Part shown: positions 1-64,000 of the stretch, in pieces
Layout: every line of letters begins with the position of its first letter
Numbering within the stretch: position 1 is the stretch's first letter
Origin: an uncultured Pseudomonadota bacterium
GTDB lineage: Bacteria > Pseudomonadota > Gammaproteobacteria > Burkholderiales > SG8-39
Reading direction: 5' to 3'
Length of the DNA stretch: 64,000 nucleotides
NCBI GenBank assembly: GCA_903834835.1
Contig: CAILKO010000052.1
Location: forward strand, 90 to 64,089
Translations under genes and position numbers: made by a program
Notes under the pieces: model-generated
The model's database searches: none
Told to the model about the DNA's origin: nothing
Seen by the model: only the letters and a program-made list of their open reading frames with translations

Positions 1-66
1 GTCTCTACAATCCCAGAAAACCCCTGTTGCACTGTTGGGTTGAACTCACCGAGGCTGCCGGGGAAT

Positions 67-88
67 ATAGTAACGTATTTGTTACTAT
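67..88 (+). repeat. 22-bp palindromic site copy 1 (ATAGTAAC-GTATTT-GTTACTAT)
   Basis: Perfect 8-bp inverted arms with a 6-bp spacer, 28 bp past the stop of the AbiEii-like gene. Five further copies are in the window. Confidence 0.9.
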
Positions 89-116
89 CATGGCTCGACG
101 GGGCAGATTCTCTTCT

Positions 117-977
117 TCATTTCGCTGCGGGAATATCCAGGCCGAGCAGCCCTGTATGGAACATCGCGAGCAGTCCAAGCATTTTCCCCGGGTCATGCGC
201 GTTCAGCTGCGATACGAGCGCAAGGGCCCCCTCGGGATCCAGTTCCGGCGCCAGCACCGCTTCCAGGCTTGCGACTAGGGTCTCGAACCGCGCGCTGTGC
301 TTCAACATTGCCGCGCGCGCGTCGCGTCCCAGCAGCCATGCCCCGGTTTGCTCGTAGTCGAAGTTCTCCGTCATGACGTGCAGTAACTCTGCGTAAAGGC
401 GCTCCGCGTTGCCGGCATCGAGATAGCGGCGAAGGAGCAGCGCGAGATCGACCGCGTCCTTCCCCCGCGTGTGCAGGTGCCTGTCTTTCCAGGCCAGTAT
501 TTTCAGCACCGCAAGCATGGGTAACGAGACGACACGCGCAGTGCAGTTCTGCGGCAGCAGAACGGCCAAGGCCGCCGCGTCCGCTTCGGCGTACCCCGTC
601 ACGATCATTACGTCGTCGCCGGAGGGCGGCCACGCGATCGAACCGTCGGCCCGTTCCACGGCCCCGAACGGTATCAGGTCGACCCAGCCGGACTTTCGAT
701 GGCGGAGCTTGTGCAACGTATCGCGGTAGGGTTCGAACAGACCGCTCGCCACCAGCGCTTCGCGGGCGACGGCAAACTGTTGCCAGTCAGCTACGGCAAG
801 CGCCAGGTCGGTATCGGTGGTCGCGCGCTCGATTCGGATACCGTATCCGTAGTGCAGGATCAGATCGCGAGCCAGCGCACCGACCAGCAGCGGCTGAAGT
901 GCGGGCGCCACCTCGCGGAGATCAGCGACAAGTTGCGCCAGCCAGGCCAGGTCCTGCTTGTGCGACAGGTCAAGCAC
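117..977 (-). CDS. AbiEii-like nucleotidyltransferase (type IV TA toxin)
   Basis: 286 aa. The motif LVGALARD...RATTDTDL is a DNA pol beta-like NTase signature, and KILAW...KDAVDL follows. It overlaps the upstream AbiEi-like gene. Confidence 0.8.
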   Translation of the reverse strand: MLDLSHKQDLAWLAQLVADLREVAPALQPLLVGALARDLILHYGYGIRIERATTDTDLALAVADWQQFAVAREALVASGLFEPYRDTLHKLRHRKSGWVDLIPFGAVERADGSIAWPPSGDDVMIVTGYAEADAAALAVLLPQNCTARVVSLPMLAVLKILAWKDRHLHTRGKDAVDLALLLRRYLDAGNAERLYAELLHVMTENFDYEQTGAWLLGRDARAAMLKHSARFETLVASLEAVLAPELDPEGALALVSQLNAHDPGKMLGLLAMFHTGLLGLDIPAAK

Positions 978-1989
978 CGGGGTGGACGATGCGCTCGTAG
1001 ATCAGCCTGGCGGTCTCCATGCAGCGCCCGTCGCCGTTCGCCATCAGATCCGCGTACACCAGGGGCTCAGGCGCCAGCGTTGCATCGTCGCCATCGAATG
1101 TCCAGAAGCGGCGATAGATTTCGACGTTCCCGTCTTCCTCCGTACGCAGCCGCAGATCGAGCAGCAGTCGCGGATCGATCCTGTCCGCGTAGAAGGTTGC
1201 GGTAGCGGGTCGCAGGTAGCGGGTGATTCGTCCTCCGGCGGGCTCTCCGCCCAGCACCGCGCCGTACCGGGTCGGGTCGAAAGTATCCCACCAGGCAAGC
1301 GTCTCGGCCCGGTAGCGCCCGAGCAACAGGCGCGGCCGCAGCGTATGCGGGTAGAACTCTGCCCACTGCTGCAGCAGACGTTCTCGTTGCAGCAGTCTGC
1401 GCTTGCCGCGCATCTCGTTTGCGTAGCCAAGCTTCGGCAGTTCCGCCATGACCCAGCCCACGGTGCCGTGCGCCACGTTGGCGCGCCGGGCAATCTCGCG
1501 ATAAGGCAGATCGATCCATTCGGGATGGCAGATCAGCGCAAACAGAACCTGGAGGCCGCTCGCCTGGAAAGCGCGCCCGGCCGGCTGCCGTGCAAGCCCC
1601 GCGGTGAGTTGCTTCCTGCCTTGTACCCAGATGAACAGGGGCGGCTGATCGAGGAAAGCGTTGCCGGCGGCGTCCAGGAACGGGATGCGCCGTGTCCGCA
1701 ATTCGTTTGCGATCGGGGGCGTAATGAAGTCGGCCACGAACAGCCCCGGCGCACCCAGTCGTTCGATCTGGTGAACAACCGCGTTGAGCGCTGCCGGTCG
1801 CAGACCGCGCTTCAGCACGACAACGTAGGTGGCGTCCCGCCCTCCGTAACCCAGGCGTACGCTTGCATCGGCCCTGGTGTTGCGCGGGGGAACCCCGTTG
1901 TCCTCGATCGCTGCGGCCACGCCGTACCCCCGCAGTCGAGCCAGCGCGGTCTCCAGCAGATCCTTGGTTCGGTGGGGGAGTATGTCCAC
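970..1989 (-). CDS. Type IV TA antitoxin, AbiEi family transcriptional regulator
   Basis: 339 aa with IPFLDAAGNAFL, an HTH-like PYREIARRANVAHGTV, GGEPA and C-terminal PLVYADL. Coupled to the NTase gene. Confidence 0.8.
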   Translation of the reverse strand: MDILPHRTKDLLETALARLRGYGVAAAIEDNGVPPRNTRADASVRLGYGGRDATYVVVLKRGLRPAALNAVVHQIERLGAPGLFVADFITPPIANELRTRRIPFLDAAGNAFLDQPPLFIWVQGRKQLTAGLARQPAGRAFQASGLQVLFALICHPEWIDLPYREIARRANVAHGTVGWVMAELPKLGYANEMRGKRRLLQRERLLQQWAEFYPHTLRPRLLLGRYRAETLAWWDTFDPTRYGAVLGGEPAGGRITRYLRPATATFYADRIDPRLLLDLRLRTEEDGNVEIYRRFWTFDGDDATLAPEPLVYADLMANGDGRCMETARLIYERIVHPGA

Positions 1990-2002
1990 GATTCAAGCAT
2001 TA

Positions 2003-2116
2003 TCCATGATGCATGGACAGCGGTCAAATTGTGGACAAACAGAGATTCCGGAGGGTTGTTCCCGGGAACAAAGCTGGCACCTCGTCCATTCTGGAATCAA
2101 ATCCACGCTACGTGGA
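2003..2116. promoter_or_regulatory. Probable AbiEi autoregulatory operator region
   Basis: TCCATG-atg-CATGGA (2003-2017) and TCCACG-cta-CGTGGA (2102-2116), extra GTGGACA half-sites, and the perfect palindrome TTGTTCCCGGGAACAA (2056-2071), all upstream of the antitoxin. Confidence 0.5.
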
Positions 2117-2182
2117 CATTAATCTCCGGTGGACACGCATTCCTGGGCTGCAACCCCTTGCTCACGCTCGCAACGGTTCCCC

Positions 2183-2460
2183 TCAGATCTCCGCATAAGC
2201 CCGTGGTGCCACATCGCGGCAGCGCTGGTCGAGCTGGTGGGCGATCCAGTCGATGAGCTGCGTCGTCAGCGCCGCGAAATTCGACTTCGGGAAATACGTG
2301 CCGCACTGCTTGCCGGTCAGCACCGCCACCTCGCTGCGGCTCTTCAGCTCGACGAACCAGCCCGGCAGCACCACCACCTGCTTCACTGCCACCGGCTCGC
2401 CGACCGCGCGGGTGAGAAAATCGCGCAGCCAGTCGGCGTTCATGCGCGCCTTTTCGAGAG
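2183..2460 (-). pseudogene. 3' remnant of a NERD-domain nuclease gene
   Basis: Reads LEKARMNADWLRDFL...VVVLPGWFVE, resembling the C-terminal half of NERD proteins. The 5' part is missing and the junction lies at the subtilase stop. Confidence 0.55.
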
Positions 2461-2462
2461 TC

Positions 2463-4094
2463 TTACTGTGGGGCGCTCAGTGCATCCCGCGCGACGCCGA
2501 AGCCACGTTGCTGAAGTGCCTTGACCGTGGACGCCGGTGCGGTGACCGAGAATCGCGAGCTGTCGCCCGGCAGTCGCTCCACGTATACGACGGAACCGCG
2601 CGGCGCTGAAGCACCCATGTCGTTGACCACGTCCAGGGGCGCCACGCCGCCCGCGCCGCTGGTGAGTATGAACTTCTCGAGTCGCTCGCCCGCGCCCGAG
2701 GTCACAGCGGGAACAGCTCTAATCGTTCCAGACGATGTACCGGCTTTGAGCACTTCATCGGCCGCCGCAGCAAGACGGATCCTTGAATAGATCGCATTCG
2801 TTGCCCGGTCCTTCACCGGCAGGCCGGTCGACTTCAATGCGGAGAGCACCTCGGCAACCGAGGCCTGGGGTCTGGTCTGCCGTATGAGTGACCATGCCGC
2901 GGCCACGTGTGGTGTCGCCATCGAGGTTCCACTCTTTATTGCGTAGCCCCCGCCGGGAACCGTTGAAAGAATCTGGTCGCCCGGGGCCACGAGAGAAAGA
3001 AAACGGCTCCGGTTGGTGTAGGCCTCCGCAAGCTGATTCCGATCGTCTGTCGCCCCGACTGAGATCGCAGATGAAATACAAGCCGGCGAGGAAATGCGAT
3101 TCGGCCTTCCGTCATTGCCCGCCGCGACTATGGTCGGAATACCGACACTGACCAGCTGGTCAATATCGGTCTTCATGGGCTCCTGGTCGCACTGCCCCTC
3201 GTAAGTGTCTACGCCAAGACTCATATTCACCGCGACAATCTGTCGCGTCCGTGCAAGTTGCTTTACGTACTGTAGTGCCTTGATCTGGTCCGAGGTCCAC
3301 GACCGGGCACAAGGTGTCGCAGAACGGCATACATCCGCATTGTTAAGCACGGAAAAGACCTGTATCGCAACAATCCCCGCGTTCGGCGCGATGCCCGATA
3401 TGGGTTTCCCCGAGATCGATCCGACTGAACTGGCCACAATGCCCGCCACATGCGTCCCGTGGTCACAGCCCGCCACTTTCGAGGCACAGGGTCGTGCGGT
3501 CCCCGGCCCTTCCTCGAACGCCCCGCCATTCGGACACGCGGACTCCGAATTCGAGCTCGCGTCGGAGCTCGAGAAGCAAGCCTCATGTGCAATATGCGAC
3601 TTCAGCGCGGGATGTGCCGTATCCACGCCGGTATCCAGAACCGCAACAAACACCTTCTCTCCTCTGATATTGCGCCCCCACAGCGTGGGCGCCTCCACCA
3701 GCGGCGCACTCTCCTGCAACGAGGGTTCCGAGAGGCGATCCACGTACACGCGCGCGAGATTCGGATTCTTCATCATCGCAAGATATCCGCTTCCGTTCAC
3801 TGTCGCGCTAACCAGTCCCGGTGCAATCGCGCTTGCCCGTCTCGAAATCAGGTCGCCCGCCTGTACCGTCGCAGTCGCAAGGTCGCTTGATGACATCGTT
3901 GCAGAGAGACCCGGGATGACTGACGCAGGCTTGACCTCGGCAATGACACGAATCGCACCGAACTGCCGCAGAGCCCGCTGGGCTTCGGGGGGCAGTTGCG
4001 CGCCCGCTTCACCCGCCAGCGCTGCGACTGCAATGCCGGCGCACAGGAGACGTTGCCCCGACCTACGTAGCACCCCCGCTATTCGTTGATTCAT
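2463..4094 (-). CDS. Secreted S8 (subtilase) serine peptidase
   Basis: Catalytic motifs VLDTGVD, HGTHVAG, AAGND and GTSMATPHVA. Signal-peptide-like N-terminus from ATG 4094, preceded by a purine-rich RBS. Confidence 0.9.
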   Translation of the reverse strand: MNQRIAGVLRRSGQRLLCAGIAVAALAGEAGAQLPPEAQRALRQFGAIRVIAEVKPASVIPGLSATMSSSDLATATVQAGDLISRRASAIAPGLVSATVNGSGYLAMMKNPNLARVYVDRLSEPSLQESAPLVEAPTLWGRNIRGEKVFVAVLDTGVDTAHPALKSHIAHEACFSSSDASSNSESACPNGGAFEEGPGTARPCASKVAGCDHGTHVAGIVASSVGSISGKPISGIAPNAGIVAIQVFSVLNNADVCRSATPCARSWTSDQIKALQYVKQLARTRQIVAVNMSLGVDTYEGQCDQEPMKTDIDQLVSVGIPTIVAAGNDGRPNRISSPACISSAISVGATDDRNQLAEAYTNRSRFLSLVAPGDQILSTVPGGGYAIKSGTSMATPHVAAAWSLIRQTRPQASVAEVLSALKSTGLPVKDRATNAIYSRIRLAAAADEVLKAGTSSGTIRAVPAVTSGAGERLEKFILTSGAGGVAPLDVVNDMGASAPRGSVVYVERLPGDSSRFSVTAPASTVKALQQRGFGVARDALSAPQ

Positions 4095-4157
4095 TCCTGC
4101 CTCCTTCCCCAACTGTCGATATTGCGAGCCATGCTTCACCCGCAAACAAAGTCAAAC

Positions 4158-5684
4158 CTACGGAACCATGTCCTCGCTTCCCTTCTCGATATTCATCTCC
4201 TCTTCCGGTGTCGTATGCGATATGAGTCCGCCGACCAGCATGGTGTTCTTCGTCGCATCCAACACACGGTAGGTCACCTGCGCGGTGGCCGATCGGCCGA
4301 GTCGTGCCGAGCGCCAGCCGCTCGTCTTCGTATCCTGTACGTCCTGACTCGCGAACGAATAAACAAGCCTGGGCTTTGCCTTTATCGCTTCACCCAGGGT
4401 CAGCAATGCCGCGTGGCCCGTCATCTTGTTGTCCGCACCAGGCTTGAACAGGTCCAGCAGCCCTTTCGCAGGCTCGAGGGTCGCCTTGAGCTGGCCGGCG
4501 AGTTGTCGAAGCTGCACCAGATGATCGACAAGCTTGCCGATATCGGGCTTCGGATCCACCTTCTCTTTGCCTGTCCCGGTTGCTGCCGGTTTTTTGTCCG
4601 GTACAGCCGCCTGTTCCTTCTCCTGCACCTTGGCAATCTGGCCTTCCAGGGACTTGATCTCGGCATCGCCCCGGGTCGCCGTATCCTGTGCACGCAGGTA
4701 GGTAATCAGCAGTGTCCGGTACTTTGTACCCAGGAGATCAAGTTGCGCCTTGACGTCGAAAACCAGGTACTCCGGCACAGCGTTATCGATGACGTTCGTG
4801 CACGTCGCGTGAGTCCCCAGATACGTGGCAAACAACTCGCCTCGCGTGCTGTCGGTCCCCACCGCGAGCGCCCGATCCGTTCTGAATAGCTTGGCTACCG
4901 ACTGGATGCCGCCCGCGATATATGGCAGCTGCGCCAGGAGGGCAAGGGCAGCAGGAATTGCCTGCGGCCCGGCAAGCTGGGGGCGCAATGCCTTGTCGAA
5001 CGCGCTACGCGCACCGTCCACCTTGCTCTCGATGTCATCGAAGGACGCCTTCACCTGCTGCGCCTCCTGGATCGCCACCAGTTTTGAAAGGTCCGTCACC
5101 ACGGCACCCTTGATCCCCGCCGAGGACAGCTTGCCGCACAGCTTGCCCGCGAGTTTCTCTGCGGCCTTCGCCGACATGACCGAGCTCTGCAGCAGGCGCG
5201 TCCCCTCGCTCTTGATGTCTACGCTGCCTTCCTTGCCCTGCGCTGCGGTGAAATACTGCTTGAGGACGTCCGTATCCACAAAATCGCTCTTCAACTGCGC
5301 GGTGAGCAGGGAGTTCTTCGCTTCCTGCAACGCCTTCTGCGCGTTGGCCATCGCCGCCGCAGCGTCCGTATCGCCTTTTGCGAGATTGCTCTGCGCTGTC
5401 TGAAGAGCCACCAGCGCGGCGATCAGCGTGGACTGCTGTGTCGTATCCGCGGCGCGCAGGGCATCAGCACCGAGCGATCGCTGAGCCGTCAGTATGCTCG
5501 CCTGAGTCTGCAGAATCTGGAACTGCAGCGATAGCATCTGCTGTTGCGTCGTCAGCTCGGCAATCTGCTGCTGGGGGGTGGGCTGGTCCTGCGCCACGGC
5601 GAGACCGGAAGTCGCCGCGAAACCGGCTGCAGCGAGTGCCATGAGCGAAGGACGTATGCGGAATCGGACCGGCGTATGCGTCAT
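4158..5684 (-). CDS. Secreted hypothetical protein with coiled-coil/Gln-Ala-rich segments
   Basis: 508 aa with a signal peptide (LMALAAAGFAATSGLAVA-Q) and heptad-like helical stretches. No family recognised. Co-oriented directly upstream of the subtilase. Confidence 0.7.
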   Translation of the reverse strand: MTHTPVRFRIRPSLMALAAAGFAATSGLAVAQDQPTPQQQIAELTTQQQMLSLQFQILQTQASILTAQRSLGADALRAADTTQQSTLIAALVALQTAQSNLAKGDTDAAAAMANAQKALQEAKNSLLTAQLKSDFVDTDVLKQYFTAAQGKEGSVDIKSEGTRLLQSSVMSAKAAEKLAGKLCGKLSSAGIKGAVVTDLSKLVAIQEAQQVKASFDDIESKVDGARSAFDKALRPQLAGPQAIPAALALLAQLPYIAGGIQSVAKLFRTDRALAVGTDSTRGELFATYLGTHATCTNVIDNAVPEYLVFDVKAQLDLLGTKYRTLLITYLRAQDTATRGDAEIKSLEGQIAKVQEKEQAAVPDKKPAATGTGKEKVDPKPDIGKLVDHLVQLRQLAGQLKATLEPAKGLLDLFKPGADNKMTGHAALLTLGEAIKAKPRLVYSFASQDVQDTKTSGWRSARLGRSATAQVTYRVLDATKNTMLVGGLISHTTPEEEMNIEKGSEDMVP

Positions 5685-5877
5685 ATTGGGCTCCTGATCG
5701 GGACAACTGAGGGTCGAACTCTGGCGCGCATATATAGCGCAGCTTTGCGTTGCTGGCTCTATCTGATTTAGAGAATGGAGTCAGAGGCAACGAGGAGCGG
5801 CATGACTCTGTCCAACCCTGAAGTGCGCCTTTTGCTCGTGCGGTTCGGGGAAGAGTTTACGAGCGATTCTTTAGCGT

Positions 5878-5899
5878 ATGGGAACGTATTTGTTACTAT
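5878..5899 (+). repeat. 22-bp palindromic site copy 2 (ATGGGAAC-GTATTT-GTTACTAT, degenerate left arm)
   Basis: 20/22 identical to copy 1, and 28 bp past the helicase stop. Confidence 0.8.
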
Positions 5900-5927
5900 C
5901 TCTTGCAGGACGAGCCGGTTTCCCCCC

Positions 5928-7778
5928 TCAGCGCCCGTTCGCACGCCGCAGCCGCAGCGCGAACTCCGAATCTGCGTGATGCGTGACGATAAGACGGTCC
6001 ACGGCCCGCGTCATCGCGACGTACAGCAGGCGCGCTTCCGCCGCTGGGTCTTCTTCGCGGTGCGGGAGATAGCCGATGCCGGGCACGAGCACGACGGGGA
6101 ACTCCAGGCCCTTGCTCGCGTGCATCGTCATCACCTTCACGCTATCGGCGGCGGGATCGTAGCGGCGCGCGCCGGCGGTTCGGCCGAGCCATTCCACAGG
6201 CACGCTCGCGCGTTCGAGGGCTTCGACGATGCGCTCGCCCATGAACTTCACGCGATACACCACCGCCATCTCGTTCCACGGCATGCCCGAGGCGTGCAGC
6301 GCCTTCAGCCGCTCGACGGCAAAGGCCGCCTCGCTGCGGAAGTCCGGGAACTTCAGGATCTCCGGCTTCGGCCCGTGTCGCCCGGCGCTCTCGGGGCTGA
6401 TGAGCGGCACGCCATCCTCTTCGGCTTCCTCCGGAGTCATCACTTCGCGCGCGAATTCGTAGGCCATGGCGAGCACTTCGGCTGTGTTGCGGTAGTTCAG
6501 GCGCAGGATGGTCGTGCGCCCGCGCGCCTGGATGCCGACCTCGGCAAAGCTGAAGCCGCGCTTGCGCCGTGCACCGTAGAGCGCCTGTGCATCGTCATAG
6601 AGTACGAGCAGCGAGTTCGTATCCGGGTCCACCATCTGGGAGACGATGCGCAGCCAATCGGGCTCGAAGTCATGGCCTTCGTCGATCAGCACTGCCCCGT
6701 ATTGCGCGCGCGGGATCAGTTTCGCGTCCACGCCGGAAATCACCGCCTGCACCAGCGCCTGCCAGTAGCCGTCTCCGGGCGGAGGCTTGCGTGCGTGGTA
6801 GAGCCGCAGCTGATCGTTGCACCAGGCATGGAAACTGCGCACGCTGACCTTTTCCTCCAACCCTGCCGCGTGCATCAGATGGGCGAGCCGTGCAGAGAGC
6901 GAAACGTTGAAACACAGCACGAGGATCGGCTTCGCAAGCAGCTTCGCCAGATGCTGGGCGCGATAGCCGAGGATCATCGTCTTCCCCGAGCCGGCCACGC
7001 CGTGGATCACGCGGTGGCCCTCGCCCAGGCTGCGCGCGAGCTGCTCCTGCTGCAGGTCCATCACGCGAACGAGGTCCGGAATCGTCGGCGTCTCCTCCGC
7101 TGGTGCATCGCCGAAGTCCAGTCCGACCTGCGCGGCCGGCACGCGGATCTCGGGGAAGAGATGCCAGCGGATGCGGTCCACCTGCGGCAGCGTCAGCATC
7201 GTGCGGAACACCACGCCGAACATGCGCCAGAGCCGCTCCTGGAAAAACTCTGACGAGACCGACTCCACCATCTCGTCCTGGCAGATCACGCGCTCCGGCG
7301 GCAGGATGTTCCTCAGCTCCGCGGCATGCGAGGGATGCTCCAGCTGACGGCGCGTGATACCCGCCAGCACCACGCCATAGCCCCAGGGGAAAATCAGCCG
7401 CCCGGCCATGGGGTGGCCGTCGGGATGCACCAGCGCCGGATCGCGCTCCATCACCCGGCACACCGCATGCGCGTACTGACGGGCCTGCTCGAGCGGATTC
7501 GCGACTACCTTGTCGCCGCGCTCCGTACGGATCGTCGCTGACATCTTGTCCATCGCGACAATCGTTTCCAGCTTCCAGTCCTTCACCTCCAGCACCAGCA
7601 GCCCGCGCCGCGGATTCAGCACCAGAAAATCCGGATGCTGCCGCGCATTGCCGACCGGCACGTCGTACCAGCAGAGATAGTCGTCTTCGAGATGCGATTC
7701 GAGCCGCTGGCCAAAGCGCCGCTCGCCGGAAGTCATGCGGCGGAGTGCGGTGGAGAGGGCTGGGATGAGGGTGGCCAT
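5928..7778 (-). CDS. NERD nuclease fused to a UvrD-like SF1 helicase
   Basis: N-terminal PDF...LEVKDW (NERD), Walker A GVAGSGKT, LIDEGHD, and TMHASKGLEF plus LLYVAMTRA (UvrD C-terminus). Confidence 0.88.
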   Translation of the reverse strand: MATLIPALSTALRRMTSGERRFGQRLESHLEDDYLCWYDVPVGNARQHPDFLVLNPRRGLLVLEVKDWKLETIVAMDKMSATIRTERGDKVVANPLEQARQYAHAVCRVMERDPALVHPDGHPMAGRLIFPWGYGVVLAGITRRQLEHPSHAAELRNILPPERVICQDEMVESVSSEFFQERLWRMFGVVFRTMLTLPQVDRIRWHLFPEIRVPAAQVGLDFGDAPAEETPTIPDLVRVMDLQQEQLARSLGEGHRVIHGVAGSGKTMILGYRAQHLAKLLAKPILVLCFNVSLSARLAHLMHAAGLEEKVSVRSFHAWCNDQLRLYHARKPPPGDGYWQALVQAVISGVDAKLIPRAQYGAVLIDEGHDFEPDWLRIVSQMVDPDTNSLLVLYDDAQALYGARRKRGFSFAEVGIQARGRTTILRLNYRNTAEVLAMAYEFAREVMTPEEAEEDGVPLISPESAGRHGPKPEILKFPDFRSEAAFAVERLKALHASGMPWNEMAVVYRVKFMGERIVEALERASVPVEWLGRTAGARRYDPAADSVKVMTMHASKGLEFPVVLVPGIGYLPHREEDPAAEARLLYVAMTRAVDRLIVTHHADSEFALRLRRANGR

Positions 7779-7811
7779 GGGGAGAAAGTTAGTGCACGAA
7801 CGGCCTGCCTG

Positions 7812-8531
7812 TCATCGGGTTCCTGCCGCAGCCGTCGCTTGCGGCACGGCATCGACCTTCTCCCGTACGCTTCGCACCATATCGAAAAAGGCGACGCCGT
7901 CGATCAGCTCGATATTGCGCCCGCGCGCGAACTCCCGCGCATCGGCCGTGTAGCTGCCCGCGCTCACCACGAAGCCGCCCGCCGCGCCGCGCGCCGCCAT
8001 CACCCCGTAGAGCTCGCGCACCGTCATCACCGGCACCTTCTGCGCACGCCACTGCTTGCACTGGACGATGAACTTCTCCGTGCCCTTCGTGAGCACCATG
8101 TCCACACCGCCGTCCGCCCCGCCCCCGCCTGTTTCCTTAACCACATAACCGCGGATGCGGAAAGCTTCCGAAACGAGGGCTTCGAACTCCTGCCAGGTCA
8201 TGTCGCCGAGGACGCTCGCGTGTTCGGCGGTGGCGACGTTGAACACGAGTTCCTCGCGCTTCGAACGTTTGTACGCGGACATCCCCGCACCGATCAGAAA
8301 CACCACCGGCAGCACATACTGGAAGAACATTGCGAACGTGCGGATCGCCGTCCAGGCAATTGCCGTACCCATCTGATTCATCGTCGTCGGCGCGGGAGGC
8401 TGCGACCCGGCCAGAACATGCAGTACGCCGAAGGAAATGAATGCGAGCGCGACACCGACCCACCAGGGCGCTTTGGCGGTGATTGCCATGATGTCTTCGA
8501 GGGGTGAATCTTTCGAACGGCGTCTTGCCAT
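7812..8531 (-). CDS. mrr: Membrane-anchored Mrr-family restriction endonuclease
   Basis: Two hydrophobic N-terminal segments, then the Mrr_cat motifs WQEFEALV, GADGGVD, IVQCKQW and IELIDG. Confidence 0.85.
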   Translation of the reverse strand: MARRRSKDSPLEDIMAITAKAPWWVGVALAFISFGVLHVLAGSQPPAPTTMNQMGTAIAWTAIRTFAMFFQYVLPVVFLIGAGMSAYKRSKREELVFNVATAEHASVLGDMTWQEFEALVSEAFRIRGYVVKETGGGGADGGVDMVLTKGTEKFIVQCKQWRAQKVPVMTVRELYGVMAARGAAGGFVVSAGSYTADAREFARGRNIELIDGVAFFDMVRSVREKVDAVPQATAAAGTR

Positions 8532-8587
8532 GATGATCTGCGAGACCCTATGAGCTTCAAAACGAACTATGAGTGTCGCTAAACCCT

Positions 8588-11500
8588 TCAAGCAGAACGT
8601 ATCGCAGGTGCTTTATCTGCCATATCTACCGATTGCCCGTTCGCCAATGTGGTGAGCGCGCGAGCCAATCCTTGCGGCTCGCGGCAGACGAGAAAATCCC
8701 ACTGCCCGAGCCTGCCCCAATGATTCACAGCCGCAACCCAGCGCTTGGCGGCCTGATGCTTGGCATCAGTATCCTCGAACTGCTTTCCTTTAATTTCGAG
8801 AACGACGTTGAGCCCGCTTTGTAGGCGAACGATGAAATCAGGCTCATAAACCTGGGGGTTGCCATACAGCTCGTATGGGATGTTGAATTCGAGTCTGTCG
8901 TTTCTAGCATACGAAAGTACCGCGCCTTCCTTCGCAAGCTTTTCGAGCTGGAACGCGGCGGCCTGCTCCCAAGATCCGGTGTCGCAAGCAATCAAGTTCA
9001 AGTGACTTGCGCCAGTCATTTGCACGGGCTTCACCGTCTTAAAGTGAACGCTCTCGGTGCTGCCCACCGGCCGATACCGATTCAGTCGCGGCAACAAGGG
9101 TGCTTCACCGCGCTCGTCATCGGGTGTGATAGCAGCGAGCAGCAGCCCGATAATCCGTTGGGCATAGGTCTGTAGGCCGATCTCGCAAGGATCGCACCCA
9201 GCGAGATCGATGCGTGTTGCGACGTACTGTTTCACAATCGCGAGGACCTGCGGAAATAGCAACGCCCTGCCCTGCTGCCGGAGCTTCTCCTTGCCCGGAA
9301 TCGCTGCTTCCGTCAGCGCGCGCACGACTTCCTTCGCCAGCTCGAACTCGATGGTCTGCGGGTGCACGGAGTCGTAATACGCTTGTCGATCTACCAGATC
9401 GAAACCGAATCCGGTCTGGGCGCCCGGGTGTCCGACTTGGTACCCCACCTGCGGGCGTACGAACGCCGCAGTCGGCGTCGTCCATGGATCGAGGGTTGTT
9501 TTCTCGACTTTTGAGACGTCGCATTTCACGAGGTTCCGCTTGAGGTCGACAACGTAGCCCTCGACCACGGGGAAGCGGATTTCCAGCGCCTTGCGCTCGG
9601 GCAATGCCATGACTTCGTGCTTGGGCCTGTCTTCGGGCTCTGCACCCTTTCCGGGTTCGCGCCCCTTGAACGGGATCAGCGAGAACGGCACGCCGAAAAT
9701 ATCGACGTACTCCGCAGTCAGAAGTCCCGTCTGCGGGTCCGGGGTATAGTCCATGCGCCTCAGCCCGCGGCCCACCACCTGCTCACAGAGCAATTGGCTA
9801 TGGAAAGCGCGCAAGCCGAGAATGTGCGTCACGTTATTCGCGTCCCAGCCTTCACTCAACATGTTGACGCTGACCACGCAGCGGATATCCGCTCCGGCCT
9901 CGCCCGGGCGGCCTACGGTCGCGACGATCTTCCGCAGGTCTTCAGCGGCCTCCTTCCTTGTGGCGATGGGGTCTTCGCTTTCCGCCGCGGCAAGCAGGTT
10001 GGAATCAATGCGCAGCGTGACTTCAGCACCCTTGCGGTTCCACAGTCCCGGGAATCCCGTCAATCCCGAGCCGTATCGTTTCTGCGCCTTGGCTTTCTTC
10101 TTCCGTCGCTTTGGAGTCTCTTCGTCATCGTCGTCATCCTCGTCGTTCGTCTCCACGTCAACAAATTCTTCGCCGGAGATTTCTCGATAAAACTCCTTGG
10201 CAATGTCGGTGTTATCGCAGACGATGATCATCACCGGCGGTGTCCTGTCTTGCCCGGGCGCGGACGATTCGACCTGCTCGAGCTTCTGCTTCCATTCACC
10301 CGCGAGCGTTATCAACGCATCCTGCGCTTTGCGATAGACGACAGCCGGCTTGGGCTTCCCGCCGGTGAGCTTCTCGCCGGCCTTCAGATCGCGAGTGATG
10401 TGCTCCCAAAGTTTGAAGTACTTGGGATCCGGGCGGCCGGTGTTATCCATCGCCGGCAGGCGCGGAATTTTCGTAATGCCGCTTTCAATCGCATCAACCA
10501 AGGAGAAGTCGCTCACGATCCACGGGAACGGCGAACCCTCCGGATATCCGCTGCCGTGAATGTAGAAAGGGGTAGCCGACAGGTCCACACAAAGGCCGAT
10601 GCCGCACGCTGCATTGATTTTGTCCAGCCCGCTGACCCAAACGGTCGCCTCCTCGCGATCAGCCTTCTCGTCGGCAGTCAGCTTCGCGTCGGCGCCCACG
10701 GGGGCAGGGCGGTACGCGTGGTGGCCTTCGTCGTTCAGCACCAACAAGGGCTCGTCGTCCCATAGTTCGCCGAGGCGGTTGCGCGCGAAGGCTTCCGGGC
10801 TTTCTGCACCAAGCTTCACAATGGGCGCCCCGCCTACGTTCTGCACTTCCGCTTCCGGCGCCAGCCAGTGCCAGTTGGTCACCAGAACCTTTCCCTTTGC
10901 CAGTTCCGGCCGTAGCGCAGTGGGTACGATGTCGAAAAGTTCGTAGTAGTTGTTCGGATGACCGGGCCGCAGGACGGCGAGACGTTCCTTGATCGTGAGG
11001 TTCGGGCACACCACGAGCGTCCGACGCGGGAAGCGGGGGTCTCCCGGCTTCGTGCCACGATTGCAGAATGCCCACGCAATCAGCATCGCCATGACAACGG
11101 TCTTGCCGCTGCCAGTCGCCATTTTGCAAGCGTAGCGTGCAATCGCCTTTCCGCCATCCTCGTTCGGAATGTCGGCGAGCTTTGGATGCTGCGCGACCCT
11201 CGGATTCCACTCGTCCGGCCGCGGATTACGCCCTTGAGCGAGCGCGTTGAAATCCCCCAGTGTCAGCTTCGGCGTCCAGCGTGGCTTCCTACCGACGGCG
11301 AGAATTTCACGCAGATAGATGATGGTCTCTACCGCCTCTACCTGGCAGAAGAACAGCCGGCGCAGGCGATCCTCGCGCCACCAGTGGCGCAGGAGCTTCT
11401 TGGTCGTCTCGCTCGCGTTCTCCCAGCCCGAATCGCGCCAGCGCCGCACGTCCTCGCGTAACGCATTGACCAGCGGCAGGTCGTCACGCTCTTCCTCGGC

Positions 11501-11695
11501 CATGAACGACATCTGTTGCTGCGCAGTGCCGCTTCGCTCGCTCTTGAACCAGTAGCTCGCGGGGCGCCGGCCCGGCGTCCTGGACGGAATGCCAGTGCGC
11601 GTGTCATACAGCCAATGTTGATCGGGCTCTTCGTACGGCGAGCACAGGATCGGATTCTCGACCGGCTGAATCGGGATGGATAGCTGTTGCGCCAT
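8588..11695 (-). CDS. Type III-like restriction enzyme Res subunit (SF2 helicase plus PD-(D/E)xK nuclease)
   Basis: KMATGSGKT, NDEGHH, DLSATP, SEGWDA, QVVGRGLRR and C-terminal PDF...LEIKG. Starts 4 bp after the Mod stop. Confidence 0.88.
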   Translation of the reverse strand: MAQQLSIPIQPVENPILCSPYEEPDQHWLYDTRTGIPSRTPGRRPASYWFKSERSGTAQQQMSFMAEEERDDLPLVNALREDVRRWRDSGWENASETTKKLLRHWWREDRLRRLFFCQVEAVETIIYLREILAVGRKPRWTPKLTLGDFNALAQGRNPRPDEWNPRVAQHPKLADIPNEDGGKAIARYACKMATGSGKTVVMAMLIAWAFCNRGTKPGDPRFPRRTLVVCPNLTIKERLAVLRPGHPNNYYELFDIVPTALRPELAKGKVLVTNWHWLAPEAEVQNVGGAPIVKLGAESPEAFARNRLGELWDDEPLLVLNDEGHHAYRPAPVGADAKLTADEKADREEATVWVSGLDKINAACGIGLCVDLSATPFYIHGSGYPEGSPFPWIVSDFSLVDAIESGITKIPRLPAMDNTGRPDPKYFKLWEHITRDLKAGEKLTGGKPKPAVVYRKAQDALITLAGEWKQKLEQVESSAPGQDRTPPVMIIVCDNTDIAKEFYREISGEEFVDVETNDEDDDDDEETPKRRKKKAKAQKRYGSGLTGFPGLWNRKGAEVTLRIDSNLLAAAESEDPIATRKEAAEDLRKIVATVGRPGEAGADIRCVVSVNMLSEGWDANNVTHILGLRAFHSQLLCEQVVGRGLRRMDYTPDPQTGLLTAEYVDIFGVPFSLIPFKGREPGKGAEPEDRPKHEVMALPERKALEIRFPVVEGYVVDLKRNLVKCDVSKVEKTTLDPWTTPTAAFVRPQVGYQVGHPGAQTGFGFDLVDRQAYYDSVHPQTIEFELAKEVVRALTEAAIPGKEKLRQQGRALLFPQVLAIVKQYVATRIDLAGCDPCEIGLQTYAQRIIGLLLAAITPDDERGEAPLLPRLNRYRPVGSTESVHFKTVKPVQMTGASHLNLIACDTGSWEQAAAFQLEKLAKEGAVLSYARNDRLEFNIPYELYGNPQVYEPDFIVRLQSGLNVVLEIKGKQFEDTDAKHQAAKRWVAAVNHWGRLGQWDFLVCREPQGLARALTTLANGQSVDMADKAPAIRSA

Positions 11696-11699
11696 GACT

Positions 11700-14600
11700 T
11701 CAGTACCGACCCGACATCTGAAGCACGCGCATGCCCTCGTTACCACGTGGATCGATCACCTTAACGGCGACACGCCACGGATCATCCTTGGCGAGCCGCT
11801 CGGGGCGTGGAAAGCCGAGGCTGGTGAGCCCGCTCAGTGACTCGAAGGCATCTTCCTCGACCACCCCGGCATCACCAAGTGCCTTGGCAAGTCTCGCCCA
11901 TTTGCTCTTGTCGGGAAAGAACGCCTGGCAAATACAGAACGTCCGCCCGTCGTAGTCCGTATCCAAGAACCAGGCCGCGATGCGATCCTTGTCCGTAGGG
12001 AAGAGCGTGTTGCTGACCGGGTCGTATACGTCCATGCCTTCGACCTCGATCACGAATTCGCCGTCGGGCGTCTTGGCCGGCGCCTTCACGCGCGGCGCGC
12101 TGAACACCGTGAAGAGCTGGCTGCCGGGCTGAGTCTTCAACAGATCGCCCATCGCCACGTCCGGGCGTATCAGCGCCATGTGCAGCCGCAGTTTGGGATG
12201 GCTGCCGCTTTCGATTGCGTCTTGCGCCGCGGCGTCGAAGCCGAAGCCCGCGAACACCACGTCGTCGTAGCCCTTGCGATTGGCGTCGCGGATCACCTCC
12301 TCCACCTGCATGGCCGACACGTTGCCGATTTCCGGACCCACGCTCACGGCAACGCGCCGCTCCTTGCCATCGCCGTTCATCCACTCGCCCTCGGCGTGAA
12401 TCAAAGAGGCACTGGTCATCGGGTCAAGCCGGCTGAACTTCATGTTCCGGTTGCCGTGGAAGTCCACGCCGCTCGCCCTCAGCAGCCGCAGGATCTTGTC
12501 GAGATGGGCCTCGGCATTGGCCACCGCCGCGTCGCCATCGAAGGTGTCCAGCGACTCCGGAGCCCCGCCGATGGGTGTGTCAGGGCCATCCTCCACCGCG
12601 ATCACGCCTTCCATGGTGAACGGCCCAGTTACGCGCACCACGCCCTTCACGATCTCCGGCTTGTCCACCAGCTCTTCCATTCCCGCGTTCGCGGCAATGC
12701 AGGCATTGACCTCGTCCATCTTTGCACGCCATGCGGTGCGATAGGCAGTCAGCGTTTCCTGCAAGGGCTTTGGCCAGTCGGGATCAGTGTCGAAGGGGAC
12801 TTCCCACTCCATCCATTCGTGCTTCGGAATTGCGCCACGGTATGACTCGACCTGCTTGGGCGTCAGCCCCTTCAGCGGTGAGCGTGCAGGCATGGTCTTG
12901 ATCAGCCCGGGCTGCGTTCCCGGCAGCAACCAACGACGGGTATCGGCATCGGTTACGGCATTTGCACCCTGTTCGCGGTGCTTGCTGATCAGTTTTGCAA
13001 CCAACTTTTCCTTCGACGGTGCCCCAACCTTAGCGACTTCGCGATTCAGCTTTCCTAGTCTCTCAGCGAGGAGTGGTTCGTGCTTTGCAAAGATAGGGTC
13101 GAGGGATGTATTTCGAGAAATACTGCTCAGCTTAATATGCGGGACCGTCTTACATTGAAATGTCAACTGGCGCCCAGTCGGCCTGCCTTCCTCATTGAGT
13201 TCGGCTATCCAGGTACCGCGAGGATTCCGCTCTACATCTTCGGGGCCAAGCTCACGTAAACGGTGAAAATCGAACTTCGCCGTCAAAAGCCTATGTTTAG
13301 CGAGTGCGAGTGCAACTCGACTGGAGTCACAGGTGATCCAGCGCCGGCCCCATTGCTCCGCAACGAATGCTGATGTTCCACTTCCACATGTTGGATCGAG
13401 CACGAGATCGCCTGGATCAGTACACATCAAAAGGCATCGTTCGATAACGCGATGAGATGTCTGAACAACATAGACTCTATCTAGCGCGCCCCTAACGTCC
13501 ATCCATACGCTGTTGATTTCTGTAACAGGAAAATCCTTCATGTAACGCCGAAAAATTCTGTGCCCGTCACGCACTTCTATGCGACCGGCATTGCAGAGTC
13601 GAATCATTCCGTCAATGCTTGTTTTCCAGTTCTTGTCACTCGAAATCTTGAACGTAAAACCCTTCCATTCGAACGGGACGGATGTGTACTGCCGAAATCC
13701 ATCGGATACGACTGACGCGGTTGAATAAATAGCCCCACCTGGAGGTGCTTCTATTGCGCCAGAAAGTTCATTGTCCGTTAGAGGGCGGGATGATCCGTCC
13801 GGCATCTCTACATTGGTGTATTCGGTTGAACCACCAGTGGCCAATTCTTTCTCCGCATAGAGTTGGCGGTATTTCATCTTCGATGCATCTTTTGCGTACC
13901 AAAGGATAAAATCGACAGTCGTACTTAGAGTGTCTTTTGTCGCGCCCCCTGTTTTGCGGAAGGCGATAATGCAGACTTTATTTTCAGCCCCGAATATTTC
14001 ATCCAGTAGCGAGGTAACTCGATGCAGATTTTCATCGCTAATCTGGACAAAGATGCTGCCAACATCAGCAAGTAACTCTCTGGCAATCGTTAGGCGATCC
14101 CGTAGGTAGGCAAGGTACGAGTGGATACCAAGCGTCCAAGTGTCTCGGTAGGCTTTGACCATCTCAGGCTCGCGGGTAAGGTCCTGTTCACGGTCTTTCA
14201 CCTCGCGCTGCCCGAGCTGCGGCTGGAAATTGGAGCCGAACCGGATGCCATAGGGCGGGTCGAGGTAGATCATCTGCACTCGACCCGCTAGGTCCTCGCG
14301 CCGCGCGAGGCTCGCCATCACTTGCAGCGAATCCCCGAGAATCATCCTGTTCGCCCAGTCCACGTCGTGCTGGTAGAACTGCACGGCCTTGGCGTATTCG
14401 TGCTGCGGATCGGCGAAGAGATCGCGTTCCACATCCTCGCGCGCAAGTACGCGCAGAATCGCCTGTGTGGAGACGCGCTCGTGCATGTGCAGTGCGACCG
14501 GCTCGACTTCGAACCACGGTTTCTCGCGCTTGCCGCTCCATTCCAGCCACGGTTCGTGCCGGCGCAGTGCCTCGGCCAGCAGATTGGCTTCGTCCGCAGA

Positions 14601-14852
14601 CAACGCCCGCTGGCGGGCGGTTGCAAGCAGCTCGGGCAGCCGGTCCGCGCCGATCGCATCTGCTGCAGAGCGCAGCACCGGGGGCAGGTGCGGGTTGTAT
14701 TCGTAGCGGATCTTCGGCGCTTCCTGAATCCGCCCTTGCGCCTCCAGGCCGGCGGGCGGGATGTTTTTGCGCTTGGCCGTGTGCTTGATCGCAGTGACAG
14801 CGCTGTCCGTCGTCACATTCGCCTTGTTAGCTTTCTTACTGGCTTTTGGCAT
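11700..14852 (-). CDS. Type III-like Mod subunit, amino-DNA methyltransferase (beta order)
   Basis: 1050 aa. Motif IV IYLDPPY precedes motif I LDPTCGSGT, with a lower-GC target-recognition segment between them. Confidence 0.9.
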   Translation of the reverse strand: MPKASKKANKANVTTDSAVTAIKHTAKRKNIPPAGLEAQGRIQEAPKIRYEYNPHLPPVLRSAADAIGADRLPELLATARQRALSADEANLLAEALRRHEPWLEWSGKREKPWFEVEPVALHMHERVSTQAILRVLAREDVERDLFADPQHEYAKAVQFYQHDVDWANRMILGDSLQVMASLARREDLAGRVQMIYLDPPYGIRFGSNFQPQLGQREVKDREQDLTREPEMVKAYRDTWTLGIHSYLAYLRDRLTIARELLADVGSIFVQISDENLHRVTSLLDEIFGAENKVCIIAFRKTGGATKDTLSTTVDFILWYAKDASKMKYRQLYAEKELATGGSTEYTNVEMPDGSSRPLTDNELSGAIEAPPGGAIYSTASVVSDGFRQYTSVPFEWKGFTFKISSDKNWKTSIDGMIRLCNAGRIEVRDGHRIFRRYMKDFPVTEINSVWMDVRGALDRVYVVQTSHRVIERCLLMCTDPGDLVLDPTCGSGTSAFVAEQWGRRWITCDSSRVALALAKHRLLTAKFDFHRLRELGPEDVERNPRGTWIAELNEEGRPTGRQLTFQCKTVPHIKLSSISRNTSLDPIFAKHEPLLAERLGKLNREVAKVGAPSKEKLVAKLISKHREQGANAVTDADTRRWLLPGTQPGLIKTMPARSPLKGLTPKQVESYRGAIPKHEWMEWEVPFDTDPDWPKPLQETLTAYRTAWRAKMDEVNACIAANAGMEELVDKPEIVKGVVRVTGPFTMEGVIAVEDGPDTPIGGAPESLDTFDGDAAVANAEAHLDKILRLLRASGVDFHGNRNMKFSRLDPMTSASLIHAEGEWMNGDGKERRVAVSVGPEIGNVSAMQVEEVIRDANRKGYDDVVFAGFGFDAAAQDAIESGSHPKLRLHMALIRPDVAMGDLLKTQPGSQLFTVFSAPRVKAPAKTPDGEFVIEVEGMDVYDPVSNTLFPTDKDRIAAWFLDTDYDGRTFCICQAFFPDKSKWARLAKALGDAGVVEEDAFESLSGLTSLGFPRPERLAKDDPWRVAVKVIDPRGNEGMRVLQMSGRY

Positions 14853-15102
14853 CGAGGATCACTCTGATTTAGAACGTGGATTCTGGCGCGAAGGGTGTGT
14901 GCGCTGGTGCGGACATCATCTAAGTGCAACGCATGCCTGGAAGCACCCGCCCCCGTTTACAAGCAAAAGGGAATTCTCCCGGGACCCGAGTGTGCAAAGA
15001 CCCTGCCCTTAAAGCAAGCATTCCTGCGATTCTCCGACGTGGGGAAAGCTTGACGCCACTCCGCCACCCCCAGAGGAAGAAAATCGCCCCATACCCGTCT
15101 AG

Positions 15103-15124
15103 GTAGTAACATTTACGTTACCAT
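15103..15124 (-). repeat. 22-bp palindromic site copy 3, inverted orientation (minus strand ATGGTAAC-GTAAAT-GTTACTAC)
   Basis: The plus strand reads GTAGTAAC-ATTTAC-GTTACCAT, so the spacer is reversed relative to the other five copies. Located upstream of mod. Confidence 0.8.
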
Positions 15125-15172
15125 CTATCCCACCACCCACCCACCCTCCCCCGCATCCGCTATCCTCCCCCC

Positions 15173-15382
15173 ATGCCCCCCGACCACACCCTCCCGACCC
15201 GCGCCCTCCCCCCGGGGAATTTGAAGACCTACTCGACGGGCAAGCCCTGGGACTGCCGCACCTGCACGCATTCGATCGGGCACGGGCCGAGTCATCTGTG
15301 GTGCGAGTTTCACAAGGTGGTGGTGATCAACCCCTGCGCGCGCTGGGAGCGCGGGGCGGGTTGCGACACGCCGGAGGGCTGA
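15173..15382 (+). CDS. Small Cys/His-rich hypothetical protein
   Basis: 69 aa with CxxC...C..H...C..WE..C. A TATCCT -10-like box lies 6 nt before the ATG, and the stop is 5 nt before the nuclease start. Confidence 0.55.
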   Translation: MPPDHTLPTRALPPGNLKTYSTGKPWDCRTCTHSIGHGPSHLWCEFHKVVVINPCARWERGAGCDTPEG

Positions 15383-15510
15383 GGCGCATGGCGAAGAAGC
15401 TCTACACCCCGGGCCAGGCGCAGCCTTTCGCGCTCAGCCGCTCGAAGGTGGAGCTGCATGTGGACTGCCCGCGCTGTTTCTATCTGGACCGGCGCCTGGG
15501 CATCGCGCGC
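15348..15510 (+). repeat. 163-bp direct repeat, copy A
   Basis: Identical to 16373-16535 except one base (ATG at 15388 versus GTG at 16413). Confidence 0.95.
15388..15510 (+). pseudogene. Duplicated 5' fragment (41 codons) of the PD-(D/E)xK nuclease gene
   Basis: MAKKLYTPGQ...DRRLGIAR, then diverges from the intact copy at 16413. Confidence 0.85.
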
Positions 15511-15535
15511 GGGAAGCGCAGCTCAGCGGGTCATT

Positions 15536-15775
15536 TCAACGCCCGCTCCGCGCAGGCGCCTTGTCGAGCCGGTCGATCTTGTCGAGCAGCGCAAGGCCGG
15601 TCTTGGGCCTGCCACGGGCAGCGCGGATCCTGAAGCGCGTTTCGGCGTCGAACTCCGCGAGCGCCGCTGCCGACAGCTCCTCGATCAGCTTGTTGACGCT
15701 GACGCTCTTCGCGCGGGCGAGCTGCTTCAGCCGCTCGTGCGTGGCATCCGGCACCCTGATGGTCAATGTACCCAT
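15536..15775 (-). CDS. Ribbon-helix-helix antitoxin (partner of the PIN toxin)
   Basis: 79 aa with the RHH pattern MGTLTIRVPDATHERLKQLARAKSVSVNKLIEE. Begins 1 bp downstream of the PIN gene. Confidence 0.8.
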   Translation of the reverse strand: MGTLTIRVPDATHERLKQLARAKSVSVNKLIEELSAAALAEFDAETRFRIRAARGRPKTGLALLDKIDRLDKAPARSGR

Positions 15776-15776
15776 G

Positions 15777-16208
15777 TCATGACTCCTTCGTGATGTCCTC
15801 CGGCCGCAGCACTTCCAGCCGGTCGAATCGCAACTGCATTCCCCTGAAATCCCGCACGTTCCGCGTCAGCAGCAGCTCCGCGCCGCCCGCCACCGCGAGC
15901 TCGACGAGATGGTTGTCCGCCTCATCGCGCACGTTCGGACGCCAGAGATAGTAAACCCGCGTCCAGCTGCAGACCGAGAGGAATGCGTCGAAGAGCCGCT
16001 CGCGTTCCCGCGCTGGAACAAGGCTCTTGCTGAACAGCGCTTCGCGCGACAGCACATCCTCGTATTCGGTGAACAGTGCGGCACCCATGAGCGGAACGAA
16101 TTCCCCTCGCAGGCAGCGGCGCAGTACTTCCCTGCTCGCGCCCCCGGCATTCAGGAGCGCCGACACGAAAACGCTCGTATCGACCACGACGATCCGCTTC
16201 GTCTGCAT
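15777..16208 (-). CDS. PIN-domain toxin
   Basis: 143 aa with the PIN acidic motifs VVVDTSVFVSAL, EYEDVL, RDEADNHLVELA and LTRNVRDF. Confidence 0.88.
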   Translation of the reverse strand: MQTKRIVVVDTSVFVSALLNAGGASREVLRRCLRGEFVPLMGAALFTEYEDVLSREALFSKSLVPARERERLFDAFLSVCSWTRVYYLWRPNVRDEADNHLVELAVAGGAELLLTRNVRDFRGMQLRFDRLEVLRPEDITKES

Positions 16209-16372
16209 GGCTTGATGATAGCACCGATGCTGTCTCGCGCTGCAAAGGCCGTCTCAGTGCGGGGCTCACCCGCCGAGCCACCCCATCCTCTATCATCCGG
16301 CCATGCCGACTTCCGAAAAGCCCATCGCCCAGCGCACGCGCGCGCCATCCCGCTATCCCTGCCCCACGGACA

Positions 16373-16535
16373 AGCGCGGGGCGGGTTGCGACACGCCGGA
16401 GGGCTGAGGCGCGTGGCGAAGAAGCTCTACACCCCGGGCCAGGCGCAGCCTTTCGCGCTCAGCCGCTCGAAGGTGGAGCTGCATGTGGACTGCCCGCGCT
16501 GTTTCTATCTGGACCGGCGCCTGGGCATCGCGCGC
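16373..16535 (+). repeat. 163-bp direct repeat, copy B
   Basis: Matches 15348-15510 at an offset of 1025 bp. Confidence 0.95.
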
Positions 16536-17138
16536 CCGCCGGGCTTCCCGTTCAATCTGAATTCGGCGGTGGATGCGCTCTTGAAGAAGGAGTTCGATCT
16601 GTGCCGGGCGCGCGGCGAGCCCCACCCCTACATGCAGGAGGCGGGCGTCCGCGCGGTGCCGCATCCGCACCCGCAGCTCGATACCTGGCGCGCGAATTTC
16701 ACCGGCATCCGCACCCGCCATGCGGCGAGCGGTTTCGAGCTCTTCGGGGCGATCGACGATCTGTGGCGCGATCTGGAGACGGGCGAGCTGATCGTGGTGG
16801 ACTACAAGGCCACCTCGAAGGATGCGGAGGTCACGCTCGATGCCGACTGGCAGGACGGCTACCGGCGCCAGATGGCCTTCTACCAGTGGCTGCTGCGCGC
16901 GAACGGCTACACGGTGGCCAGACGCGGCTGGTTCGTCTACTGTAACGGCCGGCGCGATCTGGATCGCTTCGACAAGCGGCTGGAATTCCGCGTGACGCTG
17001 ATCCCGCACGAGGCGGACGACAGCTGGATCGAACCGGAACTGCTCGCGATCCGCAAGACCCTGGATGCCGACACCCCGCCCGCCCCGACTCTCGGATGCG
17101 AGTACTGCGAATTCGCGGCAAAGGCGGCGCGCGCCTGA
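16413..17138 (+). CDS. PD-(D/E)xK nuclease, Cas4/AddB-like, with four cysteines
   Basis: GTG start. Motifs LSRSK...CPRCFY, GAIDD, VDYK, QMAFY and C-terminal CEYC. Confidence 0.82.
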   Translation: MAKKLYTPGQAQPFALSRSKVELHVDCPRCFYLDRRLGIARPPGFPFNLNSAVDALLKKEFDLCRARGEPHPYMQEAGVRAVPHPHPQLDTWRANFTGIRTRHAASGFELFGAIDDLWRDLETGELIVVDYKATSKDAEVTLDADWQDGYRRQMAFYQWLLRANGYTVARRGWFVYCNGRRDLDRFDKRLEFRVTLIPHEADDSWIEPELLAIRKTLDADTPPAPTLGCEYCEFAAKAARA

Positions 17139-17158
17139 GGGGGCCTGCAGGCGGGCCG

Positions 17159-17419
17159 CTAGCCGGCGCGCACGGCCTTGGCCCGCGGCCGGGCGGACCG
17201 GGCGGGCAGCCCGCGCGCGGTCTGACCCGCCTTGAGCACCACCCGTAGCGCGTCGTTGACCGAAGCGGAGTCCGGAAATGCTTTCGCGACATCGGGCTCC
17301 AGGACGGCGACATTCGCACCTTCCTTGAGAATCCGACGGTAATACTTGCCACGTACCGCCTTCGAATAGTCGAAGTCGTAGCCCGGGCGCATATCTTCCG
17401 ATGTTGCTTTACGTTTCAT
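17159..17419 (-). CDS. BrnA-like antitoxin
   Basis: MRPGYDFDYSKAVRGKYY...VLEPDVAKAFPDSASVNDALR is typical of antitoxins downstream of BrnT. Overlaps the BrnT remnant. Confidence 0.75.
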   Translation of the reverse strand: MKRKATSEDMRPGYDFDYSKAVRGKYYRRILKEGANVAVLEPDVAKAFPDSASVNDALRVVLKAGQTARGLPARSARPRAKAVRAG

Positions 17420-17507
17420 GATTTCGACGCTCTTTGGCGTTGGCCAGTCTTGCGCTGATGATACGGATGCCGAGTCCCCGCTCTGCGTGGACGACGACAA
17501 CGAGGCG
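17409..17507 (-). pseudogene. 5'-truncated BrnT toxin remnant
   Basis: My translation is RLVVVVHAERGLGIRIISARLANAKERRNHET*, the BrnT C-terminal IRIISAR motif. It has no start and abuts the hicB stop. Confidence 0.8.
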
Positions 17508-17508
17508 C

Positions 17509-17838
17509 TCAGTTCGATGCGGAGAGCAGTGCGCTCGCGAGGCGGTTGAGGCTGATGCCCTCCTCCGCCGCCTGTAGCGCAAGTGCGCGATGCACCTGCG
17601 GCGGGATGCGAACCTTGAACTGGCCGCTGTAGACCTTGTCGGCGAGCGGCACGGGCACTTCCTCGCGGTTGCGCTTCATGTCCGCGACCACGCCGGCCAC
17701 GGTCTTGCGGATGCCCGCGAGCGCTGCCTCGGGGGTGGTTGCGAGCCAGCTAAGCGACGGGAATTCCGCGCACAGCCCGACGTGCTCGCCGTCCTCCGGT
17801 GACCATGTGACGCGATAGGTGTAATGATCGGCATTCAT
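17509..17838 (-). CDS. hicB: HicB-family antitoxin
   Basis: YTYRVTWSPEDGEHVGLCAEFPSLSW...YSGQFKVRIPPQVHRALA...SLN. ATGA overlap with the upstream toxin. Confidence 0.85.
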   Translation of the reverse strand: MNADHYTYRVTWSPEDGEHVGLCAEFPSLSWLATTPEAALAGIRKTVAGVVADMKRNREEVPVPLADKVYSGQFKVRIPPQVHRALALQAAEEGISLNRLASALLSASN

Positions 17839-18095
17839 ATCCCGGTTTTCCCTGTTCGTTCCAGTTGCTCGACCGCCTGCAGAACCTGCCGCACCTGATA
17901 GGGTTTGGCCCGGCCCTTCTCGTTCTGAATGTTCACCCTCGGATCGCCCGGCCAGGGCGTCTTGTAGACGGCGTGGCTGGACCCGGCTTGCCGGGGCTTC
18001 CCGAAGTAGTGGTCGCACACCTTCTTGAGATCCGCAAAGCGCAGCCCGACGGGGCTCGCCCGCATCTGCTGCAGGATCTTGTCGACGGATGGCAC
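17835..18095 (-). CDS. hicA: HicA-family toxin
   Basis: 86 aa with RFADL...GSSHAVYKTPW...NIQ...AKPYQVRQV. Confidence 0.82.
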   Translation of the reverse strand: MPSVDKILQQMRASPVGLRFADLKKVCDHYFGKPRQAGSSHAVYKTPWPGDPRVNIQNEKGRAKPYQVRQVLQAVEQLERTGKTGI

Positions 18096-18246
18096 CGGTG
18101 AATGATGCCATTATTGACACCAAGCATCAACGGCTGGCTGCCGCCGCCGCTTGCTCGGCGACCCGTGGGCATGGCGCGGGCCGGACCCGGAAGTGCTCGT
18201 GCAGGCGGCGCGCGCCTGAGGGGGAAGCCCGGGGGCGCCCCCCGCC

Positions 18247-19485
18247 TCAGTCGTACTTCTTCGCGTCCTCGATCACCTTGCCGTCCGCAGGCAGCGTGCC
18301 CGGCTCGCACAGGCGCACTTCGCCGCGCAGCTTGGTGACATCGCGCAGCGAGTCGGCGATGCGCGCGGCGAGCCCCTCGGCCTGCGGCGCGCGCACTTCG
18401 CAGTTGAGCGTCATGCGGTCCACATTGCCCGGGTTGTCGACGACCAGCCGCGCGCGCGCGATTTCGGGGTGACGGCGCTGCACCTCGGCCAGCTGGTGCG
18501 GGTGCACGAACATGCCCTTCACCTTGATGGTCTGGTCGGCGCGCCCCATCCAGCCGCGGATGCGCATGTTGGTGCGCCCGCAGGGACTGATGCCGGGCAG
18601 CACGGCGGAAAGATCGCCGGTCGCGAAGCGGATGAGCGGGTAGTGCCGATCGAACTTGGTGACCAGGACTTCGCCCACCTCGCCCTCGGCCACCGGATCG
18701 CCGCTGCCGGGCTGGACGATCTCGACCAGCAGGTCCTCGTCGACGATCAGCCCCTCCATCGCCTCGCTCTCGTAGGCGATGTTGCCGAGATCGGCGCTCG
18801 CATAGGTCTGCAGCACGCGCTCCATGCCGTGCGCGAGCAGCCACTGGCGCAGCGACGGCGGCAGCGCCTCGGCGGCGACGAGCGCGATCCGCGTGCCGGA
18901 CACATCAGCCTGCATCTCCGCGGCCTTCTCGAGGATGATCTTCAGGAACGAAGGCGTGCCGACATAACCGCGCGGACGCAGGAGCGCCATCGCCTGCACC
19001 TGCATTTCGGTCTGACCGGTGCCGGCCGGAATCACCGCACAGCCGAGCGCCTGCGCCCCGCCCTCGATCATCGAGGCGGCCGGCGTGAAGTGATAGGAAA
19101 AGCAGTTCTGCAGCAGGTCGCCCGGGCGGAAGCCCGCCGCATAGAGCGGGCGCGCCATGCGCCACCAGTCGCTCGCGCGGCCTTCCGGGTCGAAGATCGG
19201 GCCGGGGGACATGTACACGCGCGCGAGTTCGCCGGTCGCGGTTGCGTTCAGCCCGCCGAAGGGCGGGATGGCCTGCTGCAGGCGGTGCAGATCGGACTTG
19301 CGCGTCACCGGCAGGCGCGCGAGCGCGGCGCGGCTCGTGACCGCGCGCGCATCGATGCCCGCGAGCAGCTGCGCATAGCCCGCGGCGTGGCGTTGCGCGT
19401 GCGCGATCTGTTCGGGCAGCGCGGCGAGGAGCGCCGCTTCGCGCACTTCGGGCGGGCGCACTTCGAGTGCGTGCAGCGTATCCAT
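18247..19485 (-). CDS. Phenylacetate-CoA ligase family protein
   Basis: LPVTRKSDL, SPGPIFDPE, YVGTPSFL, YPLIRFATGDLS and GRADQTIKVKGMFV. Confidence 0.88.
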   Translation of the reverse strand: MDTLHALEVRPPEVREAALLAALPEQIAHAQRHAAGYAQLLAGIDARAVTSRAALARLPVTRKSDLHRLQQAIPPFGGLNATATGELARVYMSPGPIFDPEGRASDWWRMARPLYAAGFRPGDLLQNCFSYHFTPAASMIEGGAQALGCAVIPAGTGQTEMQVQAMALLRPRGYVGTPSFLKIILEKAAEMQADVSGTRIALVAAEALPPSLRQWLLAHGMERVLQTYASADLGNIAYESEAMEGLIVDEDLLVEIVQPGSGDPVAEGEVGEVLVTKFDRHYPLIRFATGDLSAVLPGISPCGRTNMRIRGWMGRADQTIKVKGMFVHPHQLAEVQRRHPEIARARLVVDNPGNVDRMTLNCEVRAPQAEGLAARIADSLRDVTKLRGEVRLCEPGTLPADGKVIEDAKKYD

Positions 19486-19502
19486 CGATGCCTCCTTCAA
19501 GC

Positions 19503-20366
19503 CTAGGCGAGCCAGCGCTTGCGGCGCCGGTAGTGCTTCACATCGCGAAAGCTGCGGCGTGCGCCCGCCGACATGCCGAGGTAGAACTCCTTCACGTCCT
19601 CGTTGCCGGCGAGATCCGCGGCCGCGCCGTCCATCACCACGCGGCCGCTCTCCAGGATGTAGCCGTAGTCGGCGTACTTCAGCGCGACATGGGTGTTCTG
19701 CTCGGCGAGCAGGAAACTCACCCCCTCGCGGGTATTCAGATCCTTCACGATGCCGAAGATCTCCTCGACGATCTGGGGCGCGAGGCCCATCGAGGGTTCG
19801 TCAAGCAGGATCATGCGCGGGCGCGCCATCAGCGCGCGCCCGACGGCGGTCATCTGCTGTTCGCCGCCCGAGGTATAGCCGGCCTGGGCGGCGCGGCGCG
19901 TCTTCAGGCGCGGGAAATAGGTGTAGACCTTCTCGAGATCGGCCTCGATCTCGGCGCGCCGCGCGCGGCGCGAATAGGCGCCCGCGAGCAGGTTCTCCTC
20001 CACGGTGAGATGGGCGAAGCAGTGCCGCCCCTCCATCACCTGGATGACGCCGCGGCGCACCAGCTCGGCCGGGCTGAGGCGCTCGATACGCTCGCCGCCC
20101 AGCATGATGCTGCCCTTGGTGACTTCGCCGCGCTCGCCCTTCAGCAGATTCGAGACCGCGCGCAAGGTGGTGGTCTTGCCGGCGCCGTTGCCGCCGAGCA
20201 GCGCGACCACACTCCCTTCGGCCACGCGCAGCGACACCCCCTTCAGCACGAGGATGACGTGGTTGTAGATGACCTCGATGCCGTTCACATCGAGCAGGAC
20301 CTTCGCGGTGGGCGGATCGCCGCCCGCTGCCGCATTGCCCGCTGTCCTGGCCTGTGTGTCGTTCAT
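19503..20366 (-). CDS. Liv-type ABC transporter ATP-binding protein (LivF-like)
   Basis: GGNGAGKTT, TSGGEQQM and LLDEPSMGLAP. Confidence 0.92.
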   Translation of the reverse strand: MNDTQARTAGNAAAGGDPPTAKVLLDVNGIEVIYNHVILVLKGVSLRVAEGSVVALLGGNGAGKTTTLRAVSNLLKGERGEVTKGSIMLGGERIERLSPAELVRRGVIQVMEGRHCFAHLTVEENLLAGAYSRRARRAEIEADLEKVYTYFPRLKTRRAAQAGYTSGGEQQMTAVGRALMARPRMILLDEPSMGLAPQIVEEIFGIVKDLNTREGVSFLLAEQNTHVALKYADYGYILESGRVVMDGAAADLAGNEDVKEFYLGMSAGARRSFRDVKHYRRRKRWLA

Positions 20367-20448
20367 GCCTTGCCTGTGCCGATACCGGTTGCGTTGTCAA
20401 AAACGGCGCTGGCGGGCGCGCCTGCGGCCTGCGCCCGCCAGCCGCCGG

Positions 20449-21807
20449 TCATGCCTGGCAGTCCGCCACCGTGCGCGGCGCGATCTTCTTCTCGCCGGCG
20501 TACTTCGCAGCCGAAGCCTTGACCATCGGCTTGATGATCTGGTCGTCGGCCTGCAGCCAGTCGGAGGTGAAGTTCCACTTCGCGCCGTCCCAGGTGTGGA
20601 TGCGCGCCCAGGCCGAGCCCATGTGATCGGCGCAGGAGGTGGAGATCGGACGCAGCACGCCAGCAAAGCCCAGCCCGTCGAGCTTCTTCTGATCGAGCGC
20701 GAGGTTCTCGTAACCCCAGCGCGCCTGCTCCGCGCTCATCACCTTGCCCTTGCCGTAGCGCTCCTGCGCGCGGCGCACGCCTTCGACCGCGAACATCGCC
20801 GCGGTAAGGCCGCGCATGTAGAGCACCTGGCCCACTTCCTCTTTCGGTCCGGTGCCCTGGCCCTTGCCGTGCACGTCGCGCAGGATGTCCTTTGCAACCT
20901 TCGAGTTCGGCTCCGCACCGTGCTGCAGCGCGAGTGCGTTGTAGCCCTTGGCGCCTTCGCCGACATCCTTCACGTCAGGCTCGGCTCCGGCCCACCACAC
21001 GCCGTACATCTTGTCGCGCGGATAGCCGGTGGCCTGCGCCTCCTTCAGCGCGGCGGAATTCATCACGCCCCAGCCCCACAGCAACACGTAGTCGGGACGC
21101 GCCTGGCGCACCTGCAGCCAGGCCGATTTCTGCTCCACGCCGGGTGCGGTCACAGGAATCTGCAGCAGCTCGAAGCCGTGCATCTTCGAGCGCTCCTCGA
21201 GCAGCGGAATCGGCTCCTTGCCATAGGGGCTGTCGTGATAGACGAGCGCGATCTTCTTGCCCTTCAGCCGGTCGAGCCCGCCCTCCTTCTTGCCGAGGTG
21301 CTGGATCAGGATGTCGGCCGCCACCCAGTAGGTGCCGGTAAGCGGGAAGTTCCACTTGAACACCATGCCGTCCTGCGTGTCGGCGCGGCCGTAGCCCGCG
21401 GTGATCAGCGGAATCTTGTCGCCGGGCGCCTTGTCGGTCAGCGCGAAGGTGATGCCGGTGGAGAGCGGCTGGAATACCGTCGCCCCGCCGTTGCGGCCCT
21501 TCATGCGCTCGTAGCACTCCACGCCGCGGTCGGTCGCATAGCCGGTCTCGCATTCATCGAACACCAGCTTCACGCCATTGATGCCGCCGCGCGCGTTCAC
21601 GAGCTTCAGGTAATCGACATAGCCGTTCGCGAAGGGCACGCCATTCGGCGCGTAGGCGCCGGTGCGGTAGACCAGCACCGGGAAATACTGTTCCTTCGCC
21701 ACGGCCTTGCTCTGGGCATAGGCCGGCCCCTGCGGGACGACCGATGCCAGGACGCCGGCTGCGACCGCGGCCGCGGCCAGCAGCTTCAATTTGCCAGTCA
21801 GTTTCAT
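20449..21807 (-). CDS. Liv-type ABC substrate-binding protein
   Basis: Signal peptide after a GGAGGAG RBS, with YRTGAYAPNG and GGINGVKL. Operon context fits. Confidence 0.9.
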   Translation of the reverse strand: MKLTGKLKLLAAAAVAAGVLASVVPQGPAYAQSKAVAKEQYFPVLVYRTGAYAPNGVPFANGYVDYLKLVNARGGINGVKLVFDECETGYATDRGVECYERMKGRNGGATVFQPLSTGITFALTDKAPGDKIPLITAGYGRADTQDGMVFKWNFPLTGTYWVAADILIQHLGKKEGGLDRLKGKKIALVYHDSPYGKEPIPLLEERSKMHGFELLQIPVTAPGVEQKSAWLQVRQARPDYVLLWGWGVMNSAALKEAQATGYPRDKMYGVWWAGAEPDVKDVGEGAKGYNALALQHGAEPNSKVAKDILRDVHGKGQGTGPKEEVGQVLYMRGLTAAMFAVEGVRRAQERYGKGKVMSAEQARWGYENLALDQKKLDGLGFAGVLRPISTSCADHMGSAWARIHTWDGAKWNFTSDWLQADDQIIKPMVKASAAKYAGEKKIAPRTVADCQA

Positions 21808-21883
21808 TTCGCTCCTCCTTGGTTCCAACCCCGGGGTGCCGGGACCATCCCGCCATGCCCCCACTGCTCTGTGCCGCCCCGCG

Positions 21884-22948
21884 TCAATGCGGGAACGGCC
21901 ACAACCTCAGTTTCTCCTTGCCGATCGCCCACAGCCGCGCAAGCCCGTGCGGCTCGACGATCAGGAAGAACACGATCAGCGCGCCGAAGATCATCAGTTC
22001 CAGATGCGATCCGGTCTCCACCGACAGGTTGAAGCCGAGCATCGCCGGCACCTGGGCAAGAAGGATCGGCAGCACGGTGATGAAGAACGCGCCGAAGAAG
22101 CTGCCGAGGATCGATCCCATGCCGCCGATGATGATCATGAAGAGCAGATTGAGACTCACGTTGATGCCGAAGGCCGCCGGCTCCCAGGCCCCGAGATGCA
22201 TGAAGCCCCACAGCGCGCCCGCCACGCCGACGTAGAAGGCGCTCACCGCGAAGGCGGTGAGCTTGGCGTAGACCGGACGGATGCCGATCACCTCGGCGGC
22301 GACGTCCATGTCGCGCGTGGCCATCCAGCTGCGGCCGATGTGGCTGCGCACCAGATTCTTCGCCGCGAGCGCGAGCACGCTCACGACGCTGAGCAGGAAC
22401 AGGTATTTCTCCGCCGGCGTTTCGATCTTCCAGCCGAACAGTTCCACCGTGGCGGTGGAGACCGAGCCGGAGGACGCGTAGTTGGTGAACCACTTCACGC
22501 GCGCGAACATCCAGTCGATGAAGAACTGCGCGGCGAGCGTAGCAACCGCGAGGTACAGGCCCTTGATGCGCAGGCTCGGGATGCCGAACAGCGCGCCGAC
22601 CAGCGCGGCGCAGACCCCGGCGAGCAGCAGCACGAGCAGGAAATTCATGCCCGGCACGCGCACCGCGAGGTTGTAGGCGGCATAGGCGCCCACCGCCATG
22701 AAGGCCGCGTGCCCGAGCGAGATCTGCCCGCAGTAGCCGACCAGCAGATTGAGCCCGATGGCGGCGAGCGACAGGATCAGGAAGGGCAGGATGATCGCGC
22801 GCAGCAGGTAGTCGGAGGCGACCCAGGGCACGACCAGATAGGCCACGACGAGCAGCCCCGCCATGAGGAGGCGGTCCTGGCGGATCGGCAGGATCTGCTG
22901 ATCCGCCCGGTAGCTGGTCTTGAACTGTCCGTTTTCCCGATAGAACAT
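21884..22948 (-). CDS. Liv-type ABC permease (LivM-like)
   Basis: GLNLLVGYCGQISLGHAAFMAVGAY and YLAVATLA; hydrophobic. Confidence 0.92.
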   Translation of the reverse strand: MFYRENGQFKTSYRADQQILPIRQDRLLMAGLLVVAYLVVPWVASDYLLRAIILPFLILSLAAIGLNLLVGYCGQISLGHAAFMAVGAYAAYNLAVRVPGMNFLLVLLLAGVCAALVGALFGIPSLRIKGLYLAVATLAAQFFIDWMFARVKWFTNYASSGSVSTATVELFGWKIETPAEKYLFLLSVVSVLALAAKNLVRSHIGRSWMATRDMDVAAEVIGIRPVYAKLTAFAVSAFYVGVAGALWGFMHLGAWEPAAFGINVSLNLLFMIIIGGMGSILGSFFGAFFITVLPILLAQVPAMLGFNLSVETGSHLELMIFGALIVFFLIVEPHGLARLWAIGKEKLRLWPFPH

Positions 22949-22978
22949 GGCGTCAGCGTTTCAGTGTGCGGGTTGTCA

Positions 22979-23980
22979 TCAGACGCGGTCGATGTGGCGC
23001 TCGCCGAACAGGCCCTCGGGCCGCACCAGCAGGAAGATGAGCGCGAGCATGTAGGCAAACCAGTTCTCGATGCCGCCGCCTGCGAGATCGAAGGCCTTCA
23101 CGAGCACCGGGCCGAAGAACACCTCGGCCATCTTCTCGCCCACGCCGATGATCAGCCCGCCCGCGATCGCGCCGGGCACCGAGGTGAAGCCGCCGAGGAT
23201 CACCACCGGCAGCGCCTTCAGCGCCACCTGCTGCAGCGAGAACTGCACGCCGAGCTTGCTGCCCCAGACCATGCCGGCCACCAGCGCCACCACGCCCGCC
23301 ACCGACCAGACGATGACCCAGATGTGGTTCAGCGGGATGCCGATCGACTGCGCGGCCTGGTGATCGTCGGCCACCGCCCGCAGCGCGCGCCCGGTGGCGG
23401 TCTTCTGGAAGAACACCGCGAGGAAGGCGACCAGCGCCGCGGCGATCACCGTCGCGACGAGGTCCTCCTTGCTGATCAGGATGCCGCCCTGGAACACGCT
23501 CTCGAGGATGATGGTCGGGTCCTTGGAGATGCCGAGATCGATCTTGTAGATGTCGCTGCCCCAGAGCGACTGCCCGAAGCCGTCGAGAAAATACGAAATG
23601 CCGAGCGTGGCCATCAGCAGCGTCACGCCTTCCTGGTTCACCAGCGCACGCAGCACGAGGCGCTCGACCAGCCACGCGAACACCACCATGATGAGGGCCG
23701 AGAGCGCGAAGGCCGCCCAGAGCGGCATCGCCTCCGACAGGCGCGCAAGCGAGAGCGCCGCGAACAGCACCATCGCGCCCTGCGCGAAGTTGAATACCCC
23801 CGAGGCCTTGAAGATCAGCGCGAAGCCGAGCGCCACCAACGAGTACAGCACGCCCGCCATCAGCCCGCCGATCAGCACCTCGAGCCAGAAGCCCGGGGCG
23901 GCAGCACCGCTTGCAAGCGGCGCGATGAGGCCTGCGGCGAGCAGCGCACCGAGCGTATAGACGGGCCAGTTCTTCTTCAT
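22979..23980 (-). CDS. Liv-type ABC permease (LivH-like)
   Basis: LYSLVALGFALIFKASGVFNFAQG and LLVRPEGLFG. Confidence 0.92.
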   Translation of the reverse strand: MKKNWPVYTLGALLAAGLIAPLASGAAAPGFWLEVLIGGLMAGVLYSLVALGFALIFKASGVFNFAQGAMVLFAALSLARLSEAMPLWAAFALSALIMVVFAWLVERLVLRALVNQEGVTLLMATLGISYFLDGFGQSLWGSDIYKIDLGISKDPTIILESVFQGGILISKEDLVATVIAAALVAFLAVFFQKTATGRALRAVADDHQAAQSIGIPLNHIWVIVWSVAGVVALVAGMVWGSKLGVQFSLQQVALKALPVVILGGFTSVPGAIAGGLIIGVGEKMAEVFFGPVLVKAFDLAGGGIENWFAYMLALIFLLVRPEGLFGERHIDRV

Positions 23981-24005
23981 GATGGGTCCCCGGTCTCCCG
24001 CGCCT

Positions 24006-24818
24006 TCAGTGGGCCACGCCCAGATAGGCGCGGATCACATCCTCGTTGCCGCGCACTTCGTCCGGCGCGCCGTCGCCGATCTTGCGGCCGTAGTCGAGCA
24101 CCACGACGCGATCGGAGATATCCATCACCACGCCCATGTCGTGCTCGATCAGCACGATGGTGGTGCCGAATTCGTTGTTCACGTCGAGCACGAAGCGGCA
24201 CATGTCCTGTTTCTCCTCGACGTTCATGCCGGCCATCGGCTCGTCGAGCAGCAGCACCGCGGGCTCCATCGCGAGCGCGCGCCCGAGATCGACGCGCTTC
24301 TGCAGACCGTAGGGCAGCCGCCCCACCGGGGTCTTGCGCCAGGCCTGGATCTCCAGGAAGTCGATGATCTCTTCGGCGCGCTCGCGGTGCGCGATCTCCT
24401 CGCGCTCGGCGGCGCCTAAGCGCAGGGCCTGCTGCAGCAGGTTGGACTTCATGCGCAGATTGCGGCCGGTCATGATGTTGTCGAGCACGCTCATGCCCTT
24501 GAACAGCGCGAGGTTCTGGAAGGTGCGCGCGATGCCCATGCGCGCCACCTGCCAGGGCTCCATGTGCGAGAACGTCTGCCCGCGGAAGGTGATGCGGCCC
24601 TGCTGCGGTTTGTAGATGCCGTTGATGACATTCAGCATCGAGCTCTTGCCCGCGCCGTTCGGCCCGATGATCGCGCGGATCTCGTGCTCGCGCACGTCGA
24701 AGGAAATATCCTGCAGCGCCTGCACCCCGCCGAACGCAAGCGAGATGCCCTCGAGCTGCAGGATCGGCGCGCCGATATGCGCCTGGTGGACGGCCTGCAG
24801 GGAGGCTCCGGGGTTCAT
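24006..24818 (-). CDS. Liv-type ABC ATP-binding protein (LivG-like)
   Basis: GPNGAGKSS, RTFQNL, LLLDEPMAG and IEHDM. The real start MNPGAS overlaps the ligase stop. Confidence 0.92.
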   Translation of the reverse strand: MNPGASLQAVHQAHIGAPILQLEGISLAFGGVQALQDISFDVREHEIRAIIGPNGAGKSSMLNVINGIYKPQQGRITFRGQTFSHMEPWQVARMGIARTFQNLALFKGMSVLDNIMTGRNLRMKSNLLQQALRLGAAEREEIAHRERAEEIIDFLEIQAWRKTPVGRLPYGLQKRVDLGRALAMEPAVLLLDEPMAGMNVEEKQDMCRFVLDVNNEFGTTIVLIEHDMGVVMDISDRVVVLDYGRKIGDGAPDEVRGNEDVIRAYLGVAH

Positions 24819-26806
24819 CAGGCGGCCTTTCTCGCCGCATCGGGCGCCGCGATCGCGGCATCGGCGATGCGCAGCGTGGCGCTGATCCGGCCGCTGCGTC
24901 CGTCCTCGAAGCGCACCTCGGACTCGATGTAGCACTGCGGCGCGCCGTCGAACATCGCCTCGACGAGCGGCTGGTAGCGCTGGCCGATGAAGCGCCGGCG
25001 CACCTTGCGCGTGCGGGTGAGCTCCTCGTCGTCCGCATCGAGTTCCTTGTGCAGGATCAGGAAGCGGTGGATCTGCGCATTGCACAGCACCGGGTCGGCG
25101 GCGAGGTCGCGGTTCACGCGTTCCACGCACTCGCGGATCAGGTCGTAGACCGGCGCCTGCTGGGCGAGATCGGCATAGCCCGCGTAGGGCAGGTTGCGGC
25201 GCTCGGCCCAGTTGCCGACCGCCTCCATGTCGATGTTGACGAACGCGCAGACGCGCTCGCGCCCGTCGCCGAAGGCCACCGCCTCCTTGATATAGGGGAA
25301 GAACTTCAGCTTGTTCTCGATGTACTTGGGCGCGAACAGCGTGCCGTCGGCGAGTTTGCCGACGTCCTTCGCGCGATCGATGATGCGCAGGTGTCCGCCC
25401 GCGTCCAGATAGCCGGCGTCGCCCGTATGGAACCAGCCCTCGGCATCGCGCGCCTCGGCCGTCGCTTCCGGGTTGCGGAAGTACTCGCGAAACAGGCCCG
25501 GGCTGCGGATCAGGATCTCGCCCGCATCGGTGATGCGCAGCTCGACGCCCTTCACCGGCGGGCCGACGGTATCGGCGCGCACCTCGCCGTCGGGCTGCAC
25601 GCAGGCGAACACCGCCGTCTCGGTGGAGCCGTAGAGCTGCTTCAGGTTCACGCCGATCGAGCGGTAGAACACGAAGAGATCCGGCCCGATCGCTTCGCCC
25701 GCGGTATAGGCCACGCGGACGCGGCTCATGCCGAGCACATTGCGCAGCGGCCCGTAGACCAGCAGGTCGCCGATGCGGTAGCGCAGCCGCTCCATGAACG
25801 CGACCGGCTCGCGGCCGTCGAGCAGGCGCGCGCCGACGCGCCGCGCGACCTCCATGAAATACCCGAACATGCGCCGCTTCAGCCAGCCCGCATCCTCCAT
25901 GCGGATCGTGACCTGGGTGAGCAGGCCTTCCAGCACGCGCGGCGGCGCGAAGTAGTAGGTCGGGCCGATCTCGCGCATGTCGGCCGTGACCGTATCCGGC
26001 GATTCCGGGCAGGAGACGCAGAAGCCGACCACATAGCCCTGGGTATAGGAGAAGATGTTCTGGCCGATCCACGCGATGGGCAGGTAGGCGAGCACTTCCT
26101 CGTCCGGCGTGAGGCCCTCCATCTCCGCGCCGCTGCGACCGGCATGGATCAGCGCCGCATGGGTGTGCACCACGCCCTTGGGATGGCCGGTGGTCCCCGA
26201 GGTGTAGAACATCGCGGCGATGTCCTCGGTGCTGCCGGCGGCGATTTCGTCGAGGAAGTACTCGGGGTTGCGCTCGGCGAATTCGGCCCCGAGCGAGCGC
26301 AGGATCGCGAGACTCATCAGCTCGGGCTGGGCGTAGTGGCGCAGGCCGCGCGGGTCGTCGAAACAGATGTGCTTCAGCTTCGGGCACTGCGGCAGGATCT
26401 CGAGCAGCTTGTCGACCTGCTCCTGGTCCTCGACCACCGCGAATTCGATCTCGGCGTCCTGCAGCACGTAGACGAGTTCGGCGGCCACCGCGTCCTCGTA
26501 CAGCGGTACCGGTATGCCGCCGAGCGCCTGCGCCGCCACCATCGACCAGTACAGGCGCGGACGATTCTGGCCGATGATCGCGAGATGCTGGCCGCGGCGG
26601 AAGCCCTGCGCCGCGAGGCCGCAGGCGATCCTGCGCACTTCCTCCGCCACCTGGCCCCAGTTCCAGGTCTGCCAGATGCCGAGATCCTTCTCGCGTATGG
26701 CGGGATGCGCCGGGCGCGCTGCGGCATGGTGCAGCAGCAGCCGCGGAAACGTGTCCGCCTTGCCGGTGTCTATCACAGCCGCACCCGCGGCCGTCGGGGA
26801 CTGCAT
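24818..26806 (-). CDS. Long-chain fatty-acid-CoA ligase (AMP-binding)
   Basis: YTSGTTGHPKG, YGSTE, WFHTGDAG and IIDRAKD. Confidence 0.92.
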   Translation of the reverse strand: MQSPTAAGAAVIDTGKADTFPRLLLHHAAARPAHPAIREKDLGIWQTWNWGQVAEEVRRIACGLAAQGFRRGQHLAIIGQNRPRLYWSMVAAQALGGIPVPLYEDAVAAELVYVLQDAEIEFAVVEDQEQVDKLLEILPQCPKLKHICFDDPRGLRHYAQPELMSLAILRSLGAEFAERNPEYFLDEIAAGSTEDIAAMFYTSGTTGHPKGVVHTHAALIHAGRSGAEMEGLTPDEEVLAYLPIAWIGQNIFSYTQGYVVGFCVSCPESPDTVTADMREIGPTYYFAPPRVLEGLLTQVTIRMEDAGWLKRRMFGYFMEVARRVGARLLDGREPVAFMERLRYRIGDLLVYGPLRNVLGMSRVRVAYTAGEAIGPDLFVFYRSIGVNLKQLYGSTETAVFACVQPDGEVRADTVGPPVKGVELRITDAGEILIRSPGLFREYFRNPEATAEARDAEGWFHTGDAGYLDAGGHLRIIDRAKDVGKLADGTLFAPKYIENKLKFFPYIKEAVAFGDGRERVCAFVNIDMEAVGNWAERRNLPYAGYADLAQQAPVYDLIRECVERVNRDLAADPVLCNAQIHRFLILHKELDADDEELTRTRKVRRRFIGQRYQPLVEAMFDGAPQCYIESEVRFEDGRSGRISATLRIADAAIAAPDAARKAA

Positions 26807-27036
26807 GGGGTGCTCCTCCTCATTCCGCCGCGACGCGCTTCGCATGCTGCGCGTCGTCGGCCCTCCTCGCTTCCTGCGCAGTCTATTGGAAACTGCTGGC
26901 GCAGAGTGTCATTCCGTTGGCAATCCGGGCACGATCTCGACCTGGCAGGCATCGCAGATCAAGTCCGCGCAAATAGCGTAGCGCATCAGTACGCGGACCG
27001 GAACCCGCCGCCCGCAGCGAATACACTACGCCCCCC

Positions 27037-28209
27037 ATGCCAGCCGCCCTGCCCGCCGCATTGCCTGCACTCCTCGCCGCCTTCATCGTCTCCGCCTGCG
27101 GGCATGCGCTCTACAACGGCAGCCGCATGATCGTCTCGCTGATGGCGATCACGCTGGAGGCGGGGCCGGCGACGCTCGGCGCGCTCGGGGCGCTCGGCGG
27201 GCTGCTGCCGACGCTCTTCGGCGTGCCGCTCGGACGGCTGATCGACCGCGTCGGCGTGGCGCGGCCGGTGATGGGCAGTCTCGTGCTGGCCGCGCTCGGC
27301 ATCCTCGCGCCGGGGCTGTGGCCCTCGTACTGGACGCTCGCGCTCGCGAGTCTCCTCGCGGGGCTTGCCTTCATGATGGGCATCATCGGCGCGAACAAGG
27401 CGGTGGCGATGCTCACCTCGCCCGAGCGCCGCGCGGGCCAGCTCGGCTGGCTCTCGGCCACGAGTTCGATCGGCGGCTCGGCCGCGCTGATGGCGCTTGG
27501 CTATGCGGTGGACCACTACGGGCATCGCGCGAGCTTCATGCTCACCGCCCTCGTGCCGGCGGTTTCCTGCCTCGCGCTCGCCACGCTCGGGCGCAGCCTG
27601 CCCCGGCGCGGGCCGGACGCGCCCGCGCAGCGGACCGGCTCCACGATGGATCTGTGGCGCGATGCGCCGCTGCGCCGCATGCTGCTGCTCTCGGCGGTGG
27701 TGCCGGTGGCGAACGACACCTTCAGCTTCCTGATGCCGATCATCGCCTCCAACCTCGGCTGGTCGGCCACCCTGACCGGCATCGTGATGGGCAGCGCGCT
27801 CGGCGCGGCGATGCTGGCGCGCGCGCTGCTCCCCTGGACGACGCGCGTGATGCGGCCCTGGACGCTGCTCGCCGTATCCTTCGTCGCGATCAGCGGGGCC
27901 TATCTGCTGATGCCGGTGGTCGAGCACCCGCTCCTGATGGCAGTACTCGCGCTCACGATGGGGCTCGGCACCGGCATGGCCCCGCCCGTGCTCTCGGCCC
28001 TGCTCTACGAGGATTCCCCGCCCGGGCGCCAGGGCGAGGTGTTCGGGATGCGCGGCTCGCTGCAGTTCGCGCTCGCGGCCGGCGCGCCGCTCGCGGTGGG
28101 CGCGCTCGGCACCTTTGTCGGCCTGTCGCCGATGATCTGGGCCATGGGTTTCGCGATGAGCTGGGCGGCGCGCGTCTCCTTCCGCGAACGCGCACGCCGC
28201 GCGGGCTGA
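27037..28209 (+). CDS. MFS transporter (paralog group B)
   Basis: 390 aa with about 12 hydrophobic helices and MFS motif A GRLIDRVG. Paralog of 34399-35544 (shared SPPGRQGEV). Confidence 0.85.
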   Translation: MPAALPAALPALLAAFIVSACGHALYNGSRMIVSLMAITLEAGPATLGALGALGGLLPTLFGVPLGRLIDRVGVARPVMGSLVLAALGILAPGLWPSYWTLALASLLAGLAFMMGIIGANKAVAMLTSPERRAGQLGWLSATSSIGGSAALMALGYAVDHYGHRASFMLTALVPAVSCLALATLGRSLPRRGPDAPAQRTGSTMDLWRDAPLRRMLLLSAVVPVANDTFSFLMPIIASNLGWSATLTGIVMGSALGAAMLARALLPWTTRVMRPWTLLAVSFVAISGAYLLMPVVEHPLLMAVLALTMGLGTGMAPPVLSALLYEDSPPGRQGEVFGMRGSLQFALAAGAPLAVGALGTFVGLSPMIWAMGFAMSWAARVSFRERARRAG

Positions 28210-28243
28210 ATACCGGCAGTAAAAAACGCCCTGTGATGCCATG

Positions 28244-28265
28244 ATAGTAACGTATTTGTTACTAT
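28244..28265 (+). repeat. 22-bp palindromic site copy 4 (ATAGTAAC-GTATTT-GTTACTAT)
   Basis: Identical to copy 1. Lies between two convergent stop codons. Confidence 0.9.
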
Positions 28266-28272
28266 CTATCTT

Positions 28273-29451
28273 CTACACCCGCCCCGGCTTCCTCCCCACC
28301 CAGGCGCCGGCCATCCCCATCAGCGCCGCACCCGCCACGAACACGCCGGCGAGCCCGATCGCGGCTGCGAGCGCGCCGAAAGCGGGCGGGGTCAGCACGC
28401 GCAGCGCCGCGTTGCCGGTGTTGCGCACCGCGAGGAACTGGCTCGCCGCCGCGGGCGGCAGGCGCGCATAGGCAAGCGTCGAGGTGATCGGGTTCGCCGC
28501 ATAGCAGGCGTAGCCATAGATGAAGCTCGAGGCGACCAGCACCGCCGCGCCGCTGCCCGCCAGCAGCAGCACGAGCGAGACGCCCATCAGCACCAGACAT
28601 AGGCCGAGCACGCGCTCCTCGCCCAGCCAGATGGAAAGCCGCGGCAGCGTGAGCGGCAGCACGATCATGCCGATCGCGGACACCGACACCGTCGCACCGA
28701 TCACCGAGGCCGAGAGCCCCGCCGCATGACCGAAGAGTGGCAGCAGGAAGGGATAGAGCTCGAAACCCACGCAGCAGATGCTGCTCATCGCGACCAGCCG
28801 CCAGACCTCGCGATGGCGGAGCGTCTCCTTCAGCCCGCCTGCGGCGGACTTCGCGCCCACCGGCGCGGGCAGGCTCTGCCCCCAGACGAGCAGCAGCACC
28901 AGCATCGCGAGCGCGAAGGGCAGGTAGACGAGCATCGCGCTCTGCTGCCCGACCGCGTCGATCGCGATGCCCGAGGCGAAGGGACCGATGAACGCGGTGA
29001 AGGAGGAGATGAAGGCGTAGCGGCTGAAATTGCGCGATAGCGTGGCCGGCGTGGAGAGTAGCCCGACCACCGTCTGTGTGGGCTGGAAGGCGAGCGTGTT
29101 CGCTGCGCCGAAGAGCAGCGCCGCCGCGTACACCGAGGCAATCGTCGGCACAAAGAAGGGCAGCACCGCCCCGGTAACGCTGCAGCAGGCGCTCGCATAG
29201 AGGAGCGGCCGCGCGCCCCAGCGATCGAGCGCCATCGACACCGGTATCGAGATGAAGAGCATCGGGATCTGGCTGCCGGCGGCGATCACGCCGACCTCGA
29301 AGGACCCCGCGCCGAGTTCCAGCGCGAACAGCGACAGCGCCACGCGTGCGCCGATCATCGGCACGAAGGCGAGCGTGAGCAGTGCAAGGATGAGCTTCAG
29401 GCCGGTGCTCATCGGGCTGCGCGCGGATTCCGGGGAGGCGCGGGTAGCCAT
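28273..29451 (-). CDS. MFS transporter (paralog group A)
   Basis: Hydrophobic, with ALDRWG, PLFGHAAGLSASVIG and FLAVRNTGNA. Alternative start at 29412. Confidence 0.85.
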   Translation of the reverse strand: MATRASPESARSPMSTGLKLILALLTLAFVPMIGARVALSLFALELGAGSFEVGVIAAGSQIPMLFISIPVSMALDRWGARPLLYASACCSVTGAVLPFFVPTIASVYAAALLFGAANTLAFQPTQTVVGLLSTPATLSRNFSRYAFISSFTAFIGPFASGIAIDAVGQQSAMLVYLPFALAMLVLLLVWGQSLPAPVGAKSAAGGLKETLRHREVWRLVAMSSICCVGFELYPFLLPLFGHAAGLSASVIGATVSVSAIGMIVLPLTLPRLSIWLGEERVLGLCLVLMGVSLVLLLAGSGAAVLVASSFIYGYACYAANPITSTLAYARLPPAAASQFLAVRNTGNAALRVLTPPAFGALAAAIGLAGVFVAGAALMGMAGAWVGRKPGRV

Positions 29452-29460
29452 CGGCCGATG

Positions 29461-30636
29461 CTAGCGGCTCGCCGCGACATCGGGCGGCACGGCGGCGAAA
29501 CGCCGGCGCGCGCCTACCCACAGGCCCGAGGCGCCCATGATGGCGGCGCTCACCGCGATGCCCGCGGCGAGGCCGAGCCCGGCGGCGAGCGCGCCGAAGA
29601 CGGGCGCGATCACCACGCGCAGCGCCGCATTGCCGGTGTTGCGCACCGCGAGAAAGCGCGCCGCCACCCCGGGCGGCAGATGCGCCCAGGCAAGCGTGGA
29701 GGTAAGCGGGTTCGCCGCATAGCAGGCCAGCCCGTAGAGGAAGGAAGCGGCGACCAGCAGCGGCACATTGCCCGGCGGCAGCAGCATCAGGAAGGCGATG
29801 CCCATCACGCCCAGGCAGGCCGCCATCACGCGCTCCTCGCCGCAGGTGCGCGCCAGAAAGGGCAGCAGCACCGGCAGCAGGATCATGCCGATCGCCGCCA
29901 CCGACACGGTCGCGCCGATCACCGAGGCCGAGAGCCCGGCCGCATGGCCGTAAAGCGGCACGAAGAACGGAAAGAGATCCAGCCCGATGCCGGAGAGGCC
30001 GCTGATCGCGATCAGCCGCCAGACCTTGCGGTTGCGCAGCGTCTCGGCGAGCCCTCCCCCTCCCGTGTGTGCGCGCGCCTTCCTCGCGGCCGGCAGCACG
30101 CGCCCGACCGCGAGCACCAGCGCGAGCGCGGAGAGTTCGAAGGCGAGGAAGACGAGAAAGCCGCTGCGGTGGCCGGCCGCATCGATCGCGAGCCCCGAGG
30201 CGACGGGACCGAAGAGCGCAGAGAGCGAGGAGAAAAAGGCGTACACGCTGAAATCGCGCGCGAGCGTCTCCGGCCTGCCGAGCAGGCCGACCAGGGTCTG
30301 GCCCGGCTGGAAGGCGAGCACGTTCGAGGTGCCGAACAGAAAGGACGCGATGACGAGCGCGCTCACGTCCGGCCAGGCCCAGGGCAGCAGCGTGCCCGCG
30401 ATGCCGCAGAGCGCGCTCGCTGCGAGCGTGACGCGCGGCCCGCAGCGCTCGAGCATCGCGGCCACCGGCAGCGAGAAGAGCAGCATCGGAATCTGGCTCG
30501 CCGCCCCGATCACGCCGACCTCGAAGGCGCCCGCGCCGAGATCGAGCGCATAGAGCGAGAGCGCAATCCGCACCCCCATCACCGGGATGAACACGAGGAG
30601 CGAGAACACCAGCACGAACACGAACCCGCGCCGCAT
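29461..30636 (-). CDS. MFS transporter (paralog group A)
   Basis: LGAGAFEVGVI, PLYGHAAGLSASVIG and FLAVRNTGNA. Confidence 0.85.
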   Translation of the reverse strand: MRRGFVFVLVFSLLVFIPVMGVRIALSLYALDLGAGAFEVGVIGAASQIPMLLFSLPVAAMLERCGPRVTLAASALCGIAGTLLPWAWPDVSALVIASFLFGTSNVLAFQPGQTLVGLLGRPETLARDFSVYAFFSSLSALFGPVASGLAIDAAGHRSGFLVFLAFELSALALVLAVGRVLPAARKARAHTGGGGLAETLRNRKVWRLIAISGLSGIGLDLFPFFVPLYGHAAGLSASVIGATVSVAAIGMILLPVLLPFLARTCGEERVMAACLGVMGIAFLMLLPPGNVPLLVAASFLYGLACYAANPLTSTLAWAHLPPGVAARFLAVRNTGNAALRVVIAPVFGALAAGLGLAAGIAVSAAIMGASGLWVGARRRFAAVPPDVAASR

Positions 30637-30638
30637 GC

Positions 30639-31826
30639 TCAGCCCTCCGCCTCCGCACGACCGGGGCGCTTTGCCTGCCATCCCGCCACGCCCATCACCG
30701 CAGCGAGCAGCACGAACACCGCGGGCAGGCCGAGGAAGCCCGCGAGCGCGCCGAACACCGGGGAGACCACCACGCGCACCGCGGCGTTGCCGGTATTGCG
30801 CAGCGCGAGGAACTGCCCGGCGCGCAGCGGCGGCAGATGCCGGTAGGCGAGCATCGCGGTGACCGGGCTGCAGGCGCAGGTGGCAAAGCCGTAGAGAAAG
30901 GCCGAGGCGCCGAGCACCCAGACGTTCGTTCCCGCCGCGAGCATCAGGAAGGAGAGCCCGACGAAACCGAGGCAGAGCGCCATCACGCGGTGCTCACCCA
31001 GCTTGCGCACCGACCAGGCGAGCACCAGCGGCAGCAGCATCGCCCCGATCGAGATCACCGCCACCAGCGCACCGATCACCGAGGCCGAATAGCCCGCCGC
31101 ATGGCCGTGCAGCGGCAGGAAGAGCGGATAGAGCTCGAGCGCGAGCGCGACGCTGTTGCTCATCGCGATGAAGCCCCAGACGCGCCGGTCGCGCAGCGTC
31201 TCGCGCAGTGCCCCTACGCCTGCGGCCTCCTTCGTCGGCGCGGGGCCGGGCAGCATGCGCCCGCCGAAGGCAAGCATCGCGAGCGCGGCGAGTTCCAGCG
31301 GCAGCATCACCAGCATGCCGCGCGCGGGGCCGAAGGCATCGATCGCGAGCCCGCCCGCGAAGGGCCCGATCACGCCCGCGATCGCGCCGACAAAGGAATA
31401 CACGCTGAAGTTGCGCGCGAGCGTGCTCTGGTCGCTGAAGGCGCCGATGAGCTTCTGCAAGGGCTGCGAGCCGAGCACGTTCGAGAGACCGAAGAAGATG
31501 GACGAGGCCAGCACCGCCGGCATCACCGGAAATGCGAAGGGCAGCAGCACCGCGACCAGGCCGCAGCATGCCGAGGCCCAGAGCACCGAGCGCGCACCGT
31601 AGCGGTCCATCGCGAGCGCCACCGGCACCGACAGGAACAGCATCGGCAGCTGGGTGGAGGCCGACACGACGCCCACCTCGAAGGCGCCCGCACCGAGCGA
31701 GAGCGCGAACAGCGACAGCATCACGCGCGCGCCGATCAGCGAGCTGAACACGCACATCATCCAGATGTTGGTGTAGCGCAGGCCGGCGCGCTGGGTGTCG
31801 GCTGACATCGTCGGGGGCTGTGACAT
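30639..31826 (-). CDS. MFS transporter (paralog group A)
   Basis: LGAGAFEVGVV, AMDRYG, PLHGHAAGYSASVIG and FLALRNTGNA. Confidence 0.85.
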   Translation of the reverse strand: MSQPPTMSADTQRAGLRYTNIWMMCVFSSLIGARVMLSLFALSLGAGAFEVGVVSASTQLPMLFLSVPVALAMDRYGARSVLWASACCGLVAVLLPFAFPVMPAVLASSIFFGLSNVLGSQPLQKLIGAFSDQSTLARNFSVYSFVGAIAGVIGPFAGGLAIDAFGPARGMLVMLPLELAALAMLAFGGRMLPGPAPTKEAAGVGALRETLRDRRVWGFIAMSNSVALALELYPLFLPLHGHAAGYSASVIGALVAVISIGAMLLPLVLAWSVRKLGEHRVMALCLGFVGLSFLMLAAGTNVWVLGASAFLYGFATCACSPVTAMLAYRHLPPLRAGQFLALRNTGNAAVRVVVSPVFGALAGFLGLPAVFVLLAAVMGVAGWQAKRPGRAEAEG

Positions 31827-31884
31827 CGAAACTACGGGTGTCGGGAGGCCGCGCCCCGGATGGCGCGCGGCACTCGCCCCGAGA

Positions 31885-32997
31885 TCAGACCTTCCTCGGA
31901 AACCGGATATCCATCATCGCGCGCTTGTTGTGCAGCGGCGATCCGAGATAGGGATAGAGCGCGTGCGCGAGCACGCTGTGCGCCATCAGCGGATGCCGGT
32001 AGTCGGTGCCGGGGCCCGCGAACACCATGTGCGACTGGTTGCAGCCCTGGAAATAGCCTTCGCTCGCGACCGCCTTGCACTGGCGCGCGGCGGCGCGCGC
32101 GTCCTGCCCGGTGTCGAGCTTCCAGAGCGTCTCCCAGGTGATCCAGCGCGTCGCATCGAGATGATTCAGGATCTCGATGCAGTTGTCCTGCACGCGCTGG
32201 TAGCGGCCGATCGGCTGGCCGTAGACGATGCGCTCGCTCGTGTAGGCGTTGGTGAATTCGGAGATCTCCTGAAGCGCGCCGGTGATGAAGGCGCCGAGTA
32301 TCGGCAGCGCGCGCGTGAGCGCATCTTCCACGGTATTCCAGTCGCCGAACACATCGGCCGGGTCCACCGCCGCGCGCTCGAAGCGCACTTCGGAAGCCCC
32401 GATCAGGAAGCCCTGCTGGTGACACACGCTGACGCCGGGCGCATTGCGCGCGATGCAGGCAAGCGCAATCCGACCGTCATCGCGCCGCGCGGCGACGAGG
32501 AAGTGGGTGGCGGCGCCGCCATCCTGCACATAGCGCTTGCTGCCCTCGAGCACGAATCCCGCGCCGGCCTTCTCGAGCCTGGTCGTCACCGATTCGGCGC
32601 CAAAGCGGTTCGACGGATCCGCGAGCGCGGGGACGACGATCGCGCTGCCATCGCCGATGGCGGGCAGCAGGCGCTGCTTCAGCGCTTCGGGTGCGCCCGC
32701 GAGCAGAATCTCCGCGGCCAGCACACCGGACGAAAAATACGCGCCCGGCAGCGGTCCGCGGCCGAGTTCCTCGAACACGACGCCGCAGTCGAAGGCGCCC
32801 ATGCCCGCGCCGCCATAGGCCTCCGGCAGGCGCATGCCGAGCCAGCCCAGGCCCGCGGCCTTCTCCCAGATCTCAGGCAGGTGGAAGGTCTTCTGCTCGT
32901 ACCAGATGGTGATCTGGTCGGAGCGCGCCTCGGTCTTCATGAAATCGCGCGCCGCATCCTGCAGCATGCGCTGGTCGTCGGTCAGCCGGAAGTCCAT
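31885..32997 (-). CDS. Acyl-CoA dehydrogenase family protein (short subunit)
   Basis: MDFRLTDDQRML, PEAYGGAG, LEGSKRYV and R..YGQPIGRYQ. Confidence 0.88.
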   Translation of the reverse strand: MDFRLTDDQRMLQDAARDFMKTEARSDQITIWYEQKTFHLPEIWEKAAGLGWLGMRLPEAYGGAGMGAFDCGVVFEELGRGPLPGAYFSSGVLAAEILLAGAPEALKQRLLPAIGDGSAIVVPALADPSNRFGAESVTTRLEKAGAGFVLEGSKRYVQDGGAATHFLVAARRDDGRIALACIARNAPGVSVCHQQGFLIGASEVRFERAAVDPADVFGDWNTVEDALTRALPILGAFITGALQEISEFTNAYTSERIVYGQPIGRYQRVQDNCIEILNHLDATRWITWETLWKLDTGQDARAAARQCKAVASEGYFQGCNQSHMVFAGPGTDYRHPLMAHSVLAHALYPYLGSPLHNKRAMMDIRFPRKV

Positions 32998-33006
32998 CGC
33001 CCTCTC

Positions 33007-34221
33007 CTATCCCTTGGCCTGGCGCTTGCCCTCGACATTGCGTCCGAGGCCGAGGCAGCGCGAAATGATGATGCGATCGGTATGCAGCGTGCCGCCGCCG
33101 TGCATCATCCCCGGACCGTAGCGCACGTTGTATTCGAAATCGCCGAGCTCGTCGTAGCGCTCCTCGGGCACCAGCGCGTCGTAGCCGAGCATCTTCTGCA
33201 GGCGCTCGGCGTTCCTGAGGCGCACCATGCGCTGGAAGAAGAAGTACTGCGGGCCGGCATAGCGGTGCGGCGTCTTCTCGTTGTAATGCCAGTAGTTGCG
33301 CATGCCCCAGAGCCGCTCGGTGTCGACATCCAGCATCATGTCGGCGAGCTGGTCGCGCACGTCCGGGTCGTCGATGAGGCGCGTGCCGTCGGGCTGCACT
33401 TCCTCGCAGCGTGCGACCACATTCCGCAGCAGCGTCGACTCGCCGAGGCTGCCCCCGCCGCCCTGCTCGAGCACGAGGTAGGCGCTCGCGACCTTCCAGC
33501 CGTTGTTCTCGCCGCCCACCAGGTATTTCGCCGGCACGCGCACGTTGTCGAGATAGACCGCGTTCTTCACGCCCATCATCAGGTTGAGGTGGGTGTACGA
33601 AATGCCGGGCAGGTCGGCCGGAATGTAGAACCAGGAGAGGTTCTCGTGGCGCTTGCCCTCCGGCGCGGTATTGGTCAGCACCATCAGCCAGTCGGCCTTG
33701 GTGTGATGGCCGACCATGATCTTCTGTCCGTTGATGACGTAGTCATCGCCCTCGCGGATCGCGCGTGTGCGGCAGGTTGCGATATCGCTGCCGCCGTGCG
33801 GCTCGGTGAGGAGCTGCCACACCGCGACATCGCCGCGCATCATCGGCGGCAGGAACTCGCGCTTCTGTTCGTCGGTCCCGAACATCGTCACCGCCGGCAC
33901 CACGAGCTCGGCGCGCGTGTAGAACACATTGCCGAGCGGCAGTCCGCGCCGGTCGAGCTCCACTTCCAGCACGTTGCGATGCGCGGTAGTGAGCCCCCCG
34001 CCGCCATGTTCCTTCGCGTAGGTGGGGAAGAGCCAGCCCTTCCTGCCGAGCTTTTCCGCGAGCCGGCGGCGGAACAGGTACTCGGCATCGTCGTGCACCG
34101 TGGACCAGATGCCGGTGAGGCGGATGTGCTCGCCCTCCTTCATGTTCGCGTCCAGCCAGTCGCTCACTTCCTTGCGGAAGGCGGCGATCTCGGGTGTGTC
34201 GGCCTGCAGATTGAAATCCAT
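33007..34221 (-). CDS. Acyl-CoA dehydrogenase family protein
   Basis: FRKEVSDWL, QLLTEPHGGSD, YVINGQK, VGGENNGW and HGGGT. Confidence 0.9.
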   Translation of the reverse strand: MDFNLQADTPEIAAFRKEVSDWLDANMKEGEHIRLTGIWSTVHDDAEYLFRRRLAEKLGRKGWLFPTYAKEHGGGGLTTAHRNVLEVELDRRGLPLGNVFYTRAELVVPAVTMFGTDEQKREFLPPMMRGDVAVWQLLTEPHGGSDIATCRTRAIREGDDYVINGQKIMVGHHTKADWLMVLTNTAPEGKRHENLSWFYIPADLPGISYTHLNLMMGVKNAVYLDNVRVPAKYLVGGENNGWKVASAYLVLEQGGGGSLGESTLLRNVVARCEEVQPDGTRLIDDPDVRDQLADMMLDVDTERLWGMRNYWHYNEKTPHRYAGPQYFFFQRMVRLRNAERLQKMLGYDALVPEERYDELGDFEYNVRYGPGMMHGGGTLHTDRIIISRCLGLGRNVEGKRQAKG

Positions 34222-34398
34222 GCTGCGCTCCCTGGCGTCCGTGTATGCCGGCAGCAGTCTAGGTGCTTAGTCCCCGCCCGCGAAGGCCCGGGAGCGAAAC
34301 AGGCACCGGTCGCGCCGGTCGCGCCCGGCCTGCGTGCTAGCATCGGCGCGCATTTTTCTCGCCTTCCCTGCCCCCACCGTCCGGCCCGCTTTTCTCCG

Positions 34399-35544
34399 AT
34401 GCAGCTACTGGCAGTCTTCTTCTTCGGCGCCTGCGGCCACGCGATGTTCAACAACGGCCGCCTGCTGATCTCGCTCTCGTCCCTCGGTCTGGGCGCGAAC
34501 GCGGTCGGCGTCGGCGTGCTGATCGCGCTCTACGGTCTGATGCCGGTGCTCCTCGGCGTGACGCTCGGTCGCGTGGTGGACCGCGTGGGCGTGCGCCTGC
34601 CGATGATGCTCAGCGCCGGGCTGCTGATCATCTCCATGCTCGTGCCGCTGGCCTGGCTCTCCTTTGCGACGCTCGCGTTCTCGAGTCTTTCCACCGGACT
34701 CGCATTCATGGTGACCCTGGTCTGCACCAACAAGACCGTGGCCGCGCTGTCCAGTCCGGAGCAGCGCGCGGGCCGGCTCGGGTGGCTCGCCGCTGCGGCC
34801 TCCGCGGGCGGCGCGATCGGCCCGGTGATCGCCGGCTTCTCGATCGACCACGCCGGTCACCAGCTCACCTTCGGGGTGATCGCGCTGATTCCGCTCGCCG
34901 CGCTCGCGAGCGTGTTCGTCTGGGGACGCGGCTACCCCGGCGGCGCGCCCGCAGCGAGCACCGCGGCGCGCGGCGCGATGCGTGATCTGTGGCGCGACCG
35001 GCGGCTGCGCCGCATGCTGCTGCTCGCCACCGTGGTGCCGATGGCGCTCGACACCTACCTTTTCTTCGTGCCGCTGATCGCGGCCGAACGCGGCTGGTCG
35101 GCTTCGGTGACCGGCCTCATCCTCGGCTTCTCGGTCGGGGCGGTGGTGGTGGCGCGCGTGCTGCTGCCCTTCGCCAACCGGCTGATGGGGCCCTGGGGAC
35201 TGCTTGCGGCCTCCTATGTCGCGATCGGCATCGGCTTTTTCACGCTGCCCCTGATCGAGCAGCCGCTCACCATGCTCGTCGTGGCGGCCTTCGTGGGCGT
35301 GGGCACCGGGGTCGCGCCGCCGGTGCTGACATCGCTCGTCTACGCGGCCTCACCGCCCGGGCGCCAGGGCGAAGTGATCGGCCTGCGCACCTCGATGCAG
35401 TTCGGCATGGGAGCGGTCACGCCGATGATCGCGGGCGCTCTCGGTGCACTCGTCGGCATGTCCTGGGTATTCGTCGGCATCGGTGTGCTCCTCGCCGGCG
35501 CCTCGCGGCTTTGCTACCTGCGCCAGCGCGACGCGCCTGCCTGA
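34399..35544 (+). CDS. MFS transporter (paralog group B)
   Basis: GRVVDRVG, ACGHAMFNNGR and SPPGRQGEV. Start MQLLAV lies inside the long ORF-track frame. Confidence 0.85.
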   Translation: MQLLAVFFFGACGHAMFNNGRLLISLSSLGLGANAVGVGVLIALYGLMPVLLGVTLGRVVDRVGVRLPMMLSAGLLIISMLVPLAWLSFATLAFSSLSTGLAFMVTLVCTNKTVAALSSPEQRAGRLGWLAAAASAGGAIGPVIAGFSIDHAGHQLTFGVIALIPLAALASVFVWGRGYPGGAPAASTAARGAMRDLWRDRRLRRMLLLATVVPMALDTYLFFVPLIAAERGWSASVTGLILGFSVGAVVVARVLLPFANRLMGPWGLLAASYVAIGIGFFTLPLIEQPLTMLVVAAFVGVGTGVAPPVLTSLVYAASPPGRQGEVIGLRTSMQFGMGAVTPMIAGALGALVGMSWVFVGIGVLLAGASRLCYLRQRDAPA

Positions 35545-35562
35545 CCCGCGAGGACAGGCTGC

Positions 35563-36702
35563 CTAGCCGCGCGGCTTGCGTGCCTGCCAGACACTCGCCA
35601 CCCCCATCGAGGCGGCCGCGATCCAGAACACCAGCGCGAGTCCGCCCACGGCCGCGATGCCGCCGAATACGGGCGGCGCGAGCACGCGCGTGACGCCGTT
35701 GCCGAGGTTGCGCAGCCCGAGAAAGTGATTCGCCTTCACCTGCGAGAGCATGCCGAAGGCCATCATCGCGGTGACGGGGATGCTGGAGGCGATGCCCACG
35801 CCGTAGAGAAAGGACAGGAACCCGAGCACCCAGGGATTCACGGTGAAGGGCGTTAGCGCGAACACGATGCCGCAGAGCGCGAGGCAGGCCGCCATCACGC
35901 GCTCCTCGCCCGCACGGCGCACGAGCTGCGGCAGCACCAGCGGCAGCGACAGGCTGCCGAAGGCCGCTGCGGAGATGATCGCGCCGATGGTGGAGGCGGA
36001 GAGCCCCGCCGCATGGCCGTAGAGCGGCAGGAAGAAGGGATAGAGCTCGAAGGCCATCGCCGACACGCTGCTTACCGCGATCAGCTTCCAGACCACCGGG
36101 TCGGCCAGCGTCTCGCGCATCTTCGGCGTGTGCTCAGGCGCCTTGTCGCGCACCGCGAGCGATTTGCCGCGCAGCACGAGAAGCGCGATCGCCACCAGCG
36201 GCAGCGGCAGGAACACGAGCAGCGCCGGCACGTGACCGATCGCGTCGATCGACACCCCGGCGATGAAGGGCCCGAACAGGATGGTCGTGCCGGCGACGAA
36301 AGCATAGGTGCTGAAGTTGCGCGCGCGGTCCTCGGGCCGGCTGAAGGCGCCCACCAGCTTCTGCGTCGGCTGGAAGGTGAGCACGTTCCACATGCCGAAG
36401 AGGAGGGCCGAGCACATCACCACGGGGAGCGAGGTGAAGAACACGGGCAGCACGAGACTGGTCGCGCCGCAGATCGCGCCGGTGATCAGCAGCGCGCGCA
36501 CACCCCAGCGCTCGGACGCGGCGATGACCGGTATGGAAAACAGCACCAGCGCCACCTGCATGCCGCCGGTGATGATGCCCACTTCGAGCGAACCCGCGCC
36601 GAGCTCGAGCGCAAGCAGCGTATAGATGACGCGCGCACCGGTGACGGTGGTGTAAGTGAGGAAATTGAAAACGTTGATCAGTACGATCCTGCGGTCCGCC
36701 AT
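35563..36702 (-). CDS. MFS transporter (paralog group A)
   Basis: LGAGSLEVGII, PLYGHAAGLSASTIG and FLGLRNLGN. Confidence 0.85.
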   Translation of the reverse strand: MADRRIVLINVFNFLTYTTVTGARVIYTLLALELGAGSLEVGIITGGMQVALVLFSIPVIAASERWGVRALLITGAICGATSLVLPVFFTSLPVVMCSALLFGMWNVLTFQPTQKLVGAFSRPEDRARNFSTYAFVAGTTILFGPFIAGVSIDAIGHVPALLVFLPLPLVAIALLVLRGKSLAVRDKAPEHTPKMRETLADPVVWKLIAVSSVSAMAFELYPFFLPLYGHAAGLSASTIGAIISAAAFGSLSLPLVLPQLVRRAGEERVMAACLALCGIVFALTPFTVNPWVLGFLSFLYGVGIASSIPVTAMMAFGMLSQVKANHFLGLRNLGNGVTRVLAPPVFGGIAAVGGLALVFWIAAASMGVASVWQARKPRG

Positions 36703-36753
36703 CGGGACATCCTTTCGTTGCGCCGCGCGAGCGCAGCATCCATCACGCGGGCC

Positions 36754-37887
36754 TCAGCGCAGCATTCTGCGCGCGAGCGCGCCGCCCGCGACCATCAGCG
36801 CCGCGCTCAGCAGGTAAACCGGAAAGAGCCCGATCGCCGCGGCAAGCGCGCCGAACACCGGCGGGCCGGCGCTGCGCATGCCCGCATTGGCCGAATTGCG
36901 CAGCCCGAGAAACTGGTTGGCGCGCGCCTCCGAGAGCCGCGCATAGGCGAGCAGCACGCTCAGGGGGTTGCCCGCGGCGCAGGCGAAGCCGTAGAGGAAG
37001 GAGGCTGCCGAGAGCACCCATGGGTTCGTGCTGAAGGGCACGATCGCGAAGGCAACGCCGATCAGCATCATGCCGATGGAAAGCACGCCCGCCTCGCCGA
37101 TCCGTCGCACGAGGCGCGTGAGCACGAGGGGCAGCGCGAGCTGACCAAGCGCCGAAGCGGAGACGATGCTGCCGATCACCGAGGCGGAGAGCCCCGCCGC
37201 GTGACCGTAGAGCGGCATGAAGAACGGGAAGAGTTCCATCGAGGCCGAGATCATGCTCGTCACCACGATGAGCCGGCGCACCGCCGGATCGCGCAGCGAT
37301 TCGGCGAGCGCGGGCGCGGGTTCCCCCCGGGGCGCCTGGCGGCGCAGCAGCGCCGCGCCGAGCACGGGCAACAGCACGCAGGCCGCGGCGAAGGGCAGCA
37401 GCGCGAGACCCGCGGCCGCCGCGCCCAGCCAGTCCACCGCCACGCCGCCGATCAGCGGTCCCACAAGCAGGCTGCTCGCGGCGAAGAACGCGTAGACGGA
37501 CATGCTGCGCGCGCGCCTGTCGATGCCTGAGAGTTCGGCGACGAGCTTCTGCGTGGGCTGGAAGGCGAGCACGTTCCACAGACCGAACAACAGCGCGCCG
37601 GCGTAGAGCACAGGCAGGCTCGGCCACAGCCAGGGCAGCAGAAAGCCTGCGACCCCGAGCACGCCACCCGCGATCAGGAGCGGCCGGCTGCCCCAGCGCT
37701 CGAGCGCCGTGGCGACCGGAATCGACAGGAGCAGCATCGGAAACTGCATGCCGGCGATGATGAGCCCTACATCGAGCGCATCCGCGCCGAGGTCGAGCGC
37801 GAGCAGCGAGTACACCACGCGCGAGCCGACGATCGGGACATAGGCGAGCGTCATCCACGCCACGACGAAGCGGATCTCGCGGTTCAT
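36754..37887 (-). CDS. MFS transporter (paralog group A)
   Basis: ALERWG, PLYGHAAGLSASVIG and FLGLRNSAN. Start MNREIR. Confidence 0.85.
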   Translation of the reverse strand: MNREIRFVVAWMTLAYVPIVGSRVVYSLLALDLGADALDVGLIIAGMQFPMLLLSIPVATALERWGSRPLLIAGGVLGVAGFLLPWLWPSLPVLYAGALLFGLWNVLAFQPTQKLVAELSGIDRRARSMSVYAFFAASSLLVGPLIGGVAVDWLGAAAAGLALLPFAAACVLLPVLGAALLRRQAPRGEPAPALAESLRDPAVRRLIVVTSMISASMELFPFFMPLYGHAAGLSASVIGSIVSASALGQLALPLVLTRLVRRIGEAGVLSIGMMLIGVAFAIVPFSTNPWVLSAASFLYGFACAAGNPLSVLLAYARLSEARANQFLGLRNSANAGMRSAGPPVFGALAAAIGLFPVYLLSAALMVAGGALARRMLR

Positions 37888-38030
37888 CGCGCGGCTATTC
37901 GGATGGCGGCTGCGCACACGGGCGCGCTGTGCAACGGCAGGGGCATGCTCCGATGGTAGCCCGCCACCGTGCCGCGCGGCGCGCTCGCTCGCGCAGCGAA
38001 ACGTGACGCGCGCGGCTTGCGCGGACCGCG

Positions 38031-38062
38031 AAAAAAAATGCCGCACCCGGAGGTGCGGCATT
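38031..38062 (-). terminator. Rho-independent terminator after the third dctP
   Basis: AATGCCGCACC-cgga-GGTGCGGCATT hairpin with an A8 run (U-tract on the minus strand). Confidence 0.85.
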
Positions 38063-38091
38063 CTTCCGGCGCGCCGGTCGGCGCGCGCGGC

Positions 38092-39108
38092 TTACTTGCG
38101 GTACTTGCGCGCGGTGGCGACGATCGCTTCGTAGTCTTCCTTCAGCTTCGGATCGGCCGCGAACATCGGCGGCAGCACCGAGGTGGCTTCCGCGATATAG
38201 CGCTTCGTCTCCGCGGGCGACATGCGGATGATCTCGCCGCCATTCGAGCGCCAGAGCGCGCGCACGCGCTCGAGATCGGGCAATGCGCCGGTGGTGTAGA
38301 CCTCCTCGGCCCTGCGCGCCTCAGCCCTCACCATGGCGTCGAGCTCCGGCCCGTAGGAGGCGAGCGTCTTCGGGTTGGTGATCACGGCGGATACGAGGAA
38401 GCTCCCCGGCAGTTCGGTCACCGGCTTGGCGATGTCCCAGTACTTGAACGCGGTCATGATGCTGAAGCCGGACATCATGCCGTCCACGCCCTTGTTCTGC
38501 ATCGCGGGCAGCACTTCGTTCAGCGGCATCGTGAGCGGCGAGGCACCGAGCTTCTTGAACGGCTCGATATGCATCGGCGCACCGCCCGGTGCGCGCAGGC
38601 GCTTGCCCTTCAAATCATCCACCGTACGGATCGCCTGATGCGAGAGCAGCATCAGCGGACCGTTCACGAACGTGAACAGCGCCTCCAGATTCTTCGCCTG
38701 GCCCATGGTGGAGATGCGCTTGCGCAGATCCGGGTCGCGCAGCGTGGCGAATGCATGCGGCACGTCATCGAACAGACCCGGCGCGTCGAACACGACGAAG
38801 CGCGGATCCAGCCCGACCAGAAAGCCCATGGCCGGCTGGTCGAGATCGACCGTGCCGAGGGTCACGCCCTCGACCGTGCGCGGCAGCGGTCCGAGCTGTC
38901 CCGCCGGGAAGATGTCGACCTTGATGCGGCCGTTCGAGCGCGCCTCGATGCCGGCCTTGAACACCTTGAACCATTCGTGGTTGATGTCGTTCAGGCTGAC
39001 GGTCGAGGCCTTCATGGTGATGACCTTCTGCTGGGCCTGCGCGATGCCGGCACCGAAGGCGAGCGCGACGGCGAGCGCGCCGGCGGCAATTCGTTTCACT
39101 CTGGTCAT
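38092..39108 (-). CDS. dctP: TRAP transporter substrate-binding protein
   Basis: Signal peptide, GRIKVDIFPAGQLG, DLKGKRLR and LGASPLTMPLNEV. Confidence 0.9.
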   Translation of the reverse strand: MTRVKRIAAGALAVALAFGAGIAQAQQKVITMKASTVSLNDINHEWFKVFKAGIEARSNGRIKVDIFPAGQLGPLPRTVEGVTLGTVDLDQPAMGFLVGLDPRFVVFDAPGLFDDVPHAFATLRDPDLRKRISTMGQAKNLEALFTFVNGPLMLLSHQAIRTVDDLKGKRLRAPGGAPMHIEPFKKLGASPLTMPLNEVLPAMQNKGVDGMMSGFSIMTAFKYWDIAKPVTELPGSFLVSAVITNPKTLASYGPELDAMVRAEARRAEEVYTTGALPDLERVRALWRSNGGEIIRMSPAETKRYIAEATSVLPPMFAADPKLKEDYEAIVATARKYRK

Positions 39109-39160
39109 GCTCCCTCCTCAGGGATTTTGTCGAGCGCGTAAGTTACCCGATGTACCGCAC

Positions 39161-39189
39161 AAAAAAAAGCCGCGCCCGAGGGCGCGGCT
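39161..39189 (-). terminator. Rho-independent terminator after the second dctP
   Basis: A8 followed by the GCCGCGCC-cgag-GGCGCGGC hairpin. Confidence 0.85.
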
Positions 39190-39209
39190 CTTCATACGCC
39201 CGCAAGGGC

Positions 39210-40229
39210 CTACTTGCGGTACTTCTTCGCGGTGGCCACGAAGGACTCGTAGTCGTCCCTAAGCTGCGGATCGGCCGCCATCAGCGCGGGCAGCACCGAG
39301 GAGGCCTCGGTCACATAGCGCCTCGATTCCGTGGCGGACATACGGATGATCTCGCCGCCGTTCGTGCGCCAGACGTTGCGCACCTTCTCCAGTTCGGCCA
39401 GGCCGGTGTTGGTGTAGATGTCCTCGGCCTTGCGCAGCTCGGCGCGCACCATGCCCTCGAGCTCGGGCCCGTAGGAGGCGAGCGTCTTCGGGTTGGTGAT
39501 CACCGCGCCCACCAGGAAGCTGCCCGGGAGCTCCGTCACCGTCTTGGCGATGTCCCAGTACTTGAACGCGGTCATGATGCTGAAGCCCGACATCAGGCCG
39601 TCGATACCCTTGTTCTGCATCGCAGGCATGGCTTCATTCAGCGGCATGGTGAGCGGCAGGGCGCCCAGCTTCTTGAACGGCTCGATATGCATCGGCGCGC
39701 CGCCCGGGGCGCGCAGGCGCTTGCCCTTCAGGTCGTCGACCGTACGGATTGCCTGGTGCGAGAGCAGCATCAGCGGGCCGTTCACGAGGATGTAGGTCGC
39801 CTCCAGGTTCTTGGAGGCGCCCATGGTCGAGATGCGCTTGCGCAGCGTCTCGTCCTTCAGGCTCGCGACCGCGTGCGGCTGGTCGTCGAACATGCCCGGC
39901 GCATCGAACACGACGAAGCGCTTGTCCAGGCCGACGAGGAAGCCGATCGCGGGCTGGTCGAGATCGATGGTGCCGAGCGTCACGCCCTCGATGGTGCGCG
40001 GCAGCGGCCCCAGCTGGCTGGCCGGGAAGATGTCGACCTTGATGCGGCCGTTCGATTTCGCCTCGATGCCTGCCTTGAAGAGCTTGAAGTACTCGTGGTT
40101 GATGTCATTCAGGCCGACCGACGAGGCCTTCATCGTGATGACCTTCTGCTGCGCCTGGGCGGCGGTGAAACCGGCCGCGAGCGCCAGCGCGAGCACACCG
40201 CGCGCTGCCGTTTTCAGGTTGAATTTCAT
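39210..40229 (-). CDS. dctP: TRAP transporter substrate-binding protein
   Basis: Start MKFNLKTAA; close paralog of the flanking dctP genes. Confidence 0.9.
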   Translation of the reverse strand: MKFNLKTAARGVLALALAAGFTAAQAQQKVITMKASSVGLNDINHEYFKLFKAGIEAKSNGRIKVDIFPASQLGPLPRTIEGVTLGTIDLDQPAIGFLVGLDKRFVVFDAPGMFDDQPHAVASLKDETLRKRISTMGASKNLEATYILVNGPLMLLSHQAIRTVDDLKGKRLRAPGGAPMHIEPFKKLGALPLTMPLNEAMPAMQNKGIDGLMSGFSIMTAFKYWDIAKTVTELPGSFLVGAVITNPKTLASYGPELEGMVRAELRKAEDIYTNTGLAELEKVRNVWRTNGGEIIRMSATESRRYVTEASSVLPALMAADPQLRDDYESFVATAKKYRK

Positions 40230-40355
40230 GGGATCTCCTGGTTGATGAATGCTGCTTGTCGGCTGCTTGCCGGCCGCTTGTCCGCCTTCTGCCGACCGTG
40301 GCGCACGCGATGTTACTTGATGCGCCGCCCTGTGGGTACCGGACTGATACCGGTG

Positions 40356-40385
40356 AAAAAAAACCGCGCCTGAGGCGCGGCTTTT
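40356..40385 (-). terminator. Rho-independent terminator after the first dctP
   Basis: A8 followed by the CCGCGCC-tga-GGCGCGG hairpin. Confidence 0.8.
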
Positions 40386-40407
40386 CCCCGCCGGATCGGG
40401 CCCTGCT

Positions 40408-41430
40408 CTATTTCCGCTGCCTGCGGGCCGCGGCAACGATCACGTCGTAGTCTTCCTTCAGCCTCGGGTCGGCCGCGAGCATCGCAGGCAGCACCGAGGT
40501 CGCCTCGCCGACGTAACGCTTCTGCTCGGCGGGCGCGAGGCGGATCACTTCGCCGCCGTTCTGGCGCCAGAGGCTGTAGTGCTTCTCGAGATCGGTCACG
40601 CCGTAGGTGGTGTAGACCGTCTCCAGACGGCGGACTTCGCCGCGCACCAGGGCTTCCAGCTCCGGACCGAAGGACTTGAAGGTGTTGCGGTTGATGATGT
40701 TCGCGCCGACCAGGTAGGACCCCGGCACTTCGGTGACGGGCTTCGCGATATCCCAGTACTTGAACGCGGTGATGATGTTGAAGCCGGACATCATGCCGTC
40801 CAGACCCTTGTTCTGCATCGCGGGCAGGACTTCATTCAGCGGCATGGTGAGCGGCGAGGCGCCGAGCTTGCGCAGCGGCTCGATGTGCATCGGCGCGCCG
40901 CCCGGCGCGCGCAGGCGCTTGCCCTTGAAGTCATCCACGGTGCGCACCGCGTTGTGCGAGAGCAGCATCAGCGGACCGCTGAAGGTGACGAAGATTGCCT
41001 CGAAGTTCTTGGCCGCGCCCATGGTCTCGATGCGCTTGCGCACCTCGGGATCGCGCAGGGTCGCCCAGCCGTGCTCCACGCTGTCGAAGAGGCCGGGCGC
41101 ATCGAACACGATGAAGCGCGGATCCAGACCGACGAGGAAGCCGATCGCAGGCTGGTCCATGTCGATGGTGCCGAGCGTGACGCCCTCGATGGTGCGCGGC
41201 AGCGGCCCGAGCTGGGCGGCCGGGAAGATGTCGGCCTTGATGCGGCCGTTCGATTTCGATTCCAGCCCGGCCTTCAGCTGGCGGTAGAACTCGTGGTTGG
41301 TGTCGTTAAGCGCCGGCGTGGAGAACTTCAGCGTGAACACCTTCTGCTGCGCCTGGATGCCGGTGGAAAATCCCGCCGCCAGGGCCAGGGCGAGAACACC
41401 GCGCGCGGCGGTCCGCAGGTTGAATTTCAT
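40408..41430 (-). CDS. dctP: TRAP transporter substrate-binding protein
   Basis: Start MKFNLRTAA; same motifs as its paralogs. Confidence 0.9.
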   Translation of the reverse strand: MKFNLRTAARGVLALALAAGFSTGIQAQQKVFTLKFSTPALNDTNHEFYRQLKAGLESKSNGRIKADIFPAAQLGPLPRTIEGVTLGTIDMDQPAIGFLVGLDPRFIVFDAPGLFDSVEHGWATLRDPEVRKRIETMGAAKNFEAIFVTFSGPLMLLSHNAVRTVDDFKGKRLRAPGGAPMHIEPLRKLGASPLTMPLNEVLPAMQNKGLDGMMSGFNIITAFKYWDIAKPVTEVPGSYLVGANIINRNTFKSFGPELEALVRGEVRRLETVYTTYGVTDLEKHYSLWRQNGGEVIRLAPAEQKRYVGEATSVLPAMLAADPRLKEDYDVIVAAARRQRK

Positions 41431-41508
41431 GAAAGTTCCTTTCGAGGATCGTGTTTGCAAGTAACGCGCGATGCGCATGCAAGGTTTACGTCAGCCCGGA
41501 AATCCCGG

Positions 41509-42783
41509 TCAGAACAGCAGGCGCACGCCGACCAGTGCAATATCGGGCACGTAGGTGATCAGGATAAGCGCGACCAGGTAGATCGCGAGGAAGGGCATGA
41601 TCCCGCGGATGATCGTGTTCAGCGGGAACTTCAGCACCGCCTGGGCGACGAAGATGTTGATGCCGAAGGGCGGATGGAACATGCCGATCGCGAGGTTCAC
41701 CGTCACGACGATGCCGAAATGCACCGTGTCCACGCCTGCCGCCTTGATGATCGGCACGAGCAGCGGCGTGAGCATCACGATCGCCGAGAGCGGATCGACG
41801 AAACAGCCGACCGCCAGCAGCAGCACGTTGATGAAGGCGAGCACCGCGAACTTTCCGAGCTCCATCGACTGCATCCAGTCGACGATCGCCGCGGGCACCT
41901 GGTTAACGGTGAGCAGCCACGAGAACACGTTCGCGCAGGTCACGATGATGAACACCTGTGCCGTGAGCCGCGCGGTACGCGAGGCGGCTTCCAGCACCTC
42001 GCCCCAGCCGATATCCTTGTAGATGAGGCGCGTGACGATGACCGCGTAGACGCAGGCGACCGAGGCGGATTCGGTCGGCGAGAAGATGCCGCCGTAGACG
42101 CCCCCGAGGATCACGATAGGCGCGCCGAGCGCCCAGATGCCGCGCACCGCGCCCGCCCACAGCGCCTTGCCGTCGAAGGGCGCGCCGCGGTCGATGTTGC
42201 GCGACCAGCCGTAGTACATCACGTACAGGCCGAGCATCACCGCGATCAGCAGGCCCGGTCCGAGGCCGGCAGCGTAGAGCTTGGGCACCGACTCCTGTGC
42301 CGTGGCCCCGTACAGGATCATGACGATGGAAGGCGGAATGATCGAATCGATCGCCCCCACCGAGCAGATGAGGCCGGCGATGAAGTGCTCCGGGTATTTC
42401 TTCGCCCGCATCGGCGGCACCATGATCTGACCGATGGTCGCGACCGTGGCGGTGCTTGCCCCGGATATCGCGCCGAAGAAGGTGGAGGCTGCGACCGACG
42501 TCACGCCCAGGCTTCCCGGGACGCGCCCGATCGCCGCCTGCATCGGCACCACGAGACGCTGCGCCATCGAGCCGCGCCCCATGATTTCGCCCGCATAGAG
42601 GAAGAACGGCACCGCAAGCAGCGTGAATGCGTCGACCGCGCCGTACATGTTCTGGTGCAGCGCCGCGAACGGCAGGTTCATGTAGAAGACGAGGCACACT
42701 GTCACCGAGGTGAGCAGGACGACAAAGATCGGGAAACCGAGCAGCAGCAGGATGACCGGGAGTATGCCAAGGGCGAAGCTCAT
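41509..42783 (-). CDS. dctM: TRAP transporter large permease
   Basis: 424 aa with LLAVPFFLYAGEIM, FGAISGAS, IIPPSI, GIFSPTES and HPPFGINIF. Confidence 0.92.
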   Translation of the reverse strand: MSFALGILPVILLLLGFPIFVVLLTSVTVCLVFYMNLPFAALHQNMYGAVDAFTLLAVPFFLYAGEIMGRGSMAQRLVVPMQAAIGRVPGSLGVTSVAASTFFGAISGASTATVATIGQIMVPPMRAKKYPEHFIAGLICSVGAIDSIIPPSIVMILYGATAQESVPKLYAAGLGPGLLIAVMLGLYVMYYGWSRNIDRGAPFDGKALWAGAVRGIWALGAPIVILGGVYGGIFSPTESASVACVYAVIVTRLIYKDIGWGEVLEAASRTARLTAQVFIIVTCANVFSWLLTVNQVPAAIVDWMQSMELGKFAVLAFINVLLLAVGCFVDPLSAIVMLTPLLVPIIKAAGVDTVHFGIVVTVNLAIGMFHPPFGINIFVAQAVLKFPLNTIIRGIMPFLAIYLVALILITYVPDIALVGVRLLF

Positions 42784-43274
42784 GGCTTGCCTCCGCGCAG
42801 CGCGTGACGAATCAGGATGATCATGATCAGCACGTAGCCGACCGCGACCGAGGAATGCGGAATCACCATCGGAATCTGGCCTACGGTGCTGCTCGTACCG
42901 AGCTGGCTGAGTGCGTAGTTGGACGACACCCAGATCACGAAGCTCGTGAGACCGATCATGAGCAGCAACTCGATCCAGCGCAGCGTGCCCACCAGCCAGG
43001 CCGGGAACACTTTGACAAGCGCGTCCATGCGCAGGTTCTCGCCGCGCAGCATGACCGCGGACGCACCGAGAAAGGTCATCCAGACCATGGTGAATATCTG
43101 CACTTCATAGGCGCCGAGCATGGTCTTCGAGAATACGAAGCGCCCGACCACGTTGATGAAGTTCAGACAGACGATGAAGATGAGCGCTGCACCGAGCACC
43201 TTCTCCAGCACCGAGATAGCCCTGTGGACGAACGCGTCCATGCCGTCCAGGGCGGACTTGCTGTTCTCACTCAC
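42780..43274 (-). CDS. dctQ: TRAP transporter small permease
   Basis: Four TM segments with NVVGRFVF and VWMTFLGA. GTG start after a GAGGAGG RBS; overlaps the dctM start. Confidence 0.85.
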   Translation of the reverse strand: MSENSKSALDGMDAFVHRAISVLEKVLGAALIFIVCLNFINVVGRFVFSKTMLGAYEVQIFTMVWMTFLGASAVMLRGENLRMDALVKVFPAWLVGTLRWIELLLMIGLTSFVIWVSSNYALSQLGTSSTVGQIPMVIPHSSVAVGYVLIMIILIRHALRGGKP

Positions 43275-43539
43275 TCGTCTTCCTCCTCGCGCGGACGCGG
43301 CCGGCACCCCTGCCGCCGCAGTCCCGCACTGATGAACCGGCTCTTTTGAAGTCTTCTTATCGTGTTGTTGTGGTGACTGATTCGCGCCCGCAGTCAGCCG
43401 ACGCGGGCGGGAGAATACACCTAACGGGAGCCCGCCGGGACCGGCAACGCTGTGCCGGGTCCCTGTTGCGTCATGCACCGACTTGCCCGGCACCCCAGGC
43501 ACCATTTACGTGCAGCGGGCACGACGAGGGCGATCCGCA

Positions 43540-44670
43540 CTAGCCGGACTTCCAGCGCCAGCCGAGCGCAGCCATCAGCGCGCCGATGCCGAGCAGCACC
43601 GGCGCGATCCCCAGGGCGCTCGCGGCCGGGCCGAGCAGCGCGGGCGCTGCAACCTTGGTCAGGCTGCTGGCGAGGAGCCTCAGGCCCATGGCCGCGCCTT
43701 CCGCGCCCTTCTGCGCGCGCCGGAAGGTGAGCATCGTGGTGAGCGGCTGGCCGCCTCCGATACCCAGGCCGTAGAGCACCGACACGGCGAGGATCGTCCA
43801 GAAGCCCTGGAAGGCAGGCAGCAGCGCGAAGCTGGCCCCGGTCAGCAGCAGGGACGCGGCGAGCAGTCGCGCCTCGCCGTAACGCGCCACCAGTCGCGGC
43901 AGCACGAAGCAGACCCCGATCGCGGAAACCGAGGCCACCGATACCAGGATGCCGATCTCGGAGGGCGAGAAGCCGAGCCCGTGGCCGTAGATCGGCAGGA
44001 AGAAACCGTACATGTCGAGTCCGACCTGCAGCACGCCGGTCGCCAGCAGCACGCCGAGCATGCGCGGCACGGCGAGGGTCGCGCGCAGCCCCGGACGCGG
44101 GCCCTCGGTGCGCGGAAGCTCCGGGACGAATCGTTTCCAGAGCCCGAGGAGGCAAAGCGTGGCGAGCGCGGCAATGCCGAAGAGCAGGAATGCGCCCGCG
44201 TAGCCCGCGCCTTCGATGCCATAGCCCGCGAGCAACGGCCCGAGAAATCCGGTGAGCCAGGCGAGTATGTTGTAGAGGCTGAAATTGCGCGCCACATCGG
44301 TCGGCTCGCTCAGCATCCCGACCAGGCTCTGTGTGGGCGGCAACACGCAGAGCGTCCAGGTGCCGCTCAGGAGCGCCGCGAGATAGAGCATGCCGATGCC
44401 TGGAAAGAACCAGGGCAGCAGCATGCTCAGCCCGCCTGCGATCGCGCCGAGCGCCATCACGCGCCGGTAACCGAATCGCGCCTGGATCACGCCGACGTTG
44501 TAGGAGGCGAGCGTGGGCATATGGTTCACCGCCGAGATCAGGCCCGCGTCGAGCGCGCTGCCTCCCAGTTCGAGCACGTAGAGCGGAAACGCCACGCGCG
44601 AAGCCATGATGCCGATAAATGGAACGAACAACAGGCTGCTGATGTAGAGCACGCGCGGCGAGATGCGCAT
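43540..44670 (-). CDS. MFS transporter (distant member of group A)
   Basis: Start MRISPR, with VARNFSLY and FFLPIYGHGLGFSPSEIG; hydrophobic. Confidence 0.82.
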   Translation of the reverse strand: MRISPRVLYISSLLFVPFIGIMASRVAFPLYVLELGGSALDAGLISAVNHMPTLASYNVGVIQARFGYRRVMALGAIAGGLSMLLPWFFPGIGMLYLAALLSGTWTLCVLPPTQSLVGMLSEPTDVARNFSLYNILAWLTGFLGPLLAGYGIEGAGYAGAFLLFGIAALATLCLLGLWKRFVPELPRTEGPRPGLRATLAVPRMLGVLLATGVLQVGLDMYGFFLPIYGHGLGFSPSEIGILVSVASVSAIGVCFVLPRLVARYGEARLLAASLLLTGASFALLPAFQGFWTILAVSVLYGLGIGGGQPLTTMLTFRRAQKGAEGAAMGLRLLASSLTKVAAPALLGPAASALGIAPVLLGIGALMAALGWRWKSG

Positions 44671-44795
44671 CGCGGTCCTCCGCCAGGGGGGGGGTCGGGT
44701 CGCCAGGGTGCCACGGCGACAGTCGCGCACGGCGGCCGGGAGTGTCGCACGACCGCCGGCCGGCACGGGGACGGTTTCACGGCCGACCGGAATTG

Positions 44796-44817
44796 ATAGT
44801 AACGTATATGTTACTAT
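44796..44817 (+). repeat. 22-bp palindromic site copy 5 (ATAGTAAC-GTATAT-GTTACTAT)
   Basis: Perfect arms, in the divergent intergenic region between the MFS and dioxygenase genes. Confidence 0.9.
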
Positions 44818-45064
44818 TGTCGCAGAATATCCGCCATTTCCTTCCTCCGCTTCCGGCCGTCTCCTTGCCGACCTTTGATCTGCATCAAGCCCCTGTGGCC
44901 GGCCGGCCAGTACAAAGGAACCCACGGCGCACCGATGCCTGCTTCCGCGAGCGGAAGGGGGAAAGGCAGACAGCCGGAGCAGGACGGGAGCAGGGTTGCT
45001 CGGCCGATGGAAACGGCGAGACCCCGCGCACTGGCAAGGCAACGCAGGCACTCTGGAGAACACT

Positions 45065-45991
45065 ATGCATCGACACCTGAAGCTCGGCTACCTCGCACTC
45101 AACGTGACGAATATGGAAGCCTCGAAGAAGTTCTACGAATCCATGGTCGGCCTGAACCTCACGGAGATCGGTGCGAACGGCGAGCATTTCTTCCGCTGCA
45201 GCGACGACCATCACAACATCGTGCTCTACAAGAAGGACCAGGCCAGCCTGAAGCGCATCGGCTGGGAGCTGGAGAGCGAGTCCGACATGAACCAGCTCTA
45301 CAGCGCGCTCGAGCGCAGCAAGGTCAAGGTCCGCGAGGTGGATGCCGCGGAGCGCGCCTTCCTGCACCAGGGCCGCACCATCCGCTTCGAGGATCCGTTC
45401 AGCGGCGCGGTGCACGAGTACTACACCGACCAGCGGCGCCTTGGCGGCACGCCCTTCGAGCCGACGGTCGCCAAGATCCAGAAGCTCGGCCACGTCGTGC
45501 TGAAAACCCCGCGCTACGAAGACGCGCTCGCCTTCTACATGGACGTGCTCAACTTCCGTTCCTCGGATTTCGTCGAAGGCATGATCACCTTCATGCGCGC
45601 CTTCCCGATCCCCTACCACCACTCCTTCGGCCTCGCGAAAAGCGACAAGGGCGCGATGCACCACCTGAACTTCATGGTGTCCGAGGTGGACGACATCGGC
45701 AAGGGGATGTGGCGCTACAAGAAGAATGACGTCGTCGTGGTGCGCGGACCGGGTCGTCACCCCCCCTCGGGCGCGATGTTCCTGTACGCGCTCGACCCGG
45801 ACGGCCACACGGTGGAATACAGCTTCGGCATGGAAGAGTTCCCGGAAGTGAGCCCGCGCAAGCCGCGCCAGCTTCCGCCGCTTCCGGAGTCGATCGATTT
45901 CTGGGGTGCTCCGACAGACCCGCGCATGGGCGCCACCGGCAACATCGAAAAGGCCGAGGCTGCCCCGGCGAAGAAGCTGCAGCCCGCCTGA
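45065..45991 (+). CDS. VOC-family (extradiol ring-cleavage type) dioxygenase
   Basis: LGYLALNV, KLGHVVL, YHHSF, MHHLNF, GPGRH and FLYALDPDGHTVEY; His/His/Glu metal ligands. Confidence 0.85.
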   Translation: MHRHLKLGYLALNVTNMEASKKFYESMVGLNLTEIGANGEHFFRCSDDHHNIVLYKKDQASLKRIGWELESESDMNQLYSALERSKVKVREVDAAERAFLHQGRTIRFEDPFSGAVHEYYTDQRRLGGTPFEPTVAKIQKLGHVVLKTPRYEDALAFYMDVLNFRSSDFVEGMITFMRAFPIPYHHSFGLAKSDKGAMHHLNFMVSEVDDIGKGMWRYKKNDVVVVRGPGRHPPSGAMFLYALDPDGHTVEYSFGMEEFPEVSPRKPRQLPPLPESIDFWGAPTDPRMGATGNIEKAEAAPAKKLQPA

Positions 45992-46082
45992 CCGGCTCAG
46001 GGCGGCGGGGGCGCGAGCCCTCACCGCCCGCCGTTGTGCCGCGCTACCTCCCCCTCCGGCGCGGCACGACGGCACCCTACAG

Positions 46083-46107
46083 AGGCCCGCCCCGGCGCGG
46101 GCCTTTT
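46083..46107 (+). terminator. Rho-independent terminator
   Basis: AGGCCCGC...GCGGGCCT hairpin followed by a T-run. Confidence 0.65.
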
Positions 46108-46162
46108 CATTTGCGCTCTTCCGGCCCGCGCGCGCAGCTGCAGCCTCTATACTCGCGGCCCC

Positions 46163-46828
46163 ATGCCGCTGCCCGCAGGACTCCCCCTCACCATCTCGCG
46201 CGAGCAGCTGCTCGAGTTGCCGGTATGCCGCTATGAAGGCCCGGTGGTGCTGGTCGAGACGCAGGCGACGCTTGCCCGGGCCCTGGAGGCCATCCGAGCC
46301 GAGACCGCGACCGGCTTCGATACCGAGACGCGTCCTGCCTTCCGGCCGGGCGAGCGCTATCTTCCCTGCCTTGCACAGATCGCGACCGCGCATGCGGTGT
46401 GGCTGTTTCCGCTGGAGCGACTGGACTGTTCGGCCGTGCTGGCTGAATTCCTCGGCGCGCGCGAGATCGTCAAGGCGGGCGTCGCGCTCGCCGATGATCT
46501 GCGCCAGCTGAAGGAACGATTCCCCTTCAGCGAACACGGGATACGTGACCTAGGCGCGATCGCGCGGCGCCACGGGCTGAAACAGTCCGGGGTGCGCAAT
46601 CTGGCCGCCCTCTTCCTCGGGGTGCGCATCACCAAGGGCACCAAGACCTCCAACTGGGCGGCACGGCAGCTCAGCCCCCAGCAGGTGAGCTATGCCGCGA
46701 CCGACGCCTGGATCTGCCGCGAGCTCTGGCTGCGCTTCGAAGCGCTCGGGCTCACCGCGCACGCGGATGCCGCACCAACGCCCGCCGCGGCTTCCAGAAC
46801 GGCGCCGCTGGACCTCCCGCAGCAGTAA
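46163..46828 (+). CDS. 3'-5' exonuclease (RNase D/WRN-like DEDDy)
   Basis: GFDTET (ExoI), DDL, SNW and YAATDA (ExoIII). Confidence 0.88.
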   Translation: MPLPAGLPLTISREQLLELPVCRYEGPVVLVETQATLARALEAIRAETATGFDTETRPAFRPGERYLPCLAQIATAHAVWLFPLERLDCSAVLAEFLGAREIVKAGVALADDLRQLKERFPFSEHGIRDLGAIARRHGLKQSGVRNLAALFLGVRITKGTKTSNWAARQLSPQQVSYAATDAWICRELWLRFEALGLTAHADAAPTPAAASRTAPLDLPQQ

Positions 46829-46863
46829 GATCGCGCCTGCCCGCCATCGACCAGGAGTCCCCC

Positions 46864-47658
46864 ATGCAGATCACGGCACGCCCCCCGAAGGAAATCATCG
46901 ACATGCAGCTGCGCGGCTGGCGCAACCTGGTCTGGGGCTATTACGGCAAGCTGATCGAACTCTACGACGGCCCGCAAGGCTTTCTGGTGGACCTGCCCGA
47001 ACCCGGCGCGACGGTGGAGCCGCATTTCCATGACGTGGACCAGTTCCAGGTCATCGTGCGCGGCGAGGGGCGCTTCGGCAAGGACCGCGTGAGCGAGTTC
47101 TGCTTCCATTACGCGGATGCCTACACGCCCTACGGCCCGATCGTCGGGCCAGCCGAGGGCATCTCCTTTTTCACGCTGCGCGGCGCCTGCGCAGGTGGCC
47201 ATTTCTCGATGCCCGGTTCGCGCCACCTGATGAAAACGCGCGCCGGGCGCAACACGGGCGGGCGCTTCGTGGTGAACCAGCCGCTGCCCCCGGCCGGCGA
47301 GACGCGCCGCGAAGTGCTGCTTGCCGATGCGCGCGACGGCATGCAGGCCGTGGGACTCGCCCTCGGACCGGGCGCGCAGGCCGAGGGACTCGCCGTGGAT
47401 GCGGGCGCGCAGTACTACGTGGTCTGCACCGGCACGCTTGCCCACGAAGGCCGCGACTACGGCCGGCTGTCGCTCGTCTATGTCGAACCGGGCGAGGCCA
47501 CGCCGGTATTTCGGGCCGGGCCGCAGGGCGCGGAAGTCCTCGCGCTGCAACTGCCGCGCGCGTCCGAACGCATCGGCTCCAGGCCCGAACCGATTGCCGA
47601 GCGCACGGGCACGAACTACACGCTGCCGGAAGGCACCGTCGTGCAGCGTACCCAGTGA
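46864..47658 (+). CDS. Cupin-like hypothetical protein
   Basis: [23 protein letters not shown] resembles cupin motif 1. AGGAG RBS. Confidence 0.65.
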
Positions 47659-47692
47659 CCGGGGCCGGCACCGACACGACAGACAGGAAACG

Positions 47693-50107
<2,415 letters not shown>

Positions 50108-50194
50108 ACTGCGGCCCGGGCGACCCGTCACCCGGACGATCTTGCGGCGTGCCCGGAGAGCACCCGATCCAAATTAGAGGAGAACCAGCACATC

Positions 50195-50281
50195 ATGCGC
50201 AACATCGATTCCGACGCCCACCGCATCGCAGGGCGCCTGCGACACCTGGACGAACACGGCTGCAACGGGTTCGCGTCATGA
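50195..50281 (+). pseudogene. 28-aa micro-ORF, probable internally deleted amidohydrolase remnant
   Basis: Strong AGAGGAG RBS; reads MRNIDSDAH...RLRHLDEHG; ATGA overlap with the SDR gene. Confidence 0.45.
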
Positions 50282-51054
50282 ACGCCCTCTTCGCTCTGGA
50301 GGGAAAACGGGCGCTCGTGGCGGGCGGCGGACTCGGCATCGGCCGCGCGAGCGCGCGCCTGCTCGCGCAGTGCGGTGCGGCGGTGGCGGTCGCGGATCTG
50401 GACGGCGCACGCGCGAACGAAACGGCCGCAGAACTGCGCGCCGCCGGCGGTATCGCCACCGGCATCGCGGCCGACCTGCGCGAAGCGGCACAGGCCGAGC
50501 GCGTGGTCGCCGAGGCCGTGCAGGGACTCGGCGGTCTCGACATTCTCGTCAACATCATCGGCCAGACGGGCGAGCGCGGCGCGCTCGCCGACATGCCGCC
50601 CGAGCGTCTGGAGAACGCGCTCTCGGTGAACCTGCGCCATCACGTCTACACCTGTGCGGCCTTCATCCGCCATCTGCGGGCCGCGAAATCCGGCGGCGCG
50701 ATCGTGATGACGGGCTCGCTCGCGGGGGTGCTCGGCGCGCCGGGACTCGCGTCCTACGGCGCCTCCAAGGCGGCGCTCATCTCGCTCACGCGTACGCTCG
50801 CCGTCGAGTGCGGCCCGCTCGGCATCCGCGTGAACTGCGTCGTGCCCGGCATGATCAACACCGACCGCAGCCGCAAACGCCCCGAAGTCGTGGAGAAGGC
50901 GCGCGCCGTGATTCCGCTCGGCCGCGTGGGCGAGCAGGAGGAAGTCGCGAAGGCAATCCTCTTCCTCGCCTCGGATCTCGCAAGCTATGTCTCCGGCCAG
51001 ATTCTGGTCACCGACGGCGGGCAGACGGTGCTCGGGGCCTTCGACAACCTCTGA
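50278..51054 (+). CDS. SDR family oxidoreductase
   Basis: GGGLGIG, DILVN, YGASK and IRVNCVVPG. Confidence 0.92.
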   Translation: MNALFALEGKRALVAGGGLGIGRASARLLAQCGAAVAVADLDGARANETAAELRAAGGIATGIAADLREAAQAERVVAEAVQGLGGLDILVNIIGQTGERGALADMPPERLENALSVNLRHHVYTCAAFIRHLRAAKSGGAIVMTGSLAGVLGAPGLASYGASKAALISLTRTLAVECGPLGIRVNCVVPGMINTDRSRKRPEVVEKARAVIPLGRVGEQEEVAKAILFLASDLASYVSGQILVTDGGQTVLGAFDNL

Positions 51055-51125
51055 CACTTTCCTTCGCCTCTTCTGCTGCCTTGGCGCCATTGCATCGACT
51101 GAACGCCTCCACCCACGGGAACCCC

Positions 51126-52106
51126 ATGCACACCATTAAAGCGGTCTACCACCCGAACCCGAGACTTCTCCCCATGACCGAAGGCGCGGTCGGTGTCGAG
51201 GGCTATCGCATCGATCTCAGTTTCGGCGGCGCGGCCGAGATGCATGGCCGCCATCTGAAGGAAAACGCCTTCGACGTGTTCGAGTTCTCGATCTCCAACC
51301 TGTTCATCACCAAGGACATGCCCGAGCGCGCGCACCTGCGCTGGCAGGCGATCCCCATCCACCTGATGCGCTGCGACTTCTTCTACGACCTGCACGTGCA
51401 CCAGGGCTCGGGCATCCGCAGCTTCGCCGATCTGAAGGGCAAGACGGTCGGGATCCCCGACTTCCAGATGACCGCCGGGGTGTGGCTGCGCATCATCCTG
51501 CGCAAGCTCTACGGCATCCAGGCGCAGGATATTTCGTGGGTGAACGGCCGTCCGGCGAGCCAGACCCATGGCGAGGGTGTCGCGCAGGATCTCGCGCCCG
51601 GCATCCGGCTGCGCCGCCTGCAGGAGCACGAGCGCCTCGACGACCTGCTGCACCGGGGCGAGATAGACGCCGCGTTCGCGGATGCGATCAGCTGCCGCCT
51701 CACGACGGGCAACGGCGTCGAGCGCGTGCCGCTCGCGGTGACGCGCCAGATGTGCGCCGAGCTCTACGCGAAGACGGGTCTGCGCCCCGTGAACCACGTG
51801 CTGCTTATCCAGCAGGCGCTCGCCGATGCCCACCCCGCGCTGCCGATGCAGCTCTTTGACGCGATGGAGAAGTCCAAGCAGATCGCCTACCGGCGCATGC
51901 GCGAGAGCGCCGATACCTTCCTCATGTTCCCCGAGCTCTACCTCGCCGACAACGAAGCCGCGTTCGGCGCCGATCCCTATCCTTCCGGTCTGAAGGCGAA
52001 CCGCCCGGTCATCGAGGCGATCCGCGAGGAACTGCTGCTCGAACGCCTGATCCGCAATCCGGTGGGCATCGACGGCCTGTTCCACCCGTCCACGCTGGGA
52101 ACCTGA
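51126..52106 (+). CDS. 4,5-dihydroxyphthalate decarboxylase-like / PBP2-fold protein
   Basis: FDVFEFSIS, DLKGKTVGIPDFQMTAGVW, GEIDAA, PVNHVL and DPYPSGLKANR. Confidence 0.72.
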   Translation: MHTIKAVYHPNPRLLPMTEGAVGVEGYRIDLSFGGAAEMHGRHLKENAFDVFEFSISNLFITKDMPERAHLRWQAIPIHLMRCDFFYDLHVHQGSGIRSFADLKGKTVGIPDFQMTAGVWLRIILRKLYGIQAQDISWVNGRPASQTHGEGVAQDLAPGIRLRRLQEHERLDDLLHRGEIDAAFADAISCRLTTGNGVERVPLAVTRQMCAELYAKTGLRPVNHVLLIQQALADAHPALPMQLFDAMEKSKQIAYRRMRESADTFLMFPELYLADNEAAFGADPYPSGLKANRPVIEAIREELLLERLIRNPVGIDGLFHPSTLGT

Positions 52107-52153
52107 AAAGCGGCGCGAGCGCGCGCATGCCCGCGCCCGGCTATCATTGGCGC

Positions 52154-52999
52154 ATGCCCACTAGCACACCTCCCGCCGCGCCGCGCCGCGCCTACAAGCT
52201 GGATGCCCACGACACCCTGCGCGGGCTGGGCGAGCTCGGCAGCGGCGTGATGAACGAGGCCACCGGCTGGTGGCGGGCGCTGCTGTTCAGCGCGAACCTG
52301 CTCGTCACCGGCCTCTCGCCGTCCGCCTACGATGCGCGCGCCCGCACGGTGGCTGCGCAGCAGATCCGCTTCTCCGCCTGGCAGGTTCTGGGCAGTTTCA
52401 CGCTCGCCTGCGCGCTGCTCTCCTATGTCCTCGTGCGGATCACGATCCGCGCCGCGGCCGACTATGGCGTCGCCGAATACGCCCAGCAGCTCGTCATGAG
52501 CGTGCTCGTGCTGGAACTCGTGCCGCTTGCAGCGGCGCTCTTCGTCGCTCTGCGTTCGGGCGCCGCGATTGCGACCGAGGTTGCCATGTTCCATATCGGC
52601 GGCGAGCTCGACCGGCTGGTCGAGGACGGGGCGGACCCGCTGCGCCACGAGCTCATGCCGCGCGTGATGGGCACCATGGTCGCGGTGATGGCGCTCGCCT
52701 TCGCGAACGGCGCGCTCGCGATGGCGATGCTCTACGTGGAGTCCTACGGTTTCTCGCCCTGGGGCGCGCAGGAATTCCTGCGCACCAGCGGCGCGGTCTA
52801 CGGCCCGGCTGTCGTGTTCGGTTGCGTGCTGAAGACGCTGCTGTTCGGCGCAGCGGTCGCGGCCATCCCGATCAGCGAGGCGCTCGCCGCACCGCGCGAC
52901 ATGCGCCAAGTGCCGGTGGCGGTGCTGCGCGCGATGGTGCGCGTCATGCTCGCGATCGCGCTGATCGAGGGTCTGTTCCTGGCGGCCATCTATGCCTGA
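52154..52999 (+). CDS. MlaE-family ABC permease
   Basis: ELVPLAAALFVALRSGAAIATEV...GEL..L...GADP...PR. Confidence 0.85.
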   Translation: MPTSTPPAAPRRAYKLDAHDTLRGLGELGSGVMNEATGWWRALLFSANLLVTGLSPSAYDARARTVAAQQIRFSAWQVLGSFTLACALLSYVLVRITIRAAADYGVAEYAQQLVMSVLVLELVPLAAALFVALRSGAAIATEVAMFHIGGELDRLVEDGADPLRHELMPRVMGTMVAVMALAFANGALAMAMLYVESYGFSPWGAQEFLRTSGAVYGPAVVFGCVLKTLLFGAAVAAIPISEALAAPRDMRQVPVAVLRAMVRVMLAIALIEGLFLAAIYA

Positions 53000-53990
53000 T
53001 CCGGCGCAGGCGATCGACGAGGCGCGCGGCAGCACATTCAGGGCGAAGCTGCTGCTCGCGCTGCTCGTGCTGCTGATCGGCGGATTCATCGGCTATGTGA
53101 TGCTTGCGCGCGGCGTGTTCGAGTCGACGCAGAAGCTCGTGCTGATGGTGGAGAACGCCGAAGGTCTCTCGGTCGGTGCGGATCTCACCTACTCGGGCTT
53201 CGCGATCGGCCGGGTGCAGAAGATCGAGCTCGCCTCCGACGGGCGGGCGCGCGCCGAGGTGTCGGTGCCGAAGAGTCAGGCGCACTGGCTCACGGCGACG
53301 AGCGTGTTCACGCTCGAGCGCGGCCTGGTGGGCGCGGCGCGGCTGCGCGCCTTCACCGGCGATCGCAGCGCCCCGCCGCTGCCCGACGGGGCCGAGCGCA
53401 CCCTGCTGCGCGGCGATGCTGCCGAGGAAATCCCCATCGTGCTGAACGGCGTGAAAAGCATCGTGCAGAACATCGAGCGCATGACTTCGGCCGATTCCGA
53501 TATCAGCGCGAGCATCGCCGCGCTGCGCGCGCTCGGCGAGAAGATGAACGGTCGCAACGGCGTGGTCGGCGCCCTCGTGGGCGACCGGCGCAACGCCGAG
53601 AAGGTCATGGAGGCGATCGCGAACGCCAACCGGCTGCTCGATTCGCTGAACGGCCTGTCGCAGAAGCTCGGCGGCACGCTCTCCACCGCCGAGCAGGCAC
53701 TCAATCGCCTGGACCAGCGCCTGCTCAGCCCGGGGGGCGCCATGGACGAGGCGCAGAAGACGCTCGTCGAACTGAATGGCGCGATCGCCGAGGCGCGCAC
53801 GAGCCTCAGGCGCGTGGACGGCGTGCTCGCCGACGCTCAGAAGATTTCCGCCAACGCCGCCGTGGCAAGCCAGGACCTCGACCTGCTGCGCGCCGAGGTT
53901 GAAAACAACCTCAGGAAGATCGGGTCCCTCGTGAACGAGATCAATCGCAAGTGGCCGTTCGCGCGCGAGACGGAGACACCGCTGCCGTGA
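52992..53990 (+). CDS. MCE/MlaD-family protein
   Basis: N-terminal TM segment, MCE motif AEGLSVGADLTYSGFAIGRV and a long helical C-terminus. Confidence 0.85.
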   Translation: MPDPAQAIDEARGSTFRAKLLLALLVLLIGGFIGYVMLARGVFESTQKLVLMVENAEGLSVGADLTYSGFAIGRVQKIELASDGRARAEVSVPKSQAHWLTATSVFTLERGLVGAARLRAFTGDRSAPPLPDGAERTLLRGDAAEEIPIVLNGVKSIVQNIERMTSADSDISASIAALRALGEKMNGRNGVVGALVGDRRNAEKVMEAIANANRLLDSLNGLSQKLGGTLSTAEQALNRLDQRLLSPGGAMDEAQKTLVELNGAIAEARTSLRRVDGVLADAQKISANAAVASQDLDLLRAEVENNLRKIGSLVNEINRKWPFARETETPLP

Positions 53991-54643
53991 GACGCGCCGC
54001 CCTGCCCGGCTGTCTGATCGTCGCCTGCCTCCAGTTCGCCGGTTGCGCGGCTACGCCGCCGGCCGACTGGCAGCTCGGCGCGCGCGACGGCCTTGCGAGC
54101 TACCAGAGCGCCTACTTCGGCGGCAGTTCGCGCGCCGCGGCGGGTGCGCTGCAACTCGCCCGACGGGAGCTCTCCGCAACCGGCAGACCGGCGCTCGTCG
54201 CCCATGCCGAACTCTATGCCTGCGCGCTGCGCGTGGCCGCGCTCGATTTCGACGAGTGCCCGGGCTTCCTCGCGCTCGCGGCCGATGCGGCGCCCGCTGA
54301 ACGCGACTATGCGCGCTACCTCGCCGGCGACTGGCGGGACCTGCAAACCGCGGCACTGCCTGGCACGGCGCAGGCCGCGATCCAGGGCGGCAGCGCGGCG
54401 CTTGCCGGCATCGCCGACCCGGTGTCGCGCCTGGTCGCCGCCGGCGCGCTGCTGCGCGCAGGGCGCATGACGCCCGAGGGCATCACCCTCGCCATCGACA
54501 CCGCCTCGGCCCGGGGCTGGCGCCGGCCGCTCCTCGCCTGGCTCGGCGTGGCCCTCGCGCGCGCCGAAGCCGCCGGCGACGGACCAGCGGCCGCGCAACT
54601 GAAACGTCGCATCGCACTGGCCGCCGAATCCGCATTGCAATGA
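53987..54643 (+). CDS. Putative lipoprotein
   Basis: Lipobox FAGC; GTG start overlapping the MCE stop. Confidence 0.72.
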   Translation: MRRAALPGCLIVACLQFAGCAATPPADWQLGARDGLASYQSAYFGGSSRAAAGALQLARRELSATGRPALVAHAELYACALRVAALDFDECPGFLALAADAAPAERDYARYLAGDWRDLQTAALPGTAQAAIQGGSAALAGIADPVSRLVAAGALLRAGRMTPEGITLAIDTASARGWRRPLLAWLGVALARAEAAGDGPAAAQLKRRIALAAESALQ

Positions 54644-54692
54644 ATCCATCACCACAGCTTGAACAGCCATGATCCAGGGGGGAGCAGCGCGC

Positions 54693-55664
54693 GTGGAACT
54701 GACAATGAACGAATTCATGGTGCCGGCGCAGGATGCCGGCATCGCGCTCTACCTGCGCAACAAGCACCCGCGCGGAACGGAGAATTTCGAGAGCACGAAG
54801 ATTCTGCTGATGGTTCACGGGGCCACCTACCCCGCCTCGACCAGCTACGACCTCGCGCTGAACGGCGTCTCGTGGATGGACCATGTCGCGCGCCAGGGCT
54901 ACGACGTCTATTGTCTGGACCTGCGCGGCTTCGGCCGCTCCACGCGCCCGCCCGAAATGTCGCAACCTGCGGCAGACAATCCGCCGGTCGTGCGCACCGA
55001 GACGGCGGCGCGCGATGTCGCGGCGGCAGTCGATTTCATCCTCGCGCGCCGCGGCGTGGCGAAGCTCAACCTGCTCGGCTGGTCCTGGGGTACCGCGGTG
55101 ACCGGGCTCTATGCCACGCGCCACAACGACAAGCTGGAGAAGCTCGTGCTGTACGCACCAGCCTGGGTGCGCACCGTGACCTCGCCGGTCGATCCGGGCT
55201 CGAAGCTCGGCGCCTATCGCATCGTCGAACGCGCGAGCGCTAAGAAGCGCTGGCTGAACGGGGTGGCCGAGGCACAGCAGGCCAGCCTGCTGCCCGCGGC
55301 CTGGTACCAGGCCTGGGAGGACGCAACCTTCGCGACCGACCCGGTGGGTGCGACGCTGACGCCGCCCGGATTGCGCGCGCCGAACGGCTCGGTGCAGGAC
55401 CTGCGCGAATACTGGCTCTCGGGCCGACCCGTGTACGAACCATCGGAAATACGCGTGCCGGTGCTCCTCACGCACGCAGAATGGGATGTGGACCTGCCGA
55501 GCGCGCTGATGCACGCGTACTTCGCGCAGCTCGTCAATGCGCCCTACCGGCGCAGCGTCGAGATCGGCGAAGGCACCCACATGGTGATGCTGGAGAAGAA
55601 CCGCATGCAGCTCTTCCAGGCGGTGCAGCAGTTCCTGGACGAGCGCTATACCCCGGAATCCTGA
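54693..55664 (+). CDS. Alpha/beta hydrolase
   Basis: VHGA, LDLRGFGRS, GWSWG nucleophile elbow and GTH. Confidence 0.87.
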   Translation: MELTMNEFMVPAQDAGIALYLRNKHPRGTENFESTKILLMVHGATYPASTSYDLALNGVSWMDHVARQGYDVYCLDLRGFGRSTRPPEMSQPAADNPPVVRTETAARDVAAAVDFILARRGVAKLNLLGWSWGTAVTGLYATRHNDKLEKLVLYAPAWVRTVTSPVDPGSKLGAYRIVERASAKKRWLNGVAEAQQASLLPAAWYQAWEDATFATDPVGATLTPPGLRAPNGSVQDLREYWLSGRPVYEPSEIRVPVLLTHAEWDVDLPSALMHAYFAQLVNAPYRRSVEIGEGTHMVMLEKNRMQLFQAVQQFLDERYTPES

Positions 55665-55721
55665 GGCCGCAGCGCGGGCGGGAATTCCTGCCCCGCCCGC
55701 ACGGCACCCCTCGCTTCCAAC

Positions 55722-56228
55722 TCAGGCGTTGTTCAGGAAGTGCCGCTTGCCGATTTCCACGCCCATATGACGGACGATGTTGTAGGCCGTCGTCACGTGG
55801 AAGTAGAAGTTCGGCATCGAGCGGTTCTGCACCAGCTCAAGACCAGTGAAAGGAACTTCCTTGTCGCGCATTTTCACCATGATGGTCCTCGCCTCGGCCG
55901 CGTCGATGTCGGCCTGCTTCGCCGCGTTCACCGCCGCCAGCGCCTTGTCGACCCGGGCGATGAGATCCGCGAGACTCTTCTCGCTGCTGCCGAGGTCCAC
56001 AGGCTGCGTGCCCGAGAGCAGCGCGACGCAGTTCTTGGCGTGATCGGTGGCGATGCGCACCTGCATGGTGAAATCCAGCATGTCGGGGAAGAGGCGAAAC
56101 CCCAGCAGCGTGGTCTCGTCGTACTTCTTCTCGGCGTAGTGCGTCTGCGCAAGCTGCAGAACGGCCTTCAGGCCGCCCAGCTGGCGCGCGAATACGGGAA
56201 CGGAAATCTGGTACAGGGAAATCGACAT
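55722..56228 (-). CDS. DUF1993 family protein
   Basis: RLFPDM...QV and PNFYFHVTTAYNIVRHMGVEIGK. Confidence 0.85.
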   Translation of the reverse strand: MSISLYQISVPVFARQLGGLKAVLQLAQTHYAEKKYDETTLLGFRLFPDMLDFTMQVRIATDHAKNCVALLSGTQPVDLGSSEKSLADLIARVDKALAAVNAAKQADIDAAEARTIMVKMRDKEVPFTGLELVQNRSMPNFYFHVTTAYNIVRHMGVEIGKRHFLNNA

Positions 56229-56316
56229 CGTGGTTCCTCCTCGCTGAATGGGTCTGCCGGATCCGGCAGACCGGGGCGAAATTGAACCACAGATCCCAAG
56301 CCGGCAGCGCGCCCCG

Positions 56317-57135
56317 ATGAGCCATCCGCTGCTCACTGCCGAGACGCTCGGCGCGCTGCGCGAGGCCTTCGATACGGGCGCGCCGACCCTCGTCTGCTCG
56401 CTTGACCTGGAGCGCACGCGCGCCGCGGTGGCAGTCGATGCTGCGGGGTTCTCCTGGCAGGATCGCCGCTATCCCTGGCCTGAGGTGCTCCGCCCGCGCA
56501 CGGTGTATTACTGGACCGGCGCGGCTTTCGAGCCGATCGCGCGCTACGCCGGCGCGCTCATCAAGCTGGTCCCCACCGAGTGGGGCGCCCCCACCTTCGA
56601 GATCGACGGCATCAAGATGCTGCCCACCGCTAGCGTTTCGCCCTACGAAGACGCCAGGCGCAAGGTGGCCCTGATCCGGCCGCGTGGCAAACGGGTGCTC
56701 GACACCTGCGGCGGGCTGGGCTACTTCGCGGCCTGGTGCCTGGCGGGCGCCGTCGCGGAAGTTCTGTCCTTCGAAAAGAGCGCGGAGGTGCTCTGGCTGC
56801 GCACGCTGAACCCCTGGTCACCGCCTCCCGATGTGCGCCTGAGCCTGAAGCACGCCGACGTAGCGGCGGAAATCCGTGCGCTGCCCGAGGGTTCCGTGGA
56901 CGCGATCCTGCACGACCCTCCGCGCTTCGGGATCGCCGGGGAACTCTATTCGCAGGCTTTCTACGATCAACTCGCTCGCGTGCTGAAGCGCCGAGGAACG
57001 CTGTTTCACTACACCGGCACACCGAACAGACTCACTAGCGGGCGCGATGTTCCGCAGGAAGTCGCCACCCGTTTGAAGCGCGCGGGTTTCGACACGAGTC
57101 CGCGGGGCGACGGGCTGCTCGCAATCCGGCGCTAG
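56317..57135 (+). CDS. SAM-dependent methyltransferase
   Basis: Motif I VLDTCGGLGY and DAILHDPPRF. Confidence 0.85.
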   Translation: MSHPLLTAETLGALREAFDTGAPTLVCSLDLERTRAAVAVDAAGFSWQDRRYPWPEVLRPRTVYYWTGAAFEPIARYAGALIKLVPTEWGAPTFEIDGIKMLPTASVSPYEDARRKVALIRPRGKRVLDTCGGLGYFAAWCLAGAVAEVLSFEKSAEVLWLRTLNPWSPPPDVRLSLKHADVAAEIRALPEGSVDAILHDPPRFGIAGELYSQAFYDQLARVLKRRGTLFHYTGTPNRLTSGRDVPQEVATRLKRAGFDTSPRGDGLLAIRR

Positions 57136-57204
57136 GCTGGCCGATTCGCTCCCGGCACCGGGTTTCCTCATCGGGCCTGTCCGGTTCTATGCCCCTGCAG
57201 TCCG

Positions 57205-57270
57205 GGCGAGGCCCGATCATCCGGTCCCGGCGAGGCCCGATCATCCGGTCCCGGCGAGGCCCGATCATCC
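57205..57270. repeat. 24-bp tandem repeat (GGCGAGGCCCGATCATCCGGTCCC) x2.75
   Basis: Exact copies start at 57205 and 57229; a partial copy at 57253 includes the recQ stop codon. Confidence 0.92.
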
Positions 57271-59079
57271 AGCCAGCAAGCCGAGGATCGCCTCGCCGTA
57301 GCGCTCGAGTTTCTTCTGCCCGATGCCGTCCAGCGTGCCGAGCGCCTCGAGGGTATCCGGCCGCAGCGCCGCGATCGCGGCCAGCGTGCGGTCATGGAAA
57401 ATCACATACGCGGGCACGCCCTGACTGCGCGCTTCGCCGCCGCGCCAGGCCTTCAGCGCGTCGAGCAGCGCGGCATCGGCAGCGGGCAGATCCGTCGCCG
57501 GGCCGCGGCGCTTCGTGCCTGAACGCTTCTTCTGCGCAACGCGGCGCAGCTCCACGCCGGTTTCGCCCTTCAGCACCGGGCGGCTCGCCTCGGTAAGTGT
57601 GAGCGCCCCATAGGCCTCGTGGTCGGGCCGCAGGAAACCGAGCGCGGTCAGCTGGCGGAACACGCTGCGCCATTCGGAGTCATCGAGGTCCGCGCCGATG
57701 CCGAATACCGAGAGCTGGTCGTGGTTCCAGCTTTTGACGCGGTCAGTCGCCTTGCCGCGCAGCACGTCGATGAGGTGCACCGCGCCGAAACGCTGGCCGG
57801 TGCGATAGACCGTGGAGAGCGCCTTCCTCGCCGCCTCGCCCGCGTCCCAGGTCTCGGGCGGCTCGAGGCAGGTATCGCAGTTGCCGCAGGGCGTGCTCGT
57901 CTCGCCGAAGTAATCGAGCAGACGCACGCGACGGCAACCCGCGGTCTCGCACAGGCCGAGCAGCGCATCGAGCTTGGCGACCGACACGCGCTTGTAGTCC
58001 TCGCTGCCCTCGGACTGATCGATCATGCGGCGCTGCTGCACGACATCGCCCAGGCCGTAGCTCATCCAGGCATCGGCCGGCTCGCCGTCGCGACCGGCGC
58101 GCCCGGTCTCCTGGTAATAGCCCTCGATGCTTTTCGGCAGATCGAGGTGAGCGACGAAACGTACTTCGGCCTTGTCGATGCCCATGCCGAAGGCGATGGT
58201 CGCCACCATCACGATGCCCTCCTCGTCCTGGAAACGCGCCTGGTGGGCGCTGCGCGTTTCCGCGTCCAGACCGGCGTGATAGGGGAGCGCCTTGATCCCC
58301 TGTGCGGCCAGAAAGGCCGCGGTTTCGTCCACCTTGCGGCGCGACAGGCAGTACACGATGCCGGTGTGGCCGTAGTGCGCGCCGCGGATGAAGGCGAGCA
58401 GCTGCGCGCGCGGCTCGGCCTTGTCGACGATGGTGTAGCGGATGTTCGGCCGGTCGAAGCTCGACACGAACACGCGCGCCTCATCGAGCGCGAGCCGCGC
58501 GATGATCTCGGCGCGCGTCTGGGGATCGGCGGTCGCGGTGAGCGCGATGCGCGGCACCTGCGGGAAGCGCTCGTGCAGGATGGAGAGCTGCAGATACTCG
58601 GGGCGGAAGTCGTGCCCCCACTGCGACACGCAGTGCGCCTCGTCGATGGCGAAGAGCGCAAGCTCGGCCTCCTCGAGGAGGGACAGCATGCGCGGCATCA
58701 CCAGCCGCTCGGGCGCCACGTAGAGAAGATCGAGCCCCCCCGCGGCGAAGCTGCGTTCCACCGCAGCGGCCGCGCGCCCGTCTAGCGAGGAATTGAGAAA
58801 GGCGGCACGCACGCCAAGCTGCTCGAGCGCCGTGACCTGGTCGCGCATCAGTGCGATGAGCGGCGAGACCACGAGCGCCGTGCCCGGGCGCAGCAGCGCG
58901 GGCAGCTGATAGCAGAGCGACTTGCCCCCGCCCGTGGGCATGAGGACCAGCGCGTCGCCCCCGGAGACGAGGTGCGAGACGATCGCCTCCTGAGGCCCGC
59001 GGAAGGCAGGATGGCCGAAGGTGCCGCGCAACAGCTCGAGCGCGCCGCCCGCGGCGGCGGATGGTCCCTGCATCGCCAT
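57265..59079 (-). CDS. recQ: DNA helicase RecQ
   Basis: [39 protein letters not shown], Zn-binding CRR...CGNCDTC, RQC and HRDC domains. Confidence 0.96.
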
Positions 59080-59531
59080 CAGGCCGCGCCTGCGCGCGCG
59101 AGCAGGCGGTCGAGCTGTCCGGCGAAACGCTTGCGATCCGCCTGGCTGAAGGCGGACGGGCCGCCCGTCTGCACGCCGCTGCCGCGCAGTTCGTCCATGA
59201 AATCGCGCATCACCAGCCGCTCGCGTATCGTCTCCGGCGAGACGAGTTCGCCGCGGGGATCGAGCACCGTCACCCCCTTGGCGATCGCGTCCGCCGCAAG
59301 CGGGATGTCTGCCGTGATGACGAGATCACCCGGCTCGGCCTCGGCGACGATGCGGTTGTCGGCCACATCGAAACCGCGCGGCACCTGCAGCGCGCGGATA
59401 TAGATCGAGGGCGGCGTGCGCAGCGCCTGATTCGCGACCAGCGTCATGTGCACCTTCGCGCGCTCGGCCGCGCGGAACAGGATTTCCTTGATCGGCGCCG
59501 GGCAGGCGTCCGCATCGACCCAGATTTTCAT
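59079..59531 (-). CDS. yaiI: YaiI/YqxD family protein
   Basis: [15 protein letters not shown] and VITADIPLA. Confidence 0.92.
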
Positions 59532-59584
59532 GACGCGAGTTTCGCACGCCGGGCGGGGAATCCCGCGGCCAGGGTCGAAGATAA

Positions 59585-59606
59585 ATAGTAACGCATATGT
59601 TACTAT
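59585..59606 (+). repeat. 22-bp palindromic site copy 6 (ATAGTAAC-GCATAT-GTTACTAT)
   Basis: Perfect arms. Its right end supplies the photolyase TAG stop, and it lies upstream of yaiI-recQ. Confidence 0.9.
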
Positions 59607-61039
59607 GTACGCAGATTCCTGCTCTCGTCCTCCTTCTTCAGCAGCCCGTAGCGCGCAAGCGTGCGGCGGCGTGCTTCGGCGTGGTCCACCACCGGGGCGG
59701 GATAGTCACAGCCTGCCGCCTGCTGTTCGAGCGGGGCCATGCGCCAGGGCTCGTGGATCAGCGCGGCCGGCACGCGCGCGAGCTCGGGAACCCAGCGGCG
59801 GATGTAGCTGCCCTCGGGATCGAACTTGCGCGACTGGGTCACGGGATTGAAGATCCGGAACCAGGGCTGGGCGTCGCAGCCGGTGGACGCGCTCCACTGC
59901 CAGCCGCCGTTGTTCGCCGCGAGATCGTGATCGAGCAGCTGCGCGGCGAACCAGGCTTCGCCGCGGCGCCAGTCGAGACCGAGGTGTTTCACGAGAAAGG
60001 AGGCGACAAGCATGCGCAGCCGGTTGTGCATGAGCCCGGTCGCGGCGAGTTCGCGCATCGCCGCATCCACCAGTGGATAGCCGGTGCGGCCCTCGCACCA
60101 GGCACGGTAAAACGCGCCGTCCGCATCCGGCTCCCAGACGAGCGCATCGAACTGCGGCTTGAACGCGCGCCTGACCACATCGGGTCGCCAGGCGAGTATC
60201 GCCTGATAGAAGTCGCGCCACACGAGTTCGGAGAGCCAGGCGGCCGATCCCTCTCCGGGCGCCGCGAGCGCGAAGCGCACGAGGGCGCGGATCGACACCG
60301 TGCCGAAACGCAGATGCGCTGACAGGCCCGAAGTCCCGTCGATCGCGGGAAAGTCGCGCCGCGCGGCGTAGTCGCGCAGACGCGGCACGAAGGCGCTGAG
60401 CCGGCGCGCGCCCGCCGCCATGCCGGGTTCGATTGCGCAAGCCGCAGGCCGGAAGCCGAGCTCGGCAAGCGTCGGCACGACCGCCTGCGCGGGCTCCGCC
60501 GGTGCAAGCCTCCCCGGATGAACGCGGGTGTCGCGCGACGCATGATCCTCCGGCGCGAGCTTCTCCAGCCAGGCGCGCTTGTAGGGCGTGAAGACCGAGA
60601 ACGCCGTGCCACCGCGCGTGCGCACCTCGTCCAGCTCGAAGACCACCTGGTCCTTGCGCGTGCGCCAGTCGATGCCGCAGGCGGCAAGCGCCTCGGCGAC
60701 CGCGGCATCGCGCCTGATCGCTGCGGGCTCGTAGTCGCGATTCGCATAGACCGCCGCCACGCCGAGCGCATGCGCGAGCTTCGGAATCTCCTCTTCGGCG
60801 CTGCCGCGCAGAATACGCAGCGCGCCACCGCGCGCCGCGAGCGCGTCGCCAAGTTCGACCACACTGGCATGCAGAAAACCCACGCGCCGGTTGTCCGGCG
60901 CGAGCTGACCGAGGATGGCGCTGTCGAACACGAACACGCAGTGCACCTGCTCGTGCGCTGCTAGCGCTGCGGCGAGCGCCGCATGATCGTCATCGCGCAG
61001 ATCGCGCCTGAACCAGACGAGGGCTGCCTCAGCGCTCAT
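59603..61039 (-). CDS. phrB: Deoxyribodipyrimidine photolyase
   Basis: [46 protein letters not shown] and RIFNP. Confidence 0.94.
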
Positions 61040-61051
61040 GATGGGCCGCGC

Positions 61052-61948
61052 TCAGGCAGGCTGCATGCTGCGCGCCGTGCGCCAGCGCAGGAGTTCTTCT
61101 TTCAACGCATCGAGACTGGCGATCCGTGAAACACCCGCGGGCGGGCGCTTCAGGTGACCGGCGCCGCCACCGCCGCACCACAGTGCCACTGCCTCGGGGA
61201 GCGCGGCACGCATGCGTCGAACCGTTCCTCGCATCGGCACCGCGCCGAAATTCTCCGAGTACGACAGCGCGACCACGTCCGCGCCGTAGGCCTCGGCCGC
61301 GGCGAGCACCTGGCTTTCCGGCGTCTGGGTGCCGAGCGGAATGCAGGCCGCGCCTTCCAGGCGCAACATCGCCTGCGCGAGCAGCAGACCGAGGCCGTGC
61401 GGTTCGCCCGGCAGCGTCGCGAGCAGGATCTTGGGCGCGCTGCCGGGCGCCGGCAGCTGCCCCATCGCCTCGTGCAGCACGCTCTGCAGCTGTTCCGAGT
61501 ACAGATGCTCCTCGAAGATCTCGATCTCGCCGCGCACCCAGGCATTGCCGATCGCGACCAGCATCGGAGAAACCGCGTCGGTCACGAACCGGGCGATGCC
61601 CTCGCGGGCGAGGCGCATGCGCAGTTCTTCGCGCAGGGCCGCCTCGTCGTGCCGCCTGAGCAGTTGCAGCAGGCCGGGGTCATCGCCTTCGGGCGTGGGC
61701 GGGCAGGCCCGCTCGCTACGCTCGTCCGGGCTCAGGCTGAAGACTTGGCCCGGACGCATGCCCTGGTCAAGCAGACGACGGACATCGCGCAGCTGGGCGA
61801 CCTGCTCCGGCGGGTAGAGCCGCTCGCCCTTTGCGTCCCGGACCGGTTGCGGAAACCCGTAGCGACGCTCCCATATCCGAAGCGTGTCCTTACCTATCCC
61901 GGTTTCAAGCGCAAGGGCGGCAATGGAGATTCCTGACATGTCGCTCAT
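61052..61948 (-). CDS. litR: LitR/CarH-type MerR regulator with B12-binding-like domain
   Basis: MerR HTH TLRIWERRYG, plus W-x9-EH (WVRGEIEIFEEH) and ExHxxG (EPHGLG). Next to photolyase and folE2. Confidence 0.85.
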   Translation of the reverse strand: MSDMSGISIAALALETGIGKDTLRIWERRYGFPQPVRDAKGERLYPPEQVAQLRDVRRLLDQGMRPGQVFSLSPDERSERACPPTPEGDDPGLLQLLRRHDEAALREELRMRLAREGIARFVTDAVSPMLVAIGNAWVRGEIEIFEEHLYSEQLQSVLHEAMGQLPAPGSAPKILLATLPGEPHGLGLLLAQAMLRLEGAACIPLGTQTPESQVLAAAEAYGADVVALSYSENFGAVPMRGTVRRMRAALPEAVALWCGGGGAGHLKRPPAGVSRIASLDALKEELLRWRTARSMQPA

Positions 61949-61958
61949 TTATTTCTCA

Positions 61959-62037
61959 TTTGTCCAAGACAAACTGTTGACAAGGCGTTTCCATGAGCCC
62001 TATTATCCGCACACCCCATCACTTTGTCTAGGACAAA
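61959..62037 (+). promoter_or_regulatory. Divergent litR/folE2 promoter with two palindromic operators
   Basis: TTTGTC-caa-GACAAA (61959-61973) and TTTGTC-tag-GACAAA (62023-62037) flank TTGACA (61977-61982), an 18-bp spacer and TATTAT (62001-62006). Confidence 0.72.
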
Positions 62038-62039
62038 CA

Positions 62040-62873
62040 ATGAATGCGACCGAAAGAATGTTCCTCGTAGACGTCCAGGCCAGCCAGGATGCCCGCAACG
62101 TTGCGATCGAGCATGTCGGCGTGCGCGGCCTGCGTTATCCCCTCCCCGTGCAGGGCCGGAATGGCGTCCAGCACACGGTGGCCGAGGCCGAGATGACCGT
62201 GGCGCTCGATCCGTCGGTCAAGGGCACCCACATGTCGCGCTTCGTCGAAACCCTTGAGTCCTGGGACAGCGCCGTGGGTCCGGCGGATCTGGTCCAGCGC
62301 CTGACGGGCATGCTCGAGCGCCTGGACGCGAAGGCCGGCAGGATCGGGCTGCGTTTCCCCTACTTCATCCGCAAGCGCGCGCCGGTGAGCGGCGTAGAGA
62401 GCATGCTCGACTATCAGGCCGGCATGCGCGCCGAGGTGGTCGCAGATGCACCCGCCAGCCTGAGTCTGACACTGACCGCGCCGGTCACCAGCCTGTGCCC
62501 CTGCTCGAAGGAGATCTCGGAGTACGGTGCCCACAACCAGCGCTCGCATGTCACGCTGGACGTGGAACTGATCGAACCCGGCGCGCTCGATTTCGAATCG
62601 CTGGCCGAGATCGCCGAGGCTGCCGCCTCCTGCGAGATCTACGGTCTGCTCAAGCGCCCCGACGAGAAGTACGTGACCGAGCGCGCCTACGACAACCCGA
62701 AGTTCGTCGAGGACCTGGTGCGCGATCTCGCCCTCGCGCTGGAGAACCACCCGGCGATCCGCCGCTACATGGTGGAAGTCGAGAATTTCGAGTCGATCCA
62801 CAATCACTCTGCCTACGCTCGTCTGACAGGCGGGCGTGATGCAGTCTCCCCCGTGACGGACGCACGCGCGTGA
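62040..62873 (+). CDS. folE2: GTP cyclohydrolase FolE2
   Basis: KGTHMSRF, VTSLCPCSK, GAHNQRS, PKFVED and ESIHNHSAYA. Confidence 0.94.
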   Translation: MNATERMFLVDVQASQDARNVAIEHVGVRGLRYPLPVQGRNGVQHTVAEAEMTVALDPSVKGTHMSRFVETLESWDSAVGPADLVQRLTGMLERLDAKAGRIGLRFPYFIRKRAPVSGVESMLDYQAGMRAEVVADAPASLSLTLTAPVTSLCPCSKEISEYGAHNQRSHVTLDVELIEPGALDFESLAEIAEAAASCEIYGLLKRPDEKYVTERAYDNPKFVEDLVRDLALALENHPAIRRYMVEVENFESIHNHSAYARLTGGRDAVSPVTDARA

Positions 62874-64000
62874 ACGCTCCCGAGCACAACCGCATCGCAC
62901 GCGCCGGTCCGGGTGCAGCGCAAGCCGCGGGGCGCGGCCTGCGCGCGGCCGAGGAGGGCTGGCTCCCGGATATGCTGATCCGCGCCGGCATCCGGCGTCT
63001 GCTGCGCGAGCGGCTCGATGAGATCGACGAGAACGACCCGGAGGCCGGCGCCGCCGCCTCGACCCGTTTCGCCCGCGTGATGCGGGCGGCCGAAGTCGCG
63101 CCCCTGCCCGCAGTCGCGAACGCGCAGCACTACGAAGTTCCAGCCGGCTTCTTCGGGCTCGTGCTCGGCCGGCACCGCAAGTACAGCAGCTGCTACTGGG
63201 ACCGCGACACCCGTACGCTGGACGAGGCGGAAACGGCGGCCCTCGCGATCACCTGCGAACGCGCGGGGCTGGAGGACGGCCAGCGCATCCTCGAACTCGG
63301 CTGCGGCTGGGGTTCGCTCTCCCTCTGGATGGCTGCGGCCTATCCGCGCGCGCAGATCACCGCGGTGTCCAACTCGCACTCGCAGCGCAGTTACATCGAG
63401 ACCACCGCCCGGGCGCGCGGCCTCGCCAATCTGCAGGTGATCACCACTGACATGAACACTTTCGAGGCCCCCGGCCGCTACGACCGCGTGGTCTCCGTCG
63501 AAATGTTCGAACACATGCGCAACTGGCCGGAGCTCTTCCGCCGCATCAGCCAATGGCTCGAACCGGGCGGACGGTTCTTCATGCATGTCTTCGTGCACCG
63601 CTCCACGCCCTATGCCTTTGTCGACCAGGGCCCCGGAGACTGGATGAGCCGCCACTTCTTTTCCGGCGGCATCATGCCGAGCGACGATCTTGCCCTGCAG
63701 TTCCAGGATCACCTCCGGCTGCGCGAGCGCTGGCGCTGGAACGGCACGCACTACCAGCGCACGGCCGACGCCTGGCTCGCACAGCTCGACGCAAACCGCG
63801 CGATCGCGATGCCCCTCCTCGCCGACATCTACGGCGAAGGCCATGCCCGAGTCTGGCTGCAGCGCTGGCGCATCTTCTTCATGTCCTGCTCCGAACTCTT
63901 CGGCTACCGCGGTGGCAACGAATGGTGGGTCAGCCATTACCTGTTCGAACGGCCCGGATCGGGCGACAACGCGCCCGGCCCGGATGATCGGCCGGCCCGA
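62870..64000 (+). CDS. Cyclopropane-fatty-acyl-phospholipid synthase-like SAM methyltransferase (runs off the window end)
   Basis: Absent from the ORF track because it has no stop in the window. My translation from GTG 62870 gives ANAQHYEVP, RKYSSCYW, ILELGCGWGSL and VSVEMFEHMRNW. Confidence 0.87.
   Translation, partial: MNAPEHNRIARAGPGAAQAAGRGLRAAEEGWLPDMLIRAGIRRLLRERLDEIDENDPEAGAAASTRFARVMRAAEVAPLPAVANAQHYEVPAGFFGLVLGRHRKYSSCYWDRDTRTLDEAETAALAITCERAGLEDGQRILELGCGWGSLSLWMAAAYPRAQITAVSNSHSQRSYIETTARARGLANLQVITTDMNTFEAPGRYDRVVSVEMFEHMRNWPELFRRISQWLEPGGRFFMHVFVHRSTPYAFVDQGPGDWMSRHFFSGGIMPSDDLALQFQDHLRLRERWRWNGTHYQRTADAWLAQLDANRAIAMPLLADIYGEGHARVWLQRWRIFFMSCSELFGYRGGNEWWVSHYLFERPGSGDNAPGPDDRPAR

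Follow-up and report, generated by a model that had tools for sequence, protein, structure and literature searches.

A chromosome-wide family of palindromes matching a toxin-antitoxin operator, and its candidate binding protein, in an uncultured Burkholderiales bacterium

Introduction

Operators of type II toxin-antitoxin systems, bound by XRE/Cro-type HTH antitoxins (HigA- or HipB-like), carry half-sites one helical turn apart. Other palindromes are dispersed along the chromosome. The sites matS, SBS and NBS occur in dozens to hundreds of copies and are each bound by one small dimeric DNA-binding protein (MatP, SlmA and Noc, respectively), and proteins of this type were recruited from families with another original job. 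Correia elements, known from Neisseria, and comparable MITEs are small mobile palindromes; with them a protein-binding site enters intergenic DNA, and promoter or terminator signals may come along. The REP/BIME and REPIN-RAYT families of proteobacteria comprise hundreds of short extragenic palindromes, located at gene 3' ends and in convergent gaps. They persist for long periods and are used as IS insertion targets; PMC1525189 gives five IS families as REP-targeting, with IS30 not among them.

Here we describe a family of palindromes that was noticed in a 64,000-nt stretch of DNA (the window) from an uncultured bacterium, G000. As in type II toxin-antitoxin operators, the GTAAC half-sites are one turn apart (11 bp, centre to centre), and such a palindrome lies upstream of an operon in relatives. 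The partner protein likewise has a predicted XRE-like fold and is predicted to dimerize. However, the family has about 183 copies in G000, mostly at gene 3' ends and not at promoters, and the G000 protein gene has no adjacent toxin gene, falls into a separate orphan clade and belongs to a family without Pfam or NCBIfam model. The elements resemble REPs in number, extragenic placement, persistence and targeting by IS, but they lack the GTAG head (4 of 182 sites begin with G), occur singly in a gap, are hit by an IS30-like element and have a transcription-factor operator as their conserved part. In contrast to matS, SBS and NBS, the sites leave no assembled region free, are tied to gene ends, are over-evenly spaced and lie inside hairpin-capable elements, and the protein is of another family. 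The family shares with Correia elements the character of a small palindromic unit, and one de novo insertion is documented for it. Its conserved part is nevertheless central and not terminal, its copies have diverged strongly beyond the core, and the candidate cognate protein is lineage-specific and not IHF.

Materials and Methods

G000 is a 3.37-Mb draft genome in 74 contigs (89% complete, 3.7% contamination), and its gene contexts rest on a crude in-house gene caller. The G000 site set was obtained by a motif scan allowing up to three mismatches. For comparison we used 400 genomes sampled across the order and 250 further genomes from the family of G000, including G420 from another genus. Two patterns were scanned, TRGTAAC-N6-GTTACYA (strict) and GTAAC-N6-GTTAC (minimal core).

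Results

An earlier note, made from the window sequence, had reported six 22-bp palindromes. All six were recovered with the same positions and sequences (Table 1), while 0.01 were expected in shuffles and none of 100 shuffles reached six. The perfect arms described for four of them were found as well; the other two carry two mismatches each. Elements 1 and 2 both lie 28 nt beyond a stop codon, the distance given before, which belongs to an AbiEii-like gene (117-977, minus strand) and a UvrD-like helicase gene (5928-7778, minus strand), respectively. The left arm of element 1 is interrupted by IS end A, 16 nt from the core. Element 4 indeed occupies a convergent gap, 34 nt and 7 nt from the MFS transporter genes 27037-28209 (+) and 28273-29412 (-), and a TAG in the core of element 6 (minus strand) does form a stop codon, that of a photolyase gene (59603-61039, minus strand). 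Two copies had been assigned to divergent regions. This is consistent for element 3, which precedes the start of gene 11700-14852 (-) by 250 nt within a long gap, but not for element 5, which follows the stop of 44885-46537 (-) by 67 nt and precedes the start of 43540-44766 (-) by 29 nt. The site of element 4 is bridged with one gap by a contig of a ~96% identical strain, and the gap holding element 5 is unalignable in ~95% identical strains (86 letters versus 55). An Rfam search of the window gave no match. No cognate protein is encoded in the window, as had been observed; the candidate lies on another contig.

Table 1. Palindromic elements and the adjoining IS end in the window.
Feature	Position	Strand	Description
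IS end A, outer 50 nt	1..50	-	multi-copy IS with inverted-repeat termini
Element 1	51..125		core 67-88 (ATAGTAACGTATTTGTTACTAT, perfect) and right arm; left arm cut by IS
Element 2	5843..5934		core 5878-5899 (ATGGGAAC...GTTACTAT, 2 mismatches); G-rich and C-rich arms
Element 3	15068..15159		core 15103-15124 (GTAGTAAC...GTTACCAT, 2 mismatches); arms GAGGAAGAAAATCGCC / CCACCCTCCCCC
Element 4	28209..28300		core 28244-28265, perfect; convergent gap
Element 5	44761..44852		core 44796-44817, perfect; between two minus-strand genes
Element 6	59550..59641		core 59585-59606, perfect; overlaps photolyase gene end

The genome scan revealed 105 perfect copies among the ~183. Their consensus is ATAGTAAC-RTATAY-GTTACTAT, within which lies the core GTAAC-N6-GTTAC. 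T4-A5-A6-C7, the mirror bases T16-A17-C18 and G3 were identical in 182 of 182 aligned G000 sites, and G14 and T15 in 180; tolerated core variation is located solely in the outermost bases and the spacer. Each core is centred in an imperfect palindrome of roughly 80 bp, the elements measuring about 45-80 bp. The flanks, previously called unrelated, are so only in part: the palindrome extends to ~30 bp, and on either side there are arms of weak conservation, complementary to each other, which reach ~30 nt out; their G000 consensus, read outward from the core, is CTATCCCGGGACGCCCCGATTTCCTCCCC. Element hairpins had an MFE of -32.5 kcal/mol, compared to -26.6 kcal/mol with shuffled flanks. When IS-cut halves were set aside, no pair of half-elements within G000 resembled each other beyond the prediction of the weak consensus, the mean best identity being 23.1/40 against 21.7 in the null, with a maximum of 28 in both. 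Judged from these alignments, the G000 elements include no recent copies, their arms saturated with change while the half-sites are still perfect.

The sites had also been described as directional. This was not borne out, since among the 183 copies 71 have a T-rich, 76 an A-rich and 36 a balanced spacer, and RTATAY, the consensus, is in itself symmetric. The spacer hexamer takes at least 25 forms, the commonest (ATATAT) in 18 of 183. The A-rich/T-rich split bears no relation to gene direction (19 A-rich versus 13 T-rich in both tandem classes), and 65 of 114 pairs of adjacent sites have the same spacer orientation.

According to the in-house gene caller, 60 sites are convergent, 76 tandem, 22 divergent and 7 intragenic, and 18 lie at contig edges. 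The median position is ~40 nt beyond a stop codon, and a site is present in 60 of the 173 convergent gaps that measure 60 bp or more. The sites are spaced more evenly than expected by chance. The CV of the gaps was 0.63 compared to 0.99 +/- 0.08 under uniform placement (0 of 2000 simulations as low), and 0.57 compared to 0.95 +/- 0.08 when sites were redrawn among gaps of the same class (0 of 3000). Sites are never closer than 2007 bp, with one element per gap and never doublets or clusters. The genome-wide enrichment that the earlier note had proposed to look for is evident, as all 30 contigs of 15 kb or more contain a site. The largest gap is 61 kb, and a search of assembled G000 for a site-free region found none.

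G420 was the only many-copy genome among the 250 other family members. The strict pattern occurs 175 times in G000 and 85 times in G420, and at most twice per genome in the 400 genomes across the order and in the 249 family genomes besides G420. The minimal core was counted 119 times in G420, four times in G492, once in G430 and not at all in G001 and G007. In 26 other family genomes the motif is present once or twice, amounting to 28 sites, and 27 of these precede, by 97-445 nt and on the correct side, a gene for a homologue of a 106-aa HTH protein; the sole exception lies at a contig end. Two of the genomes are unpublished, and leaving them out gives 25 of 26. At ten directly inspected loci the site was found 5-20 nt upstream of the first gene, and in six of them the HTH gene is preceded by a RelE/ParE-type toxin gene (TIGR02683 / Pfam Gp49). 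Since the palindrome stands directly upstream of a toxin and HTH antitoxin operon, we conclude that it is the operator of this operon, and with 5-20 nt between its end and the first start codon, it must overlap the promoter there. A match to a regulator's box together with copies confined to promoters would have spoken against the earlier interpretation. Of these two features one is present: the motif matches a toxin-antitoxin operator of relatives, but the G000 copies lie mainly at gene 3' ends.

G000 itself carries a gene for a 106-aa HTH protein (C15:39826-39506, minus strand) with no toxin gene in front. Here, TTGGTAAC-TTATCT-GTTACCAT is located 42 nt upstream of the ATG, a weaker variant (three mismatches) than the amplified consensus. 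G420 shows the same arrangement, a toxin-less gene with a palindrome copy in front. The orphan clade splits from 48 toxin-linked proteins with 100/100 support, and the recognition segment P-x-K-S-L-H-R-M-L is invariant in all 28 aligned proteins and identical in both orphans. No Pfam or NCBIfam family covers the orphan protein and the PDB contains no sequence relative, so that its assignment to an XRE-like fold rests on middling structure matches, namely C.EcoT38IS (Z 7.3, rmsd 2.5 over 67 residues) and HipB-operator complexes (Z 6.3). In the AlphaFold model (pLDDT 89), residues 34-100 align to Cro/XRE HTH proteins known to bind palindromic operators. A homodimer model scored 0.70 against 0.00 for the best of three controls, a mark attained by 20 of 30 proteins whose solved structure is a pair of one chain and by 1 of 23 whose structure is a single chain, although this pass may reflect likeness to XRE dimers, which are common among solved structures. 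The three runs agreed in at least 98% of contacts with a partner pLDDT of at least 90, and the predicted interface leaves residues 65-71 free. G492 also has an orphan-clade protein (57% identical, own site upstream), yet only its four core sites, and hence the presence of such a protein alone does not predict site amplification.

A flank could be matched for 18 G420 sites. For six of them, the orthologous position in G000 has a site no more than 400 nt away, and for five of these no more than 52 nt (chance rate 4-6%; binomial P = 4.6e-4). In seven shared pairs the flanks are identical at 15-25 of 60 positions, the chance level, and both half-sites are intact. The arms differ at orthologous positions too, G000 having its own consensus and G420 the GGCGCCGG type. 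Shared positions could in principle reflect a shared target preference instead of common descent. Furthermore, a single de novo insertion is documented: in G420, a 47-bp segment with the core at its centre separates two genes whose junction is tight in both G000 and three outgroup genera. An IS30-like element inserts specifically into the G000 elements, and all 15 contig ends that carry IS end A have it 16-18 nt from a core.

Discussion

The family is best explained by a sequence-specific DNA-binding protein, in agreement with the chromosome-wide protein sites suggested earlier; an ordinary single-operon operator fits poorly, as the same note had argued. We consider it somewhat probable that the sites are selected binding sites of a domesticated, toxin-less antitoxin, multiplied mainly at gene ends.

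A selfish REP- or MITE-like repeat without host role, its core kept for a copying enzyme and its operator likeness a by-product of the origin of the first copy, seems unlikely to us. Such a repeat would account for the new insertion in G420, the hairpin-capable elements, the restriction to two lineages and a REP-like behaviour (extragenic, at gene 3' ends, IS target; for REP-targeting IS see PMC1525189). It does not readily account for saturated arms around perfect half-sites with no recent copies, for a third of the positions being common to both genera or for the over-even spacing. Moreover, we searched G000 for a Y1/RAYT transposase and found none, the Y1 gene of G420 is flanked by a different repeat, its own unrelated REP, and the conserved part is central, unlike in a transposon with terminal inverted repeats.

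Elements acting on RNA or transcription are improbable, be they bidirectional terminators, mRNA-stabilising 3' hairpins or a TACTAT -10 box in the half-site that drives outward or antisense transcripts and is silenced by the HTH protein. The positions past stop codons and in convergent gaps and the possible extended hairpins would suit them, as would the promoter overlap of the operator in relatives. T-runs (at least four in six) are present in 23-51% of arms, depending on which of the four intergenic contexts is considered, compared to 16% of control windows, but they show no preference for the side that incoming transcription reaches last (tandem+ 0.29 versus 0.31, tandem- 0.39 versus 0.51). 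The core at 28243-28266 was called terminator-like by prediction. Ordinary G000 terminators nevertheless look different (A-tract, 8-12-bp GC stem, T-tract), a terminator needs no sequence-invariant AT-rich 8-bp stem tip, and Rfam was without match in the window. One weak promoter-like match straddles each of two scanned sites, but at the prediction minimum (9/12). The tyrosine recombinase core sites put forward by the earlier note, which would be dif/Xer-like or integron-like, fit the inverted arms of ~12 bp around a 6-bp AT-rich spacer. Tyrosine recombinases require the overlap regions of two partner sites to match. Here, the spacers are unlike between sites and without orientation, positions are stable across genera, and elsewhere the motif is tied to the HTH gene promoter, so that we give this proposal very little credence.

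For the preferred reading as antitoxin binding sites, we infer the binding by the orphan protein, its role in the cell and the way in which copies are made. A pure binding-site model leaves the semi-conserved arms, which differ between G000 and G420, and the origin of the copies unexplained. In the literature we found no description of chromosome marking by an amplified antitoxin operator. In this organism, a dimer of the orphan protein would bind the two GTAAC half-sites at all these places. The bound sites would then punctuate the chromosome at transcription-unit ends, especially where genes converge, and may act as roadblocks, insulators or topological/architectural barriers.

A large family of symmetric palindromes at gene ends

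The earlier note had described six palindromic sites in the window, and this count was reproduced exactly. A search with the pattern ATAGTAAC-N6-GTTACTAT, allowing up to three mismatches, returned these six sites only, four of them perfect and two with two mismatches, and shuffled versions of the window contained 0.01 sites on average. The window spans positions 90-64089 of contig C52, and the genome to which it belongs (G000) is a 3.37-Mb draft metagenome-assembled genome of 74 contigs, with 64.4% G+C, a completeness of 88.9% and a contamination of 3.7%. Under the same tolerance it holds 183 sites, or one per 18 kb; 105 are perfect, and 45, 28 and 5 have one, two and three mismatches, respectively. 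In a position table of 182 copies, G3, T4-A5-A6-C7 and the mirror bases T16-A17-C18 (numbering of that table) are invariant, and G14 and T15 are kept in 180 copies. Variation of the outermost core bases is limited: position 3 of the 22-mer is a purine (A or G), and its mirror position a pyrimidine (T or C). The spacer consensus, RTATAY, is symmetric. Symmetric conservation reaches out to about 30 bp (aTAg + core + cTAt) and rises a second time 24-29 nt out on each side, where a G-rich block on the left has a C-rich mirror on the right. From the core outward, half-elements of G000 have the consensus CTATCCCGGGACGCCCCGATTTCCTCCCC, with a per-position conservation of about 30-73%. Furthermore, the two flanks adjacent to the core show mutual complementarity over 4-16 bp in many copies, in a sequence that varies from copy to copy, and the folding energy of 90-nt elements is -32.5 kcal/mol, compared with a less stable -26.6 kcal/mol when the flanks around the cores are shuffled (Wilcoxon P = 9e-19). 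The unit can therefore be described as an imperfect palindrome, ~80 bp long at most, whose AT-rich tip is invariant in sequence. The longest perfect copy that we saw is a ~60-bp palindrome centred on a core, with 19 complementary bases on each side of ATGGTAACATATATGTTACCAT; the start of contig C35 and the end of contig C45 both lie inside it, and it is evidently an assembly breakpoint.

The sites had also been called oriented, on account of their spacers. Genome-wide, 71 spacers are T-rich, 76 are A-rich and 36 are balanced, the spacer is unlinked to the direction of genes, and among 114 pairs of neighbours 65 agree. Since the spacer shows no direction, this part of the earlier description finds no support.

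Gene contexts in G000 were assigned with our own crude codon-bias gene caller (2852 genes, 89.5% coding). By this assignment 60 sites lie between convergent genes, 76 between tandem genes, 22 between divergent genes, 7 within genes and 18 at contig edges. Convergent or tandem gaps thus hold 136 of the 158 classified sites, about 40 nt beyond a stop codon, and of the 173 convergent gaps with a length of 60 bp or more, 60 are occupied. In tandem gaps the median site is found ~40 nt after the upstream stop and ~100 nt ahead of the next start. Several genes use the TAG of the core or of the core flank as their stop codon. Within the window, five of six sites are located 0-67 nt beyond a stop codon, the exception being the degenerate copy 3.

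Spacing is also more even than expected. The coefficient of variation (CV) of the gaps within contigs is 0.63, compared with 0.99 +/- 0.08 for uniform placement, and none of 2000 simulations was as even; gaps under 5 kb number 14, where uniform placement predicts 41.6. With gaps redrawn at random while keeping the number in each class (convergent, tandem, divergent), the expected CV was 0.95 +/- 0.08 compared with an observed 0.57, and none of 3000 redrawings was as even. Each occupied gap contains one core, and the minimum distance between cores in G000 is 2007 bp. All 30 contigs of at least 15 kb have a site, the largest gap being 61 kb in this 74-contig draft.

The first 15,000 nt of the window have a GC content of 0.57-0.64, compared with ~0.68 in the remaining window, and resemble a defence island; three of the six window elements lie in or beside this low-GC stretch.

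Palindromic cores of the window and genes annotated in its low-GC stretch
Feature	Positions	Strand	Location
Core of element 1	67-88
Core of element 2	5878-5899
Core of element 3	15103-15124
Core of element 4	28244-28265
Core of element 5	44796-44817
Core of element 6	59585-59606
AbiEii-like nucleotidyltransferase toxin gene	117-977	-	low-GC stretch, 1-15000
UvrD-like helicase gene	5928-7778	-	low-GC stretch, 1-15000
ResIII-type helicase, 1035 aa	8588-11695	-	low-GC stretch, 1-15000
1050-aa protein, DNA adenine-methyltransferase domain	11700-14852	-	low-GC stretch, 1-15000

In relatives the palindrome is a putative toxin-antitoxin operator

The degenerate pattern TRGTAAC-N6-GTTACYA matches 175 sites in G000 and at most two in each of 400 genomes sampled evenly over 61 families of the order. 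At most two per genome were likewise found in 249 other genomes of the same family, with the exception of G420, the single genome of its genus, which has 85 sites with this pattern and 119 with the minimal core GTAAC-N6-GTTAC. The copies in G420 are also located just beyond stop codons. Their arms, of the GGCGCCGG type, are unlike those of G000, so that only the core is common to the two genomes. One or two pattern matches occur in each of 26 other family genomes; a reversed-pattern control matches four. The exact 22-mer was found in at least 88 stretches of public genome contigs, nearly all of them single chance matches in unrelated genomes, with four loci from one genome as the exception among the matches listed, and in 88 single matches in public viral contigs.

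At each of ten loci inspected in relatives, the palindrome lies 5-20 nt upstream of a small operon, and in six of them (genomes G430, G516, G452, G580, G490 and G437) this operon encodes a protein of ~108 aa followed by one of 106 aa. The first protein is a RelE/ParE-family toxin (TIGR02683, 85.6 bits at a cut-off of 62.85; Pfam Gp49). The second belongs to no family in Pfam or NCBIfam and is labelled "DNA-binding phage protein" in one source. We searched the family sample with the G000 homologue of this second protein as query. Among 28 sites in 26 genomes, 27 lie 97-445 nt from the aligned part of the homologue's gene and always on its upstream side; the single exception is 23 nt from a contig end. 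When two genomes flagged as unpublished (G505 and G441) were omitted, 25 of 26 sites remained upstream of the homologue. Judged by its position, the palindrome is thus the predicted operator of a toxin-antitoxin operon in the relatives. In type II systems in general, the antitoxin autoregulates its own operon.

A toxin-less homologue of the antitoxin is a candidate binder

G000 encodes one homologue of these antitoxins (C15:39826-39506, minus strand, 106 aa, 54-56% identical), preceded by a gene that does not encode a toxin. This orphan gene has a variant palindrome, TTGGTAAC-TTATCT-GTTACCAT, 42 nt ahead of its ATG; the other ~182 copies are elsewhere. In G420 the orphan gene occupies a different locus; its product of 107 aa is 55% identical over the full length, and TGGGTAAC-TTTTGT-GTTACCAT is found ~40 nt upstream. 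A further family genome, G492, encodes a protein of the orphan clade (57% identical) with CTGGTAAC-ATATAT-GTTACTTA immediately ahead of the start. In G000, G420 and G492 alike, the orphan gene has no toxin gene next to it. Since G492 has only four core sites in total, the orphan protein is insufficient for amplification. A tree of 60 proteins places twelve in one clade (100/100 support), separate from 48 toxin-type proteins; this clade consists of the G000 protein, five close metagenome relatives, the G420 protein and, as a third group, five more.

All 28 aligned proteins, of both types, share the segment P-x-K-S-L-H-R-M-L without variation. In the structural model this segment is located on a short helix (residues 65-71), and hence orphan and toxin-linked proteins should read the same half-site. 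In the AlphaFold model of the orphan protein (pLDDT 89.2), residues 34-100 align to Cro/XRE HTH proteins, which are dimeric binders of palindromic operators. The match list is uniform and includes HipB-operator complexes at a Z of 6.3 and the controller protein C.EcoT38IS at a Z of 7.3 (rmsd 2.5 over 67 residues), both of them middling values. A sequence-profile search of the PDB with the orphan protein gave irrelevant matches, with a best E of 0.008. Modelled as a homodimer, the protein scored 0.70, compared with 0.00 for the best of three controls, and passed a mark that is reached by 20 of 30 proteins with a solved same-chain pair and by 1 of 23 with a solved single chain. At least 98% of contacts are common to the runs, the partner has a pLDDT of at least 90, and the interface comprises residues 19-37, 77-88 and 95-106, with the putative recognition helix outside it. 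Because XRE dimers abound among solved structures, the model may have passed through its resemblance to them. Taken together, the invariant recognition segment, the XRE-like fold and the dimer model point to the orphan protein as a candidate binder of the palindrome.

One gap, flanked by a nuclease-like gene and the gene of a Crp-family regulator, can be compared between G000 and G420. It holds the element alone in G420 (locus L255), and the element together with the orphan HTH gene in G000 (C15:38600-40000); the G420 HTH gene is on the contig of L255, 9 kb away. With respect to a conserved element, the HTH gene has thus changed its position. Remnants matching TIGR02683 on G000 C46 and G420 C33 were considered as the lost toxin partner and rejected, as they sit beside a different antitoxin type. 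At G000 C46:46620-47050 (minus strand) and at G420 locus L248, a truncated Gp49/RelE-type toxin remnant is followed by an intact antitoxin of this different, canonical type (HTH ...GLGRESLYKAL...), and at L248 a palindromic element lies 28 nt beyond the stop of that antitoxin.

Old sites under apparent selection

We compared half-elements within G000, setting aside halves cut by insertion sequences (IS). The mean best identity of pairs is 23.1/40, compared with 21.7 in a column-permuted null, with a maximum of 28 in both. No half-elements are alike beyond the weak consensus and, hence, G000 has no recent copies. Orthology was assessed on 40 further G420 sites, a sample that replaced a smaller first one with two shared positions. 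For 18 of them, a flank could be matched to a G000 gene with an amino-acid identity of 50% or more across 40 or more residues, and for six of these 18 a G000 site lies within 400 nt of the projected position, five of the six within 52 nt. Such sharing exceeds a chance rate of 4-6% (binomial P = 4.6e-4). In seven shared pairs, the 60-nt flanks are identical at 15-25 positions, which is chance level. Both half-sites are intact in all seven, and where the cores differ, they do so only at the outermost bases or within the spacer. One pair follows the same orthologous gene, whose TAG stop adjoins the core in G000 as well as in G420. Intact half-sites within flanks at chance level are the signature of long-term purifying selection on a putative protein-binding site.

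Among closer strains, the site at 28244 is retained in a contig of a strain ~96% identical, and the gap around 44796 is unalignable in strains ~95% identical. At locus L232, three outgroup genera (G004, G006 and G010) and G000 have two genes joined by an ATGA overlap with translational coupling. G420 alone has 47 extra bases here, with the core in their centre, and the upstream gene now stops at the core TAG, indicating that copies can arise through insertion of a short unit. In window positions 59000-60250, the photolyase gene and its downstream neighbour are on separate contigs in the relatives searched, so that element 6 (59585) coincides with a synteny break.

An insertion sequence targets the elements

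Fifteen G000 contig ends carry one IS end (end A), which always starts 16-18 nt from a core, and twelve other contig ends carry end B, in most cases directly next to a G-rich outer arm. The IS has inverted-repeat termini (GGTGAGTTCAAC...AGTGCAAC and GGTGAATTCAAC...AGTGCAAC), and end B opens an ORF beginning MAYRHLTRIERY. A related IS end in genome G008 (81% nucleotide identity) runs into an ORF with an HTH_38 domain, which we take to be typical of IS30-family transposases. Positions 1-50 of the window lie inside such an IS insertion. Five IS families are listed as REP-targeting, a list from which IS30 is absent (PMC1525189). A match to the IS end in genome G018 was discarded, as the IS itself is absent there. 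This match (locus L228, G018:C38:35430-38505) is a 76-nt stretch, 82% identical to the untranslated part of end B, close to a Y1 transposase gene of the IS200/IS605 type and a fragment of a group II intron reverse transcriptase.

Other multi-copy repeats at G000 contig ends (including C32_R/C58_L) break the assembly and are unlinked to the palindromes. Two related repeat ends begin with TGACCTGCCCCC (five and four contig ends), and one of them opens the ORF MKKSRYSEEQIIGFLKQ, presumably IS3-like. Two further repeat ends, on three and two contig ends, follow a CTAG.

Comparison with known systems

As a type, the sites are a dispersed family of putatively protein-binding palindromes, which is a known kind. 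They resemble REP elements and REPIN-RAYT systems in being short extragenic palindromes with many copies, mostly at gene 3' ends. REPs have a conserved GTAG head. This head is absent here, the consensus being ATAG with G at the first position in 4 of 182 copies, and the inverted doublets or clusters of REPINs and BIMEs were not found, as each gap has a single core. We reject a RAYT-type REP family: G000 (89% complete) has no match to the Y1/RAYT transposase family PF01797, the one match in G420 is flanked by a different repeat without a core in the surrounding 6 kb, and G492 has two matches but four sites. The G420 Y1 gene (locus L225, C31:1-6000) is flanked by several unrelated hairpin repeats, AAAAAGGGGTCAGACCCCTTTTT-like, and looks like a separate REP-RAYT system in the same genome. 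A type II toxin-antitoxin operator with an XRE-HTH antitoxin matches the situation in the relatives, where the palindrome lies directly upstream of an operon; in such systems the antitoxin gene adjoins a toxin gene, whereas the orphan genes of G000, G420 and G492 lack one. The elements are unlikely to be ordinary bidirectional terminators. Those of G000 look different, being classic hairpins with an A-tract, a GC stem and a T-tract. T-runs occur in 23-51% of element arms in the four intergenic contexts, compared with 16% of control windows, and show no bias in the arms to the side downstream of incoming transcription. Promoter and terminator scans of two window sites gave minimal matches only, and Rfam at gathering threshold gave none in the window.

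The earlier note had favoured a chromosome-organising site or a tyrosine-recombinase core. The matS, SBS and NBS families consist of many dispersed palindromes, each family for one dimeric protein; here the sites are observed and a protein partner is proposed. Sites of such families are confined to, or kept out of, one region of the chromosome; in the 74-contig assembly of G000, all 30 contigs of at least 15 kb carry sites. A Xer/dif core shares the inverted arms around a 6-8-bp spacer. However, mutually recombining sites of tyrosine recombinases need the same spacer, and at least 25 spacers are found here, the commonest in 18 of 183 sites. The 47-bp insertion in G420, a short non-coding unit at a new place, is reminiscent of a MITE, but MITEs have terminal inverted repeats and near-uniform copies; here conservation peaks centrally and no half-element pair exceeds the null. 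The family can be seen as a hybrid of three known kinds (toxin-antitoxin operators, REP elements and site families of the matS/SBS/NBS type), and it lacks defining features of each. Our searches of open-access text yielded no account of an antitoxin operator that had been amplified, nor of hundreds of chromosomal sites for an orphan antitoxin, and no relevant description of bacterial MITEs carrying operators among open-access titles and abstracts. The listed literature matches to both half-strings are primers or barcodes, none of them relevant.

A possible role in chromosome organisation

In the best-supported account, a dimer of the orphan, antitoxin-derived HTH protein would bind the sites, and bound sites would be kept by selection at the ends of transcription units, at regular intervals. 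They might then act as a roadblock or insulator between converging transcription units or, alternatively, as a barrier or recruitment point for topoisomerases or condensins. Such roles would fit because a third of the convergent gaps are occupied, the sites lie ~40 nt after stop codons and the spacing of ~18 kb is even. Binding leaves the arms unexplained, whose lineage-specific consensus persists even at orthologous G000 and G420 sites.

The copy series of 1, 4, 119 and 183 resembles stages of one process. It is possible, though less likely than not, that a toxin-less antitoxin was domesticated as a chromosome-wide architectural or insulator protein, whose operator, carried on a small insertion element, was installed and then selected about every 18 kb at transcription-unit ends, delimiting transcriptional or supercoiling domains. 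That this is a new bacterial chromosome-punctuation system with its own targeted IS is an equally tentative suggestion. Few systems of chromosome-organising dispersed palindromes are known, each built on a protein borrowed from another job. REPs are, to our knowledge, the commonest extragenic palindromes, and we know of no agreed host function for them. The present case supplies a candidate protein for a REP-like family and an evolutionary source, a toxin-antitoxin operator, with living relatives that show intermediate states (1, 4, 119 and 183 sites), and it combines apparent cross-genus purifying selection on the sites with a spacing too even for chance. If binding and the role at gene ends were confirmed, a selfish addiction module and a small mobile element would have been turned into genome architecture, and the role of palindromes at convergent gene ends would become testable with one small protein and one 30-bp site.
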